A DNA stretch of 60,768 nucleotides from an uncultured Nitrospirales bacterium (GCA_964610095.1 CAZSUT010000004.1:1-60768); one strand, 5' to 3'. Positions 1 through 60,768 are shown, counted from the stretch's first letter. Translations and numbers: made by a program. The notes: generated by a model not told the origin, from the letters alone.

Positions 1-449
1 TCCCACTCGTCGCAGGTGCTGTCGCTGTCAATATTCCCGACGGCGCCCGCCGTGAAGCCCGTCACACCAGCAGCGGCACCAGCCGGAATGGGGGCAACCG
101 CAGGTGGCACCGTACTGCACGGAGTGGCGACCTTATTCTGGGCTACCGGCACGGTAATGGAGTTGGCCGCACCCGTCCCCCCATAGTAGATCGCGTACCG
201 GACGTTGCCGGCCGGCTTGTAGCCGAGCGTGTCGGCCGTCGGCACGCTAAACGTATTGTTCTCGGCAAAGTACGACGTGGCGGTGGTGAAGACGCCGCCC
301 AGATTCACCTTGGCCTCAGACTGGCGCGCCTTGGCTTGATAGGTCATGAAGTTCGGGATGGCAATCGCCGCCAAGATCCCGATGATCGCGACCACGATCA
401 TCAACTCGATCAGGGTAAAACCCTGGTCCCCTTTGATACGGTTACACAT
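1..449 (-). CDS. pilA: Type IV major pilin (3' end runs off the window)
   Basis: Manual translation: MCNRIKGDQG|FTLIELMIVVAIIGILAAIAIPNFMTYQAKARQSEAKVNL (class III signal, G|F cleavage site, E5), continuing to ...GFTAGAVGNIDSDSTCDEW at the window edge. AAGGAGG RBS upstream. Confidence 0.92.
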   Translation of the reverse strand, partial: MCNRIKGDQGFTLIELMIVVAIIGILAAIAIPNFMTYQAKARQSEAKVNLGGVFTTATSYFAENNTFSVPTADTLGYKPAGNVRYAIYYGGTGAANSITVPVAQNKVATPCSTVPPAVAPIPAGAAAGVTGFTAGAVGNIDSDSTCDEW

Positions 450-562
450 CGTCCGTTCCTCCTTTTCCCAGAGAATTTCACTATCTAGTTCGATGCGCCA
501 ATCTAGAAGGAACTGCGCAGAGCAGGTCCTTGCAGACTGCTAGTGCTGGGTCTTAGGAAGGA

Positions 563-883
563 TCAGATCCGGTAGGTGGAAAGGCGTTGATACAATTGAA
601 GATCAGCTTGTGGAGGGTAGGAGAGACCACCGAAAGCATGTAACGCCTGTGCCTTCGGAACAACTGGCGCCAAGAACTGGCTAGCGTGAGCGCTCAGCGC
701 CAACTCCAAGAAAACCTGGTCTTCAACCTCTTCACACAGCAGGACTTGCTCATCAGTACCCGACGGCAGGGGGAGGTCAATACTGAGATCCTCCACGACG
801 TCTGCCCAGGACATCGCACTCAGAATCAGCAAGGCCAGGAGCATTACCCAAACCTTTTGTCTGTGAGGCGAATTTCTAAGCAT
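563..883 (-). CDS. Small hypothetical protein: N-terminal hydrophobic/signal segment, acidic linker, C-terminus ...LYQRLSTYRI
   Basis: 106-aa ORF lying between a sigma54 promoter and pilA on the same strand; no clear RBS. Confidence 0.5.
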   Translation of the reverse strand: MLRNSPHRQKVWVMLLALLILSAMSWADVVEDLSIDLPLPSGTDEQVLLCEEVEDQVFLELALSAHASQFLAPVVPKAQALHAFGGLSYPPQADLQLYQRLSTYRI

Positions 884-986
884 ATGGGATTAGTTGTACT
901 CTAGATTCCGCCTTCATCGTTAGTCACTGTCCAGGCGCTCACATAGGACCTGAACTGGTTTAAAGAGGCACATACTTTATTCTCTT

Positions 987-1002
987 AGCAAGACCTTTGC
1001 CA
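987..1002 (-). promoter_or_regulatory. sigma54 (-24/-12) promoter
   Basis: Minus strand reads TGGCAAAGGTCTTGCT, matching TGGCAC-N5-TTGC, and points toward the 883 ORF and pilA. Confidence 0.72.
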
Positions 1003-1128
1003 GTATATGGGTGCTTTCATTATTCATTATAGCAAATTCATTGCAGTCATAATATTACGGAATAGCTGAAAAATTGGCACATGGAAGGACATCACATCCA
1101 GGATGGTCTCGAATTTCCACGGTAACTC

Positions 1129-1176
1129 GTCAGCCACATTCACAAAAAAAGTCAGCTACATTTACAAAAAAGGCAG
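1129..1176. repeat. Tandem ~22-bp direct repeat, putative enhancer-binding-protein (PilR-type) site
   Basis: GTCAGCCACATTCACAAAAAAA / GTCAGCTACATTTACAAAAAA / GGCAG, ~130-170 bp upstream of the sigma54 promoter. Confidence 0.5.
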
Positions 1177-1290
1177 AAGAGCTATCGAATGAGATAGCCC
1201 TTTACGCAGACACAGGTCTGTGCGATCGCTGCCATCCTGTGGAAGCCCAGGCCTCACATAGGGCCTGGACCAGTTTGAAGGGGCAGGTCA

Positions 1291-1367
1291 TGGTGGCCCC
1301 GGCCGGAATTGAACCGACGACAAACGGTTTAGGAAACCGCTGCTCTATCCAACTGAGCTACGGGGCC
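1291..1367 (-). tRNA. tRNA-Arg (anticodon CCT)
   Basis: GGCCCCGTAGCTCAGTTGGATAGAGCAGCGGTTTCCTAAACCGTTTGTCGTCGGTTCAATTCCGGCCGGGGCCACCA: cloverleaf, TTCCTAA anticodon loop, TTC T-loop, encoded CCA. Confidence 0.95.
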
Positions 1368-1515
1368 GTTGCGCAAGTGGACGGTCCCACGGTACCACGC
1401 AGGGTGCTGGCGGTCAATGCGGAAGCGCGGCTCGAAAAGAGAGACCGGGCGTAGGCCTCCATGGGGGGCTCCATATAGCAAACTGGACGAATCCTCTGGT
1501 AAAAGCGACGTGCGT

Positions 1516-2595
1516 ATGAAACGGATCTGGTGTGCCATCTCCAGCCATGGGTTCGGCCATGCCGCGCAGGCGGTTCCCGTTCTGAACGAACTTGGACGCA
1601 GGGTCTCCGGGCTCACGGCCATCTTGCGAACGAGCGTGCCGGCGCGCTTCTTCGACGCCCATTTGAAGGTCGCCTGGGAGGTGAGCGAGGCCGAGCAGGA
1701 CGTCGGCTGCGTCCAGCATGGGCCGATGCGGATCGACGTCGCTGCGACCTGGGAGAAGCATCGGCGCTTTCACGAGCAGTGGGAGGACAAAGTAGCCGCA
1801 GAGGTCCGTGCAATCCGGTCCTGCAAGCCGGCCCTCGTCCTCGCGGATGTCCCCTATCTCGCGATCGAAGCCGCCGCCCGCGCAGAGGTGCCGGCCGTGG
1901 GCCTGTGTAATCTCTCCTGGGACGGCATCTTGAAGTTATTGCAGGAGCCGGACCGACACGAGCAGATGGACGTGATCCGGCGAATTCAGGAATCATACAG
2001 CCTGGCCGATTTGATGATCCGAATTGCCCCAGGCATCCCGATGGAAGCCTTTCGCACCATTGTTGACGTGGGACCAGTGGCCGAGCTCACCACCCCGGAC
2101 CCATCTCTGTTACGCGCCGTAGTTGGAGCGGAGGTGCTCGAGCGGGTGGTCCTGGTAGCCTTCGGCGGGATCGCGCTCGATGGGCTCCCGTTCGACCGGC
2201 TGGCCTGGATGAACGGCTATCGGTTCGTTGTGAGCGGACCAGTGCCGGATGGGACCGAGCGCATCCGCTCGTTGGCTTCGATCCCGATGGCTTTCGGCTC
2301 GCTGCTGGCCTCCGCCGATCTCATCGTGACCAAACCCGGCTATTCCACGGTCGTCGAAGCGGTCGCCTATCGGAAGCCGGTCGTGTACGTGCGGCGCTAC
2401 AATTTTGCGGATGAGGCGGTCCTGGTGGACTATCTCCACCGCCACGGGCGTGCGGCGGAGTTGTCGGCTGGCGACTTCACGAGCGGCCGGTGGGAAGACG
2501 CCCTCCGCGCGGCCGGAGAGACTACCCTTCCCGGCCCAGCGCCTGCGCCGACCGGGGCGCCGGAAGCGGCGGACCTGGTGATGAAGTATCTTTGA
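1516..2595 (+). CDS. GT-B fold glycosyltransferase-like protein (resembles the L-arabinokinase N-terminal domain family)
   Basis: N-terminal ISSHGFGHA motif; C-terminal ADLIVTKPGYSTVVEA; start taken at ATG 1516. Confidence 0.7.
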   Translation: MKRIWCAISSHGFGHAAQAVPVLNELGRRVSGLTAILRTSVPARFFDAHLKVAWEVSEAEQDVGCVQHGPMRIDVAATWEKHRRFHEQWEDKVAAEVRAIRSCKPALVLADVPYLAIEAAARAEVPAVGLCNLSWDGILKLLQEPDRHEQMDVIRRIQESYSLADLMIRIAPGIPMEAFRTIVDVGPVAELTTPDPSLLRAVVGAEVLERVVLVAFGGIALDGLPFDRLAWMNGYRFVVSGPVPDGTERIRSLASIPMAFGSLLASADLIVTKPGYSTVVEAVAYRKPVVYVRRYNFADEAVLVDYLHRHGRAAELSAGDFTSGRWEDALRAAGETTLPGPAPAPTGAPEAADLVMKYL

Positions 2596-2619
2596 AGGGT
2601 GTCGTGCGGGCCCATTGCG

Positions 2620-3717
2620 TCAGCGGGCAAAGTCCTTAAGGCGGACTGGCATGCGCTTCGCGCCCCAGCGCCCCGGCGAGCCGTCGAACAGGCCGGCGCA
2701 CGCCGTGCCGCAGACCTTGCACCGACCGTCATCCGTCAGGTTCCACGCGGTCATCACGTACCAGTCCCGACCGATCAGCTTGCTCCCGCATTGATGGCAG
2801 TAAGTGCTGCCGCCTTCCTCGTCATGGACGTTGCCGGTGTAGGCATACCGGATCCCGTTCTTCACCGCAATGCGACGCGCCATGGTCAGGGTGGATGACG
2901 GCGTGGGCGGCTTGTCCAGCATTTTGAAATCGGGGTGGTAAGCGGTGAAGTGGATCGGCACGTCCGGGCCGAGGTGCGTCATGACCCACTGGGTCAGTTC
3001 CTCGATTTCTTTCTCTGAGTCGTTCTCGCCGGGAATGAGCAGGGTGGTGATCTCGAACCAGACGTTCGTCTCGTGCTTGAGGTACGTCAGAGTGTCCAGC
3101 ACCGGCTGCAGGTGCCCAATGGTGATCTGCTTGTAGAACTGCTCGGTGAAGGCCTTGAGGTCCACGTTGGCCGCGTCCATGTACTTGTAGAGTTCGCGGC
3201 GCGGCTCGTCGCACATGTAGCCTGCCGTCACGGAGACGGCCTTGATCCCGCGTTCGTGGCAGGCCTGGGCGACGTCGATCGCGTACTCCATGAAGATCAC
3301 CGGGTCGTTGTAGGTGAACGCGACGCTCCGGCATCCCAGTTGCTGGGCCGCCCGGGCGATCGTCTCGGGTGAGGCGGCGTCGGCGAGGGTGTCCACTTCG
3401 CGGGACTTGCTGATGTCCCAGTTCTGGCAGAACTTGCAGGAGAGGTTGCACCCCGCCGTTCCGAAGGACAGGATCGGCGTCCCGGGCAGGTAATGGTTGA
3501 GGGGCTTCTTCTCGATCGGGTCCACACAGAAGCCGCTCGAGCGGCCGTAGGTTGTCAGGACGACCTGGCCGTTTTCGCAGGCACGCACGAAACACATCCC
3601 TCGTTGCCCCTCCTGCAGTTTGCAGAAGCGGGGACACACGTCGCACTGGACACGCTCGTCGTCGAGGCGGTGCCAGTACTTGGTCGGCACGACGGATGTC
3701 TGCTGTACTGTGCTCAC
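2620..3717 (-). CDS. amrS: AmmeMemoRadiSam system radical SAM enzyme
   Basis: N-terminal CDVCPRFC, DPIEKKPLNHY, radical SAM motif CNLSCKFCQNW, C-terminal CHQC/CKVC. Confidence 0.9.
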   Translation of the reverse strand: MSTVQQTSVVPTKYWHRLDDERVQCDVCPRFCKLQEGQRGMCFVRACENGQVVLTTYGRSSGFCVDPIEKKPLNHYLPGTPILSFGTAGCNLSCKFCQNWDISKSREVDTLADAASPETIARAAQQLGCRSVAFTYNDPVIFMEYAIDVAQACHERGIKAVSVTAGYMCDEPRRELYKYMDAANVDLKAFTEQFYKQITIGHLQPVLDTLTYLKHETNVWFEITTLLIPGENDSEKEIEELTQWVMTHLGPDVPIHFTAYHPDFKMLDKPPTPSSTLTMARRIAVKNGIRYAYTGNVHDEEGGSTYCHQCGSKLIGRDWYVMTAWNLTDDGRCKVCGTACAGLFDGSPGRWGAKRMPVRLKDFAR

Positions 3718-3785
3718 CTGTTCGCTCCTCGGTGACCCGCTTCGAAAAGTATAACACTTCCTTTATCGTTGCAACATGCTCGCCG

Positions 3786-4454
3786 TCACTTACCGGCGGG
3801 CGCGCGGCTGGCAGCCACTTCGTCGGCCATGCGGGCGGCCCGCCGGAGCTGCATTGTGAAGCTCGTCCGGCTGAAGGCCCACCAGGCTGAGAGTGGCAGG
3901 CCGGCTTCCCGAAGGGCCTCGGCTGCGTACTGGTGGCACTGGTGGAACAGGTGGTACGGACGCTTCGACGGGTAAAACTTGATCCGGTCGACGACCAGCA
4001 CGGGATTGGTGGCCCCGATGGTCGAGAGCAGGTGGCGGCGCAATCGCAGGTAGCCAGCCTCGCTGAGGCGGAAGATGAATGTCTCGGACGGCGGTTGGGG
4101 AGTGCGTGCGGCCCAGACTTTCTCGTGGAGACCTATTTCCACCACACCCGGACTGGGCAGGAAGAGGGCCCGCAGAGCGCCAGTGATTCCCTGGCGGCCT
4201 TCCAGGTACCACGCCCGCTCTGCATAGCCCCATTCCTCGTAAACAGACTTTCGGTCCAATGCAGTCACTCGTTCGTCCAGCGTGATGGCGATCATGGCAT
4301 GCCACGTGTCAAGAGAGACGACGACCGTGTGGGATGGCGCACCCGCTGGAGGCGGCCAGAGTCCCTGGACAGGGGCCGCGCAGCTCCACATCAGGAGCAG
4401 GGAAGGGATGATAAGCCATAGGACAGGCCTGTGTTGGGAGGTGAGCCCTGCCAT
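3786..4454 (-). CDS. DUF2459-like exported/lipoprotein
   Basis: Signal peptide with Cys; WHAM, EEWGYAERAWY and YHLFHQCHQY resemble this family. Confidence 0.6.
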   Translation of the reverse strand: MAGLTSQHRPVLWLIIPSLLLMWSCAAPVQGLWPPPAGAPSHTVVVSLDTWHAMIAITLDERVTALDRKSVYEEWGYAERAWYLEGRQGITGALRALFLPSPGVVEIGLHEKVWAARTPQPPSETFIFRLSEAGYLRLRRHLLSTIGATNPVLVVDRIKFYPSKRPYHLFHQCHQYAAEALREAGLPLSAWWAFSRTSFTMQLRRAARMADEVAASRAPAGK

Positions 4455-4541
4455 CGAGTGTCTTTTCGGGGTGAGTTCTGCCGATTATCTCATTGATTTT
4501 GTACAGCTTCGAAAAATAGTTTGTCTTTTTGTATTGGGGGC

Positions 4542-4587
4542 TTGAACATTGTTCTAGTTAGGACTATTTTAATGTAAACAACTAGAA
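4542..4587 (+). promoter_or_regulatory. sigma70 promoter with overlapping inverted repeat (putative MarR operator)
   Basis: TTGAAC-17-TATTTT; inverted repeat TTCTAGTT (4552-4559) / AACTAGAA (4580-4587). Confidence 0.55.
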
Positions 4588-4594
4588 ACACGTG

Positions 4595-5053
4595 ATGGCG
4601 AGGAAGCCGACGGTCGATCCCGGTAAGGACCTCTTTATGCAGGTACTAAGACCGCTGGTGGAGACCTACTTTGCGTTTATGGACAAGGGCGTTTCCCACA
4701 TCCGCTCGCTGGGACTCACGCCTTCACAGTTCGACGTGATTGCAACATTAGGCGATACTGAAGGGATGACGTGCAAGGAATTGTCGGAGAAGACCCTGGT
4801 CACCAAGGGCACGCTGACTGGCGTGTTGGATCGGCTGGAGAAGAAGGGTCTGATCGAGCGGGTACCGTCCCGGGAAGACCGGCGCTGCACCCTCATCCGG
4901 CTGACACCGAAAGGAGACGCGCGATTCCGGGAAGTCTTTCCGGCGCACATGGAGTATATGAGGCCACACTTCCGGCGGGCGCTCACGACCGCCGAGGCGA
5001 GCAAGTTGCGGGAGCTTCTCCTGCGGCTCAAGGAAAGCTTCGAACGCACGTGA
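4595..5053 (+). CDS. MarR family transcriptional regulator
   Basis: [35 protein letters not shown] winged HTH. Confidence 0.92.
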
Positions 5054-5069
5054 CGAAAGGAGAGACGCC

Positions 5070-5516
5070 ATGAAAGCTCTATTTGCGACCGATGAGTCCT
5101 GGTCCAGTTTGATCCTCCGTGTGATGCTGGGCGTAGTGGTGTTCCCCCACGGCGCCCAGAAGCTGCTGGGCTGGTTTGGGGGCTTCGGCTTCGCCGGAAC
5201 TATGGGCTTCTTCACGGACAAGATGCATCTGCCGGCTGTGATTGCTTTCCTGGTGATCATTGGTGAGTCGCTCGGGAGCCTGGGGCTGATCCTGGGCTTT
5301 CTGACCCGCATCACGGCGGCCAGCTACGTGCTCATCATGCTGGGCGCGATCGCGCTGGTCCATTGGCCGAACGGGTTTTTCATGAACTGGGCAGGCAAGC
5401 AGGCGGGCGAGGGCTTCGAGTACCATCTACTGGTGATCGGGATGAGTCTTGCGCTGCTGCTCGCCGGTGCCGGTAAGTGGTCAGTGGACGGAGCAATCTC
5501 GAAAAAACCGGAGTAA
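5070..5516 (+). CDS. DoxX family membrane protein
   Basis: LRVMLG...[14 protein letters not shown] and GFEYHLL; four hydrophobic segments. Confidence 0.9.
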
Positions 5517-5523
5517 GACTACC

Positions 5524-6573
5524 ATGAACGAAACGTTTCAGCGGACAATCAATGACGACTTCGCGACCGCGAAGGGGGGAAGTCTGCCAGACCCTCCAGG
5601 GCATGACGACCACCTGCTGGACGCTTACTCGCAGGCGGTCATCAACGCGGCGGAGAAGGTCAGCCCGGCGGTCGTCTATATCGACGTGTTGCATCGGTTG
5701 AAGGGCCGCCGCACGGCAGATCCGCGGTTTCCCCGGGAGGCGCGGGGCAGCGGCTCCGGTTTCATCTTCACGCCAGACGGGTTCATTCTGACGAACAGCC
5801 ACGTCGTGAATGGGGCCAACCACATTGACGTCGTTCTCTCAGACGGCCGGCGGGTCATCGCCGATCTTATCGGCGACGATCCGGACACCGACCTCGCAGT
5901 TGTCCGGATCGACGCGCCGAATGTAGCCGCCGCCTCGCTCGGGGACTCGAACGCCATCCGTGTGGGGCAGTTGGCGATCGCGGTCGGGAACCCATATAGC
6001 TTTCAGTGCACGGTGACGGCAGGCGTGGTCAGCGCGCTCGGACGATCACTCCGCTCGACGTCAGGTCGGCTGATTGACAGTGTCATCCAGACGGACGCTG
6101 CGCTCAACCCCGGCAATTCCGGCGGTCCTTTGGTGAATTCTCGTGGAGACGTCATCGGCGTCAACACCGCGGTGATTCTGCCGGCGCAGGGGATCTGCTT
6201 CGCCATTGGCATCAACACCGCCAAGTTCGTCGCGGGCCGCCTCATCAAGGACGGCAAGATCCGGCGCGGCTTCATCGGCGTGAGCGGGCAGAACGTGCCG
6301 CTCCCGCGCCGTCTCGTACTGGCTCACAACTTTCCAGTCGCGAGCGGCATCCAGGTCGTGGCTGTCGAACCGAACAGTGCGGCGGAGCGCGCGGGCCTGC
6401 GGGAAGGCGACATCATCGTGGCCTATGGGGAGCATCCGACGGCCGGCATCGATGACCTGCATCGGCTTCTGGTCGAGGAAAAGGTCGGTGTGAGGGCCGC
6501 GATGACCATCGTCCGGCGTTCCGAAAAACGGGTGCTGGACATCATGCCGGAAGAATCCCCCGCGAGAGGATAA
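5524..6573 (+). CDS. HtrA/DegP-like S1C serine protease with PDZ domain (no signal peptide)
   Basis: GSGSGF, LTNSHVV, TDLAVV, IQTDAALNPGNSGGPL catalytic triad and C-terminal PDZ. Confidence 0.9.
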   Translation: MNETFQRTINDDFATAKGGSLPDPPGHDDHLLDAYSQAVINAAEKVSPAVVYIDVLHRLKGRRTADPRFPREARGSGSGFIFTPDGFILTNSHVVNGANHIDVVLSDGRRVIADLIGDDPDTDLAVVRIDAPNVAAASLGDSNAIRVGQLAIAVGNPYSFQCTVTAGVVSALGRSLRSTSGRLIDSVIQTDAALNPGNSGGPLVNSRGDVIGVNTAVILPAQGICFAIGINTAKFVAGRLIKDGKIRRGFIGVSGQNVPLPRRLVLAHNFPVASGIQVVAVEPNSAAERAGLREGDIIVAYGEHPTAGIDDLHRLLVEEKVGVRAAMTIVRRSEKRVLDIMPEESPARG

Positions 6574-6615
6574 GGCTGGAGGAGGGACATAATCGAGAAG
6601 TAAGGGGGCTGGGTG

Positions 6616-7221
6616 ATGGAGAAGCTGGCCGAGACACAATATCCAATCCATGACCTTCTACGAAAGAGGTGGAGCCCGCGGGCGTTCTCGTCCCGGCCGG
6701 TCGAGCCGGAAAAGTTGCGAAGCTTGTGGGAAGCCGCCCGTTGGGCGCCGTCTTCCTACAACGAGCAGCCCTGGAGCTTCATCGTGGCGACCAAGGAGGA
6801 TGAGGCCGAATATGCCCGGCTGTTGAGCTGCCTGGTAGAGGGCAATATCCAGTGGGCGCAACATGCGCCGGTGCTGATGGTCTCGGTGGCGAAGCTGCAT
6901 TTCGATGAGAATGGCGAGCGCAATCGCCATGCCTTTCACGATGTGGGCCAGGCGGTCGCCAATCTCATTGTTCAAGCGACAGCGCTCGGATTAGTGGTGC
7001 ATCAGATGGCCGGCATCTTTCCGGACAAGATACGCGAGCTGTACGGTATTCCGGAAGGCTACGAGGCGGTTGCAGGAATTGCGTCGGGCTATCCCGGCGA
7101 CCCTGAAACTTTGCCGGAACGGTTGCGCCAGCGCGAACTGGCGCCCCGCTCGCGCAGGCCCATCCCGGACTTCGTGTTTGCCGGGCGCTGGGGGCGGCCG
7201 TCGCCAATCGTCACCGGTTAA
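6616..7221 (+). CDS. Nitroreductase family protein
   Basis: RWSPRAF, AARWAPSSYNEQPW, HDVGQA. Confidence 0.9.
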   Translation: MEKLAETQYPIHDLLRKRWSPRAFSSRPVEPEKLRSLWEAARWAPSSYNEQPWSFIVATKEDEAEYARLLSCLVEGNIQWAQHAPVLMVSVAKLHFDENGERNRHAFHDVGQAVANLIVQATALGLVVHQMAGIFPDKIRELYGIPEGYEAVAGIASGYPGDPETLPERLRQRELAPRSRRPIPDFVFAGRWGRPSPIVTG

Positions 7222-7247
7222 TGATGTCTGAATAGGGAACTCAGCAC

Positions 7248-7694
7248 ATGAAAGCACACTACTTAGGCCATGTCGTGTTTTACGTGAGGGACTTGGAGCG
7301 GTCACTGGCCTTCTACCGGGACCTGTTGGGATTTCAGGAGGTCGGGCGGACGTTCGGGGGCAAAGCGGCGGCGCTGACGTCAGGCCGTACCCACCATGAA
7401 CTGCTATTGATCGAGGTCGGCGAGGCACACCGTGCTCCCGCTGGCCGCCGCCTCGGGCTCTACCATATCGGGATCAAAATCGGGGATTCCTTGGATGAGC
7501 TCCGCAAGGCCAAGGCCGAATTGGAAAAGGCAGGGGTGACGATCACCGGCATGAGCGACCACACAGTGAGCCAGAGTCTCTATCTGGCCGATCCGGACGG
7601 CAACGAGGTCGAGCTCTACGTGGACGCCGACCCGGCCGTCTGGGGAAAGAACCCAGCGGCCGTCCTGTCTCCGATCAAGCCGCTCCGGCTGTAA
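7248..7694 (+). CDS. VOC/glyoxalase family protein (catechol 2,3-dioxygenase-like)
   Basis: LGHVVFYVRDLERSLAFY, HHELLL, GLYHIG, YLADPDGNEVELY. Confidence 0.88.
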   Translation: MKAHYLGHVVFYVRDLERSLAFYRDLLGFQEVGRTFGGKAAALTSGRTHHELLLIEVGEAHRAPAGRRLGLYHIGIKIGDSLDELRKAKAELEKAGVTITGMSDHTVSQSLYLADPDGNEVELYVDADPAVWGKNPAAVLSPIKPLRL

Positions 7695-7696
7695 GG

Positions 7697-9046
7697 TTAC
7701 TTCGCTCCGCCGAGCAAGTCCTTTTTCTTGGGGATGTCCTGGAGGACGTCCGGGCGGACCTGAAAGACTCCGGCCATGGCAGACCCCATCGCATACGCTA
7801 AGCCTTGCTCTTGCCTTCCGAAGACGATCCGCCCCAGGAGTTTGCCCTCGTCGCCCGCGGCGATCAGCTCTGCCGCCGGAGTCGCCAGGCCGTATCGTTT
7901 CAGATCGGTCGGTTTTTTCGTCACGATCTTCTCCGCCTGAAGTCGCACCGCACGAGTCACGAACATGTTGATGCGGGCTGCATCCGCTTTTGCGTTGGGA
8001 TCACCGTCCACGATCCAGGCGCCCCCCTCGCGGCTCAGTGCGTATTCTTGGCCGCCGGTTTTGATCACGAGCGTCTTGACCTGGTCCGGCTCAGCCGCGA
8101 TGAGTTGCTTGGCGCGCAAATCGAACAGTCCCTTGTCCAGATCCTTGGCCGCCGCTTGTGTGATCTGATACAGGGGTTCCTGCGCCGTACTCTCCGCGTA
8201 GGCCGCAGCGTTGTCACGGAGGTCCAGGAACAGGGATACCATGCGGTCGGTCTCGCCTTCGTGCAGCGTGATGGTCGCCAGGGGTTTGCCCAGGGTGGCG
8301 TGCTTGGCGGCGCGTTCCTTGGGATCGTCGATGAAGTCCCGTGCCTTCAAATCCTCGAGGGCGAACAGAAGACTCTTCACTTCCGGCTGGTCCGCTGCCG
8401 TCTCGACCGGCGCCTTGATCTTCCACACGTCCTTCTCACCCTGGCCTTCTCGGTAGAGCACGACGGTTTCCCGGGAACCGGCGATCTTCAGCCGGGTCAC
8501 CTGGAGGCGGTCGAACGGGAGGACGCGCTTACGACGGAAGTCCTGGATGCTTTTCATCAACAGGTCGCGCCCCGCCAGCGTGGTCAGGAGGACCTTGGGA
8601 GAGTCGTCGCGCTTGGTGTAGAGGGTGGCGGACAGGGGACCGGCGTCGCCCACGCGGACGGTCTGAGTGCCTGAGGCCAGGTGCAGGGATACGGTCAGAC
8701 TCGGCGTCTCGAGACCGTAGGCCTTCAGGTCGGTCCCAGTCTCGTCCACGATGCGGGACACCTGGGCGAGCATGAGCGTGCGCAGAAACTCGCCCACCGC
8801 CGTGGCATCGGCCTCCATGGGCTTGGGCTTGCGGATGGTCCAGCGCCCGTCCTCCCGGGCGACCTCCATCTCGCCCCGCGACGAGATGATCGTGAACCCT
8901 TGCACGTCGTCTTCCTTGAAGTCCACCAGCTTCTTGGCGGTAGTATCGGCCTCCACTCGCTTCTGTTCGGCGGGCATTTCCACCAGCCACAGGTAGAGGC
9001 CCAAGCCGAGGGCCACGATCAGGAGAGCCAGGACTGTGCGAGACAT
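7697..9046 (-). CDS. DUF4340 domain-containing protein
   Basis: N-terminal TM anchor; repeated W-x-I...AD...V..L and 'YGL..P' units; follows a GldG-like gene. Confidence 0.8.
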   Translation of the reverse strand: MSRTVLALLIVALGLGLYLWLVEMPAEQKRVEADTTAKKLVDFKEDDVQGFTIISSRGEMEVAREDGRWTIRKPKPMEADATAVGEFLRTLMLAQVSRIVDETGTDLKAYGLETPSLTVSLHLASGTQTVRVGDAGPLSATLYTKRDDSPKVLLTTLAGRDLLMKSIQDFRRKRVLPFDRLQVTRLKIAGSRETVVLYREGQGEKDVWKIKAPVETAADQPEVKSLLFALEDLKARDFIDDPKERAAKHATLGKPLATITLHEGETDRMVSLFLDLRDNAAAYAESTAQEPLYQITQAAAKDLDKGLFDLRAKQLIAAEPDQVKTLVIKTGGQEYALSREGGAWIVDGDPNAKADAARINMFVTRAVRLQAEKIVTKKPTDLKRYGLATPAAELIAAGDEGKLLGRIVFGRQEQGLAYAMGSAMAGVFQVRPDVLQDIPKKKDLLGGAK

Positions 9047-9055
9047 GCGATGGAG

Positions 9056-10582
9056 CTATAAACGGCGTCGGCGGCGCCAGACGGCGAACCCGGCGAGCAA
9101 AAAGAAGCCAGGGAGACCCAGGACTTGCAGCGCGAACAGCGCGTTGGATTGGGCCACTGTGAGCAACAGCGTGCCAAGCCGCGTGTCCTTCGGCGCGATC
9201 GTGACCAGGTCCTTCTCTTCAGCCAGCCAGGCCACGGCGTGGAGGATGAAGTCGGTGTTGCCGGAGAAGTCCAGGAATGCGTTGCTGGCGAAGTCCGAGT
9301 CGCCAACGAGAAGAACCGCCGGTTGCCGGGCGTTCTCGGAAGGACTGGCCCTGGCGATGACCAGGGCGGCCAGGCTCAGCGGCCCCTGCGTGTCCTTCTG
9401 CGGGTCGAAATCACGGATCTGAGTGAGTTCTCCGGTGCGGGCCCAGCTGCGGGGGCTGGACTTGGCCAGGGGGTGGAACACCCACTCGTTGCCCTTGCTG
9501 TCGAGGAAGTTGACTGGGCGGACATGGGGAAACATGGTGAAAACCTGGCCCAGGTCCTGGGTGATCTCGTGAGTGCCGTAGGTATTCACCACTGGCATCG
9601 TCAGATCGCCGCCGAGGATGGTTTGGGTGTCCAGGACGGTCCGATTGTCTGCCTGCAGACCCCACGCCGCCAGGGTGCTGTCCAGGCCGGCGCGGGAGCC
9701 CGGGTCCAGCAGCACGAGGAGCCGACCGCCGGTCCGGATGTGGTCAGCGAGGAGGAGTTGCTCCTCAGGGGACACCGGCTTCTGGGGCCCGCCCAGCACG
9801 AGCACTGACGCGTTCTTGGGGATCGTTTTGGACTCGTAGAGAGAGAGCGACCGAACGGTGTACCCTTGCCGCTCCAGGGCCTCTTTCAAAAAGGAATAGC
9901 CCTCCTTGCTCCTGTCCTCCAGCAAATGTTCCGCGTGCCCGGTCAGGAAATAGACGGTCTTTTTCTCGTCCTTGGTCACGCGGATGAGGGCGTTGGTCAG
10001 CTCCTGCTCGGAGGCGGAGGTGATCCGCGTCTCCTGTTTGCCGCTCTCCAGGACGGCTGTGTCCGGCCGGGAGATGCCGTATTGCCGGGCGACGCCCGGC
10101 TTTTTTTCCGGGTCCACGAACTCCACCATGAGCTTAGCGGTATGAGCCTGATAGCTGTCGATGAGGTCGCGGTACGCTAGGCGGACTGGGTTCTGATCAC
10201 TGGTGAAGACGGTCACCTTGACCTCCCGGGGCAGCTCCCGGAGCAGACGGGCCGTCTGCGGAGCGAGGGTGAAGCGTTTCGTCTCCGAGAAATCCAAGCG
10301 GACACTGTGGCGCGCGGCCAGGAAGTTGAGGATCCCGAGGATGGTGCCCATCAGAACGATCATCAGGACGCTGTTAAGACCCAGGCGAGTCGCCCGGCGC
10401 GTCGAGAACTCCCGGAACAACTCGAAGTGCGTAACGAGGAAGACGGTCAAGCAGGCGGCCGCCAGGCCTTCCTCCGTGGCGATGAGCGCGGTGCGCTCCG
10501 GAGCGAGCACATAAATGACCACCCCGGCGCCGGCAAGGACGCCCCCCAGGACCCCCAACAGGAACGTCAGCCGATCGCTCAT
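9056..10582 (-). CDS. GldG-like ABC transporter auxiliary component
   Basis: Two N-terminal TMs, RLDFSETKRFTL, YFLTGHAE, LLVGDSDF, C-terminal TM plus RRRRRL. ATG is coupled to the upstream stop (TGATG). Confidence 0.85.
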   Translation of the reverse strand: MSDRLTFLLGVLGGVLAGAGVVIYVLAPERTALIATEEGLAAACLTVFLVTHFELFREFSTRRATRLGLNSVLMIVLMGTILGILNFLAARHSVRLDFSETKRFTLAPQTARLLRELPREVKVTVFTSDQNPVRLAYRDLIDSYQAHTAKLMVEFVDPEKKPGVARQYGISRPDTAVLESGKQETRITSASEQELTNALIRVTKDEKKTVYFLTGHAEHLLEDRSKEGYSFLKEALERQGYTVRSLSLYESKTIPKNASVLVLGGPQKPVSPEEQLLLADHIRTGGRLLVLLDPGSRAGLDSTLAAWGLQADNRTVLDTQTILGGDLTMPVVNTYGTHEITQDLGQVFTMFPHVRPVNFLDSKGNEWVFHPLAKSSPRSWARTGELTQIRDFDPQKDTQGPLSLAALVIARASPSENARQPAVLLVGDSDFASNAFLDFSGNTDFILHAVAWLAEEKDLVTIAPKDTRLGTLLLTVAQSNALFALQVLGLPGFFLLAGFAVWRRRRRL

Positions 10583-11352
10583 CACCGCCACCGCTGCGAT
10601 TCGATCACCCGGTGCGTCAGGAACAGGGTGAAGATAATGCCGGCGACGAAATAGACCAGGTCCTTCGTTTCCACCAGTCCCTTGACGAGCTGCTCGAAGT
10701 GATCGAGCGGGGAGAGGTAGGACAGGACCTTGCCGAGGGCGGTGCCGGCGAACACCTGCCCTGCCCAGCCGAAGAGCCAGAACAGGAGCAGGGCCCCGAA
10801 ACTTAGAATCACGGCGATGATCTGGTTCTCTGTCAGGCTCGACCCCAGCAGGCCCGCGCTCAGGAACAGCCCGCCCATGAGGAGGATGCCCAGGTACGCG
10901 GTGAGGATGGGGGGCCAGCGGAACTCGGCGAAGGGAGCCAGGGCGACCGGGGCGACCGCGCTCAGCGCCAGCACACCAGCGAAGACCGTCAGGGCCGCCA
11001 CGAACTTTCCCACGACGATGTCGGTGATCGTGACCGGCGAGGTCACGAGCAGCTCCATCGTCTTGAGCTTCTTCTCTTCGGCGAACAGGCGCATGGTCAG
11101 GATCGGCACGACCAGGAGCAGGATGACGGCCATGTTGTAGAACACGGGCCGGAAGACGAATTCGTTGAGGTTCAGCTCCGGAAGGTTCCCCTGCACGCGC
11201 AGCAGCTGCATGCTGCGGTTGCTGGCGGTCGCGATGGCCAGAAACGAGAGCAGGCCGGTCAGCAGGAGAAAGACAAAAGCAACCACGTAGGCGACCGGTG
11301 AGACGAAATACGAGCGGAGTTCCTTGCGAACGATGGCGCCAACCGGGCTCAT
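10582..11352 (-). CDS. ABC-2 type permease (GldF-like)
   Basis: KELRSYFVSPVAY, LTMRLFAEEKK, ELLVTSP, IVVGKF. Confidence 0.9.
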   Translation of the reverse strand: MSPVGAIVRKELRSYFVSPVAYVVAFVFLLLTGLLSFLAIATASNRSMQLLRVQGNLPELNLNEFVFRPVFYNMAVILLLVVPILTMRLFAEEKKLKTMELLVTSPVTITDIVVGKFVAALTVFAGVLALSAVAPVALAPFAEFRWPPILTAYLGILLMGGLFLSAGLLGSSLTENQIIAVILSFGALLLFWLFGWAGQVFAGTALGKVLSYLSPLDHFEQLVKGLVETKDLVYFVAGIIFTLFLTHRVIESQRWR

Positions 11353-12290
11353 GGCTGGGCCTCCACGCCTTCCTCATGTTGGGTCAGGCGCAGGAACACG
11401 TCCTCCAGCGTCATGGCCACGAGCTTGAGCTCGAGGAGGCCCCAATCGTTCTGGACAGCAACGCGGCCAAGGTCTTCGCGCAGGTCACGGCCGAGTTCCG
11501 TCTCGACCAGGAACGTGTTCTCGCCTTCCTGGCGCACCGAGAGCACGCCGGGGAGGGTTAGGAGGCGTTCCTGCACGTCGGGTGTGGAATGTCTCAATGT
11601 GAGGCTCACCTTCTCGGAGCGGCGGAGGCGGGCCGACAACTGTTCCTGGGTGTCTTCGGCCACGATCCGGCCGTCGTTGATGATGACCACGCGCTTGGCG
11701 ACTGCCGTGGCTTCGGGCAGGATGTGGGTGCTCAGGATGATGGTGCGTGCGCCCGCTAGGTCGCGGATCAGCTGCCGGATTTCGATGATCTGCTTGGGGT
11801 CGAGCCCGACCGTCGGCTCGTCCAGGATGAGGATCGGCGGGTCGTGGATGAGGGCCTGGGCCAGCCCGACCCGCTGTTGGAAGCCGCGGGAGAGGTTGCC
11901 GATCAGCCGGCCCCGCACCTCGCCCAGGGACATCTGCTCCAGGACCTGATCGAGGGCCACCGGCAGGCGTTCCGGCTCGATGCCCTTGATCCGGCCGACG
12001 AAGGTCAGGTACTCGGTGACTGTCATCTCGGTATAGAGCGGCGGGACTTCCGGCAGATAGCCGATCAGACGTTTGACCTCCTTGGGCTGGTCGAAGCAAT
12101 CGTAGCCGGCGATCTTCGCGGAGCCGGACGTCGCCGGCAGGGAGGCCGTCAGGATCCGCATCGTGGTGGTCTTGCCGGCTCCGTTGGGGCCCAGAAAGGC
12201 CAGCACTTCCCCTTTTTCCACGGAGAAGCTGACATCGGCAATGGCAGTCTTGGAACCGTAGAGCTTGGTCAGATGCTCGACCTGGATCAT
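11349..12290 (-). CDS. ABC transporter ATP-binding protein (GldA-like)
   Basis: Walker A GPNGAGKT, signature LSRGFQQR, ILDEPT. Confidence 0.93.
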   Translation of the reverse strand: MIQVEHLTKLYGSKTAIADVSFSVEKGEVLAFLGPNGAGKTTTMRILTASLPATSGSAKIAGYDCFDQPKEVKRLIGYLPEVPPLYTEMTVTEYLTFVGRIKGIEPERLPVALDQVLEQMSLGEVRGRLIGNLSRGFQQRVGLAQALIHDPPILILDEPTVGLDPKQIIEIRQLIRDLAGARTIILSTHILPEATAVAKRVVIINDGRIVAEDTQEQLSARLRRSEKVSLTLRHSTPDVQERLLTLPGVLSVRQEGENTFLVETELGRDLREDLGRVAVQNDWGLLELKLVAMTLEDVFLRLTQHEEGVEAQP

Positions 12291-12436
12291 GGATGCGGGG
12301 AAAAACCTCTCTGCACGTGACGGTAATGCAGTTTTGACGAGTGTCCGTCATCTTATCCGCTGACTAGGAAGGCAGTCAAGGCAAGGGTGGAGGCGGGAGG
12401 CGGAAGGAGGGAAAGAAGGCTCCCTAAAAAAATTTA

Positions 12437-12464
12437 TTGACAATTGGAAGAGTTCAGCTATATT
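12437..12464 (+). promoter_or_regulatory. sigma70 promoter of speDE
   Basis: TTGACA-16-TATATT preceded by an A/T tract. Confidence 0.6.
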
Positions 12465-12578
12465 CACACACAATTTTCGGGTGTCATGGTCTTTCCCGGT
12501 AGTGTCCCGAAGGGGAGGTGCGATAGACGATAAATTGGCCACTCTCTATACAACCCACAGCGAAAGGGGGCAAATGAA

Positions 12579-13025
12579 TTGCACGCACTAGGTCGTCACT
12601 TGGTGCTTGAGTTGAACGGTTGCAACCCCAAACTTCTTAATGATGTAAAGAGAGTGGAAGAGATCATGGTCGCCGCAGCCAAGATTGCGAAGGCCACCAT
12701 CGTCGGCACCCACTTCCATCAATTCAGTCCCTTCGGCATCAGCGGCGTCGTCGTCATTGCCGAATCTCACGTCGCGGTCCATACCTGGCCCGAACACGGG
12801 TATGCTGCGGTGGACATCTTCACCTGCGGGGAGACCCTCACTCCCGAAGTCGCGGCCCAATACCTTGTGGAGAAGTTCCAGGCCCGTCAACCGTCGCTCA
12901 TCGAACTCAAGCGCGGGCTGATTCCGGACTCCAAGCCGGCCAAGGTGGCTTCCTCCAAGGTCACCAAGGTGGCGAAGGAGGTTTTTGCCTATGGACGCCC
13001 CAAAGAACTCCAAGTGGTTTCATGA
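12579..13025 (+). CDS. speD: S-adenosylmethionine decarboxylase proenzyme
   Basis: LGRHLVLEL, GVVVIAE|SHVAVHTWPE self-cleavage site, DIFTCG; TTG start after a GAAAGGGGG RBS. Confidence 0.93.
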   Translation: MHALGRHLVLELNGCNPKLLNDVKRVEEIMVAAAKIAKATIVGTHFHQFSPFGISGVVVIAESHVAVHTWPEHGYAAVDIFTCGETLTPEVAAQYLVEKFQARQPSLIELKRGLIPDSKPAKVASSKVTKVAKEVFAYGRPKELQVVS

Positions 13026-13929
13026 GCGACTGGGGCCTAGCGAGGGGCATGTCCACGAAGTAAAGACCGTCCTTTTTTCCAAGCAGACTCCGTTCCAACA
13101 CATCGAGATCGTCGAGTTGGGGGACTACGGCCGGTCGTTGATCCTCGACGGCAAGGTCCAGTCCACCCAGATGGACGAGTTCATCTATCACGAGGCACTC
13201 GTCCACCCGGCCATGCTGGTGCATCCCAACCCCAAGCGGGTGATGGTCATTGGCGGGGGGGAGGGGGCCACGCTCCGCGAGGTCCTCCGGCACCGCTCGG
13301 TCGAGGGGGCGCTGATGGTAGACATCGACCGCGAGGTCATCGAGATTTCCCGCGCGATGCTCCCGGAGTTCCATGCCGGCGCGTTCGACGACCCGCGCAC
13401 CGAGCTGGCCTTCGAGGATGCCCGTCGGTGGCTCGAGACGCACGATCAGGTCTTCGATGTAATCATCATCGACCTGTCCGACCCCACCGAAGAGGGGCCA
13501 TGCTACCGGCTCTACACGCGGGAGTTCTACCAGTTGGTGAATCGGCGGCTCTCGTCAGAGGGGACGATCGCGCTCCAGTCCGGCACAGTGGCGCCACACG
13601 ATCTGCTGAACTTCAGCGCAGTCTACCGCACGTTGCTGACCGCCTTTCCGGTCGTGTGCCCTTATTCGGTGAATGTCCCCTGCTTCGGCCTGCCCTGGGG
13701 GTTCCAGATGGCGTCGAAGGAGGTCGATCCGCGGGCGTACTCGGCCGCCGATTATGACAAGATGATCGCCCGGCGAATCCAGGGCGAGTTGAAGTATTTG
13801 ACCGGGGAGGTCTGCATCGCCCAGACGGCGCTGCCGAAACATCTGCAGGCCCGCCTGGCCAGCGAGACCCGCCTCATCGAGGACGACGCGCCGCTCTATA
13901 CCTATCACGATCACGCCCGCGCCCATTAA
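12991..13929 (+). CDS. speE: Polyamine aminopropyltransferase (spermidine synthase)
   Basis: LDGKVQST..DEFIYHEALVH, IGGGEG, DVIIID; AAGGAGG RBS located inside speD. Confidence 0.93.
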   Translation: MDAPKNSKWFHERLGPSEGHVHEVKTVLFSKQTPFQHIEIVELGDYGRSLILDGKVQSTQMDEFIYHEALVHPAMLVHPNPKRVMVIGGGEGATLREVLRHRSVEGALMVDIDREVIEISRAMLPEFHAGAFDDPRTELAFEDARRWLETHDQVFDVIIIDLSDPTEEGPCYRLYTREFYQLVNRRLSSEGTIALQSGTVAPHDLLNFSAVYRTLLTAFPVVCPYSVNVPCFGLPWGFQMASKEVDPRAYSAADYDKMIARRIQGELKYLTGEVCIAQTALPKHLQARLASETRLIEDDAPLYTYHDHARAH

Positions 13930-13983
13930 GGGGCGTCCCGCAGATTCTGATCATCGAGGACGAGGCCAAGGTGGCCTCTTTGC

Positions 13984-14847
13984 TCATTGGTTCCTGTGGG
14001 CGAATGTGCTGCTGGGTGCCAGCGTGTGAATCTCCGGCACAGACGGTTTTCCTTCCCATGACCACTTCAACTGAATCGCGAAATACTTCTGCGTCAGGCC
14101 GCCACGATCTATGGACTGATCCGTCTCTTGAAACGCCATCACTTCCCACCCCTTCCAACGGACAGCGAGCCCGACGATCCAATCCAGCTCACTGGGCCGT
14201 ACTGGATTCGAAGTGTCGCGATCCGTAAAAAAATTCGTATCCCCGATCAGCCAGACCCGCTCCCGATAGAGAGGGAGCTCGCCGTGGAGCACATACCGAA
14301 AGAGAGCCCGTCCGGTATTGTCAGGCCGGGCAAAGTAGGTCTGGGTGGCGAACAGCCAGCCGATCGCGGCATAGAACTCCGAGTTCTTGATCAGGAGAGA
14401 ATCCTGGTGCCAGAGGCCTTGTACCTCCGCGAACGCCTGGACGAGGCCGCTCTTGTCGATGGGCATGTCGCGCTCATAGCGGAGCAGACCCGCCCACTGT
14501 TCGTAGCGGTACAGGAATCCCACGGCTTGATCCCATTCAGACGGCCGGAATTCGTTATGTGCGTCCTTATCAGTAAAGAAATTCGTGTCGAGGACCAGCG
14601 CGAAGGGAGCCCAATGCGGCTGGATTTCGAAATGGCCGAGGTACCGGTATTTCACGGTCCCGGTGTTATCGGGGCGTGCTCGGAACGAGCTGTTGTCCAC
14701 GAAGTCGGACAACGACAGTGAGAACTGAACGTCCGGAGGGCGGACTTCTTCGATTTCGACCCGGCCGGACTTCTCCAGGGCCAGCGCGGGTGAGGCGAGG
14801 AAAGCGAGCACGGTGATCGAAAGAATGAGGTCGCGATGGGTCCTCAC
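13984..14847 (-). CDS. Hypothetical exported (probable outer-membrane beta-barrel) protein with an internal two-fold duplication
   Basis: GTG start overlapping the rimO stop (GTGA); signal peptide ...LAFLASPALA; ARPDNTG...DTNFFTD...RPSE occurs twice. Confidence 0.7.
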   Translation of the reverse strand: MRTHRDLILSITVLAFLASPALALEKSGRVEIEEVRPPDVQFSLSLSDFVDNSSFRARPDNTGTVKYRYLGHFEIQPHWAPFALVLDTNFFTDKDAHNEFRPSEWDQAVGFLYRYEQWAGLLRYERDMPIDKSGLVQAFAEVQGLWHQDSLLIKNSEFYAAIGWLFATQTYFARPDNTGRALFRYVLHGELPLYRERVWLIGDTNFFTDRDTSNPVRPSELDWIVGLAVRWKGWEVMAFQETDQSIDRGGLTQKYFAIQLKWSWEGKPSVPEIHTLAPSSTFAHRNQ

Positions 14848-16298
14848 CCGACGATGCGGCCGACAAGGTCGTAGGCGGCGGCGTCGGTGATCTCGACCTT
14901 GACGAAATCGCCGGGCACGGGAAGGGGCGTGTCGGGGTACCCGTTGCTCGTGGTTGCAACGGGTCGTATCGCCTGGGGCGGGCGGGTGAGATTGGCCGTG
15001 CAATCGGTGAGATAGACGACGCCGTCGATCTCGGGGGCTTGGCCTTCGTGGCGGGCCTCCAGCAATAGCTCTGTTTCCTCCGATACGCCGTCCACCATCG
15101 CCTCGATGGTGTGCCCGATAAGCCGACGGCTTTTCTTCAGCGCGATCCCTTCCTGAATCGCGAGCAACGCGGCGCGGCGCTCTTCCATGAGCCGGCGCTC
15201 GATTTTCTTGTCCAGGTCGACGGCGGGCGTGCCCTCTTCGTCCGAGTACAGGAACACGCCGACCCGGTCGAAGTCCATCTCGCGCAGATAGCGCTTGAGC
15301 TCGGTGAAAGCGGCCGTGGTCTCGCCCGGGAAGCCGACGATGAAAGCCGTCCGGAAGGTAAGGCCGGGAATGCGGGCGCGCAGCCGGTCTACAAGCCTCG
15401 TGATGTGGGCCTTGTCGCCCAGACGGTGCATGCGCTTCAGCAGGGCATCGTTGACGTGTTGGAAGGGCATGTCGATGTACTTGGTGATTTTCTCTTCCCC
15501 CGCGTAGAGATCGATCAACTCGTCCGTCACATGTTGGGGATAGAGATAGAACGGCCTGATCCAGCGGAGGCCCTGCACTGTGGCCAGCTCCCGCAACAGG
15601 GCGACCAAGCCGTGTTTCAGGCCGAGGTCCACGCCGTAGTTGATGGTGTCCTGCGAGATGAGGTTGATCTCCTTGACGCCGTCAGCCGTCAGGGCGGTGG
15701 CTTCCGCGACGATGGACTCGATCGACCGGCTCCGCTGCTTCCCACGCATGAGCGGGATGGCGCAGAACGCGCAGTTCCGATTGCAGCCCTCCGCGATCTT
15801 GACGTACGCGGAGTGCGCCTTGCCGAGCCGCAGCCTTGGCGTCAGCTCGTCGTACAGATAGGGCGGCGGGCTGGCCCACACCCGCTGGGTCCGGCGGCCA
15901 AGACCGAGGAGGGAACGGCAGATCTCCGCGATGCGGCCGGTGTCCCCGGTGCCGACGACGCCGTCCAGCTCCGGCAGCGCCTTGAGCAATTCGCCCTGGT
16001 AGCGCTGGGCGAGGCAGCCGGCGGCGATCAGGACTTTGCACGCCCCCGTCTTCTTCAGTGCGCCGTGCTCGATGATGGCATCGATGGACTCCTGTTTGGC
16101 TTCCTCGATGAAGCCGCACGTGTTGATGATAACGACCTCGGCGCGCGCGGGATTGTCAGTCAAGGTGAAGCCGTCCTGCGCCAGCGTGCCCAGCATGACT
16201 TCGCTGTCCACCTGGTTCTTGGAGCAGCCGAGGTTGACGAAGCCGATCGTGGCCGTTCGGGTTCGCGTGCGTGGCGTGCTCAACGTGCGTGAAGCCAT
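14844..16298 (-). CDS. rimO: Ribosomal protein S12 methylthiotransferase
   Basis: NLGCSKNQVDSE, INTCGFIEEAKQES, EGCNRNCAFC, APEIDG plus TRAM domain. Confidence 0.95.
   Translation of the reverse strand: MASRTLSTPRTRTRTATIGFVNLGCSKNQVDSEVMLGTLAQDGFTLTDNPARAEVVIINTCGFIEEAKQESIDAIIEHGALKKTGACKVLIAAGCLAQRYQGELLKALPELDGVVGTGDTGRIAEICRSLLGLGRRTQRVWASPPPYLYDELTPRLRLGKAHSAYVKIAEGCNRNCAFCAIPLMRGKQRSRSIESIVAEATALTADGVKEINLISQDTINYGVDLGLKHGLVALLRELATVQGLRWIRPFYLYPQHVTDELIDLYAGEEKITKYIDMPFQHVNDALLKRMHRLGDKAHITRLVDRLRARIPGLTFRTAFIVGFPGETTAAFTELKRYLREMDFDRVGVFLYSDEEGTPAVDLDKKIERRLMEERRAALLAIQEGIALKKSRRLIGHTIEAMVDGVSEETELLLEARHEGQAPEIDGVVYLTDCTANLTRPPQAIRPVATTSNGYPDTPLPVPGDFVKVEITDAAAYDLVGRIVG
14917..14988 (-). 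repeat. Intragenic repeat element in rimO (72 bp, in frame)
   Basis: CACCCGCCCGCCCCAGGCG + 9-bp hairpin ACCCGTTGC/GCAACGGGT + GACACGCCCCTTCCCGT. Confidence 0.7.
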
Positions 16299-16563
16299 GA
16301 AGCGCAGTGTAGAGGAGCGGGGAATCCGTGTCAAATCAGATCGTCTGCGCACTTTCCCCTTGACTCTGCGCACGCCGGTCTTATAAGATGCGTGATGTCA
16401 TCACCATCATAATCATCATCGAAGCCTGTATTCTGCAGGCTTTCTTCAATCCCCACAGTTAGCGGTCTGTATTCCTATCTGAATACCCGGTGGGGCCCGC
16501 CGGGATGCAGCAGCAAGGTGCGTGCACCGGCTGCTTGGCATGAACCAGGGGCAAAGGGAAGGC

Positions 16564-17253
16564 ATGAACACAACTGGATTCTGCGCGAAGAGTCTCCTGT
16601 TCGCTTCGGTCTTGGCCTTACCGGCCTGCATGACGATTCCCAAGGGACTGGGTGACTATGACGCCGGCTTCAAGGAACGCGGCGTGGCCTCCTGGTACGG
16701 AGGCAGCTTTCATGGCCGGCTGACCGCGAACGGTCAAGTCTACGACCAATTCAAGATGACCGCTGCCCATCGGCTGCTGCCGTTGGGATCCGTGGCGCGC
16801 GTCACCAACCCCGAGAACGGGCGGGAGGTGGAGGTGTTCATCAACGATCGCGGCCCGTTCATCAGGGGCCGCATCATTGACCTCTCGTACGCAGCCGCGG
16901 AACACCTCGGCGCGGTCTATCCCGGCACGCTGCCGGTGGTGGTCCAAGTGCTCCAGATGGGCAAACGGAGCACGGCGACTGGTCGCCTGTTTGAACAGAA
17001 GCCGGAGAAAGGCCCTGGCCTCGAGTTGAGCGTAGCCGCGTTCCTGCGGAGCGGCGAACCTGCTTATGAGACGTCCTGGCTTCGCATGGCGGGCAGCCAG
17101 TTTGCGGTGGGCAGCCGGGGCCCCATGGACGTCCTCCGAGACCAGCGGCGTCCCCGCCGGGGATCCGACACCGCGGTGAGCCCTGAAGAGATGACTCCGG
17201 AAGACCATGCCGAATCCGTCCACGAGGAAATCATCGCGGGAGTCTTCGCCTAA
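16564..17253 (+). CDS. rlpA: Septal ring lytic transglycosylase RlpA family lipoprotein
   Basis: Lipobox-like ALPAC; GVASWYG, LTANG, TAAH, INDRGPF, IIDLSY. Confidence 0.88.
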   Translation: MNTTGFCAKSLLFASVLALPACMTIPKGLGDYDAGFKERGVASWYGGSFHGRLTANGQVYDQFKMTAAHRLLPLGSVARVTNPENGREVEVFINDRGPFIRGRIIDLSYAAAEHLGAVYPGTLPVVVQVLQMGKRSTATGRLFEQKPEKGPGLELSVAAFLRSGEPAYETSWLRMAGSQFAVGSRGPMDVLRDQRRPRRGSDTAVSPEEMTPEDHAESVHEEIIAGVFA

Positions 17254-17260
17254 CTCTCCA

Positions 17261-17290
17261 TTGACACTCCTTTAGACAACCCGATACACT
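17261..17290 (+). promoter_or_regulatory. sigma70 promoter
   Basis: TTGACA-18-TACACT upstream of the small basic protein gene. Confidence 0.5.
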
Positions 17291-17386
17291 CACCCTGCTG
17301 ATTCAACGCTAATTGTTATTCGAGAAAGAATTAGTGAGTCCGGGCGCGACCGTTTAACGATAAACGTCCAATGAGTGGGAGTGCTC

Positions 17387-17611
17387 ATGGCCAAGCAGAA
17401 GAATCCTATCGTGGAGGACATCGCGCGGCTCAAAAAGAAGATCGCCGAACGGAAGGCCAAGACAGACAAAGCGCTGGGCGACGCAGCCCTTCGAGCGTTG
17501 CGTAAGCGTTTGAAGCGGGAGCAGCGCAAGAGGCGAGCACCGGCGCAGCGCTTGGCGCATGCGCAAGGCAAAAAGAAAGACTCTCAACCGGCTGCTGCCG
17601 CCGCAAGTTAA
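17387..17611 (+). CDS. Small Lys/Arg-rich helical hypothetical protein (74 aa)
   Basis: GGGAG RBS; MAKQKNPIVEDIARLKKKIAERK...LRKRLKREQRKRR. Confidence 0.7.
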   Translation: MAKQKNPIVEDIARLKKKIAERKAKTDKALGDAALRALRKRLKREQRKRRAPAQRLAHAQGKKKDSQPAAAAAS

Positions 17612-17619
17612 GGAAGATC

Positions 17620-17670
17620 ACCCCCACCCATCCCTCCCCGCTCGAGGGGGAGGGTGAGGGAGGGGGGGGC
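17620..17670. repeat. REP-like C-rich/G-rich palindromic intergenic element
   Basis: ACCCCCACCCATCCCTCCCC-GCTCGAG-GGGGAGGGTGAGGGAGGGGGGGGC, with an 8-bp stem CCCTCCCC/GGGGAGGG. Confidence 0.6.
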
Positions 17671-17683
17671 AAGAGGTTGCGAG

Positions 17684-18574
17684 ATGGCTGAAGAGACTAG
17701 AAAGATGGAAGACGCCGGTAAGGCGAAGGCCAAGCCCGCCGAGACGACGTCGGCGATGCCCGACGGGTCGGACAAGTCCGAGTACATGCCGATGGGCCAG
17801 GACCAGCCCGTCACCGAGGCCGAGGCCCCGGTAGCGGCTGCGGTCGTGGAGACCAAGGCCCCCGAGGAAAAGGTCAAGGACGAAGTCGAGATCCAGATCG
17901 ACCTCCTAAAGGACAAGGACTGGTACCGCCGGCGGGAAGCCGCGATCACCCTGGGCGAGATGGGCGACGAGCGGGCGATCCCTCATCTCATCGCCGCGCT
18001 GCGCGATTCGGAGTGGAATGTCCGGGAGGCGGCGGAAGACGCGCTGGCTCAGATCGGCTCTCCAGCCGTCGAGCCGCTGCTCAAGGCCCTGCGGGAGTAC
18101 CAGATCCGCAAATTCGTCATCAAGATTATGGGCAGGATCAAGGACGAGCGGGTGCTGGACCCGCTGTTCGCCCAGCTCAGGAATGAAGAGTTCAAGGAAG
18201 CCGCGACCGAGGCCCTGGTCGAGGTGGGCCAGCCGGCCGTCGAGCGGCTCACCGCGGTGCTCAATGACAAAGACAAGAATGTCCGCAAGCACACCGTCAT
18301 CGCGCTCGGCGACATCGGGGTCACAGAGTGCGTGGATCTGCTGATCGAGGCCACCAAGGACGAAGAATGGGAGGTGCGCTTGGCGGCGATCGCGGCGCTC
18401 GATAAGATCGGTGACGAGCGTGGCAAGCCCGCCATCAAGGCGCTCATGAAGGACACGGACTTCGTCGTCCAGATGCGCGCGGAGCGGATCATCTTGGAGT
18501 GGAAGAAGAAGGCGAAAGCCGCGAAAGAGGCCAAGAACGAGGAGGAGACCGAAGAGCGCACAGGAACGGCTTAA
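17684..18574 (+). CDS. HEAT repeat (PBS lyase-like) protein
   Basis: Repeated 'VR..A..ALG.IG...AV..L...L.D' units; charged termini. Confidence 0.88.
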   Translation: MAEETRKMEDAGKAKAKPAETTSAMPDGSDKSEYMPMGQDQPVTEAEAPVAAAVVETKAPEEKVKDEVEIQIDLLKDKDWYRRREAAITLGEMGDERAIPHLIAALRDSEWNVREAAEDALAQIGSPAVEPLLKALREYQIRKFVIKIMGRIKDERVLDPLFAQLRNEEFKEAATEALVEVGQPAVERLTAVLNDKDKNVRKHTVIALGDIGVTECVDLLIEATKDEEWEVRLAAIAALDKIGDERGKPAIKALMKDTDFVVQMRAERIILEWKKKAKAAKEAKNEEETEERTGTA

Positions 18575-19005
18575 CGTGCCGCGAGCAACTGGTCCAACTC
18601 CTTCACGATTTCGTCCACTTTCGTCTGCAGGCCCGGCTTCAGCGCCCGCACGTCGTCCTTCACCGCCGCCACCTTGTCCATCACCTTCTCCAGTTTTTCC
18701 TTGTGCTCCTCGCCGGCCGCTTCCATCGCCTTCTTGAGGGCCTGCCGGGCTTCCCCTAAGCCGGTCGCGGCCTTGCCGTAGTTCTTGTCGAGCAACTCAG
18801 ACTTCGCCTGCACCAGCCGCTCCTTGGCGTTCACGAGGCCGGCGCGCAGGCTCAGATTGCGCTCCAGCGTGCTGGTGCTGGCAAGGACTTGGGTGCCGAG
18901 TTGCTTGGCCTTCTGGAGGAGGGTTTCGGGTCCCTGTCGGCCGATGTAGGCGCCGCAGACGAATGCGAGCACCACGATGGTGAGCATCCCCAGGAATCGC
19001 AGCAT
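18571..19005 (-). CDS. Hypothetical membrane-anchored coiled-coil protein
   Basis: N-terminal TM helix followed by an amphipathic helical region. Confidence 0.7.
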   Translation of the reverse strand: MLRFLGMLTIVVLAFVCGAYIGRQGPETLLQKAKQLGTQVLASTSTLERNLSLRAGLVNAKERLVQAKSELLDKNYGKAATGLGEARQALKKAMEAAGEEHKEKLEKVMDKVAAVKDDVRALKPGLQTKVDEIVKELDQLLAAR

Positions 19006-20379
19006 TTAGTTTTCCCCCTTCCGTTTCCTCTCTGAGATAACGGCGCCGAGGTGACCGGCGGCGAATGCTTGGACGGTCAGGTCCTTGTCCAGCAGGGCGC
19101 GCCTCAGATACGGCATGGCCGTCTTGCCTCCGACCCGTCCTAGCGCCTGGACTGCCGCCACGCGAACCCGCGGGGCGGGGTCGTCGAACGCCTCCAGCGC
19201 GAAGGCCATCGCCCGCTCCGGGGCGCTCCGGGCCATCGCGCCCACCGCCGCGCTCCGCACGCCGAAATCAGGGTCCTTGAGCAACTCCCGCATGACCAGC
19301 GCCGCCTCGCCTTCGCCCAGCTTCATCAGTGCTTCCGCCGCTGCCAGCCTGACGAGCGAGTCGGAGTCCTTCACGGCACCCCACAGGGCGCCGATCGCTG
19401 CCTTGGCGTTGAGCCGGCCGAGGCTGTCTGCGGCGAAGTTGCGGACGTACGGGTCCCGGTCGCTCAACGCGTCCACCAGCGCTGAAATGGCGGAGGTCGC
19501 TCCCAGGTCGCCCAGGGCTCCTGCGGCGAAGGACCGGACCGACGCATCAGGGTCGCTCAGGCCCAGCGTCAGCGCCGAGAGGGTCGTGGGGTCTTTCACT
19601 TTCAGCCGGCCGAGGATGCCCATGGCCGCGCCCCGGACGGCGGGGCTGAAGTCGCGGGCGGCGGTCAGGAACGGCTGTACCGGCTCGGGCTGGTTGAGAC
19701 GGACCAGGGCCTCACGTGCTACCAATTGGACGACGGAGTCCTGGTCTTTCAAGCCGCGCCGCGCCAGCCCGACTATCGCCGGATCCTTGGAAAGGCCAAG
19801 TGTAGAGAACGCTGCGATGCGGACGGTGACATCCGAGTCGGTCACGGCGTCGCGGACGACAGGTAACTTGGCAGCCAGACCAAAGCGGCCAGCGGTCTGG
19901 ATGGCGAAGGTGCGCACCCGCGGCGAGGAGTCGTGCAGGGCCAGATTCAGGGCGGCCAGCGTGTCGGCCGGCCCGAGCTCAGCCAGGGCAGTCGCCGCCG
20001 CGCCGCGCACGATCTCCTGGCCCTGCACAAGCAAGTGCGTGAGCAGGCCGACGCAGATGCGCCGCAGCAGGTCGCCCTTTTCCTTCTCCGCTTGGACAAG
20101 GTGGTCGTGGTCGGCCAGTGCCTCTTCCGGGCGACCCTGATACCCATAGGCCAGGGCGCGCAGCTCGTACGCCGCCGCATGGTCCGGCTGGGCCGCCAGC
20201 AGGGTGTTCAGCAGCCGTACTGCCGTGTCGTAGTCCTTCCGCTCGAAGGCGGCCTGGGCGGCGCGGAAGTCGTTGGTCACGGCGAGGGACGTGTCCTGGA
20301 GTGCGAGCGGGAGGAGACTGACAAGCACGCCCACGGCGAGCGTGAGCGAATGGGCGGGCGTGATCCACATAGGCGACAT
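19006..20379 (-). CDS. Exported TPR + HEAT repeat protein
   Basis: Signal/TM segment, TPR-like AQAAFERKDYDTA...YELRALAY, then about 9 HEAT repeats. Start position uncertain. Confidence 0.8.
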   Translation of the reverse strand: MSPMWITPAHSLTLAVGVLVSLLPLALQDTSLAVTNDFRAAQAAFERKDYDTAVRLLNTLLAAQPDHAAAYELRALAYGYQGRPEEALADHDHLVQAEKEKGDLLRRICVGLLTHLLVQGQEIVRGAAATALAELGPADTLAALNLALHDSSPRVRTFAIQTAGRFGLAAKLPVVRDAVTDSDVTVRIAAFSTLGLSKDPAIVGLARRGLKDQDSVVQLVAREALVRLNQPEPVQPFLTAARDFSPAVRGAAMGILGRLKVKDPTTLSALTLGLSDPDASVRSFAAGALGDLGATSAISALVDALSDRDPYVRNFAADSLGRLNAKAAIGALWGAVKDSDSLVRLAAAEALMKLGEGEAALVMRELLKDPDFGVRSAAVGAMARSAPERAMAFALEAFDDPAPRVRVAAVQALGRVGGKTAMPYLRRALLDKDLTVQAFAAGHLGAVISERKRKGEN

Positions 20380-20474
20380 CTTAACAGGAAGTCCGCCGCG
20401 AAGGAATCGCGGGACGACGGCGAAGGAGTCGGATTGACAGGCGGGGATGGATATGCGACCTTTTGCGATCTCCG

Positions 20475-21161
20475 ATGATTCCGCTGCGGGACGAGAATCC
20501 CACGACGCTGATTCCGGTCGTGACGGTCTCACTGATCGCCTTGAACTGCCTGGTCTTTCTGTATCAGCTCTCGCTGGGCCCTGCTGAGGAACGCTTCATC
20601 CTGTCCTACGCAGCGGTGCCGGCCGAGTGGTTTCTCCCAGGCACGGTGGTGGGCGATCCGGCGGTGCCTTCCGCGTTGACCGTCCTAACCTCGATGTTCC
20701 TGCACGCGGGCCTCATGCATCTGGGCGGCAACATGCTCTACCTCTGGATCTTCGGCAACAACATCGAGGACGTCATGGGCCACGGGCGCTTCATCCTGTT
20801 CTATCTGCTGTGCGGGGTCGCGGCCGTCTTCGGGCATGCTATCACGGCTCCAGACTCGACGGTCCCCATGATCGGGGCCAGCGGAGCAATCTCCGGGGTG
20901 CTGGGGGCCTATCTCCTGTTATTTCCCCGGGTGCGCGTGCTGGTGCTGATCCCGGCTGGCTTCCTCACCCGCGTGGTGCCCGTGCCCGCCGTCGTGGTCC
21001 TGGGATTCTGGATTGTGATTCAGATCATCAACGGTGCCTTCAGTTGGGGAGGCCTCGGCGGCGGGGTCGCGTGGTACGCCCACATCGGTGGGTTTGTAGC
21101 CGGACTGGCGCTGATCAAGGTCTTCCAGCGGCGGCCGGTCAACGACATCTTCCGGTGGTAG
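20475..21161 (+). CDS. Rhomboid family intramembrane serine protease
   Basis: MFLHAG..HLGGNML, GASGAISG, AWYAHIGGF. Confidence 0.93.
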   Translation: MIPLRDENPTTLIPVVTVSLIALNCLVFLYQLSLGPAEERFILSYAAVPAEWFLPGTVVGDPAVPSALTVLTSMFLHAGLMHLGGNMLYLWIFGNNIEDVMGHGRFILFYLLCGVAAVFGHAITAPDSTVPMIGASGAISGVLGAYLLLFPRVRVLVLIPAGFLTRVVPVPAVVVLGFWIVIQIINGAFSWGGLGGGVAWYAHIGGFVAGLALIKVFQRRPVNDIFRW

Positions 21162-21226
21162 CCCTCCGGGGAGGCCTGTGGTAAGATCGGACGGCTTTGT
21201 ACGGACTCATGGTGAAGGAGGATGGT

Positions 21227-22063
21227 ATGCAGGCAGGGCTTTTCGTCATCATCGGACTGATCCTCAGCTGGGGGCTCGGTCCTCCACCCGTAGTCGCCGC
21301 CGACATGAGCCTCGCCGGCAAGATCACCATCTCCGTGACCGGCCGCGAGCAAGCCATTTTCGAGAAGGCCAGCGTGAAGTTCGAGAAACTGCATCCTCGA
21401 GTGCGGGCGCGGTTTGCAGCGACGGACGGCGGGGACCTGCTGGCGGCCCTGGCCGACGGCTCGGCGGACATCGCTGTCTTAGGGAGAACCCTCAAGCCCG
21501 AAGAGAAGGACTGGACAGGCACCACCGTCGGGTGGGAAGGGATCGCCATTATGGTCAATGCATCCAATCGAGTGCAGGAGATCACCCTCAAACAGGTCAC
21601 CGATCTCTTCAGCGGGGCGGCCAAGACCTGGGATGAGCTCGGGGGGCTCGAAGCTAGGATCACGGTCGTCAACCGGGAAGAGGGCAAGGGGGTGCGGCCC
21701 TATCTGGAGCAGATCTTGAACTTGGGCGGGAAGTTTGTGAACGGGAAAGGCGTGGTGGAACCCGACAAGGAGGCCATCCGGTTCGTCTCCGGCAATTTGA
21801 ACGCGGTGTCCTACATCAACCTGAGCATGGGCGTCGGCAACGTCAGCGTGGGCGTGCCCATCCGCCTGCTCGCGCTCAATAAAGTCGATCCGGAGCCGGC
21901 GAACGTGTCCTCCGGGGCCTATCCGCTCCGCCGGCCGATCGTGGTGGTGACGAAGACGTCGCCTTCACCCGTCGTCAAGGCGTTCGTGGACTTCATGCTC
22001 GACAAGGAAGGGCAGAAGACCGTCCAGGAGGAAGATTTCGTGCCGCTGGTCGTGACGAAGTAA
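21227..22063 (+). CDS. PstS/PBP-superfamily substrate-binding protein
   Basis: Signal peptide; DGIA-like WEGIAIMVNASN, ITLKQVTDLFSG..KTW, YPLRRP, VKAFVDFML. Confidence 0.78.
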   Translation: MQAGLFVIIGLILSWGLGPPPVVAADMSLAGKITISVTGREQAIFEKASVKFEKLHPRVRARFAATDGGDLLAALADGSADIAVLGRTLKPEEKDWTGTTVGWEGIAIMVNASNRVQEITLKQVTDLFSGAAKTWDELGGLEARITVVNREEGKGVRPYLEQILNLGGKFVNGKGVVEPDKEAIRFVSGNLNAVSYINLSMGVGNVSVGVPIRLLALNKVDPEPANVSSGAYPLRRPIVVVTKTSPSPVVKAFVDFMLDKEGQKTVQEEDFVPLVVTK

Positions 22064-22071
22064 CTGCACAG

Positions 22072-23982
22072 ATGGAGTCCGGCGCGAAGAAGCCGTCGAA
22101 GCAGGCGAAGAGAACCGAGCCCGCGAGCCGGTCGCGGCTCGGGGAGCTTCTGGTCGAGCGGAAGCTCATCACTGCGCAGGTCCTCAACGAGGCCCTCCAG
22201 GAGCAGCACCGGTCAGGCCGGCGCATCGGCGAGATTCTCCTCGATCGCGGGCATGTCACGGAAGCACAGCTCATCCCCTTCCTGACCAATCAGCTCAAGC
22301 TCCCCTATACCGACGTTTCCGCCCTGGCCCTGGGCTCGGACCAACTCAACCTGATCCCCGAGACACTGGCGCGCAAGTACACCATCCTACCGGTCCGCCT
22401 GGACGGGAAACGGCTGGACGTCGTGATGGCCGATCCCATGGACCATGAGGCGATCCAGGACCTCTCCTTCGTCACGGGGTGCCAGGTGGCGCCGACTCTC
22501 GGCAGCCGGTCCCAAATCAAGGACGCCATCGAACGATTCTACGCCAGGCATCTGGAAGGGGCGGGCCGTCTGCTGGCGCGGGGTGTCTGGCAGGCGACGA
22601 CACCGCTCCTCACGCCACGCTCCCAGGAAGCCAGCGCGCTGGACGCCGATGCCGAGGATGCCCCAGTCGTCCAATTGATGAATCTCATCATGCGCAAGGC
22701 GATCCAGCTCGGCGCCAGCGACATCCACATCGAGCCCGCCGTGCCGGAAGGCACGGTCCGCTTCCGGCTCGACGGCCTGCTGGCCGATCAGCTCAAGGTG
22801 CCGGTCTCGCTGCACCCGGCGCTGGTGTCGCGCATGAAGATCCTCGGCCGTCTCGACATTGCCGAGCGGCGGCTCCCACAGGACGGATCGGTGCGCGTGA
22901 AACTGGAAGGGCGGGAAGTGGACCTGCGCATCTCTACGATCCCGCTGCAGCACGGCGAAAAGGCGGTGCTCCGTATCCTAGACGCGTCGAGCAAGAGCCT
23001 GGAGCTCGAGCACATCGGCCTGAACCCCAGCGATTTGCAGAAGGTCCATGGATTGATCACGCGCCATAAGGGCATGGTCGTGGTCACGGGTCCTACCGGC
23101 AGCGGCAAGACCACCACGCTCTACGGCATTCTCAATCGGATCAAGTCCCCCACGACGAACATAGTCACGGTGGAGGATCCGGTCGAGTATCACTATCCGG
23201 GACTTAATCAAATGCAGGTCAACGCGGACATCGGCCTGACCTTCGCCAAGGGGCTCCGATCAATTCTCCGCCAGGACCCCGACATCGTTCTGGTCGGGGA
23301 GGTCCGGGACGCCGAAACCGCTGAGATCGCCTGCCGGGCAGCGCTGACGGGCCACCTGGTCTTCACCACGCTGCATACGAACGACGCGCCTTCCACCATC
23401 ACGCGACTGCTGGACATCGGGGTGCCCCGCTACTTGGTGGCGTCGGTGGTGATCGGGATCATCGCCCAGCGACTGGTGCGGGTCGTCTGCCGCGACTGTA
23501 AGGCACCCGCCCAGCCCGATACCGCCGTGGCGATTGCGTTGGGCCTGTCGGCGGTCAGCCTGGCCGGCGGCACATACATGGCCGGCAAAGGCTGTGCGAG
23601 ATGTCAGGAGACCGGCTACAAGGGGCGGGCGGGCGTGTTCGAAACGCTGATCCTGGATGCCAGAATCAGGGACCTGATCCTCCGCGGAGCGACAGAAGAG
23701 GACATCCGTATCGCCGCGCAGGAGTCCGGGATGCGTGCCCTGGTGGAAGACGGGCTCGAAAAGACCAAGGCCGGGCTTACGACGATCGAGGAACTGGGCC
23801 GTATCCTAGAAGTCAGCGAGTACGCGGCGGCCAGTTGTCCGGGGTGCGGCCGGCACCTCAATTCGGAGTACCGGTTCTGTCCGTATTGCCGGGCGGTGCT
23901 GCGTCGTGCCTGTGCCGGTTGCGGGCGGTCGCTCCTCGCGGCGTGGCTGGCCTGTGCGCATTGCGGTCAGGAGTACGGCTAG
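22072..23982 (+). CDS. GspE/PilB family assembly ATPase with MshEN-type N-terminus and C-terminal double zinc ribbon
   Basis: RLGELL/RIGEIL repeats, ASDIHIEP, GPTGSGKTTT, LRQDPD, TGHLVFTTLH, C-terminal CxxC x4. Confidence 0.92.
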   Translation: MESGAKKPSKQAKRTEPASRSRLGELLVERKLITAQVLNEALQEQHRSGRRIGEILLDRGHVTEAQLIPFLTNQLKLPYTDVSALALGSDQLNLIPETLARKYTILPVRLDGKRLDVVMADPMDHEAIQDLSFVTGCQVAPTLGSRSQIKDAIERFYARHLEGAGRLLARGVWQATTPLLTPRSQEASALDADAEDAPVVQLMNLIMRKAIQLGASDIHIEPAVPEGTVRFRLDGLLADQLKVPVSLHPALVSRMKILGRLDIAERRLPQDGSVRVKLEGREVDLRISTIPLQHGEKAVLRILDASSKSLELEHIGLNPSDLQKVHGLITRHKGMVVVTGPTGSGKTTTLYGILNRIKSPTTNIVTVEDPVEYHYPGLNQMQVNADIGLTFAKGLRSILRQDPDIVLVGEVRDAETAEIACRAALTGHLVFTTLHTNDAPSTITRLLDIGVPRYLVASVVIGIIAQRLVRVVCRDCKAPAQPDTAVAIALGLSAVSLAGGTYMAGKGCARCQETGYKGRAGVFETLILDARIRDLILRGATEEDIRIAAQESGMRALVEDGLEKTKAGLTTIEELGRILEVSEYAAASCPGCGRHLNSEYRFCPYCRAVLRRACAGCGRSLLAAWLACAHCGQEYG

Positions 23983-23987
23983 AGAGC

Positions 23988-25781
23988 ATGGCACGATCGC
24001 ACGCGATCGCAGGCGGGCACATCGCCCGCCCCACTGAAATCTGGAACCTGCAAGACCTGCTGCGCGATCCAGCCCACGATCTGGGCGTTCTCCGGCAGGA
24101 GCTCGAAGAGCAGGTCCGGCGCTTTGAAGGGTTGCGGGACAGGCTGGCCCCGGAGATTCACGCCGAGACATTTCTGGACGCGTTGAAACTAGCCGAGGCA
24201 ATCACCCGGACGATGAGCAGGCTCGGCGCGTACGCCTACCTCTGGTTCTCCGAGAACACAAAGAACCAGAAGGCCCGAGCCTTCAAGGCAGCCGTCGAGG
24301 AGATGCAGGCGGGCTTCGCGAACCGCATGCTGTTCTTCGACCTCTGGTGGCAGAAGCTCGATGACGCGAGCGCCGCCCGGTTGCAGGCCGGAGCGGGCGA
24401 CTACGCGTACCACCTGGAGTCTCTGCGCCGCTTCAAGGACCACGCCCTTAGCGAGCCCGAAGAGAAGATCATCAACGTCAAGAGCGTCACCGGCCGCCGG
24501 GCGCTGGTGGGGCTCTACGACATCTTGACCAGCGGCTTGACGTACACGCTGACGATCCACGGCAAGGCCCGCGCGCTCACCCGCGAGAACTTGCTGGTGT
24601 ACGTGCGCGACCCTGACGCCCGCGTGCGCGAGGCGGCCTACCGCGAGCTATACAAGGTGTTCGCGCGGCATGCCGACGTAATCGGCGAGATATACAAGAC
24701 CCTCGTGACGGACTGGAAGCAAGAGCACCTGGGCCTACGTAAGCACCGCTCGCCGATCGCGGTTCGCAACCTCATGAACGACGTGCCGGAGGAGGCGGTC
24801 GAGGCCTTGCTGGCCGTCTGCGCCCGGAACGCTGACGTCTTTCAGGACTATTTTGCGATCAAGGCCCGGCTCTGCCGCATCCGAAAGATGAGCCGGTACC
24901 ACATCTACGCCCCCTTCCGCGAGGCCCGCCGGCGGTATTCGTTTGCGGCCGCGTCGGCCAGGGTGCTCGACGCGTACCGCGGGTTTTCGCCGCGCCTGGC
25001 GGACCTGGCCAGCCGGGTGCTGGAGGAGCGCCACGTGGACGTGGCAGTCCGTCCCGGCAAGCTTAGCGGTGCGTACTGCTACAGCGTGATCCCCGGTCTA
25101 ACTCCGTACGTGCTCCTGAACTTCAAGGGCGACGTTCGAGACATCGCCACGCTGGCCCACGAACTGGGGCACGCTGTGCACGGCATGTTGGCTGGCGATC
25201 ATTCGATCTTCACCTTCCACGCCATGCTTCCCTTGGCCGAAACGGCCTCGGTGTTCGGCGAGCGTCTCCTTTCCGACGCCTGGACGGCGGAAGAGCGGGA
25301 CAAGGTCGTGAAGCACAGCCTGTTCATCAGGCAGCTCGATGACGCGTACGCCACCATCATGCGGCAGGCCTACTTCGTGCGATTCGAGCGCGAGGCGCAC
25401 CGGATCATCGGCGCAGGGGGCACGATGGACGATCTCTGCGGCGTATACTTAAGCGAGCTGCGCCAGCAGTTCGGGCGGGAGGTCGCGGTACCGGATGAAT
25501 TCCGATGGGAGTGGCTGTCGATCCCTCACCTCTTCGCGAGCCCGTTCTACTGCTACGCGTACAGCTTCGGCAACCTCCTGGTGCTGGCGCTCTACGCGCT
25601 CTATCGAACTCACGGCGAGTCGTTCATCCCGCGGTATCTCGCCCTCTTGGCGGCGGGCGGGTCGCGATCTCCGGAGGCCCTGCTGAAGGATTTCGGCGTG
25701 GATATCCGGTCGGAGAGTTTCTGGCAGGCGGGGTTTGAGACAGTAAAAGACATGGTTCGGACGTTAGAGAAGACGGCGTGA
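23988..25781 (+). CDS. pepF: Oligoendopeptidase F (M3B)
   Basis: WNLQDL N-terminus, GAYC, TLAHELGHAVH, LAETASVF, PFYCYAYSFG. Confidence 0.9.
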   Translation: MARSHAIAGGHIARPTEIWNLQDLLRDPAHDLGVLRQELEEQVRRFEGLRDRLAPEIHAETFLDALKLAEAITRTMSRLGAYAYLWFSENTKNQKARAFKAAVEEMQAGFANRMLFFDLWWQKLDDASAARLQAGAGDYAYHLESLRRFKDHALSEPEEKIINVKSVTGRRALVGLYDILTSGLTYTLTIHGKARALTRENLLVYVRDPDARVREAAYRELYKVFARHADVIGEIYKTLVTDWKQEHLGLRKHRSPIAVRNLMNDVPEEAVEALLAVCARNADVFQDYFAIKARLCRIRKMSRYHIYAPFREARRRYSFAAASARVLDAYRGFSPRLADLASRVLEERHVDVAVRPGKLSGAYCYSVIPGLTPYVLLNFKGDVRDIATLAHELGHAVHGMLAGDHSIFTFHAMLPLAETASVFGERLLSDAWTAEERDKVVKHSLFIRQLDDAYATIMRQAYFVRFEREAHRIIGAGGTMDDLCGVYLSELRQQFGREVAVPDEFRWEWLSIPHLFASPFYCYAYSFGNLLVLALYALYRTHGESFIPRYLALLAAGGSRSPEALLKDFGVDIRSESFWQAGFETVKDMVRTLEKTA

Positions 25782-27211
25782 GCCTTTTTGACGGCCTCGA
25801 GCAGTACGTGAAGGAAAGCCGACCGCGCTTTGAGGAGTGGCTGGGGCGGCTGGTGGAGATCCCGACGGTCAGCATGGATCCCGCGCGTCGCAACGATATG
25901 CGACGGGGCGCGGAGGTTGCGGTGGACTGCCTCGCGGCCTTGGGCGCGCAGGCGGCGATTGTCGAGACCAGAGGCCATCCGCTGGTCGTCGGCGGGTGGA
26001 TGCAGGACCCGGCCTGGCCGACCGTGGCCGTCTACAACCATCTCGACGTGCAGCCGGCGATGGAGCCAGAATGGACGCGCGAGCCGTTCAAATTCACGGT
26101 CGAGGGCGAGCACTACTATGGACGCGGCACCACCGACGACAAGGGGCCTGCGCTCACTGCGCTGCTGGCGGCCCGCTACGCGGTTGGGCGCGGCGTGCGG
26201 CTCAATATCCAGTTCGTCTGGGAGCTGGAGGAGGAAATCGGCAGTCCACACTTTGCGGAAGGCTTAGCGAAAACGTTTGATTCCACCCACTCGCCCCAGG
26301 CGCGCCAAGACGCGCCCCTTCCCGTTTTACGCAGACCAGACTCTGTGGTTGTCTCGGACACAATCTGGCTGGCGGGCGGCCGTCCGGCGGCGCCCTATGG
26401 GCTGCGGGGCAATGTGGCTGTGCGGCTGATCCTGGAGACCGCCAGGCGGGAGGCGCATTCCGGCTTGACCGGTGGCGCGGCCCGCAATCCTCTCGCGGAG
26501 CTGGCTGCCGTGCTCGCGGCTTGCGTGAACGCGAAGACCGGACGGGTCACCATCCCCAGGTTTTACAAGTCAGTCAGACCGCTGGGCAAGACGGATCGGG
26601 CGCAGTTTCTGAAGTCGGGCTTTCAGGTGAAGGCCTTTGCCGTCGCGCACCAGTTGACGAAATTGCGCGCGCGGGATCGCCTGGAAGTCATGAAGCGCCT
26701 GTGGGCCGAGCCCACGTTTGAGGTGCACGGTTTCGTCGGAGGATACACGGGGCCAGGGGTCAAAACCTCCATTCCGCCGCGCGCAGAGGCGAAGGTCAGC
26801 ATGCGGCTGGTGCCGGATCAGGACCCGGCCGCCATCTTCCGGATCTTCCGCGCCTATGTCCGCAAGCTCAACCCAGACGTCCATGTGGAAGCGCACGGCA
26901 TGCTGCGACCCTACGTGGCCGATCTGGGCGGGCCGCATGCGGAGGCTGTGCGGAAGGCGCTGCGCTTCGGTTTCGGCAAGGAGCCGGCCTTCATCCGCGA
27001 GGGCGGGTCCATCGGGGCGGTCGTGACCATGGCGGAGCGGTGGCAGGCGCCCGTCATGTTCCTGGGCTTGAGTCTGCCGGAGCACGGTTACCACGCGCCC
27101 AACGAGCGTTTCGACTGGGGGCAGGCGTCCGGGGGGATGAAAGCGTTCGTCGGATATTTCGATGAAGTCAGCAGGATCACCGTCAAGACCGAAGGGAGCA
27201 GGAGAGCATGA
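25778..27211 (+). CDS. M20/M25/M40 family metallopeptidase (dipeptidase-like)
   Basis: YNHLDVQP, GRGTTDDKG, EEEIGS, GGSIG, HAPNE. Confidence 0.9.
   Translation: MSLFDGLEQYVKESRPRFEEWLGRLVEIPTVSMDPARRNDMRRGAEVAVDCLAALGAQAAIVETRGHPLVVGGWMQDPAWPTVAVYNHLDVQPAMEPEWTREPFKFTVEGEHYYGRGTTDDKGPALTALLAARYAVGRGVRLNIQFVWELEEEIGSPHFAEGLAKTFDSTHSPQARQDAPLPVLRRPDSVVVSDTIWLAGGRPAAPYGLRGNVAVRLILETARREAHSGLTGGAARNPLAELAAVLAACVNAKTGRVTIPRFYKSVRPLGKTDRAQFLKSGFQVKAFAVAHQLTKLRARDRLEVMKRLWAEPTFEVHGFVGGYTGPGVKTSIPPRAEAKVSMRLVPDQDPAAIFRIFRAYVRKLNPDVHVEAHGMLRPYVADLGGPHAEAVRKALRFGFGKEPAFIREGGSIGAVVTMAERWQAPVMFLGLSLPEHGYHAPNERFDWGQASGGMKAFVGYFDEVSRITVKTEGSRRA
26284..26325 (+). repeat. Intragenic repeat element in the M20 peptidase (42 bp, in frame)
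   Basis: CACCCACTCGCCCCAGGCG + CGCCAA + GACGCGCCCCTTCCCGT, with the same end motifs as the rimO element. Confidence 0.7.
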
Positions 27212-28068
27212 TGATACGAATGACCCCGATCGGCTCGGTCATGGGATTGCTTGTGTTAGCCGCGTGCTCGGCTTCGAACGTTACCACCTTCACACCCTAC
27301 CCGACACCCGACAAGAACCTGGACTTGGCGGCCCTGAATGTAGCCCATCTGAAGACGCTGACCGTCGGCCAATCGCGCGAGGAAGTTCAGGAACGGATGA
27401 AGGCCGATCCGGTGGAAGGGTGTGTCAAGTGGGGATGGTCCACATGGGCCCAGATCCAGCGCGCGCTCGGCTGGCTACCGTGCGAGAAACGCGAAGTCAT
27501 CCAGAGCCCCTATCAGACGCAGAACTTGGAGCAGGGCGGCATGCGCTATGAGGTGCTGTTCTACTACACAGGCGGCGTTGATCCTGAGGGCATGATTAGC
27601 AACAAACAGTTGACGCCGGTGATCATCGAAAACGGGAAGCTGTCCGGCTGGGGCTGGGAGCACCCGCTGGCCCAACAATTCCTGCAACCACCCACGCCCA
27701 CGGATCAGGCCGGCGACCTCAATAACCGCGCCGTCAGTTTCAGAAGCCAGGGGCGCTACGCCGAGGCAGAACCGCTGTTCCGCCAGGCTCTCGATGTCAC
27801 GGAGCACGCCAAGGGGGCGGAGCATCTGGACGTTGCCATCATCCTCAACAATCTAGGCGAGCTCTATTACGTTCAGGGCCGCTACGCCGAGGCCGAGCCC
27901 CTCTACCAGCGCGCGCTGGCTATCAAGGAGAAAGTGCTAGGACCCGACGATGTGGGGCTGGCCACGACCTTGGAGAACTACGCGGTCTTGCTCGCGAGGA
28001 CCAACCGCGAAGACCAAGCGACGAAGCTGGCCACTCGGGCCAAGTCGATCCGGGCCAAACACGAATAG
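27208..28068 (+). CDS. Lipoprotein: DUF3192-like domain + kinesin-light-chain-type TPR repeats
   Basis: Lipobox LAAC; VGQSREEV...EVLFYYT...LTPVIIENGKLSGWG; two QGRYAEAEPL(F/Y) TPRs. Confidence 0.78.
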   Translation: MMIRMTPIGSVMGLLVLAACSASNVTTFTPYPTPDKNLDLAALNVAHLKTLTVGQSREEVQERMKADPVEGCVKWGWSTWAQIQRALGWLPCEKREVIQSPYQTQNLEQGGMRYEVLFYYTGGVDPEGMISNKQLTPVIIENGKLSGWGWEHPLAQQFLQPPTPTDQAGDLNNRAVSFRSQGRYAEAEPLFRQALDVTEHAKGAEHLDVAIILNNLGELYYVQGRYAEAEPLYQRALAIKEKVLGPDDVGLATTLENYAVLLARTNREDQATKLATRAKSIRAKHE

Positions 28069-28237
28069 AGACCCAACATTTCGCCTTCCACGTCAGAGCC
28101 CTCTACGGGTATAGAAAACAGATTGTGTAGGGGCTCCCCTGCACCGGAGTCGTCGAAAACGTCCACGCCCTCCAGCGCAATGCAGAAAATCGTGGCTGTT
28201 CTTTAGACATCTCTGTTCAGGTCTCGCTCTGCCAGCA

Positions 28238-28253
28238 TGGCACGCCCTGTGCT
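28238..28253 (+). promoter_or_regulatory. sigma54 (-24/-12) promoter of the hybrid kinase gene
   Basis: TGGCACGCCCTGTGCT, ~70 bp upstream of ATG 28322. Confidence 0.65.
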
Positions 28254-28321
28254 TATGTCACAAGTTAGCTCAGGATGTCCTGTCCTCCGATAGGTCCACC
28301 TGCCTGTGGAGGGATGCGAGT

Positions 28322-29932
28322 ATGGGAACGGCGTTGCACATACTTCATCTTGAAGACAATCCAGATGATCAGGAATTGGTTCGCTTGACTCTTGTCAAAG
28401 AAGGCATGGCGTGCGAGCTCGCGTGCGTCGAGACCCACGACTACTTCCTCGCCGCTCTGAAGCAGGGCGGGTGGGACATCATCCTGGCCGACTACACGCT
28501 CCCTTCCTACGATGGATTGTCTGCGTTGAGACTTGTGCGGGAATTGTGCCCTGAAGTCCCCTTCATCTTTATTTCCGGCACCATCGGAGAGGACGCAGCG
28601 ATCGCTTGTCTGAAGGCCGGCGCCACAGACTACGTGCTGAAACACCACCTCGCACGACTGGCCCATGCCGTGCGTCGTGCCTTGCGCGAGGCTGAGGAAC
28701 GGAAGGAACGCAAGCTGGCGGACGAGGACAGAACCAGACTGGAAGAGCAGCTTCGCCAGGCTCACAAAATGGAGGCGATCGGACGTCTTGCCGGAGGCAT
28801 CGCGCATGACTTCAACAACCTGCTGACGGTCATCAACGGCTACAGTGAACTCGTGTTCAACAGCCTCGGAGCCAATCTCCTTGCTCGCAAGAACGTCGAG
28901 CAGATCAAGAAAGCGGGTCGGCGGGCCGCAACCTTGACACGCCAGCTTCTGGCCTTCAGCCGCCGGCAGGTTCTGCAACTGAAAGTGCTGGACCTGAATG
29001 CCGTGGTGACGAACTTTGAGGCCATGCTCCAGCCGCTGATCGGCGAGGACATCCTTCTGGAGGCTGTCCTGCAACCTGGATTGGGCCTCGTCAAGGTGGA
29101 TCCAGGGCAGATCGAACAGATCATCTTGAACCTGACCGTCAATGCCCGCGATGCGATGCCGGAAGGAGGCAAATTGACGATCGAGACTGCGAACGTCGAA
29201 CTGGACGAAGCGTACGCCCGCAGGCATGTCTCAGTCCGGCCCGGACCTTACGTGATGCTGGCGATCAGCGATAACGGGTGCGGGATGGACGCGGAGACCC
29301 AGGCCCGCATCTTCGAGCCATTCTTCACGACCAAAGAACACGGAAAGGGGACCGGTCTTGGCCTGGCCACGGTCTACGGCATTGTCAAACAGAGTGGCGG
29401 CAACATATGGGTCTATAGCGAGCCCGGAAAAGGGACGACGTTCAAAATCTACCTGCCTCGCGTCGAGGGCGTCGCCGAGGGGAGCGAGCCGGCCCATCCT
29501 CGTTCCTCGATACTCCGTGGCTCAGAAACGATTCTTCTCGTGGAAGACGAGGACATGGTTCGAAGCTTGGCGCGGGAGATCCTTGAAGCGCATGGCTATG
29601 CCGTGTCGGAAGCGCGTGATAGCACGGAGGCCCTGCTCATCTGCCATACGCATTCCAGTTCGATCCATCTGCTGGTGACCGATGTTGTGATGCCGGGGTT
29701 GAGCGGCCGTGAACTGGCTGCGCGAATGGGGACTATTCATCCAGAGACAAAGGTGCTTTACATGTCCGGCTACACTGATGACGCAATCGTCCGCCATGGG
29801 GTGTTGAACGCAGGTTTGGCGTTTCTCCAAAAGCCATTCTCAGCGAATGCCTTCTTGTGCAAGGTAAGGGAGGTGCTCGACTCGCCGTCAAGCCATACGG
29901 TCTACGGCAGGATGACGGTCTCCTCGGAATAG
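28322..29932 (+). CDS. Hybrid histidine kinase, REC-HisKA-HATPase-REC (CckA-type), no sensor domain
   Basis: LHLEDN..D, DIILADY; [13 protein letters not shown]; NARDAM, DNGCGM, KGTGLGL; LLVEDE, DVVMP. Confidence 0.92.
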
Positions 29933-30630
29933 CCGAGATCCTTGAGGGTGCTTTCCAAGGCCTCCATCATCGGTGGGGGGCCGCAGAGGAAGACGACCGT
30001 GTCAGGACCTGGCGGTGGGAGACGCTGGCGCAGAATGTCTACGGCGACCCGCCCGACACCCATTGTCCAGTCCGCGGGTGGCTGTTCGAGCACGTGATAG
30101 CAGTGGAAGTTTGGATGTTCGCGCACGTCCCGATCCCATTCCTCCCGGAAGATGATGTCCGCCTCGGTCTTGTTTGCGAAGACTAGAAACAGTTCAACGT
30201 CAAGCCGCTTCATCAGGATCCAGCGGATGATGGCAATCATCGGTGTGATGCCGGTCCCGCCGGCGACGAAGCCGACCTTCTTGGCCATCCCGTCCACCCA
30301 GTGCCCACCCATGTTCGGCCCGCTCATCAGTACGGTGTCGCCTACCTTCCGCTCGTGCACGTACTTGGAGATGACGCCGGTCTCATAACGCTTGATCGTC
30401 AAGTCGAAATAGCCCACGGTGTCGGGCAGCGACGATGGTGTATAGGGCCGCTTAACGGCCTTGCCGTTGATCGTAGCGTGCACGTACAGGTGGTCGCCCG
30501 GCACCATGTCCAGCGTGGCGTTCTCCGGCAGGGCGAAGCGGAAGGTCTTGGTGTCGTGCGTTTCGACGCTGATCGCCGTGATAGGGTAGGGCGCCGGCGT
30601 CTTCGTCTTGATGCGCGTGATGTCTGCCAT
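29902..30630 (-). CDS. FAD/NAD(P)H oxidoreductase (cytochrome b5 reductase-like)
   Basis: KRPYTP, GVISKY, AGGTGITPM, VFLCGPPPMM. Confidence 0.9.
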   Translation of the reverse strand: MADITRIKTKTPAPYPITAISVETHDTKTFRFALPENATLDMVPGDHLYVHATINGKAVKRPYTPSSLPDTVGYFDLTIKRYETGVISKYVHERKVGDTVLMSGPNMGGHWVDGMAKKVGFVAGGTGITPMIAIIRWILMKRLDVELFLVFANKTEADIIFREEWDRDVREHPNFHCYHVLEQPPADWTMGVGRVAVDILRQRLPPPGPDTVVFLCGPPPMMEALESTLKDLGYSEETVILP

Positions 30631-30736
30631 GGTGTACGGATCATAGCCTGCGCGTCTGGGTCTGGCAACTCGTGCCGTCAACTGAGAGTCCGGTTGATTG
30701 ACACCTCACCTCTCGCGGGATATTCTGTCCGGACCA

Positions 30737-31612
30737 ATGCCTACGCCGATACGTGAGACCGCGCCGTTGCTGATGCCGCGCTCGCTGGTCGGGCCGCTCA
30801 TGCAGCTGTACGACTATCCGCACCCGCGCAAGCCTGGCCGGGTGATCCGCGGCTACGACCGCCACCATGCGCTTCGCACCGCCCGCATGTGCGCAGCGGT
30901 CGCGCGGCGGCTGGGTCACTCCGATGAACGAATGGAGCGGTACCAGATCGCGTGCCTGCTGCATGATTTGGGACGGGCGGGCCTCGATCAGGAGCTGTTC
31001 GGCAGGATCTGGTCCTGGGCCCGGGCGAACGGCATTCCCACAAGGCCCCGTGAATGGCGCGCGGTCCATCCGTCCACTCCGTACGGCCGGGAGACGGAGG
31101 CGTTTCTGGAGCGCTATGCCCAGGACCTCACCAGGCGCGGCGTGCCGCTCGATTCCTGGACCACCGAGCAGGTGGAGATGCGTCTGGGCTACGCGCGCCG
31201 TCTGGCCCGGCAGTTGCGCGTAGCCAGGCCCAAGCTAACCCGGCTCGGCGTGAAGTGGGCGCCGTGGATGGAGCGCGTCATGCTCTACTATTACTATCCC
31301 GAGAAGCTGAATGGGTCGGCGCGGTGGGTCCGGGAGCTGGCCGAGGTCTTGGTGGCGTGCGAGCAGTTCGAGGCCTACAGCAACCGCCAGCGCGGGCGCG
31401 ACTACTACACGCGTAAGAAGGAGAGTTTGCCTGAGGCCTTCGCCTACCTCGACAAGCTGCAGGTGGAGGGCATCCTGAGCCCGCGTGTGGTGCAGACGGT
31501 GCGCGAGCTGGCCGCGGCGGGCGCGTTCGATCAACTGCTTGCCGAGTCACGCGGCGCCGCGCTGCCGCGTCGGGAGCTCCGGTACTTGCGCAGCCTGAAG
31601 CGGAATGGCTGA
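30737..31612 (+). CDS. HD-domain-like hypothetical protein
   Basis: HHALRTA...ACLLHDLGR, and a distal ACEQFEAYSN resembling the 'AD.FDA' HD motif. Confidence 0.65.
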   Translation: MPTPIRETAPLLMPRSLVGPLMQLYDYPHPRKPGRVIRGYDRHHALRTARMCAAVARRLGHSDERMERYQIACLLHDLGRAGLDQELFGRIWSWARANGIPTRPREWRAVHPSTPYGRETEAFLERYAQDLTRRGVPLDSWTTEQVEMRLGYARRLARQLRVARPKLTRLGVKWAPWMERVMLYYYYPEKLNGSARWVRELAEVLVACEQFEAYSNRQRGRDYYTRKKESLPEAFAYLDKLQVEGILSPRVVQTVRELAAAGAFDQLLAESRGAALPRRELRYLRSLKRNG

Positions 31613-32036
31613 GATGAGCGTCAAGACCATCCCGATCCGGCTGGACATGCGCGGCAACACCCAGATCGAGAACATCACGAAGCGGGTCCAGGAAGCGGTG
31701 GCCGAAACCGGCCTGAAAGCCGGGATCGCCACGGTCTTCATCCGGCACACTACCGCCTCTGTGATGCTCATCGAGGACGAGCCTGGCATCCGCGCCGACA
31801 CCAAGGCGATCTGGGACCGCCTGATCCCGGACGACGCGCGCTGGGAGCACAACACCCGCAATCCTGGCGAGGACAACGCCCACAGCCACCTGCGGGGGCA
31901 TCTGCAAGGACCGTCGGTGACCATCCCCTTCACCGACGGCGCGCTGCTGCTCGGCACGTGGCAACAGATCGTCGTGGTGGATTTCGACACGCGGCCCAGA
32001 AAGCGCGACCTCGTGGTCCAGGTGGTCGGCGAGTAG
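31605..32036 (+). CDS. yjbQ: YjbQ/UPF0047 family (secondary thiamine-phosphate synthase-like)
   Basis: HTTAS, NAHSHL, LLLGTWQ, DFD; start may be 31614. Confidence 0.88.
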   Translation: MAEMSVKTIPIRLDMRGNTQIENITKRVQEAVAETGLKAGIATVFIRHTTASVMLIEDEPGIRADTKAIWDRLIPDDARWEHNTRNPGEDNAHSHLRGHLQGPSVTIPFTDGALLLGTWQQIVVVDFDTRPRKRDLVVQVVGE

Positions 32037-32082
32037 CCGTATTCGTCCTTCCCCCTCTATCCTTTTCATCGTCGTACTGGCG

Positions 32083-32805
32083 GTGGTGCTGCTCGTCTGG
32101 CCGGTCGCGGGCGAGCAGGACTGCGAGGTCCACATCAACGACCTGGGGCGCAGCTTTCCTCTCGACAGAATGGAGCGCCATGCCCTGTGCCGCTTGGCCG
32201 GCGTCGTCAACGATGCCACGACCAGCCACGTCAACCCGCCAGTCCTGACGCCGATCCGCAAGCCGGTCTACGACTTTTTGCTGGACCACGTGGTCCTGAC
32301 CGCCGCGCTGGTCCGCACGCTGGGAATTGGCCAATACACCGTCGAGCGGGTCGGGGCGCAGGGTTTCCAGGGGGACGACGGGCTCGGGTCTGAGGCGCTG
32401 GTCGATCTGCTCAACCAAAACTCGACGCAGCGGGTCTACCACATCCAGGGCACGCATCACGGCAACGTCCTGATGATTTCCGGGGAAGCGATCGTCATGC
32501 TCACCTCGCAGACTCGGACCGGCAGCGACGGGAAGGAGTACGTCGAGACGCGGATGGTGGTCTATTCGCGGCTGGACAACCCCATGCTGGCGACGCTGGT
32601 CAAGGTGCTGCAGCCATTCCTGCGTGGGGTGATCAACGGGAAATTAGCCGGCCCCTTTCTTGCCGTCCACCGGCTCGGCGAGCTGATTGCCGCCAATCCC
32701 GAGAAGGTCTACCGGCAGGCCGAAACCATTTCGGAACTTGACAAGACTGAGCTCGATGCCCTGCGCGTCCTGCTCTTACCATCCCTTACTCCTCCACCCC
32801 CTTGA
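32083..32805 (+). CDS. Hypothetical exported protein
   Basis: 240-aa ORF with coding-like codon usage and a short hydrophobic N-terminus; start uncertain. Confidence 0.6.
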   Translation: MVLLVWPVAGEQDCEVHINDLGRSFPLDRMERHALCRLAGVVNDATTSHVNPPVLTPIRKPVYDFLLDHVVLTAALVRTLGIGQYTVERVGAQGFQGDDGLGSEALVDLLNQNSTQRVYHIQGTHHGNVLMISGEAIVMLTSQTRTGSDGKEYVETRMVVYSRLDNPMLATLVKVLQPFLRGVINGKLAGPFLAVHRLGELIAANPEKVYRQAETISELDKTELDALRVLLLPSLTPPPP

Positions 32806-33994
32806 CGATCTTCCCACTCTGGATCACGTACCTCAGTCGGGCAGACTTTTCCAGCAGGGCGATGTCGTCCAACGGATTGCCCTTTACCACAATCAGGTCG
32901 GCCTGCTTGCCGGCTTCGACCGTGCCGATCTCCTGCTCGAGGCCGAGCAGGGTCGCGGCCGAGCGGGTGGCGGCTTCGATCGCCCGCATCGGCGTGAGCC
33001 CGAGCTGTACCATCCGGCGCAGCTCCTGCGCGTTGCGCCCGTGGTGGTTGAAGGGCGTGCCGGCGTCGGTGCCCATGGCGATCCGCACGCCGGCCTTGAC
33101 CGCCTTCCGGAAGTTCTTCCGCTGCGCCTCCGCCATCCCGGCGCATTTCTCGAGCGCGTAGTCCGGCATCCCGCCCTGCTTGCCGTGCTCGAATCCGGAC
33201 TGGATGGCCGAGAGGGTCGGGACGAGAAAGGTCCGGCGCTCGAGGAACAGGTCCAGCGCCTCGTCATCCAGCAAGGTCCCGTGCTCGATGGAGTGGACAC
33301 CGGCGCGGAGGGCGTTCTTCATGCCTTCGGCGCCGTGCGCGTGGGCCGCGACGCGCCGGCCCGCGCGCACGGCCTCTTCGACGCCGGCCCGCAGCTCTTC
33401 CATCGTGAGTTGCGCCGTGCCAGGGGAGGTCCCTGGCGTCAGCACGCCGCCCGTCGCGATGAATTTGATGACGTCCGCGCCCGCGCGAATCTGCTCGGCC
33501 ACCGCCTTGACGATCTCGTCCGGCCCGTCGGCCTGGCGGCCGATGAACCAGGCGTGCCCGCCTGGCATGCAGATCACCAGGCCCGCGTTGAGCGTGCGGG
33601 GACCCGGGATGATCCCGGCCTTGATCGCGCGGGTGACCGAGATCGAGATGTGCTCGCGGGAGCCGACGTCCCGGACCGTCGTGATCCCGGCTTCCAGAGT
33701 CGCTCGCGCGTGGGTGACGGCTTTGATGGCGGTGGCGGTCGGATCGTCCTGTTCGAGCGTTCGGATCGCATCCGGACCGGCGTCCAGGCAGTAGTGAACG
33801 TGGCAATCAATCAAGCCGGGGAGAAGGGCGAGGCCATGGCCTTCGATCACCTGTGAGCCACGCGGGACCTTGACCCGGCCGTCGGAGCCGACCGCGGCGA
33901 TCCGATCACCGTCCACCACGACTGTGGCCCGCTCCAGCTTGGCGCCGGTGCCGTCAATAAGCAGCACCCGGCGGATCGCGAGCGGCGCGCTCAC
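32786..33994 (-). CDS. Metal-dependent amidohydrolase (Xaa-Pro dipeptidase/imidazolonepropionase-like)
   Basis: PGLIDCHVH, DVIKFIATGG, AAHAHG, IEHG, MGTDAG; GTG start overlapping the bcp stop. Confidence 0.9.
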   Translation of the reverse strand: MSAPLAIRRVLLIDGTGAKLERATVVVDGDRIAAVGSDGRVKVPRGSQVIEGHGLALLPGLIDCHVHYCLDAGPDAIRTLEQDDPTATAIKAVTHARATLEAGITTVRDVGSREHISISVTRAIKAGIIPGPRTLNAGLVICMPGGHAWFIGRQADGPDEIVKAVAEQIRAGADVIKFIATGGVLTPGTSPGTAQLTMEELRAGVEEAVRAGRRVAAHAHGAEGMKNALRAGVHSIEHGTLLDDEALDLFLERRTFLVPTLSAIQSGFEHGKQGGMPDYALEKCAGMAEAQRKNFRKAVKAGVRIAMGTDAGTPFNHHGRNAQELRRMVQLGLTPMRAIEAATRSAATLLGLEQEIGTVEAGKQADLIVVKGNPLDDIALLEKSARLRYVIQSGKIVKGVEE

Positions 33995-34458
33995 CCCTTC
34001 AGCGCGGCCTGGACCTCGCCGACGTGGCCGTCCACTTTCACCTTGCGGAAGATCGCCTTGAGCTTGCCGGTTTCGTCGATGATGAACGTGCTGCGCTCGA
34101 TTCCCCAGTAGGTTTTCCCGTACATGTTCTTCTTCTTGTAGACCCCGTAGGCCTTCGAGACCGTGCCGTCCCCATCGCACAACAGCGTGAAGGGGAGGCT
34201 GTATTTCTTGATGAACTTTTGATGGGACTCGGCGTCGTCCATGCTGACGCCCAGCACGACGGTGTTGGCCTTCTCGATCGCGCTCAAGGAGTCCCGAAAG
34301 CCGCACGCCTCCTTGGTGCATCCCGGCGTGTCGTCCTTGGGGTAGAAGTAGAGCACCAACTGTTTGCCTTTGAGGCTCTTCAGACTGACCGTCTTGCCAT
34401 CCTGGTCGGGCAGGGAGAAGTCGGGGGGCTTGTCGCCTATCTGCAACTCATCGGCCAT
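33991..34458 (-). CDS. bcp: Thioredoxin-dependent peroxiredoxin BCP
   Basis: YFYPKDDTPGCTKEAC, ERSTFIID. Confidence 0.95.
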   Translation of the reverse strand: MADELQIGDKPPDFSLPDQDGKTVSLKSLKGKQLVLYFYPKDDTPGCTKEACGFRDSLSAIEKANTVVLGVSMDDAESHQKFIKKYSLPFTLLCDGDGTVSKAYGVYKKKNMYGKTYWGIERSTFIIDETGKLKAIFRKVKVDGHVGEVQAALKG

Positions 34459-34524
34459 GGTACCCCCTTAAGCAAAGCAGGTGGTGGTCTCCATTGCACC
34501 ACCGCCCGGGTGAATCAACCGAGA

Positions 34525-35790
34525 TCATGTTGCTGTGGCGTAGGCCTGCAGGGCGGCGGTCAGGGCCGCGCCGCTCTGCTTGGTCCACCCATGTTGACCG
34601 AAGATTTGTTCCAGTGTGGACAGCAGCGTCACCACGTGTTCATGCCGCGAGGATTCGCCCATCAATCCGATGCGCCACACCTGGCCGGCGAGTGGGCCGA
34701 GCCCGCCGCCGATTTCGATACCGAATTCGGCAAGCAGCGTCTTGCGCACCGCCGCTTCGTCCACGCCGGCGGGTACGCGCACGCAGTTCAACGTAGGCAG
34801 CCGGTGTCCGGTCTGTGCCTGGGGCTCGCACCCCAGCGTCGCCAGCCCGGCCATGAGCGCTGCGCTGTTGCGGTAGTGGCGGTCAAACCGGGCCTCCAAC
34901 CCTTCCTCCACCACGAGGCGCAGGGCTTCACGCAGCGCATAGATCATGCTGATAGGCGCCGTATGGTGGTAGGCGCGTTTTCCTTCTGCCCAGTAGTCCG
35001 CGATCATCGACAGGTCGAGGTACCAGCTCTGCACCTTCGTCTTGCGCCCCTTGACCACCTCCAGGGCGCGTCGGCTCAAGGTCAGCGGGGCGAGTCCAGG
35101 CGGACAGCTTAGGCATTTCTGTGTCCCGCTGTAGCAGGCGTCGATCCCCCACGCGTCCACCCGCACGGGCACGCCGCCGAGGGACGTGACGGCGTCCACG
35201 ACAAGGAGCGCCTCGTACTGCCGGCAGAGCGGGCCTATCTCCTCCATCGGCTGATGGGCGCCGGTGGAGGTCTCCGCATGGACCAGGGCGACCACTTTGA
35301 TGGAGCCCGCCTGCTTGAGCGCGTCCTCCAAGCGGTGCGGGTCAATGATCTGTCCCCACGGGACATCGAGTGTGACTGCCTTGCCGCCCGCGCGTCCCAC
35401 GATGTCGGCCATGCGCGTACCGAATACGCCGTTTACGCCCACGATCACGGTGTCGCCTGGCTCGATCAGGTTCACCAGCGTGGCCTCCATGCCGGCCGAG
35501 CCGGTGCCGGACACGGCGATGGTGAAGGGGTTGTCCGTCTGGAAGACCGTGCGGAGCAGGGCCTGCACCTCGTTCATGATCGTGAGGAATTCAGGGTCCA
35601 GATGGCCGAGCAGCGGCGTGCTCATCGCGCGGAGCACGCGGGGATGGACGAGGCTGGGACCAGGACCGAGCAGGAGCCGAGGAGAAGGAACCAGTTCGGA
35701 CACGGCCTTCGGGACAGAAGCCTGTCCCGACAGGCTTGGGGTGGGCGGGTGCGACGACGCCTGGGGCGGGGGGATGTAACCGAGCGACAT
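34525..35790 (-). CDS. Alanine-glyoxylate/serine-pyruvate aminotransferase (class V PLP)
   Basis: LLLGPGPS, HAETSTG, VDAVTS, SGTQKCL, WRIGLMG; Pro-rich N-terminal extension. Confidence 0.92.
   Translation of the reverse strand: MSLGYIPPPQASSHPPTPSLSGQASVPKAVSELVPSPRLLLGPGPSLVHPRVLRAMSTPLLGHLDPEFLTIMNEVQALLRTVFQTDNPFTIAVSGTGSAGMEATLVNLIEPGDTVIVGVNGVFGTRMADIVGRAGGKAVTLDVPWGQIIDPHRLEDALKQAGSIKVVALVHAETSTGAHQPMEEIGPLCRQYEALLVVDAVTSLGGVPVRVDAWGIDACYSGTQKCLSCPPGLAPLTLSRRALEVVKGRKTKVQSWYLDLSMIADYWAEGKRAYHHTAPISMIYALREALRLVVEEGLEARFDRHYRNSAALMAGLATLGCEPQAQTGHRLPTLNCVRVPAGVDEAAVRKTLLAEFGIEIGGGLGPLAGQVWRIGLMGESSRHEHVVTLLSTLEQIFGQHGWTKQSGAALTAALQAYATAT
35708..35776 (-). repeat. Intragenic repeat element forming the aminotransferase N-terminus
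   Basis: Two variants of the left motif (CATCCCCCCGCCCCAGGCG, CACCCGCCCACCCCAAGCC) followed by overlapping hairpins AAGCCTGT/ACAGGCTT and TCGGGACAG/CTGTCCCGA. Confidence 0.55.
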
Positions 35791-35879
35791 GGGCGCATTA
35801 TACCGATTGCACCGGCAATGTGAAACGCCCGTTTGGGGCGCGTCGTTCCACGGTCAATTTGGTGCTATACTCCCGCCCC

Positions 35880-37307
35880 ATGCCTGACGCCGACCAGCCA
35901 TCCGACCAAGTTCCTATCCGGCAGTCCATCCTCTCCCCATGGATGACTGCCGCCTACGGACTCTTCGTCAGCGTGTATCTCGGGCTTGCCGTCGTCCCGT
36001 CCTCCTCGTCGCGACTGGACCAACTGGATCATCCGGAAGAATCACTGGAGCGGCTCGTGTCCCGCGACCTGGACATGCGAGAGGCGCTCCACCGGGCTGC
36101 CGACTGGAAGCGGGCGCTGTATGTGGCCTTCGCCGGTCCCGAGGACACGCTGGGCGACGCGATCGCCTGGTACGACGAGCTCGTCGGTGCGGGTCCTGCT
36201 CCTCTCACCCAACTCTATCGGGTCATCCTGCTGGGGGAGTACGGCCAGCTGAACCGTGTGGGAGCCGCGCTGGTTCCCTGGGAGTTTCAGGGCGAGTCGG
36301 CCGCTCGGATGGCGCAGTGGGTCCGGGCGGCTTACCTGACGCCCGCGCTCGATCGGGAGACGGGGCGGTCGCTGGTGGCGGAGATCCGCTCAGAGCTGAC
36401 TCCGGGCTGGTTTGCTGATGTGCTGGTCGCGCGCGTGGCCGCCGCGATGGGAGATCAGGCCGTCCAGGACAAGGCGGCGGCTACCATCGTCGCGCGCGGG
36501 GAAGTGTTGCTCGATCGCTGGATCAGCTTGATTCTGGGACAGCTAGTCCTGCTGGCGCTCGGCACGGTGGTTCTTGGCAGAGTTCTGACGAGGCGCCTAT
36601 CGTTAGTGGTCGGGAACGCGCCCTTGCCGCCCCTCTGGTCGCAACAGGACGGCCTCGGGCTCTTCGTGCGGGGGGTGTTCGGGTTTCTGCTCATCGGCCT
36701 GGCGTCCAACCTCCTTCTGCCGAAGGAGTCGTTGTTCACCGGCATCTCGACGCTGGTGGCGGGCGTGCCGATGGTCTGGTGGACCATCCGGTATTTCTCG
36801 CTCCGTGGCTTGCCGTTGCCGCTGGCCTTCGGGTTGAAACTGCAGCCGGGTGGAGTGGCGCGGATCGTCGGGGCGACTCTGGTTATCAGCACGCTGTCGG
36901 TGCTCGGAGAGGTGTTGATCACCGTCGGCAGCGATGCGCTCCACATCAAGGCCCATTGGGCGGACGGGCTGCTGGAGAATCTGTTATGGGGACCGCCGTG
37001 GCTCGTTGCCTGCGAGCTCCTCGACAGCATTCTCTGGGCGCCGCTGATCGAGGAACTGGCGTTCCGCGGCGTGCTCTACGCCACCCTGCGGATGGCGATC
37101 GGGGTGTGGCCGGCAATAGGGGTGAGTGCGGCCTTCTTCGCGCTGGTCCACGGCTACGGGGTGATCGGGTTCGCGTCGGTCTTCTGGAGCGGGGCCCTCT
37201 GGGCGCTGGCCTACGAGCGGACCCGCAGCCTCCTGCCGGCGATCCTCGGCCACGCGATCAACAACCTGTTCGTTTCGGTGGAGTTTATCTGGCTGCTGCG
37301 GGTATAG
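35880..37307 (+). CDS. CPBP (CAAX protease-like) intramembrane metalloprotease with a large N-terminal soluble domain
   Basis: EELAFRG, FALVH, HAINN motifs. Confidence 0.85.
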   Translation: MPDADQPSDQVPIRQSILSPWMTAAYGLFVSVYLGLAVVPSSSSRLDQLDHPEESLERLVSRDLDMREALHRAADWKRALYVAFAGPEDTLGDAIAWYDELVGAGPAPLTQLYRVILLGEYGQLNRVGAALVPWEFQGESAARMAQWVRAAYLTPALDRETGRSLVAEIRSELTPGWFADVLVARVAAAMGDQAVQDKAAATIVARGEVLLDRWISLILGQLVLLALGTVVLGRVLTRRLSLVVGNAPLPPLWSQQDGLGLFVRGVFGFLLIGLASNLLLPKESLFTGISTLVAGVPMVWWTIRYFSLRGLPLPLAFGLKLQPGGVARIVGATLVISTLSVLGEVLITVGSDALHIKAHWADGLLENLLWGPPWLVACELLDSILWAPLIEELAFRGVLYATLRMAIGVWPAIGVSAAFFALVHGYGVIGFASVFWSGALWALAYERTRSLLPAILGHAINNLFVSVEFIWLLRV

Positions 37308-37413
37308 GCCCCGACGCAGTGGAAGGTGAATGAACGATGAATCGATGGCGTAGAAGGATTATCGGTGGAAGGGAAGGAGCGTAAGAGTTACAAGCTAGAA
37401 GGAGGGAATCGCA

Positions 37414-37536
37414 ATGTCGCTGATGTGTACGATGCAGGAGTGCAAGCAGATGTCCGGCATGTGCAAGCATGAAAAGATGATGCTTGGCGTTTTGCTGATA
37501 TTGATTGTTGGTGCGGGCTACTTTCTGTTGAGCTGA
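37414..37536 (+). CDS. 40-aa Cys/Met/His-rich single-pass membrane microprotein (absent from the ORF track)
   Basis: AAGGAGGG RBS; MSLMCTMQECKQMSGMCKHEKMMLGVLLILIVGAGYFLLS*. Confidence 0.7.
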   Translation: MSLMCTMQECKQMSGMCKHEKMMLGVLLILIVGAGYFLLS

Positions 37537-38318
37537 TAGGGTGGGGTGGGCCCGTTCAGGTGATCGGCGACCCAGTTGCTCATCAGGGTCGTCATGAGCT
37601 GAAAATCTTCCGGCTTGGAGAAGTGGTGGTCGGCGTCCGGCAGCCACGCCACAGAGTTCGGACCTCCCAGCGACTCCGATAGCTTCAGGGTCTGGCGAGG
37701 CGGCACGTATTCATCGTGAGCGCCCTGGACGATGAAGGTGGGCGCCGTGACGACCTTCGCCGCGTCGTAGCCGCTATAGCACAGGCTGTCCTCATAGAAC
37801 GCGTACGCCAGCTTGATGCGCCCGCTTCCGCCAGGGACCACGTTCGGGATTGTGTCAGTAGACTTCCATCGGGCCATCCCTGTCTCGCCGAACTCCAACT
37901 GTAGCATCTCCGGAAAATCCGGCACGGGGCACTTGAGCGCCAGGCATGAGAGCTTGGGCCATTTGGCGGCGGCGAGAAGCGCCACCAGCCCCCCAAAGCT
38001 CGATCCCACCAGTGCCAGCTTCCGGTAGCCCTTCGAGTGCATGAGGTCTAATGCGGCCAAGGCCTGACTGACAGCCAGAGAGACGGTGATCCGCTCAAAC
38101 GGGCCCTCGCTCTCGCCCTGCCCAAAGAAGTCGAATCGGAACGTGGCAATGCCCTGAGGAAACAGCAGTTCGGTCAGAGTCTTATTGGTGCGGCTGTTCT
38201 TGTTGGAGAGGAACCCGTGGCAGAGGAACGCCAGTCGGTCCGGGCCATTAGGAGGGGCGACCAGGATTCCTGAGACCGCATGGCCCGCAGGGTCCTTGAA
38301 GGTGAGCGCCTGCTCCAT
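37518..38318 (-). CDS. Alpha/beta fold hydrolase
   Basis: CHGFLS, RFDFFGQGES, GSSFGG nucleophile elbow, QGAHD, ADHHF. Confidence 0.9.
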   Translation of the reverse strand: MEQALTFKDPAGHAVSGILVAPPNGPDRLAFLCHGFLSNKNSRTNKTLTELLFPQGIATFRFDFFGQGESEGPFERITVSLAVSQALAALDLMHSKGYRKLALVGSSFGGLVALLAAAKWPKLSCLALKCPVPDFPEMLQLEFGETGMARWKSTDTIPNVVPGGSGRIKLAYAFYEDSLCYSGYDAAKVVTAPTFIVQGAHDEYVPPRQTLKLSESLGGPNSVAWLPDADHHFSKPEDFQLMTTLMSNWVADHLNGPTPPYQLNRK

Positions 38319-38411
38319 GTTGGGGATTGTAGCAGAGTTCTAGGCGGAGCAACGGGTTAGCGTGATGATCTAGGGAAAGATCGGGATGAGGTTCCCGCAA
38401 GACCAACCGAG

Positions 38412-39194
38412 TTACAGCTTGGCGGAGCGAACGCGGTAGTCCACGTTATCCTGCACCCACTTCCAGAACCGGTCCTGATGGGCTGTGTCAACGCCGGGCT
38501 GCATCTGCTCCTTCCAGCCCTTCATCACCTCTGTGTCCACAGTCCATAGTCGGACCCGTTGCCGGGGGACATGCTTTCGCCACTGTTCACCGACCTTGGG
38601 GCTCACATAGGTCAGTCGAAGAGTGATGTTTCGGGCGAGATACTCCAGCGGGTTCAAATTGATTTGCTCATAGATGGCCCGTGACCCCGCCTTGACGCCG
38701 GGCATATCGGGGATGCCGTCCGTCACCACCATCAGTGTGATGGGAGCAAGGATCAGGTTCCGTTCCTTCGCGATCCGCGCGACTTCTTGGAAGAACGAGT
38801 TGAAATCCGTGATGGTGTCGGAGGGAGGGAACCAGGTCCGCAGATCCGTCCCGATCTGCTCGATGTTCTTCCCCTCGAAGTCGTGGATCGGATGAAAGCT
38901 CTTGGGCTCGCCGGGTTTCTTGCCGCCGATGCTGGCGACGAACAGGGCCTGAGGTTTGGCCAGCCCGCCCAGCTCATGGAGATGGCCGTAAATGTAATGG
39001 GCCAGAAAGGTCATAGCATTGTCGTAATCGTGCTTAAAGGAACCGCTCACATCCACCCCAATGAAGAGGGTCATGGGGGCTTTACGCTGCTGGCTAGGTT
39101 GTTGGCCAGGTTGAAAGTTGCATCCCGCCACTATGACCAACAGGGTCGCAGCACTGACCAGCGAAGCGGTGATAGCGGAACGGAGGCGGCTCAT
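38412..39194 (-). CDS. VWA-domain lipoprotein, function unknown
   Basis: Lipobox VAGC; MIDAS-like DVSGS...T...VTDG. Confidence 0.75.
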   Translation of the reverse strand: MSRLRSAITASLVSAATLLVIVAGCNFQPGQQPSQQRKAPMTLFIGVDVSGSFKHDYDNAMTFLAHYIYGHLHELGGLAKPQALFVASIGGKKPGEPKSFHPIHDFEGKNIEQIGTDLRTWFPPSDTITDFNSFFQEVARIAKERNLILAPITLMVVTDGIPDMPGVKAGSRAIYEQINLNPLEYLARNITLRLTYVSPKVGEQWRKHVPRQRVRLWTVDTEVMKGWKEQMQPGVDTAHQDRFWKWVQDNVDYRVRSAKL

Positions 39195-40432
39195 GACCCA
39201 GCCTTCTTTGGTTGTAAGTGCAACGCGGCCAGGGTTTCCCTGGTCTCCAGAACCTCTTTGAGGCTCTTGAAGGGGATACTAAAGAACGGACGCGAGGTGA
39301 CCAGGATCATGGCAAAGTTCAAGGCCGCGGCCACCACGTGAAGGAACGGAAGCGTGAGATGCTCCATGAGCTCATTGCTTTTTTCGTGCAGCCACTCGAT
39401 CTCTCGCTTAAAGTCCTCGAGCGGAGCGCGCCACCAGCGCTGCATCTCCGCAGAGACAGCCGCATGCTTCACGCCTTCTGCCTCTGGATGGACCAGCGGC
39501 CGGCGGGACATAAAGGCGAGCAGGGGAGGCGTCCCGAACTGCCCGAACAGGAACCAGGTCATGCCGCGCACCCCCAACCAGCCAAAGACTGCCAAGGACA
39601 GCGTGGAGATGATCCCCATCCTGTACTGCTCCTGTGTCTGTTGCGCGATCCAGGGCGAGATGGCGTCCACCAGCTCGCGGTACAGGAACATGACCTCGAA
39701 GAACATCACGAACAATTCGACCAGGAGCATTTGAACGAGGAACTTGTATTCCCGGTTCTTCACGGTCTCGAGTAGAACCTGGAGGCAAGCGTAGCTCCCG
39801 AGAATGAGCAGGAACAGAAAGACGAACAGGAACGGGCCGGTGAACCTATGGGCTTCGACGCCCACCAAGCCGGCCAGCACCTCCGACACAGTTGGGAAGA
39901 GGACATAGCTGAAGATCACCGCCTCAAGCAGGCACCAAAACAGCAACAGTAGGAACGCAATCCACGGGACGCCTGGCTGGAAGTAACTCCGTGTCATGTC
40001 CCCTGTCACCTTGAAGGGCAGGGTGAACACCTGGCGCCCGGTTTCCATGATCAACTTCAGTCCGAGGCGGGCCAGCTCGAACATCCAGCCCACCACCACG
40101 ACGAAAAACCTCCCCAGCCCCACCCAAAACATCCACACCGCGAGCGCGGCGTCCCACCACGCGAGCAGCATCTTCTTGATGAACTCCAAGCGCCCTGAGC
40201 GAAAGGGCAGCGTATAGAGCGAGAGTTGGGTGCACCAGACCGCGCCAATCCATAGGAGGGCAGGGAAGAGAAGAAGGATCCAATAAACTCCGGCAGTCCA
40301 GCCGGAGGCGGAATCGAGGAGAAAGGCGAGGATCTCCCGTTGCATCCCAGGAATCCAGGAAATGGGTGCGGTCACGAATTTCAAGAGGTCCTGCCACTGT
40401 TCGGGCACCAGATTGGTGATGGGGTTAGGCAT
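39191..40432 (-). CDS. Polytopic membrane protein, function unknown
   Basis: About 8 aromatic-rich hydrophobic segments; ATGA-coupled to the VWA gene. Confidence 0.75.
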   Translation of the reverse strand: MPNPITNLVPEQWQDLLKFVTAPISWIPGMQREILAFLLDSASGWTAGVYWILLLFPALLWIGAVWCTQLSLYTLPFRSGRLEFIKKMLLAWWDAALAVWMFWVGLGRFFVVVVGWMFELARLGLKLIMETGRQVFTLPFKVTGDMTRSYFQPGVPWIAFLLLLFWCLLEAVIFSYVLFPTVSEVLAGLVGVEAHRFTGPFLFVFLFLLILGSYACLQVLLETVKNREYKFLVQMLLVELFVMFFEVMFLYRELVDAISPWIAQQTQEQYRMGIISTLSLAVFGWLGVRGMTWFLFGQFGTPPLLAFMSRRPLVHPEAEGVKHAAVSAEMQRWWRAPLEDFKREIEWLHEKSNELMEHLTLPFLHVVAAALNFAMILVTSRPFFSIPFKSLKEVLETRETLAALHLQPKKAGS

Positions 40433-40901
40433 CGGTCTCCCTTTCTCTTGCTATTCGACTACTGTGGTTTCAGGGCCGGGCATCGGACCAGATACTTTTC
40501 TCAACAAAATTGAGCAAAACCGGTGCCTAGGTCTTAGCCCGCTCAGGAATGACCGAGCCTTCACCAATTATTGAAAGATATTCTGCGTTTGCATGACCGT
40601 TTGGCGACTTAGTTTGACAAGGGCTGGTTGTAGGGAATGACCTACAGAATTGACCAATGACACGATTTGTACACTTAGCTAGCTTAAAAATATTCAGTGG
40701 TTATATGATGGTCTTACGACTTGCCGCCAATATGGCAGGTTGTATGGATTGACCGACAGAGTTGACCTATGGCGGATTTTGTACAATTTACTTCAGATTG
40801 ACGGACTGGCATGAAATAAAAGAGGATTTCTCTCTGTTTGTAGAGGATGTATGATAGAGCGGTAAGCAGCGGGTCCTGTCGTCGCACAGCGGGGAAACGG
40901 A

Positions 40902-41789
40902 ATGGCTGACGCCGCCAAACGGCTCTCAACGAATATCGATGGCAACTTCTTCGTAGACACCACTTGCATCAACTGCGACACCTGCCGGCAGTTGGCGCCG
41001 AAATCATTCGTCGAGAATGGCGAATACTCGTCCGTCTATCGCCAGCCGGAGACCGAGTCCGAGCGCTACCAGGCCTATCAGGCGCTCCTGGCCTGTCCCG
41101 TCGGCTCGATCGGTGCTTTGGTGCCCGAAAAGGCTGTGATGCGTGCCGCCACCGAAAGCTTCCCGATGCTGATTGAAGACAACGTCTTCTACAACGGGTT
41201 CAACTCGGAGAAGTCGTTCGGCGCGAACAGCTATTTCATCCGCCATCCTGATGGCAACTGGCTGGTCGATGCGCCCCGGTATGTGAAAAAGCTGGTCGAT
41301 GCCTTCGAGCGGATGGGCGGGATCACGTACATCTTCCTCACGCACGAGGACGACATCGGCGACGCGCCGCGCTACGCCAAGCACTTCGGCGCGAAGCGGG
41401 TCATCCATCGTGCGGACGCGGATGCCCAGCCCGATGCCGAATGGATCATCGACGGGCTGGATCCAGTGGAGGCCTCGCCGGATTTCCGCATCATTCCCGT
41501 GCCGGGTCACACCGACGGCAGCATGGTCCTCCTATATCGGAACCGGTATCTCTTCACGGGCGACCACATATCGTGGGATCGGGAGATCAAAGGCCTGCGC
41601 CTGGCCACCGTCTATGTGTGGAAGGAATCCGCCTTGCGCCGATCAACGGGGAAGCTGCTCGAGTATCCGTTCGAGTGGGTCCTGCCCGGCCACGGCGACC
41701 GCATGCATCTGTCTGCTGACGGGATGCACGAGGAGTTGCAGCTCCTGCTCGCCCGCCGCGTGGCCAGGAAGTCCTTTTCGGCCCCTTGA
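40902..41789 (+). CDS. Ferredoxin-fused MBL-fold metallo-hydrolase
   Basis: CINCDTCRQLAP...CPVGSI ferredoxin; THEDD, PGHT, TGDH, PGHG. Confidence 0.88.
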   Translation: MADAAKRLSTNIDGNFFVDTTCINCDTCRQLAPKSFVENGEYSSVYRQPETESERYQAYQALLACPVGSIGALVPEKAVMRAATESFPMLIEDNVFYNGFNSEKSFGANSYFIRHPDGNWLVDAPRYVKKLVDAFERMGGITYIFLTHEDDIGDAPRYAKHFGAKRVIHRADADAQPDAEWIIDGLDPVEASPDFRIIPVPGHTDGSMVLLYRNRYLFTGDHISWDREIKGLRLATVYVWKESALRRSTGKLLEYPFEWVLPGHGDRMHLSADGMHEELQLLLARRVARKSFSAP

Positions 41790-41824
41790 GGACACCACGG
41801 TAATCGGTCATACTTTACGCACCT

Positions 41825-43900
<2,076 letters not shown>

Positions 43901-43924
43901 CGCCAATCTTTCGGCACCGTGCCG
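43901..43924 (+). promoter_or_regulatory. Degenerate/truncated copy of the enhancer palindrome directly after the activator stop
   Basis: CGCCAATCTTTCGGCA (13/16 match to TGCCGATATTTCGGCA), then CCG TGCCG, after which similarity ends. Confidence 0.5.
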
Positions 43925-44026
43925 TTCTTCCACTCCTGCAGCACCGTGAGCTTCTGCTCGGCAGGCCACCGACGCTTCGACCACGATCGTTCTGGACAGG
44001 TTTCTCCGCACAGGGAGGTCGGCACT

Positions 44027-45139
44027 ATGAGTCATAAGGCTGTTATTATGTTCTCCTTGTTGCCTCTGTTGTTCGTCTCAAACCAGATCTACGCCGACTC
44101 GATCCATTTAGAGCAGATTAAGCTTCCCCCTGGTTTTACAATCGCGGTCTACACGGACAAAGTTCCCAATGCCCGAGGAATGACTTTGGGGAAGAACGGC
44201 ACGGTGTTTGTCGGCTCTCGGGATAAAGGCGACGTCTACGCCGTGGTGGACACTGACGGCGATCAGCGCGCTGATAAAGTCTTTACGATCGCCAGCGGCC
44301 TTCAGATGCCTGTCGGCGTGGCCTATCGGAATGGTTCCTTGTATGTCTCCGCGGTCGATCGCATCCTGCGCTTCGATGAGATCGAACAGCGACTGGCGAA
44401 TCCGCCGAAGCCAGTGATCGTGACGGACCGCTTTCCGCACGAGACGCATCATGGCTGGAAATTCATTGCCTTCGGTCCTGACGGCAAGCTCTATGTGCCG
44501 GTCGGGGCTCCGTGCAACATCTGTGAACCGGATCCCGACCGCTATGCTTTGATCTCGCGTATGAATCCTGATGGCAGCGGATACGAAATCGTGGCGCGCG
44601 GGGTCCGGAACTCTGTCGGCTTCGATTGGGATCCCACGAGCCATGATTTGTGGTTCACGGACAATGGTCGTGATTGGCTCGGAGATGATCAACCGCCGGA
44701 TGAGCTGAATCATGCGCCGAAGCCGGGGATGCATTTTGGCTATCCGTATTGCCATGGCGGGACGATTCCCGATCCGGAGTACGGCAGCAAGCACCCCTGC
44801 AGTGAATTCACGCCACCGACTGTTAATCTCGGTCCCCACGTCGCCTCACTAGGCATGCGCTTTTACACAGGAAAGATGTTCCCTCCGAAATACGAAAACC
44901 AAACCTTCATCGCAGAACATGGCTCGTGGAATCGGAGCAAGAAGATAGGCTATCGCATCACATCAGTGTTACGAGATGAGCAAGGACACCTCCGCTATTC
45001 AGTGTTCGCAGAAGGATGGCTTCAGGGCCAGGAGGCATGGGGGCGCCCCGTTGATGTTCTCGTCATGCCAGACGGTGCCCTGTTGATCTCAGACGATTTG
45101 GCAGGTGTGATTTATCGGATCAGCTATAAAAAACAATAG
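44027..45139 (+). CDS. PQQ-dependent sugar dehydrogenase (glucose/sorbosone dehydrogenase family), exported
   Basis: Signal peptide; LPPGF, HHGWKFIAFGPDGKLY, GVRNSVG, AEHGSWNR, GRPVDV. Confidence 0.88.
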   Translation: MSHKAVIMFSLLPLLFVSNQIYADSIHLEQIKLPPGFTIAVYTDKVPNARGMTLGKNGTVFVGSRDKGDVYAVVDTDGDQRADKVFTIASGLQMPVGVAYRNGSLYVSAVDRILRFDEIEQRLANPPKPVIVTDRFPHETHHGWKFIAFGPDGKLYVPVGAPCNICEPDPDRYALISRMNPDGSGYEIVARGVRNSVGFDWDPTSHDLWFTDNGRDWLGDDQPPDELNHAPKPGMHFGYPYCHGGTIPDPEYGSKHPCSEFTPPTVNLGPHVASLGMRFYTGKMFPPKYENQTFIAEHGSWNRSKKIGYRITSVLRDEQGHLRYSVFAEGWLQGQEAWGRPVDVLVMPDGALLISDDLAGVIYRISYKKQ

Positions 45140-47202
45140 GAGAACCCTTTCTTTCTATTGCTCAAATACTCTTCTTCGCGCTCCTTCTGATCGCCTGGGA
45201 CGTCTCGGCCGATGAACCGGAGTCACCGACGAACCTGGAACCTTTCGTCATCACTGGAACGCGCATTAAGCAGCGAGCCAGTGAAACAGCCGCAAGCGTG
45301 ACGGTCATTACAGCTGAGGATATTCGCCATTCCGCGAGCCAGATGGTCGACGATATCCTAAGACAGGTTCCCGGCTTCAGCCTCTTTCGTCGCTCTTCAA
45401 GCCTCGTGACCCATCCAACCTCCCAGGGCGTGTCCCTGCGAGGCATCGGTCCGAGTGGGGCAAGCCGAGCATTAGTCTTGCTGGACGGTGTGCCCATCAA
45501 CGACCCGTTTGGGGGTTGGGTCTACTGGAATAAGATCCCTCTGCAAGCTATCGAACAGATTGAGGTTGTACGAGGAGGAGGCTCAAGCGTCTGGGGCAAT
45601 TACGCGCTCAGTGGAGTCATCAATATTATCACGAGGCGCCCGACGGAACGCCAAGCCCTCTTCGAAGGGAGTTATGGAAACCACAACACCACCAATCTGG
45701 ACCTTCTAGTGACAGAAACCCGGGAGCCATGGCGCGTCAGCCTTGAAGGCAACTTCTTCGATACAGAGGGCTACCAGATTGTTGAACCATCCTTCCGTGG
45801 AAAAATCGACATCCCGGCAGACTCGAAGCATAGAACATTCAACGGGCGTGTGGAATTCGCCAAGTCCCCCGACCTCATGCTGTTCGTGAGCGGAAATTTC
45901 TTCGATGAAAACCGCGGAAATGGGACACCGCTGCAGTTCAACACAACAGATGCCGGTTCTTTTGCAACCGGCGGTCGCGTCCGAACAGTTGAGGGTAGTG
46001 AGTGGGCGTTTCAGCTGTTCGGACAATTTCAGGGTTTTCGAAGCACCTTCTCTACGCAGGCAGCTGATCGGAATTCGGAAACACTTGCACTCGATCAAAC
46101 CGTGCCCTCTACCTCGTGGGGTGGTTCCGTGCAGTGGAATCACCCCTTTGCGTCACACCTGATCAGCTCCGGCGCTGACTTCCGCTGGATTCAAGGAGAG
46201 ACGGATGAAGCCGTCTTCGGAACCAGCGGGTTCTTGCGTAACCGTGTAGCTGGTGGAGAGCAAGTGATTAGCGGTCTGTTTGTCCAGGACATCTTCACGC
46301 CCAATTCAGACTGGGAACTCGTCGGCGGCGTTCGTGAGGACTACTGGGCCGCCTACAATGGATCACGCCAGGACACACCGCCACCCGCGGGAATCCCAGC
46401 CGGCCAATCATTCGCTGATCTTAGCCGAACCCTCACAAGTCCGCGCCTTGCTGCTCTCTTTCATGCCACTCCATCCACAGACCTTCGCGCCTCCGTCTAT
46501 GAGGGATTCCGCGTCCCGACGATCAACGAGCTCTACAGGGTGTTTCGCGTGCGGAACGATGTGACCGTTGCCAATGCGCAACTGCGTCCGGAACGACTTT
46601 CAGGCGGAGAGATTGGCGTCCAGCAGCGATGGGCGCCCTTCAATGCCTGTCTCACCGCCTTCTGGAATGAGATCACAGACCTCGTGACGAACGTCACCCT
46701 GAGCACACCCCTCCCGGATTGCCCGGCAGGCACGACCTGCCGCCAGCGGCAGAACCTCGATTTGGTCCGGGTCCGAGGGCTCGAAGCGGAGTTGGAGTTT
46801 CGTCCGGCCCCATCATGGCGCTTTCTTGCAACATACGTTTTTCTCGACACACGAGTCGTAGCCGCTTCGCAGCAGCCTAGTCTTGAAGGACTCCGCCTGG
46901 CACAGGTCCCAGAACACAGCCTCACGCTCGTTGTCCGGTACGAGAACTCGGACTGGGTCAATGCTTCTGTCATTACTCGGTACGTCGGCAAGCAGTTTGA
47001 AGACGATGCGAATACACTGCCGCTCGGCAGCTACATCGTTGTAGATCTGTTTCTCTCACGAGCGATAGGCAAGCTAGGCGAAATCTTCGTCGGCATCGAA
47101 AATCTTTTTAACCGGACCTACGCTGTGGGTCGCACCACCGATGGTGTCACTTCCATTGGCGCTCCATTTCTGATCCATGGCGGAGTCCGCTTGAGCTTCT
47201 GA
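45130..47202 (+). CDS. TonB-dependent receptor (start codon unclear)
   Basis: Frame is open from 45130 through a signal-like FLSIAQILFFALLLIAWDVSA, TonB box EPFVITG, plug SLRGIG...LLDGVPIND, IEVVRGG, and C-terminal ENLFN...GVRLSF. Confidence 0.85.
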   Translation, partial: KTIGEPFLSIAQILFFALLLIAWDVSADEPESPTNLEPFVITGTRIKQRASETAASVTVITAEDIRHSASQMVDDILRQVPGFSLFRRSSSLVTHPTSQGVSLRGIGPSGASRALVLLDGVPINDPFGGWVYWNKIPLQAIEQIEVVRGGGSSVWGNYALSGVINIITRRPTERQALFEGSYGNHNTTNLDLLVTETREPWRVSLEGNFFDTEGYQIVEPSFRGKIDIPADSKHRTFNGRVEFAKSPDLMLFVSGNFFDENRGNGTPLQFNTTDAGSFATGGRVRTVEGSEWAFQLFGQFQGFRSTFSTQAADRNSETLALDQTVPSTSWGGSVQWNHPFASHLISSGADFRWIQGETDEAVFGTSGFLRNRVAGGEQVISGLFVQDIFTPNSDWELVGGVREDYWAAYNGSRQDTPPPAGIPAGQSFADLSRTLTSPRLAALFHATPSTDLRASVYEGFRVPTINELYRVFRVRNDVTVANAQLRPERLSGGEIGVQQRWAPFNACLTAFWNEITDLVTNVTLSTPLPDCPAGTTCRQRQNLDLVRVRGLEAELEFRPAPSWRFLATYVFLDTRVVAASQQPSLEGLRLAQVPEHSLTLVVRYENSDWVNASVITRYVGKQFEDDANTLPLGSYIVVDLFLSRAIGKLGEIFVGIENLFNRTYAVGRTTDGVTSIGAPFLIHGGVRLSF

Positions 47203-47250
47203 GGACCGCACTTAGCCGTTTCCGCTAGAGCCTGCCGCAAGCGCGGATGG

Positions 47251-47409
47251 TGCCGATATCTCGGCACGTGCCGATATTTCGGCGCTCCTTCTTCGGCACC
47301 GCATCTCTTTTCAGACAAAAGCGAATCCTTTAGCCAGCTCTAACCAGTAGTCGTTTCAACGACTTAACCGACTTCTTCCACATTGCAGCGCGTCTGGAAT
47401 ATGAATTGC
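47251..47409 (+). promoter_or_regulatory. sigma54 promoter module, copy 1 (enhancer pair + IHF-like site + -24/-12)
   Basis: TGCCGATATCTCGGCA (47251-66), TGCCGATATTTCGGCG (47269-84), TTTCAACGACTTA (47354-66), TGGAATATGAATTGC (47395-409). Confidence 0.78.
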
Positions 47410-47454
47410 CATTACCTGAGGCATGACGCATCTAAGGGAAAGGAGGAACCCCCG

Positions 47455-47649
47455 ATGGAACTGACCTTTACTCTACCGAACGGAACGCGTGCAGGCATTG
47501 TGCCGACGCACGGTCTCAAAGACCTTACGGTTAAGCAATTGGGGTTGGAGTGCCTCGCTCCAGCCAAGGATGTTTCAGTCGTATTCCATGTACCGAACCA
47601 ACAGGCGTTGGATCGAGTCAGGGCACGATTCGGACTGACGGAATGTTGA
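47455..47649 (+). CDS. Small hypothetical protein (64 aa)
   Basis: AAGGAGG RBS; first ORF after the sigma54 promoter. Confidence 0.6.
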   Translation: MELTFTLPNGTRAGIVPTHGLKDLTVKQLGLECLAPAKDVSVVFHVPNQQALDRVRARFGLTEC

Positions 47650-47662
47650 AGGGGAGGCTTCG

Positions 47663-47944
47663 ATGGCTACGGCAGTCGGATTTCCAGTGGAAGATTTGAA
47701 AGAGGCGAATGTCGCCGAGTGGAAGGAACTCGTCGGCACGGCACGGTGCTCGCGGTGCGGAGGCCTCATGGTGACCGAACAGTGCTTTGATCTTCTCAGT
47801 GACAGTGGTTACCTCGATTTCCTGGCCCGACGCTGCGTGCAGTGCGGCGAGCTCGTGGACCCGATCATTCTCAAGCATCGCCGCCTGCGGCTGCTGAGCA
47901 GTCTCGAGAAAACCGAGAGAGGTTTAAAGAACTCCGTATGTTGA
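47663..47944 (+). CDS. Small Zn-ribbon protein
   Basis: GGGGAGG RBS; CSRCGGLMV...RCVQCGELVDP. Confidence 0.78.
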   Translation: MATAVGFPVEDLKEANVAEWKELVGTARCSRCGGLMVTEQCFDLLSDSGYLDFLARRCVQCGELVDPIILKHRRLRLLSSLEKTERGLKNSVC

Positions 47945-48225
47945 AAATTACCATGAGAATAGAAACCGGTGTGATGACCTTCGAGCTTGAAGGGAGACTC
48001 GCCGGCCCTTGGGTAAAGGAGTTGGAACTTTGCTGGCGCTCCGCTGCCAGCACTCAGCGGATCTACCCTGTGCGCGTAGATTTGTCCTCGGTCACCTTCA
48101 TTGACAAAGAGGGGAAAGAGTTGCTGGGTCGGATGTACCAGGAAGGGGCCGAGTTGGTGGCGGCGGGGTGCTTAAACAAATCCATCGTGGAAGGGATTAT
48201 GCGGGCAGAGGAAAGGAAAGCCTGA
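47938..48225 (+). CDS. STAS/anti-anti-sigma-like small protein
   Basis: MLKIT...LEGRLAGPWVKELE...VDLSSVTFID..GKELL. Confidence 0.78.
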   Translation: MLKITMRIETGVMTFELEGRLAGPWVKELELCWRSAASTQRIYPVRVDLSSVTFIDKEGKELLGRMYQEGAELVAAGCLNKSIVEGIMRAEERKA

Positions 48226-48257
48226 GGGCTGACCGGATGATTAACAAGGAGAAAGCG

Positions 48258-48623
48258 ATGAAACAGATAACACTGGCGATTTTCGTGATGGTCCTGGGAG
48301 CTTTCGCCATCGCCGAGGCTGCTGGGGCGGAAGGCAGAGAATGGAAGGTCATTACCGTCGAGCTGGCGCCCGGGAAGGCGGACGAGCGGCATTTCCATCC
48401 TGGCGTCGAGCTCGTCTATGTCCTGGAAGGCGCAGGATACTTGGAAGCGGATGGCAAGCCGCCGGTCGCGTTGAATCCCGGGGCCGTGACGACGTTGCAA
48501 CCGAAGCAAGGCCATGTGCTCAAGAACGCGAGCCAGACACGGCCGCTGAAAGTCCTTGTCGTGCTTCGCCTCCCCAATGAGGGGGTCAGGCGGCAGCAGG
48601 CGTACGAGCAACCCATCTTCTGA
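48258..48623 (+). CDS. Exported cupin domain protein
   Basis: Signal peptide; HFHPGVELVYVLEG...GH. Confidence 0.8.
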   Translation: MKQITLAIFVMVLGAFAIAEAAGAEGREWKVITVELAPGKADERHFHPGVELVYVLEGAGYLEADGKPPVALNPGAVTTLQPKQGHVLKNASQTRPLKVLVVLRLPNEGVRRQQAYEQPIF

Positions 48624-48938
48624 ATGGCGAAAATGCGTACAGGCTACCTGTCTCCTTTTTCTGTCACGCTGCTGACCCTAGGACTTCTCGCTTCCACGCT
48701 CGTCGGGTGCGCGAGCCTTCCCGTGCAGGAGGATGACACGCTGGCGGGCTATCGCCTGGAGCTCGCGCGACTCGTGGAGACCGGTGTGCTGACGAATGAT
48801 GACGCGGAGAAGTTCTATGGAATTGCCAGCCTGGAGATGGAGCGGCGGGCTAAACAGCGCGCCGAACAGCGCCAAGGACCCCCGGCTGTCGAATCCCGGG
48901 GTGCAGTAAACCGTCCATCATTCGGCCACATTCTGTGA
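48624..48938 (+). CDS. Hypothetical lipoprotein
   Basis: Lipobox LVGC after a hydrophobic stretch; abuts the cupin stop. Confidence 0.6.
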   Translation: MAKMRTGYLSPFSVTLLTLGLLASTLVGCASLPVQEDDTLAGYRLELARLVETGVLTNDDAEKFYGIASLEMERRAKQRAEQRQGPPAVESRGAVNRPSFGHIL

Positions 48939-48957
48939 TGAGGAAGAGGAAGATTCC

Positions 48958-49750
48958 ATGGACCTGCAACTCACAGGCAAGCTCGCGCTGGTGACTGGCT
49001 CGACCGCAGGCATCGGTCTTGCCATTGGCTCAACCCTGGCCGATGAAGGCGGACGGTGATCATCAACGGACGCTCAGAGAGCCGCGTGACCGGAGCCGTC
49101 GCGAAGATCCGACAGAGGTATCCTCAGGCAAAACTGGAGACGCTCGCCGCGGACCTGAGCAAAGCGCAAGTGGTAAAGCAAGCCACCAGTCGATTCCCTC
49201 ACGTGGACATCTTGATCAATAACCTCGGCAGCTACGAGGCAAAATCTTTCGAGGACATCTCGGATGAGGATTGGACGGCGATCATCGAAACGAATTTCAT
49301 GAGCGCGTGCGATTGAGCCGTCTTTACCTGCCGAAGATGAAAACGAAGAATTGAGGCAGGATCATTTTCATCTCGAGCGAATCAGCCATCAATATCCCTG
49401 TCGAGATGATTCACTATGGTGTTACGAAGACCATGCAACTGGCGCTGGCGCGCGGTCTGGCCGAAACCACGGCAGGCACAGGCGTGACGGTCAACTCCAT
49501 CTTGGCGGGACCGACTTGGTCCGAGGGAGTGGAGGGATTCGTCGATCAGATTGCGAAGTCTCGGGGAGTTGAGCCGTTTGTTGTGGAGAAGGAGTTCTTC
49601 GAGACCGTCCGCCCTAGTTCACTCCTCAAGCGGTTCGCCACGGCAGAGGAAGTCGCCGCGTTGGTCGCGTTCGTCGCCAGCCCGCTTTCCTCCGCGACAA
49701 ACGGGACGGCGCTACGCGTGGATGGCGGAGTGGTCCGCTCGATCATCTGA
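48958..49750 (+). pseudogene. Short-chain dehydrogenase/reductase pseudogene
   Basis: MDLQLTGKLALVTGSTAGIG; frameshift near 49050; frameshift near 49305; TGA at 49352 where Trp is expected (KN*GRIIFISSE); YGVTK motif downstream. Confidence 0.88.
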
Positions 49751-49815
49751 TCACTTTTTCATGATGTGAGGATGCGCGATGCAACCGGCAAGGAACGGAA
49801 ATAAGGGAGAGACTC

Positions 49816-50280
49816 ATGAAAGAAAACCTCGAGAAAGTCGAACTGCTGGCCCGTGATCTGCGGAACGGCAAAGAGTTCCCACGCAGCCCGCGTGAAACGC
49901 TGGGCGGCTATGTGCTGGCCGCTCGCGCGCTGGACAAATGCCGCGCGGTCCTCGTCGGCTGGCAGGGCGAATTCCACTCCAATTGCCCGCTCGATCAGCG
50001 GTGGCTGAAGTTCGCTGAGATTGACTACAATGCGTACCGGTCGTTTGTCGTCACCGGCGCGACCGACGACGAGGTCGCCGCGTGGATCGGCGAGCACGCC
50101 AAGAAACGCTCCCGAGCCGACATCGTCATCTGGAACAACCGGGAACGTGACCTGCACTTGAGCGACCTGACCCCGGAGTTGCAGGAATACATGGAGGACT
50201 ACATCCAGAAGTACATCCCGCGCAATCGCGTGGTGTACCACTGGTTCGATGTGTACGACTTGGAAGAGGAACGTCTCTGA
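49816..50280 (+). CDS. DUF5069-like protein
   Basis: PRSPRETLGGY..AARALDKCRA...NCPLD...DDEVAAW. Confidence 0.72.
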   Translation: MKENLEKVELLARDLRNGKEFPRSPRETLGGYVLAARALDKCRAVLVGWQGEFHSNCPLDQRWLKFAEIDYNAYRSFVVTGATDDEVAAWIGEHAKKRSRADIVIWNNRERDLHLSDLTPELQEYMEDYIQKYIPRNRVVYHWFDVYDLEEERL

Positions 50281-50348
50281 GTGAAGGGAAAGGGGACAGG
50301 AATATCCACGCCGGCGGCGGCGTGGTGATGTGAGGGGATAATAAAACT

Positions 50349-51239
50349 ATGAACAGACCGATTCGCATTCTGTTACAGACGACCATTCCCGAAACCGAAG
50401 ATGACTGGCACATCGGGCGATTCTCTTTGCTGCGCGACCACCTTGCTTCTTTGAAAGACGAAACGGGGAATAGGCTGTGCCAGGTGACGGCGCGCAACCG
50501 TGAGTCGGATGCCGGAGCAGATGACCCGGTGCTGAGTACACTTGATCGCTCAGACTTTGATGAGCTCTGGCTGTTTGCCGTTGACGTTGGCGACGGTCTG
50601 ACGGCTGCGGACTGTCGAGGCATCACGCGCTTTCGTCAACGCGGCGGAGGCGTCCTCGCCACACGGGACCATCAGGATTTGGGCTCATCTCTCTGCACGC
50701 TGGGCGGCGTCGGACGCGCGCATTTCTTTCACACGCGAAATCCCGATCCTGATGAATCACGGCGCACGATTGACGATTCAACCACGAAATCCATCTCGTG
50801 GCCGAATTATCATTCCGGTAGCAACGGCGATTATCAAATCATCACGCCCGTAGAGCCTGTACATGAGCTGTTGCACAATCCTAGTGCGCCTCCCAGGGTG
50901 ATTAGATATTTTCCTGCTCATCCCCATGAAGGCGCGGTCGGCGTTCCCGACGGTGAAGAGCACGCGTGCGTTATCGCCATTGGCAAAAGCCGGAAGACCG
51001 GGCGCACATTCAACCTCGCCGTCGCTTTCGAGAGAGCGAAAGACAAGCAGGGCAACACGGTCGGTCGCGGGATAGCCGAGGCAAGCTTTCATCACTTCGT
51101 GGACTACAACTGGGATACGGAGAAGGGTGCGCCGAGCTTTGTCGACGAGCCGCCTGGCGACGGCATCAAGCGCGAGCCGCACACGCTCAACGACATAAAG
51201 ACGTACGTTCGCAACCTGGCTATCTGGCTTGCTCCTTGA
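50349..51239 (+). CDS. Conserved hypothetical protein
   Basis: 296-aa ORF with coding-like composition (DDWHIGRFSLL, DELWLFAVD, TRDHQDLG, SFHHFVDYNW); family not named with confidence. Confidence 0.7.
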   Translation: MNRPIRILLQTTIPETEDDWHIGRFSLLRDHLASLKDETGNRLCQVTARNRESDAGADDPVLSTLDRSDFDELWLFAVDVGDGLTAADCRGITRFRQRGGGVLATRDHQDLGSSLCTLGGVGRAHFFHTRNPDPDESRRTIDDSTTKSISWPNYHSGSNGDYQIITPVEPVHELLHNPSAPPRVIRYFPAHPHEGAVGVPDGEEHACVIAIGKSRKTGRTFNLAVAFERAKDKQGNTVGRGIAEASFHHFVDYNWDTEKGAPSFVDEPPGDGIKREPHTLNDIKTYVRNLAIWLAP

Positions 51240-51288
51240 CAAGGCGAAAATGGGGACAGGCTCCTTTTTCATGACGGGAGGACGCTCC

Positions 51289-51384
51289 ATCGGCGGCCCC
51301 TCCGGTGCGGCTGCCCGTCTCGGGATGAAGCGGGCCACGTTCCAGTCCAGAATGAGGAAGCTCCGCATCTCACGCCGCTCCTGA
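51289..51384 (+). pseudogene. 3' remnant (Fis HTH only) of a second FhlA-like sigma54 activator
   Basis: IGGPSGAAARLGMKRATFQSRMRKLRISRRS* aligns with [31 protein letters not shown] of the 41825-43900 protein. Confidence 0.8.
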
Positions 51385-51543
51385 TGCCGATATTTCGGCA
51401 TCTGCCGATATGTCGGCGCGGCCTCTTCGGCACCGCATCCCTCACCCGACAAAAGCCTGCACTCTAGCAAGCTCTAACCAGCAGTCGTTTCAACAAGTTA
51501 GCCGACTTCTGCCAGATTGAGGTGCGTTGGGAATGTGAATTGC
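51385..51543 (+). promoter_or_regulatory. sigma54 promoter module, copy 2
   Basis: TGCCGATATTTCGGCA (51385-400), TGCCGATATGTCGGCG (51403-18), TTTCAACAAGTTA (51488-500), GGGAATGTGAATTGC (51529-43); same offsets as copy 1. Confidence 0.78.
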
Positions 51544-51590
51544 CATTGTTTGGGGTGAAGGAAAGGGGAAGGAATACATTGAGCTCGCCC

Positions 51591-52358
51591 ATGATTCAGT
51601 TTACAGATGTCTCCGTGAGGTTCGGCGACCGACAGATCCTCGAGAAGTTCTCTATGACTGTGCCGTTTGGCGAGACGCTTGCCATTCTAGGAGGGAGCGG
51701 CGCCGGGAAGACGACGCTTCTTCGGCTTATTGAGGGGCTTGTGCAACCGGACACGGGGAGTATCATGATCGACGGCCAAGAGGTAGTGGGTCTATCGGAG
51801 CATCAGATGACTCGTGTCCGGAATACGATGGCCTTGGTCTTTCAAGGCGCGGCCCTCTTCGATTCCGTGACCGTGCGGGAGAATGTGGGCTATCGCCTCT
51901 GGGACCAGGCGATGTTAAGCGAGAAGACGATCGAGAGCAGGATTGCGGAAAGCTTGCATTTCGTCGGACTCGATGACATCACAGAGGCCATGCCGGGCGA
52001 GCTGAGCGGTGGCATGAAAAAGCGGGTGGCGATTGCGCGCGCGCTGGCGAGCCACCCCCGGCTGATCCTCTATGATGAACCGACAGCCGGGTTGGACCCG
52101 ATCAATACGCACATTGTTAAGGAGCTGATTTGCCGGCTGCACGGTCAGGATCATGTCACCCAGATTGTTGTCACACACGACGTCGAGACTGCGTATCAGG
52201 TGGCCGATCACCTGATCATGATCCACCAAGGGGAGAAGATCTTCGATGGGACGGTCTCTGAACTGAAGATGTCCACTGAAGAGCGCGTTCAGGCCTTTCT
52301 GCATCCAGACACGGTCCTGTCAGCGTCGGATGAGGGTGTCTATTCGGCTGCAAGGTGA
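51591..52358 (+). CDS. ABC ATP-binding protein, MlaF/Ttg2A-like
   Basis: GGSGAGKT, VFQGAALFDS, LSGGMKKRVAIARAL, LYDEPTAGLDP. Confidence 0.9.
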   Translation: MIQFTDVSVRFGDRQILEKFSMTVPFGETLAILGGSGAGKTTLLRLIEGLVQPDTGSIMIDGQEVVGLSEHQMTRVRNTMALVFQGAALFDSVTVRENVGYRLWDQAMLSEKTIESRIAESLHFVGLDDITEAMPGELSGGMKKRVAIARALASHPRLILYDEPTAGLDPINTHIVKELICRLHGQDHVTQIVVTHDVETAYQVADHLIMIHQGEKIFDGTVSELKMSTEERVQAFLHPDTVLSASDEGVYSAAR

Positions 52359-52361
52359 CCC

Positions 52362-53309
52362 ATGGATGACGTGACACAATTCGTGATCCGCTATAGCAGC
52401 CTCGTCCTCTTCGCTGCGGTGTTTGTCGATCAGGTGGGGTTGCCGATTCCTGCGTTCCCGGTGCTGCTCGCCGCTGGGGCGCTGGCTGGGGCTGGCCAAA
52501 TGAACCTCGGAATGGCTGTCGGCTTAGGTGTGACCGCCAGCCTGGTGGGCGATTTCATCTGGTACTACCTGGGTCTCTATCGGGGCCGGCATGTGCTGAA
52601 CTTGCTCTGCCGCATCTCGTTCGAGCCGGATTCGTGCGTGCGCCGCACGGAGAACTTCTTCGGCCGACACGGAATGCGGTCTCTCGTTCTCGCCAAGTTC
52701 ATTCCCGCAGTAAGCACGGTAACGCCGGCCCTCGCGGGGCTGTTCAATGTGAGCATCGGGCGATTCTTGTTCTACGATGGCCTGGGCGCACTCCTTTGGA
52801 CGGCAGCCTTCATCGCTCTTGGTTATCTGTTCAGCGACCAGCTCGAGCAGATCGCGGCGCAGGCGGCCCGTTTCGGCGGCTCGTTCGTCGTGTTGATCGT
52901 AGGCGCCTTGGCCTTGTATATCTCCTACAAATACATCAACCGGCAACTCATACTAAGGAAATTGCGCATTGCACGGATCACCGCTGACGAGCTCAAGCGA
53001 ATGATGGACGACGGCCATGAAATGATGATCGTGGATTTGCGCCAGCCTCTCGATATTCAGACCGATCCCTACACGATCCCCGGCGCGCTGCGGATGGCGA
53101 TGGAAGAGCTGGAGCAACGGCATCATGAAATCCCTCGTGATCGGGATGTGATCCTGTACTGCGCCTGTCCCAATGAAGCGACCGCCGCTCGGACGGCGCT
53201 TCTGCTGAAAAAGAACGGCATCACGCGAGTCCGGCCACTGGCCGGCGGGGTCGAGGCTTGGCGTGCGAGTAATTATCCATTGCAAAAGCTGGGCGAGCAG
53301 GTGGCATGA
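52362..53309 (+). CDS. DedA/VTT + rhodanese fusion membrane protein
   Basis: GLPIPAFP, LAKFIP DedA motifs; C-terminal VDLR...IPGA...LYCACPNE...LAGGVEAW. Confidence 0.88.
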   Translation: MDDVTQFVIRYSSLVLFAAVFVDQVGLPIPAFPVLLAAGALAGAGQMNLGMAVGLGVTASLVGDFIWYYLGLYRGRHVLNLLCRISFEPDSCVRRTENFFGRHGMRSLVLAKFIPAVSTVTPALAGLFNVSIGRFLFYDGLGALLWTAAFIALGYLFSDQLEQIAAQAARFGGSFVVLIVGALALYISYKYINRQLILRKLRIARITADELKRMMDDGHEMMIVDLRQPLDIQTDPYTIPGALRMAMEELEQRHHEIPRDRDVILYCACPNEATAARTALLLKKNGITRVRPLAGGVEAWRASNYPLQKLGEQVA

Positions 53310-53361
53310 TGGTGAAGAACCCGGCCGTCTATGGAGGAGGATGGGATGAAAGGAGGCTGCA

Positions 53362-54225
53362 ATGAAGTCGTTGCCTCGAAAAATCGATACGATCATCGAG
53401 CCGGAACCTGTCGTTGAAGGCGCCGGAGTCAGGCTCAAACGAAGTATTGCGACGCGAAGGCTGGACTATCTTGACCCATTCCTGTTGCTGGATCACTTTG
53501 CGTCCAGCAATCCGCGTGACTATGAGGCCGGATTCCCCCTGCATCCCCATCGAGGGATCGAAACGGTGACCTACGTGCTGCGGGGAGAGGTGCATCACAA
53601 GGACACCCTCGGCAACTCCGGAACCATCGGGGCCGGGGACGTTCAGTGGATGACGGCCGGACGCGGCATCATGCACGAGGAAATGCCGCAGGTGCGCCCG
53701 GAAGGGATTGCCGGATTCCAACTCTGGGTCAATCTGCCGGCGAAGCTCAAGATGACCAAGCCGCGCTACCAGGATATCCGGTCGGCCGAGATCCCTGAGA
53801 TCAAAAATGAAAACGGGGCAAGCATCCGGGTGATTACTGGAACAGTTGATGAGATCAACGGTCCGGTGACCGACATTGCCGCCAACCCAATCTACATGGA
53901 CGTGTTCGTTCCCGCTCATGACTCATTCACCCAGCCGATCCACCGGGGGCACACAGCATTCGCTTACGTTTTTGAAGGCGAGGCGAGATTTGCTGGCGAT
54001 GATAAAGATGGCGGCACCATGGTTTCGCACCCAAGGCTCGTCGTGTTGGGTGACGGCGACTATCTGAAGGTGGTCACGGGTGAGACACCGGTTCGCTTTC
54101 TGCTGGTTTCCGGGAAACCGCTGCACGAGCCCATCGCGCGGTATGGCCCGTTCGTGATGAACACGCAAGAGGAGATCGAGCAGACCCTGCAAGAACTCCG
54201 ACAGGGAACCTTCGTTACCACGTGA
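53362..54225 (+). CDS. Pirin family protein
   Basis: DPFLLLDHF, HPHRGIETVTY, WMTAGRGIMHEE, QLWVNLP, GPFVMN. Confidence 0.93.
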   Translation: MKSLPRKIDTIIEPEPVVEGAGVRLKRSIATRRLDYLDPFLLLDHFASSNPRDYEAGFPLHPHRGIETVTYVLRGEVHHKDTLGNSGTIGAGDVQWMTAGRGIMHEEMPQVRPEGIAGFQLWVNLPAKLKMTKPRYQDIRSAEIPEIKNENGASIRVITGTVDEINGPVTDIAANPIYMDVFVPAHDSFTQPIHRGHTAFAYVFEGEARFAGDDKDGGTMVSHPRLVVLGDGDYLKVVTGETPVRFLLVSGKPLHEPIARYGPFVMNTQEEIEQTLQELRQGTFVTT

Positions 54226-54271
54226 GTCAAGGAAAAGGGAAAGGAAATGAAAATTTGAAAGGAGGTACTCC

Positions 54272-54877
54272 ATGAAGAGTCATTCTGTAAAAGATCAGAG
54301 CATTCTCGACCGCGTGCGGCCGGTTGTGGATCAGGACTCGAGAGAGATCCAACCGTATGGAAGGATCGCAAAGCTGCCGATCGCGTTGGCAGAGAACGTC
54401 TGCAAGGCGAGTGTGGAAAATCTCAACCAACTCCTCGCCGACACGATCACGCTGCGCGACATGTATAAGAAGCACCACTGGCAGGTCGCGGGCCAGACCT
54501 TCTATCAACTGCATCTGCTCTACGACAAGCACTTTCAGGAACAGAGCGAACTCGTGGATTCGCTCGCCGAGCGTATCCAGATGCTGGGTGGGGTCAGCAT
54601 TGCGATGGCGCACGATGTGGCAGAGACGACCCTGATTCCTCGGCTCCCGCGCGGCCGGCAGGAGGTGCCCGTGCAACTGGCTCGGCTACTCCATGCGCAC
54701 GAGGTCATCCTGCTTGAGTCCCGAACGATGGCAAAGCAAGCCGTCGAAGCTGGTGATGACGGGACGAATGACTTGTTGGTGAGCGATGTGATCCGCACGA
54801 ACGAAATGCAGGTCTGGTTTCTCTCGGAGCATTTGGTTGAGGAGCCTCTTGTTCGCGCCAGCGGACGAGTGGGGTAG
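54272..54877 (+). CDS. dps: DNA starvation/stationary-phase protection protein
   Basis: KKHHWQVAG..FYQLHLLYD, DSLAERI, W.L ferroxidase residues. Confidence 0.9.
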   Translation: MKSHSVKDQSILDRVRPVVDQDSREIQPYGRIAKLPIALAENVCKASVENLNQLLADTITLRDMYKKHHWQVAGQTFYQLHLLYDKHFQEQSELVDSLAERIQMLGGVSIAMAHDVAETTLIPRLPRGRQEVPVQLARLLHAHEVILLESRTMAKQAVEAGDDGTNDLLVSDVIRTNEMQVWFLSEHLVEEPLVRASGRVG

Positions 54878-54972
54878 GGATCCCAGATGACGCTTTCGCG
54901 TCGTGCTCCGATCAGTCGGCGCGGCGATGCACCAGCCGTAAGGTCCAGCAACGAGGAGGCACAGAGACGAGT

Positions 54973-55290
54973 ATGAAAATGTTGTTAATTGTGGCTCATG
55001 ATTATTTGGATGAAAGTTTGTTAGAAATATTGAGAAAGAATAATGTTCATGCGTTTACCCTGATTCGTAAGGTGGGGGGCGCTGGAGAGACAGGAGAAAG
55101 AGGAATACCGTTAGGTTTCTCTTTCCTCTATCCCGGATATAATTTGATCGTCTTTGCGGTCCTCCCATCCGATCGAGCAGAGCACGTGGTTAGCGCCCTG
55201 AAGGAGTTTCATGTCGCCCGATTACAGGCTACTCATGGACATCCTATCCCATTTAGGATGTTTGCTCTGCCATGCGAACAGATCTTGTAG
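54973..55290 (+). CDS. P-II-like small protein
   Basis: MKMLLIV...AFTLIRKVGGAGETG P-II-like topology; visibly AT-rich. Confidence 0.65.
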   Translation: MKMLLIVAHDYLDESLLEILRKNNVHAFTLIRKVGGAGETGERGIPLGFSFLYPGYNLIVFAVLPSDRAEHVVSALKEFHVARLQATHGHPIPFRMFALPCEQIL

Positions 55291-55329
55291 TCCGTTGAAG
55301 AACGTGAAAGCGAAATAGGAGGTCAAGAC

Positions 55330-56373
55330 ATGTTACCGACACGTGGATATGCAACCAAAGGTCCTACGTCTATTCTCGAACCATTCAACTTTGAGCGGCG
55401 CGAACCGGGTCCGCACGATGTGCTGATCGAAATTCTCTACTGCGGCATCTGTCACTCTGACATTCATCAGGCACGAGACGAGTGGGGTGGCTCGATTTTT
55501 CCCATGGTCCCTGGCCACGAAATTGTCGGACGCGTTACACGCGTCGGATCCAAAGTGAAACGATTCAAAATCGGCGAGCTTGCCGCAGTCGGCTGTTTCG
55601 TGGACTCCTGCCGAGTGTGCGCGAGCTGCAAGGCAGGCCTGGAGCAGTACTGCGAAGTTCATCTCGTCCTCACGTACAACGGAACCGAGAAAGACGAAAA
55701 GACTCCGACGTACGGGGGCTACTCCTCGCAAATCGTTGTGGACGAGAACTACACGCTCAAGATCTCCCCGAAGCTCCCGCCTGCCAACGTCGCTCCCCTG
55801 CTCTGTGCCGGCATCACCACGTACTCGCCGCTCAGGCATTTCAAAGTCGGTCCGGGACAACGAGTCGGAGTCGTCGGGTTAGGCGGTTTGGGTCACATGG
55901 CAGTCAAGCTGGCTGCCGCAATGGGCGCTGAGGTCACCGTTTTCAGCACATCCAAAACGAAAGAACAGGATGCGCGGCGTCTTGGCGCGCATGACTTTGT
56001 CGTGTCGTTGGACCCAAAGAATCTGGACGCCCTCGCCAACCGATTTGATTTCATCCTTGACGCGGTCTCCGCGCCACATGATGTCAATGCGTACCTGAAT
56101 CTATTGCGCAGGGATGGGGTGCTGACGCTGGTGGGCGTTCCGGCCAAACCGTTGGAGGTCCATGCCTTCTCGCTTCTTCTAAAGCGAAGAACCCTTGCGG
56201 GTTCGATCATCGGCGGTATTCGCGAGACTCAGGAGATGCTCGATTACTGCGCAGAAAAGAACATTACTTCCGATGTCGAGGTGATCCCAATACACCAGGT
56301 CGATGCGGCTTGGGAGCGGACGATCAAAGGCGATGTACGTTATCGCTTTGTCATCGACATGAAAACACTGTGA
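55330..56373 (+). CDS. Zn-dependent NAD(P) alcohol dehydrogenase (cinnamyl-ADH/YahK-like)
   Basis: CGICHSD, PGHEIVG, LLCAGITTYSPL, GLGGLGH, RYRFVID. Confidence 0.93.
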   Translation: MLPTRGYATKGPTSILEPFNFERREPGPHDVLIEILYCGICHSDIHQARDEWGGSIFPMVPGHEIVGRVTRVGSKVKRFKIGELAAVGCFVDSCRVCASCKAGLEQYCEVHLVLTYNGTEKDEKTPTYGGYSSQIVVDENYTLKISPKLPPANVAPLLCAGITTYSPLRHFKVGPGQRVGVVGLGGLGHMAVKLAAAMGAEVTVFSTSKTKEQDARRLGAHDFVVSLDPKNLDALANRFDFILDAVSAPHDVNAYLNLLRRDGVLTLVGVPAKPLEVHAFSLLLKRRTLAGSIIGGIRETQEMLDYCAEKNITSDVEVIPIHQVDAAWERTIKGDVRYRFVIDMKTL

Positions 56374-56432
56374 CAGGTCAGGAGCCGCCCAAGTAAGCCT
56401 TCGGGAGTTCAGGTGATTGGGAAGGAGTAACA

Positions 56433-57131
56433 ATGAGCGCATCACAGGAAACTCAGTCGGTGGCCTTTTTGTTTGATCTGGATGGTACCCTGGTAGATAG
56501 CGTGTACCAGCATGTCCTGGCCTGGCGAGAAGCGATGCACGCGGCAGGCATTGAGCTAGCGGTGTGGCGGATTCATCGGCAGATCGGCATGAGCGGCGGT
56601 CTCATGTTAAATGCGTTGCTTCGGGAAACCGGCCAACCTGTCTCACAGGAAAAGGCCGAGCGCATCCAGCGCGTGCACGCGGACGCGTATGAACGGCAAG
56701 TGGAATCGCTTCGGCTTCTGCCAGGCGCGCAAGAGCTCTTGGATAAGTTGTCGGCGCATCACGTGCCGTATGCGATCGCCACCAGTGGACGCTTGCAGAG
56801 CGCCCAACACACGCTTAAACTGCTCAAGCTTCACGCTGGCGCCCCAGTCGTGACTCGCGATCAGGTGCGCCGCGCCAAACCGGACCCCGATGTGTTTTTA
56901 GCTGCCGCCCAACAGCTCAACGTCCCAATCACCCGCTGCGTCGTCGTCGGCGACAGCGTCTGGGACATGCTCGCCGCGCGACGGGCCTTGGCGCTAGGAG
57001 TCGGCCTGCTTTCCGGCGGATACGGGCAAGACGAGCTCGAACGGGCGGGTGCCTACCGGGTGTACGACGATCCTGCCGACTTGTTGCGGCATCTCGATGA
57101 GGTCGGCGTGCGGTTCGAATCGACAACATAA
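56433..57131 (+). CDS. HAD family hydrolase
   Basis: DLDGTL, KPDPD, GDSVWD. Confidence 0.9.
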   Translation: MSASQETQSVAFLFDLDGTLVDSVYQHVLAWREAMHAAGIELAVWRIHRQIGMSGGLMLNALLRETGQPVSQEKAERIQRVHADAYERQVESLRLLPGAQELLDKLSAHHVPYAIATSGRLQSAQHTLKLLKLHAGAPVVTRDQVRRAKPDPDVFLAAAQQLNVPITRCVVVGDSVWDMLAARRALALGVGLLSGGYGQDELERAGAYRVYDDPADLLRHLDEVGVRFESTT

Positions 57132-57164
57132 ATTTACCCTTTAAGATGATTAAGGAGAGGAGTC

Positions 57165-57551
57165 ATGGCGACCACACTCAAGATTCCCAGCGCGGCGAAA
57201 GCCAAGAAATACTTCCAGGACAAAATGGCTTTCACAACAGGCCCCGTCGAACTCGAACGCATGGTTCAACAGGGCCAGCCGGTCCACATTGTGGACGTAC
57301 GGGCTGCGGAGGATTACAACGAAGGCCACATCCCCGGCGCCGTCAACCTGCCGAAGGATCAGTGGGCGGATGCCAAGACACTGAAGGCCCGATTGCAGAA
57401 GGGCAGGATCAACGTTGTGTACTGCTATTCGCACATCTGTCATCTGGCGGCGACGGGGGCCATCGAGTTTGCGAGCAAGGGCTACCCGGTGATGGAGTTG
57501 GAGGGTGGGTGGCGCTGGTGGAAGGACAACGGCTTTGACATCGAGAAGTAA
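57165..57551 (+). CDS. Rhodanese-like domain protein
   Basis: IVDVR..EDYNEGHIPGA, VYCYSHIC, LEGG..WW. Confidence 0.88.
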   Translation: MATTLKIPSAAKAKKYFQDKMAFTTGPVELERMVQQGQPVHIVDVRAAEDYNEGHIPGAVNLPKDQWADAKTLKARLQKGRINVVYCYSHICHLAATGAIEFASKGYPVMELEGGWRWWKDNGFDIEK

Positions 57552-57678
57552 ACCGGGGCACTGTCCGGTGGGATCACCGCCTAGCGCGAGCGGAACTTCC
57601 CATCGGAAGCGCTACACGCGGGGGTAGAGGCAGGAAGCGCCGCTTTAGTATAATGCCGTCTCTACGGAGGAAACCGAC

Positions 57679-58875
57679 ATGATTGCCATCGTCAAGACTT
57701 TGAGATTCGGTGCAAGCCTCCTCCTGTGCGCGGGAGTGGCCGGTTTGCTGGGGTGCAAACAAGAGGCTGGCTCTGCTCCCGCCCGTCCCCTTCCGGAAGT
57801 GGGAGTGATGACGGTAGCTGCTCAGACCATACCTGACGATCCGGAATTCATCGGCCAAGCGGAAGCCTCCCGCATCGTCGAGATCCGGTCGCAGGTGACG
57901 GGCATCATCAAGCAGTTCTTCTTTCGTGAGGGCCGTGACGTCAAAAAAGGCGACCGGCTTTATCTGATCGATCCTGTGCCGTTCGAGGCGGCCGTGGCGA
58001 GCGCCAAGGCGATGGTGGCCCAGGCCGGCGCGCGGCTGGTCCAGGCGAAGCAGAACCTCGCCCGCGTCAAGCCGCTGCTGGCGGAACAGGCCGTGAGCCA
58101 GAAAGACGTGGATGACGCCGTTGCGGAAGACCTGGCGGCCAAGGCGGCGCTGGAGTCGGCCCAAGGGCAGTTGGTGAAGGCCCAGTTCGACCTGGACAAC
58201 ACGCGCATCATCGCGCCCATCTCCGGACTGATCGAGCGGACCAAGTTCTACGAAGGCCGGCTGATTTCCGCCCAGACCGACCTGCTCACGGTCATCCACC
58301 AGGTGGATCCGATGTATGTCGTGGGGAGCGCTCCGGAGAGCTACCTCCTGCAGCGGCGCCAGCAACTCGCAACAAAGAAAGTCGAGCGGCCGGACCTCTA
58401 CCAGCTCCGGGGGATACTCACCTTCACCGACGGGACTACCTACCCGCACGAGGGGCAGTTGGATTTTGCCTCCGTGGGGCTGAGCACCGAAACGGGTTCC
58501 CGACAGGGTCGGTTCGTCTTTCCCAATCACGAGCGGGTGCTGCTGCCCGGGCAGTTCGTCAAGATTCGCGTCAAGGGATATACGAGAACCGGCGCGATCC
58601 TCGTGCCGCAACGGGCCGTGCAGCAGGGACCCAAGGGATCCGTCGTCTATGTCGTGGGCGAGGGCAACAAGGTGGAAGTCCGTAACGTCCAAGCCACCAA
58701 CTGGCAGGGCACTCAGTGGCTTATCGAGGAAGGGCTCCGTGCGGGCGAGCGAGTGGTGGTGGATGGGATGCACAGAATTTCGCCAGGCGCGCCCGTGAAG
58801 CCGGTTCCCGCCGCTGATGCTGGCGTGGTCTCCGACGGCAAGCCGATCGACACCAAGGTGAAGGAAGACCTGTGA
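57679..58875 (+). CDS. RND efflux periplasmic adaptor (AcrA/MexA family lipoprotein)
   Basis: Lipobox LLGC; EIRSQVTG, LYLID, APISG, LLPGQFV. Confidence 0.93.
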   Translation: MIAIVKTLRFGASLLLCAGVAGLLGCKQEAGSAPARPLPEVGVMTVAAQTIPDDPEFIGQAEASRIVEIRSQVTGIIKQFFFREGRDVKKGDRLYLIDPVPFEAAVASAKAMVAQAGARLVQAKQNLARVKPLLAEQAVSQKDVDDAVAEDLAAKAALESAQGQLVKAQFDLDNTRIIAPISGLIERTKFYEGRLISAQTDLLTVIHQVDPMYVVGSAPESYLLQRRQQLATKKVERPDLYQLRGILTFTDGTTYPHEGQLDFASVGLSTETGSRQGRFVFPNHERVLLPGQFVKIRVKGYTRTGAILVPQRAVQQGPKGSVVYVVGEGNKVEVRNVQATNWQGTQWLIEEGLRAGERVVVDGMHRISPGAPVKPVPAADAGVVSDGKPIDTKVKEDL

Positions 58876-60768
58876 TCTCCCACTTTTTCATCGACCGTCC
58901 GATCTTCTCGTCGGTTTTGTCCATCGTCATCGTGGTGGTGGGCCTCGCGGCGATGCAGACTCTGCCCATCTCCCAGTTTCCCGACATTACGCCTCCGGTG
59001 GTGCAGATCGAGGCCGACTATCCGGGCGCGAACGCCGAGGTGGTGGCGGATTCGGTGGCCCGCCCCATCGAGGTGCAGCTCCCCGGCATCGACAATCTCC
59101 TCTATTACGATTCCACCAGCACCAACGACGGGCACATGACCATCCGGCTCACCTTCGAGATCGGGACCGACGTGGATATCGCACAGGTCCAGACGCAGAA
59201 CCGCGAGAAGCTGGCGGAGCCGCAGATCCCGAACGAGGTCATACGCCAGGGGATCTCGGTGAAAAAAACCTCTCCGGACCTGCTGACGGTCGTGGCGCTG
59301 AGCTCCAGCGACCCACGGTTCGACATGCTCTATCTATCCAACTACGCGATCATCAACGTGCTCGACAACATCAAGCGGCTCCGCGGCGTGGGCGATGCTT
59401 TGGTCTTCGGGGGCCAGAACTACAGCATGCGGCTGATCCTGGATCCCGTCCGGATGGCACAGCTCAACCTCACGACGACCGACATCACGAACGTGGTCCG
59501 CGAACAGAACCGGGATTTTCCTGCCGGCCTGGTCGGGCGGGAGCCCGCGCCCAAGGGCACGCAGCTTACCATCCCGGTGATCACGCAAGGCCGCCTGACG
59601 GAGGTGAAAGACTTCGAAGAAATGATTGTCCGGGCGCTTCCGAACGGAGACATGGTCCGCCTCAAGGACGTGGCCAGAGTCGAACTGGGCGCCCAATCCT
59701 ACAACCTCGAAGGGCGGTGGAACGGCAAGCCCAACACGTTTCTCATCACGTTCCTTTCGCCAGGCGCCAACGCGCTCGATACCGCCAAGCGCATTCAACG
59801 GGAGATGGACGAGCTCGCCAAGAGCTTTCCCCCCGGCGTGAAGTACGACATCCCCTATGACACGACCCGCTTCATAGAGGTCTCCATCCATGAGGTAGCG
59901 TTGACGTTGGGAATCGCGATGATCTTAGTCATTCTAGTCGTGTACCTGTTCCTGCAGAGCTGGCGGACGACGCTGATTCCCGCGGTGGCGGTGCCGGTCT
60001 CCCTCATCGGCGCCCTGGCCGGCATGCAGGCCCTCGGGTTCTCCATCAACACCCTGACGCTGTTCGGCATGGTGCTGGCCATCGGCATCGTGGTGGATGA
60101 TGCCATCGTGGTGGTCGAGAACGTCGAGCGCCACATGAAGGAAGAATGTTGCTCGTCCAAGGAAGCCGCCAAAAGGGCCATGGAGGAAGTCACCGCGCCT
60201 ATTATCGCGATCGTGCTCGTGCTGTGCGCGGTGTTCGTGCCCGTGGGCTTCCTGGGCGGGATCACGGGCCAGCTCTACAAGCAGTTCGCGATCACGATCG
60301 CGATCTCCGTGACGATTTCCGGGTTTGTCGCCCTCACGCTCAGTCCGGCCCTCTGCGCCCTGGTGCTGAAGCCGGGAGGCGAAGAGGTCCAACGCAAAGG
60401 CTTTTTCCCGCTCTTCAACAAGCTCTTCGATTGGACGAGGGACCGCTATACCACGGCCGCCGCACAGGTCATCAAGCGGGCGGCGCTGGCGCTGGCGGTC
60501 TTTGGCGTCGTGATCGCCCTCGCCTTCGGGCTGCTCCGAGGGCTCCCGTCCAGCTTCCTGCCGGACGAAGATCAGGGCTACTTCATCACCATCGCGCAAC
60601 TCCCCGACGGCGCCTCCCTGCAACGGACCACTGAAGTGATGAGCAAGCTGGAGAAGTACTTCCTGTCCAATCCGGTGATCCACAGCACGGATGCGCTGGT
60701 CGGCCAGAACTTCGTGTTCAACACGCGCGGGCCCAATTCAGCGACCATGTTCGTTCCCTTGCACCTCT
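58872..60768 (+). CDS. RND efflux permease (AcrB/HAE1 family), 3' end runs off the window
   Basis: GTG overlapping the adaptor stop; MISHFFIDRPIF, SQFPDITPP, GIVVDDAIVVVENVER, SFLPDEDQG. Confidence 0.93.
   Translation, partial: MISHFFIDRPIFSSVLSIVIVVVGLAAMQTLPISQFPDITPPVVQIEADYPGANAEVVADSVARPIEVQLPGIDNLLYYDSTSTNDGHMTIRLTFEIGTDVDIAQVQTQNREKLAEPQIPNEVIRQGISVKKTSPDLLTVVALSSSDPRFDMLYLSNYAIINVLDNIKRLRGVGDALVFGGQNYSMRLILDPVRMAQLNLTTTDITNVVREQNRDFPAGLVGREPAPKGTQLTIPVITQGRLTEVKDFEEMIVRALPNGDMVRLKDVARVELGAQSYNLEGRWNGKPNTFLITFLSPGANALDTAKRIQREMDELAKSFPPGVKYDIPYDTTRFIEVSIHEVALTLGIAMILVILVVYLFLQSWRTTLIPAVAVPVSLIGALAGMQALGFSINTLTLFGMVLAIGIVVDDAIVVVENVERHMKEECCSSKEAAKRAMEEVTAPIIAIVLVLCAVFVPVGFLGGITGQLYKQFAITIAISVTISGFVALTLSPALCALVLKPGGEEVQRKGFFPLFNKLFDWTRDRYTTAAAQVIKRAALALAVFGVVIALAFGLLRGLPSSFLPDEDQGYFITIAQLPDGASLQRTTEVMSKLEKYFLSNPVIHSTDALVGQNFVFNTRGPNSATMFVPLHL

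Follow-up and report, generated by a model that had tools for sequence, protein, structure and literature searches.

Rickettsia provides the best-known examples of selfish repeats that colonise genes in frame; REP cases have been reported in a few other species. The Rickettsia palindromic elements (RPEs), reportedly described by Ogata et al. in 2000 as RPE-1 to RPE-8, are AT-rich and about 100-150 bp long. Described systems include the RPEs (PMC3733652), intragenic GTAG/CGTC REPs in Opitutus terrae, Thauera and R. conorii (Di Nocera et al. 2013, PMC3733652), and REP, BIME and REPIN elements with RAYT transposases (Bertels & Rainey 2011, PMC3116915). HUH Y1 enzymes, with IS200/IS605 single-strand transposition and PATEs, are reviewed in PMC6006769, and enterobacterial RU and ERIC MITEs occur in frame in genes (PMC2759123, PMC2229807; MITE review, PMC10969869).

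The window, by which we mean the whole analysed stretch of 60,768 nucleotides (GCA_964610095.1 CAZSUT010000004.1:1-60768), comes from an uncultured Nitrospirales bacterium and carries three related segments within unrelated genes. The principal nitrite-oxidising bacteria of soils and waters belong to the order Nitrospirales. We consider these segments to be, with good probability, copies of lineage-specific, very small, non-autonomous, hairpin-bearing DNA repeats of uncultured Nitrospirales. Overall, they point to a new RPE/REP-like family, for which we infer a mobilisation mechanism below. A full-text literature search found no earlier description of this repeat family, including for Nitrospira.

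Three repeat copies in the window

All three copies proposed by the first-pass annotation were confirmed, with their motifs and hairpins located within the named ORFs:

14917..14988, minus strand: copy 1, A-type, 72-nt core, in frame within the rimO ORF
14970..14988, minus strand: left end motif of copy 1, CACCCGCCCGCCCCAGGCG
14939..14964, minus strand: cargo hairpin of copy 1, perfect 9-bp stem ACCCGTTGC/GCAACGGGT with an 8-nt loop
14917..14933, minus strand: right end motif of copy 1, GACACGCCCCTTCCCGT
26284-26325, plus strand: core of copy 2, S-type, with both motifs (net insertion 26282..26326), in frame within the M20 peptidase ORF
26299-26304 and 26311-26316, plus strand: hairpin of copy 2, GGCGCG/CGCGCC
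35704..35776, minus strand: copy 3, decayed B-type, four codons past the ATG (35790-35788) of a class-V aminotransferase gene
35776-35758, minus strand: first left motif of copy 3, mutated
35751-35733, minus strand: second left-type motif of copy 3
35737-35718, minus strand: hairpin of copy 3, AAGCCTG/CAGGCTT

Copy 1 encodes (L)TRPPQAIRPVATTSNGYPDTPLPV, flanked by ...YLTDCTAN and PGDFVKVEI. The 72 bp originally assigned to it describe the core, and the full unit with junction bases would measure 75 nt (about 14916-14990), a size deduced from the three junction bases of tandem arrays. At the loop holding this copy, T. maritima RimO is 26 residues shorter; the insert separates two TRAM-domain segments that lie 6 residues apart in the T. 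maritima protein. The TRAM Pfam match is often missing or weaker in RimO proteins carrying the insert, so that domain detection is weakened. The hairpin module of copy 1 also occurs, without S ends, inside MITE-like elements at three loci (L149, L198 and L240). A longer element, suggested by a 30-nt likeness of the rimO flank at 14979-15008 to 35802-35831, was rejected because the latter is a conserved sigma-70-like promoter of the aminotransferase gene, unchanged in an empty allele (L245).

For copy 2, the 42 bp first reported likewise hold for the core, and comparison with empty alleles gave 45 nt of net extra DNA (26282-26326). The resulting peptide, STHSPQARQDAPLPV, forms residues 169-183 of the M20 peptidase and appears in the predicted structure as a low-confidence, disordered coil between a helix and a strand. 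Both this coil and the position of the RimO insert between TRAM segments agree with the expectation that such segments occupy surface loops. The two left-type motifs and hairpin described near the aminotransferase N-terminus were also found in copy 3, where a 12-nt in-frame deletion has left only GCC of the right motif.

Copies 1 and 2 lie in sense orientation in a common frame and read TRPPQA...PLPV. Searching the window for the 17-nt right motif with up to three mismatches returned 4 matches against 0.65 expected, a number reached in 0 of 100 shuffles; chance does not account for these matches. An nhmmer scan of the window found no copies beyond these three, and the terminal inverted repeat (TIR) of a MITE-like element that hosts some copies elsewhere was not above chance there. 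Rfam placed no family at any copy, its sole match in the window being a tRNA.

Architecture and distribution of the family

The family comprises GC-rich hairpin repeat units of 45, 75 or 90 bases, dispersed across uncultured Nitrospirales genomes. Its types are modular, with cores of 42 nt (S), 72 nt (A), 87 nt (B) and 62 nt (C); adding three junction bases gives net lengths of 45, 75 and 90 nt for S, A and B, all multiples of three. As had been proposed, fixed ends enclose variable cargo: S, A and B have in common a 19-nt left end (CACCCRCCCRCCCCAGGCG) and a 17-nt right end (GACGCGCCCCTTCCCGT), whose conservation is partly a product of the search patterns used, and differ in their centres. 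The S centre is a 6-bp hairpin built partly from the ends, the A centre is a different small hairpin module, and B encloses another S-like unit; the 62-nt C unit corresponds to the inner portion of B. The A cargo hairpin and the C unit were also seen standing alone. The consensus stem of S, A and B is GGCGCG/CGCGCC, with CCCCA just before it. DNA fold z-scores of the elements ranged from -2.4 to -4.1, and across 39 variants of the B/C hairpin the core stem pairs were invariant, two outer pairs covaried and the loops were variable. Among the matches listed, there were 111 S, 40 B, 7 A and 6 C units, and units also formed direct tandem arrays (S+A, S+S+S+B, B+B).

Between genes, copies often lie inside a palindromic, MITE-like element of 124 nt, which has the TIR CAGGATGCTSAAAA. 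Copies of this host element measure 124, ~169, ~215 or ~260 nt, with S at three different positions inside. On just one of its strands, G-T wobbles allow the arms to pair, a hint that the structure may form in RNA or in single-stranded form. A search within 4 kb revealed no complete IS bearing this TIR.

We next consider the range of the family. When a genome collection was scanned, the right motif accompanied 24 of 30 left-motif matches in Nitrospirales and 0 of 88 in other taxa, among the matches listed; the repeat family is restricted to Nitrospirales among these. A count of further copies, suggested by the first-pass annotation, gave at least 175 units from Nitrospirales genome and metagenome contigs, intergenic ones included, in both orientations and all six frames. 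Four well-preserved extra clusters in 0.94 Mb of ascertained loci suggest, as a rough estimate, tens of copies per genome and not hundreds; the window alone holds 3 copies in 61 kb.

Among the matches listed, 111 sites had usable flanks: 19 lie deep in ORFs in frame, 22 are translated at the C-terminus and 50 are intergenic, so that 41 of 111 (~37%) are translated. Frames at these translated sites were s1 in 15, a1 in 12, s0 in 6, a0 in 3, a2 in 3 and s2 in 2, that is, 23 sense versus 18 antisense copies among the matches listed, with no preference relative to genes. The shared frame noted earlier is real for copies 1 and 2; because all six frames are occupied, it reflects a bias towards s1 and not a family-wide rule. 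A Pfam scan of 20 further host ORFs gave family matches in 19. Domains spanning inserts included DMRL synthase, an AcrB-family pump, DnaE, DnaX, a MiaB-like methylthiotransferase, an FAD monooxygenase, a PstS-like protein, an M28 peptidase, a PUA/SAM-methyltransferase and an MBL hydrolase, among others. The same nucleotide repeat therefore lies in frame in several unrelated protein genes, as is characteristic of RPE-like elements. S is nearly always stop-free in all six frames, and this property, together with the multiple-of-three lengths, means that copies in permissive loops or termini would be read through. Judged from frame conservation, the inserts are probably translated, each lengthening its protein by 15-30 residues, many of them Pro, Gly, Ala or Arg.

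Allele turnover and the origin of new copies

Most M20, RimO and aminotransferase orthologs are without the segments, including some that are 93-97% identical. Empty and filled alleles were found at 95% amino acid identity for M20, at 97% for RimO (+90 nt, with closely matching flanks) and at 93% for the aminotransferase, and insert lengths were mixed even within 90%-identity clusters. The first-pass annotation had named two findings that would speak against its proposal, namely segments in all orthologs and no copies beyond chance; the data contradict both.

Occupied sites also differ in content. Across lineages, the rimO site holds S, A, B, S+A, S+S+S+B or nothing, the ribH site holds S, B or B+B, and miaB-like, cusA-like, nuoM and MBL sites hold S or B. 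Among proteins 84-97% identical, one codon position can be empty or hold S, A, B or a tandem array. In the M20 comparison, each of the S, A and B types was placed within clades of empty alleles. One radical-SAM gene loop carries an element in two lineages (L131 and L191) in opposite orientations and at slightly different codons, and these appear to be independent insertions into one loop.

Insertion left no target duplication that could be recognised across 111 sites and three empty/filled pairs, the pairs leaving room for at most 1-2 nt of junction ambiguity, and S, A and B have no terminal inverted repeats, their ends not being complementary. Isolated 2-4 nt repeats (TTCA at L049, GTCT at L051) were inconsistent over the 111 sites and were discarded as target-site duplications. 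Upstream of the insert, the 111 sites had W at -4 in 100, T at -3 in 107 and Y at -2 in 106, among the matches listed. An 'AT' or 'ATTA' pre-exists in the M20 and aminotransferase empty alleles and not clearly in the rimO pair, and the T at -3 is missing from internal junctions of tandem arrays (GCT, CCT, GGT, TCA). Exact boundaries were ambiguous by 1-3 nt in the three empty/filled pairs, since no filled allele matches its empty counterpart in the codons that immediately precede the insert; over these 6-9 nt, divergence is far above that of the rest of the flanks. We would attribute these differences to loop variability, and filled alleles brought in by recombination would look alike.

The transposase search suggested earlier gave no candidate in the 1.04 Mb of element-bearing contigs examined. 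In low-sensitivity tblastn searches of these contigs, neither an E. coli RAYT (confirmed with 4ER8) nor an unverified IS608 TnpA sequence gave a match at E<0.4, and no RAYT was found beside any copy. Of the original description, a non-autonomous mobile repeat colonising coding sequence, the presence/absence patterns bear out the main part and the enzyme was not found, so that the word mobile refers to those patterns.

A 'peel-and-paste' type of process on single-stranded DNA, with recognition of the hairpin, probably generates new copies. An enzyme would act in trans, in the manner of RAYT or IS200/IS605, and insertion would occur without target duplication beside a short T-containing target, in the order W-T-Y, one base, element. 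At occupied sites, the common ends would permit cargo switching between S, A and B and the growth or shrinkage of arrays, by template switching, slippage or gene conversion between copies, and protein-disrupting copies would be purged by selection.

A bolder proposal, which we advance tentatively and think somewhat unlikely, is that these are self-nesting micro-elements adapted to coding sequence and still active in soil and freshwater Nitrospirales, where they would recolonise the same core-gene surface loops and swap cargo in place. The loops in question are those of rimO, ribH, the miaB-like gene, dnaE, dnaX and nuoM. An unrecognised HUH-type enzyme, or template switching induced by the hairpin or a quadruplex, could drive such activity, and neither would need inverted ends or target duplication. 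If true, no RPE-like system beyond Rickettsia would be as extensive, and nature would here be running an experiment in protein loop gain.

A possible but not favoured alternative is that each site received one ancient insertion, that the element no longer transposes or never did, and that recombination alone produced the later diversity. Dispersed copies would then exchange sequence via their common ends, by template switching or gene conversion, and so give rise to the differences among S, A and B, and presence/absence would stem from whole-allele homologous exchange between strains together with slippage deletions. Filled alleles of a gene do have the same right junction (in rimO, ...CCCGTG/CCCGG in all, the slash marking the boundary), although an identical junction at each orthologous site would fit a single old insertion with conversion and repeated targeted insertion equally. 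The rimO site is occupied in lineages 70 to 100% identical, the distant ones holding decayed S peptides; the upstream divergence is as expected from an imported foreign allele tract; and the fixed 45-nt period of tandem arrays (L217) and the lack of a transposase hit in 1.04 Mb also agree with this history. However, some insertion process is needed to reach ~20 unrelated host genes and three MITE-like positions, and the oppositely oriented radical-SAM inserts, the family-wide W-T-Y signature and the placement of M20 S, A and B within empty-allele clades argue against it.

It is improbable that a useful nucleic-acid structure keeps the elements, with spread secondary to function. A G-quadruplex with a hairpin loop could arise on the G-rich strand (GGGAAGGGG-hairpin-GGGGCGGGCGGG), or the mRNA hairpin could serve as a stability, pausing or processing signal. 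Stems are conserved and loops variable, the S complement has a G4Hunter score of 1.33, the MITE-like arms show one-strand wobbles, and the variable centre is surrounded by five conserved C/G tracts. Because the search patterns fixed these positions and so account for part of the tract conservation, it was dropped as quadruplex or i-motif evidence. Moreover, translated copies have no orientation preference, and closely related strains are without the element at every site examined.

A Pro-rich protein linker or motif (PPQA...PLPV), selected for function by descent or convergence, is very unlikely to explain the repeats in place of selfish DNA and is already largely refuted. The s1 frame that encodes it is the commonest (15 of 41 translated copies among the matches listed), and the reading frame is preserved even in decayed copy 3, via its 12-nt in-frame deletion, but it is the nucleotide sequence that is conserved, in both orientations and six frames with unrelated peptides (EREGARLGAPGAGGC, HPPAPGAPRRAPSR, TGRGASWRAWGGRV); 50 of 111 sites, among the matches listed, are intergenic, the host proteins are unrelated, close orthologs manage without the segment, and the insert is predicted to be disordered. 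Finally, the data all derive from MAGs or metagenome contigs, and at one locus (L049, ~5330-5560) a coding segment flanking a half element looks suspiciously duplicated, but chimeric joins creating false in-frame insertions are extremely unlikely, given that many independent assemblies (JGI, ENA, NCBI, Logan) show the same gene running on in frame past the insert, that 42-90 nt inserts are shorter than the reads and k-mers of typical misjoins, and that insert versions at orthologous sites have diverged.

Comparison with known systems

This repeat family extends in-frame colonisation to free-living Nitrospirales, with far smaller elements and unusually clear turnover. The repeats are a source of protein length variation and give a strain-level marker for metagenomic population studies. 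They also offer a tractable system for studying the movement of short hairpin DNAs that have no inverted repeats and leave no target duplications.

Like bacterial MITEs, the repeats are small and non-autonomous, and by carrying open frames they can give rise to new peptide segments. TIRs and target-site duplications mark classical MITEs, which measure 70-300 bp, whereas S, A and B units have neither feature; only the 124-nt host element resembles a MITE. With IS200/IS605 derivatives they have in common hairpin-based recognition elements, no TIR, no target duplication, what appears to be a conserved short sequence directly 5' and seamless empty alleles compatible with precise excision. In IS200/IS605 elements, the left and right subterminal hairpins differ from each other and the target is a defined 4-5 nt sequence, in contrast to the one central hairpin and mere W-T-Y preference seen here, where TnpA was not detected (1.04 Mb).

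The likeness to REPs includes a 20-40 nt GC-rich hairpin core with conserved single-stranded flanks, occurrence in clusters, in-frame residence, occasional to frequent, in genes including those of replication and repair (DnaE and DnaX in Nitrospirales), and proposed TIR-free transposition. Unlike REPs, the Nitrospirales repeats have no GTAG/CGTC at the stem foot, the sole CGTC spanning the stem/loop boundary of the complement. Their arrays are direct, whereas REPINs are inverted doublets, and ~37% of their sites are translated among the matches listed, whereas REPs are predominantly extragenic.

RPEs and the Nitrospirales repeats alike are short and palindromic and are scattered over the genome in tens of copies, also between genes, with a large share in frame in unrelated, often essential genes to which they add peptide segments. 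Both vary in presence and absence among orthologs; RPEs are not known to have a transposase, and for the Nitrospirales repeats none was found in 1.04 Mb. Sequence homology to RPE-1 to RPE-8 is implausible given the very GC-rich composition and size of the Nitrospirales repeats, which are much smaller (42-90 nt), modular, nested and arranged in direct tandem arrays. Their hosts are free-living members of a nitrifier lineage, whereas RPE hosts are obligate intracellular bacteria, and, unlike RPEs, the Nitrospirales repeats switch element type at orthologous sites.

Three window copies and the wider repeat family

The first-pass annotation described three related segments inside unrelated genes of the window, and all three were present as described.

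Repeat copies in the window
14917-14988, minus strand: copy 1, in the rimO ORF, with a perfect 9-bp hairpin
26284-26325, plus strand: copy 2, in the M20 peptidase ORF, with a 6-bp hairpin (GGCGCG/CGCGCC)
35704-35776, minus strand: copy 3, in the class-V aminotransferase gene, four codons after the ATG, with two left-type motifs and a 7-bp hairpin

Copy 1 reads CACCCGCCCGCCCCAGGCG-ATACG-ACCCGTTGC-AACCACGA-GCAACGGGT-ACCCC-GACACGCCCCTTCCCGT and copy 2 CACCCACTCGCCCCAGGCG-CGCCAA-GACGCGCCCCTTCCCGT. Both are sense-oriented and in the same frame. Peptides predicted across insert junctions include ...ANLTRPPQA... and ...EREGARLGAPGAGGC.... Homologs of the three host proteins assign the window to uncultured Nitrospirales; a named Nitrospira sp. 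has an M20 protein with just ~61% identity to the window's. The count of the 17-nt right motif in the window exceeded that in every one of 100 shuffles, and a profile search of the window revealed no copy beyond the three.

Scanning one genome per species with the left motif yielded at least 118 stretches. Among the matches listed, a right motif lay within 110 nt of the left motif in 24 of 30 matches on Nitrospirales contigs and in 0 of 88 from all other taxa; the Nitrospirales matches listed without a right motif were mostly decayed elements. A search of metagenomes for a left and a right motif separated by a gap added at least 120 further loci. The further genomic copies that the annotation had proposed looking for therefore exist, with 175 units extracted from 1.04 Mb of contigs among the matches listed. 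The repeat family is real and, among the matches listed, restricted to the Nitrospirales lineage.

Unit types among the matches listed
S: core 42 nt, 111 units
B: core 87 nt, 40 units
A: core 72 nt, 7 units
C: core 62 nt, 6 units

S, A and B have both ends in common, in agreement with the variable cargo between fixed ends proposed earlier. In B, a 6-nt spacer joins the left motif to a C unit, and C is itself S-like, comprising CACCCRCCCRCCCC, a GAGCCTG/CAGGCTC stem (loop CCAAGA), a CTGTCCCGT-like sequence and the right motif. In a comparison of 39 distinct B/C sequences, hardly any variation affects the five core stem pairs, covariation is seen at the two outer pairs (G-C/A-T and A-T/C-G) and the loop is variable. 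The cargo hairpin of A, CCCGTTGC...GCAACGGGTACCC, is also found alone. With the three junction bases counted in, the length added is 45 nt for S, 75 nt for A and 90 nt for B; a C unit would add 65 nt, and all classified C sites are intergenic. At least 52 of 53 S variants are stop-free in all six frames. Units also occur in direct tandem, joined by 3-nt junctions, as in the S+S+S+B array with a 45-nt period in the rimO gene of locus L217.

Elsewhere in the window, an intergenic direct repeat (47248-47413 and 51382-51547; 81% identical) contains in both copies two TGCCGATAT-N-TCGGCA palindromes and, ~95 nt later, a sequence similar to a sigma-54 -24/-12 promoter (TGGAAT-N5-TTGCC). An ORF lies downstream of each copy. 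The copies look like two paralogous sigma-54 promoters with common enhancer-binding sites. A tRNA gene (1294-1367, minus strand) is the window's only Rfam match at the gathering threshold.

Filled and empty alleles

The M20 peptidase carries S in the window and in one homolog (P0002), and carries no element in P0003 (95% identical) and most others; A (L001) and B (L002) occupy the same position in two other loci. In DNA, the site is GAT|TTACGC when empty; the window allele is 45 nt longer at that point. Most RimO orthologs are empty (459 aa). In the others, a single position is occupied by S, A, B, an array or a remnant, and lineages with 70-75% identity have S peptides that have drifted. A B-bearing RimO and an empty one (P0138 and P0391) differ at 13 of 459 residues, and the filled gene is exactly 90 nt longer there, with otherwise closely matching flanks. 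Clusters at 90% identity hold filled and empty members together. Most aminotransferase orthologs begin M-x3-VSELVPSPRLL, and a B element lies between the start and VSEL in the window, P0241 and L129. Thus, in all three genes, the segments that the annotation took to be extra sequence are absent from most orthologs, including close ones.

In the window aminotransferase, the right motif has gone through a 12-nt in-frame deletion, which suggests that the region is translated; it is also possible that translation starts at a GTG just after the element. A TATAAT box (35797-35802, minus strand) lies 6 nt upstream of the ATG, with TTCACA ~16 nt further up, an arrangement conserved in empty and filled alleles (also L245 and L129). 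Such an arrangement may point to a leaderless mRNA.

Unit types switch at single sites: ribH carries S, B or B+B, and miaB-like, cusA-like, nuoM and MBL genes carry S or B. Many intergenic copies sit within a palindromic MITE-like element, absent from the window, which has the terminal inverted repeat (TIR) CAGGATGCTSAAAA, a GTAC...GTAC centre and a basal form of 124 nt; on one strand, the pairing between its arms includes several G-T wobbles.

MITE-like elements
L056:6833-6957: 124-nt element
L202:9312-9436: 124-nt element
L224:13011-13135: 124-nt element
L158:1008-1134: 124-nt element
L149:429-616: lone A-cargo hairpin
L198:796-1015: lone A-cargo hairpin
L240:1839-2058: lone A-cargo hairpin

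Copies of ~169, 215 and 260 nt contain one, two and three S-sized inserts, and the inserts (S or B) of larger copies occupy the left arm, central loop or right arm. Comparison of insert-bearing with basal copies provides further filled-versus-empty evidence for S as an insertable unit in its own right. The A-type cargo hairpin, CCCRTTGC-N8-11-GCAAYGGGTACCC, is also found centrally in MITE-like elements, where it lacks S ends; it seems to be a third small module capable of insertion.

Placement in coding sequence

Site classification combined a codon log-odds model, for which long ORFs served as training data, with open-frame tests. The matches listed contained 129 non-redundant sites, 111 with at least 200 nt of flank on each side. 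Among these 111, 19 were internal and in frame (at least 60 coding codons on either side), 22 were C-terminal in an ORF and translated, roughly 20 were near possible starts and 50 were intergenic or undetermined. At translated sites among the matches listed, sense frames were s1 (TRPPQA...PLP; 15), s0 (6) and s2 (2), and antisense frames a1 (REGARLGAPGAGG; 12), a0 (3) and a2 (3). The shared frame noted earlier holds for copies 1 and 2, but these counts, spread over six frames, make it a bias across the family rather than a rule.

A Pfam scan of 20 host ORFs returned family matches in 19, confirming that the hosts are genuine genes whose domains extend across the inserts. The hosts were lumazine synthase, an AcrB-family pump, DnaE, DnaX, a MiaB-like methylthiotransferase, an FAD monooxygenase, a PstS-like binding protein, an M28 peptidase, a PUA/SAM methyltransferase, an MBL hydrolase, two alpha/beta hydrolases, a BNR protein, two radical-SAM proteins, and the C-terminal ends of NuoM, RibD and RecO.

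As modelled by AlphaFold (mean pLDDT 77.7), the window M20 protein has its insert residues 169-183 in a coil of pLDDT <50 between helix 157-168 and strand 189-192, matching the loop location that the annotation expected. T. maritima RimO (2QGQ/4JC0) has six residues between ...DGVVFV and GDFLEV, where window RimO has 32, and the precomputed TRAM Pfam match is often missing from insert-bearing RimO proteins.

Several sites showed further arrangements. At two ribD 3' ends (L162:3-824 and L193), the element provides the stop codon for genes entering in the a0 frame: with A just before the element, the complement of the left flank (W-T-Y-N) is TAA or TGA, and RibD ends ...TGRGASRRAWGGRV-stop. In an alpha/beta-hydrolase gene (L049 ~5330-5560), a right-half B element has on its flanks two copies of one coding segment, CLALKCPVPSFPxMLNSEFG, which lie in different frames; either the gene is disrupted or the contig is misassembled. 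Unrelated ORFs at L139 ~233-380 and L148 ~325-520 have the same tail, A(A/V)QGEANRPR(I/T)LFQ(K/T)QRGTN-stop, directly after the element, suggesting another repeat module abutting S/B units.

Junctions, possible mobilisation and known systems

S, A and B units have no TIRs, and no consistent target-site duplication, another check proposed in the annotation, was found at element sites. Upstream of the first unit, at 111 sites among the matches listed, position -4 was A/T in 100, -3 was T in 107 and -2 was C/T in 106 (W-T-Y); the A-T was already there in empty alleles of the M20 and aminotransferase pairs. This signature is missing at internal array junctions, so arrays probably grow by duplication. 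The data show a dispersed modular hairpin repeat, polymorphic between close relatives and evidently read through in frame, without TIR or target-site duplication.

A single-strand (HUH/Y1-like) enzyme that recognises hairpins could mobilise such units in trans, adjoining the W-T-Y target, with in-situ cargo exchange and array dynamics following via the shared ends. We regard the HUH-type step as rather unlikely; no such enzyme was found in the 1.04 Mb of contigs, which come from incomplete genomes. The main rival is that old insertions were reshuffled by recombination only. Filled and empty alleles differ more over the 6-9 nt upstream of each insert than over the remaining flanks, which we attribute to intrinsic variability of these loops and which allele import by recombination would also produce. 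One loop of a radical-SAM gene holds B in antisense in L131 and S in sense in L191, and these opposite orientations must reflect independent insertions. A structural role, as a G-quadruplex on the G-rich strand (G4Hunter score 1.33) or an mRNA hairpin, is possible but unsupported.

Full-text literature searches turned up no account of such a repeat family in Nitrospira. REPs carry a GTAG/CGTC tag and an inverted-doublet organisation, whereas the Nitrospirales family has neither, and it also falls outside the classical MITEs. Functionally, it matches the Rickettsia RPEs and the intragenic REPs of Di Nocera et al. (PMC3733652).
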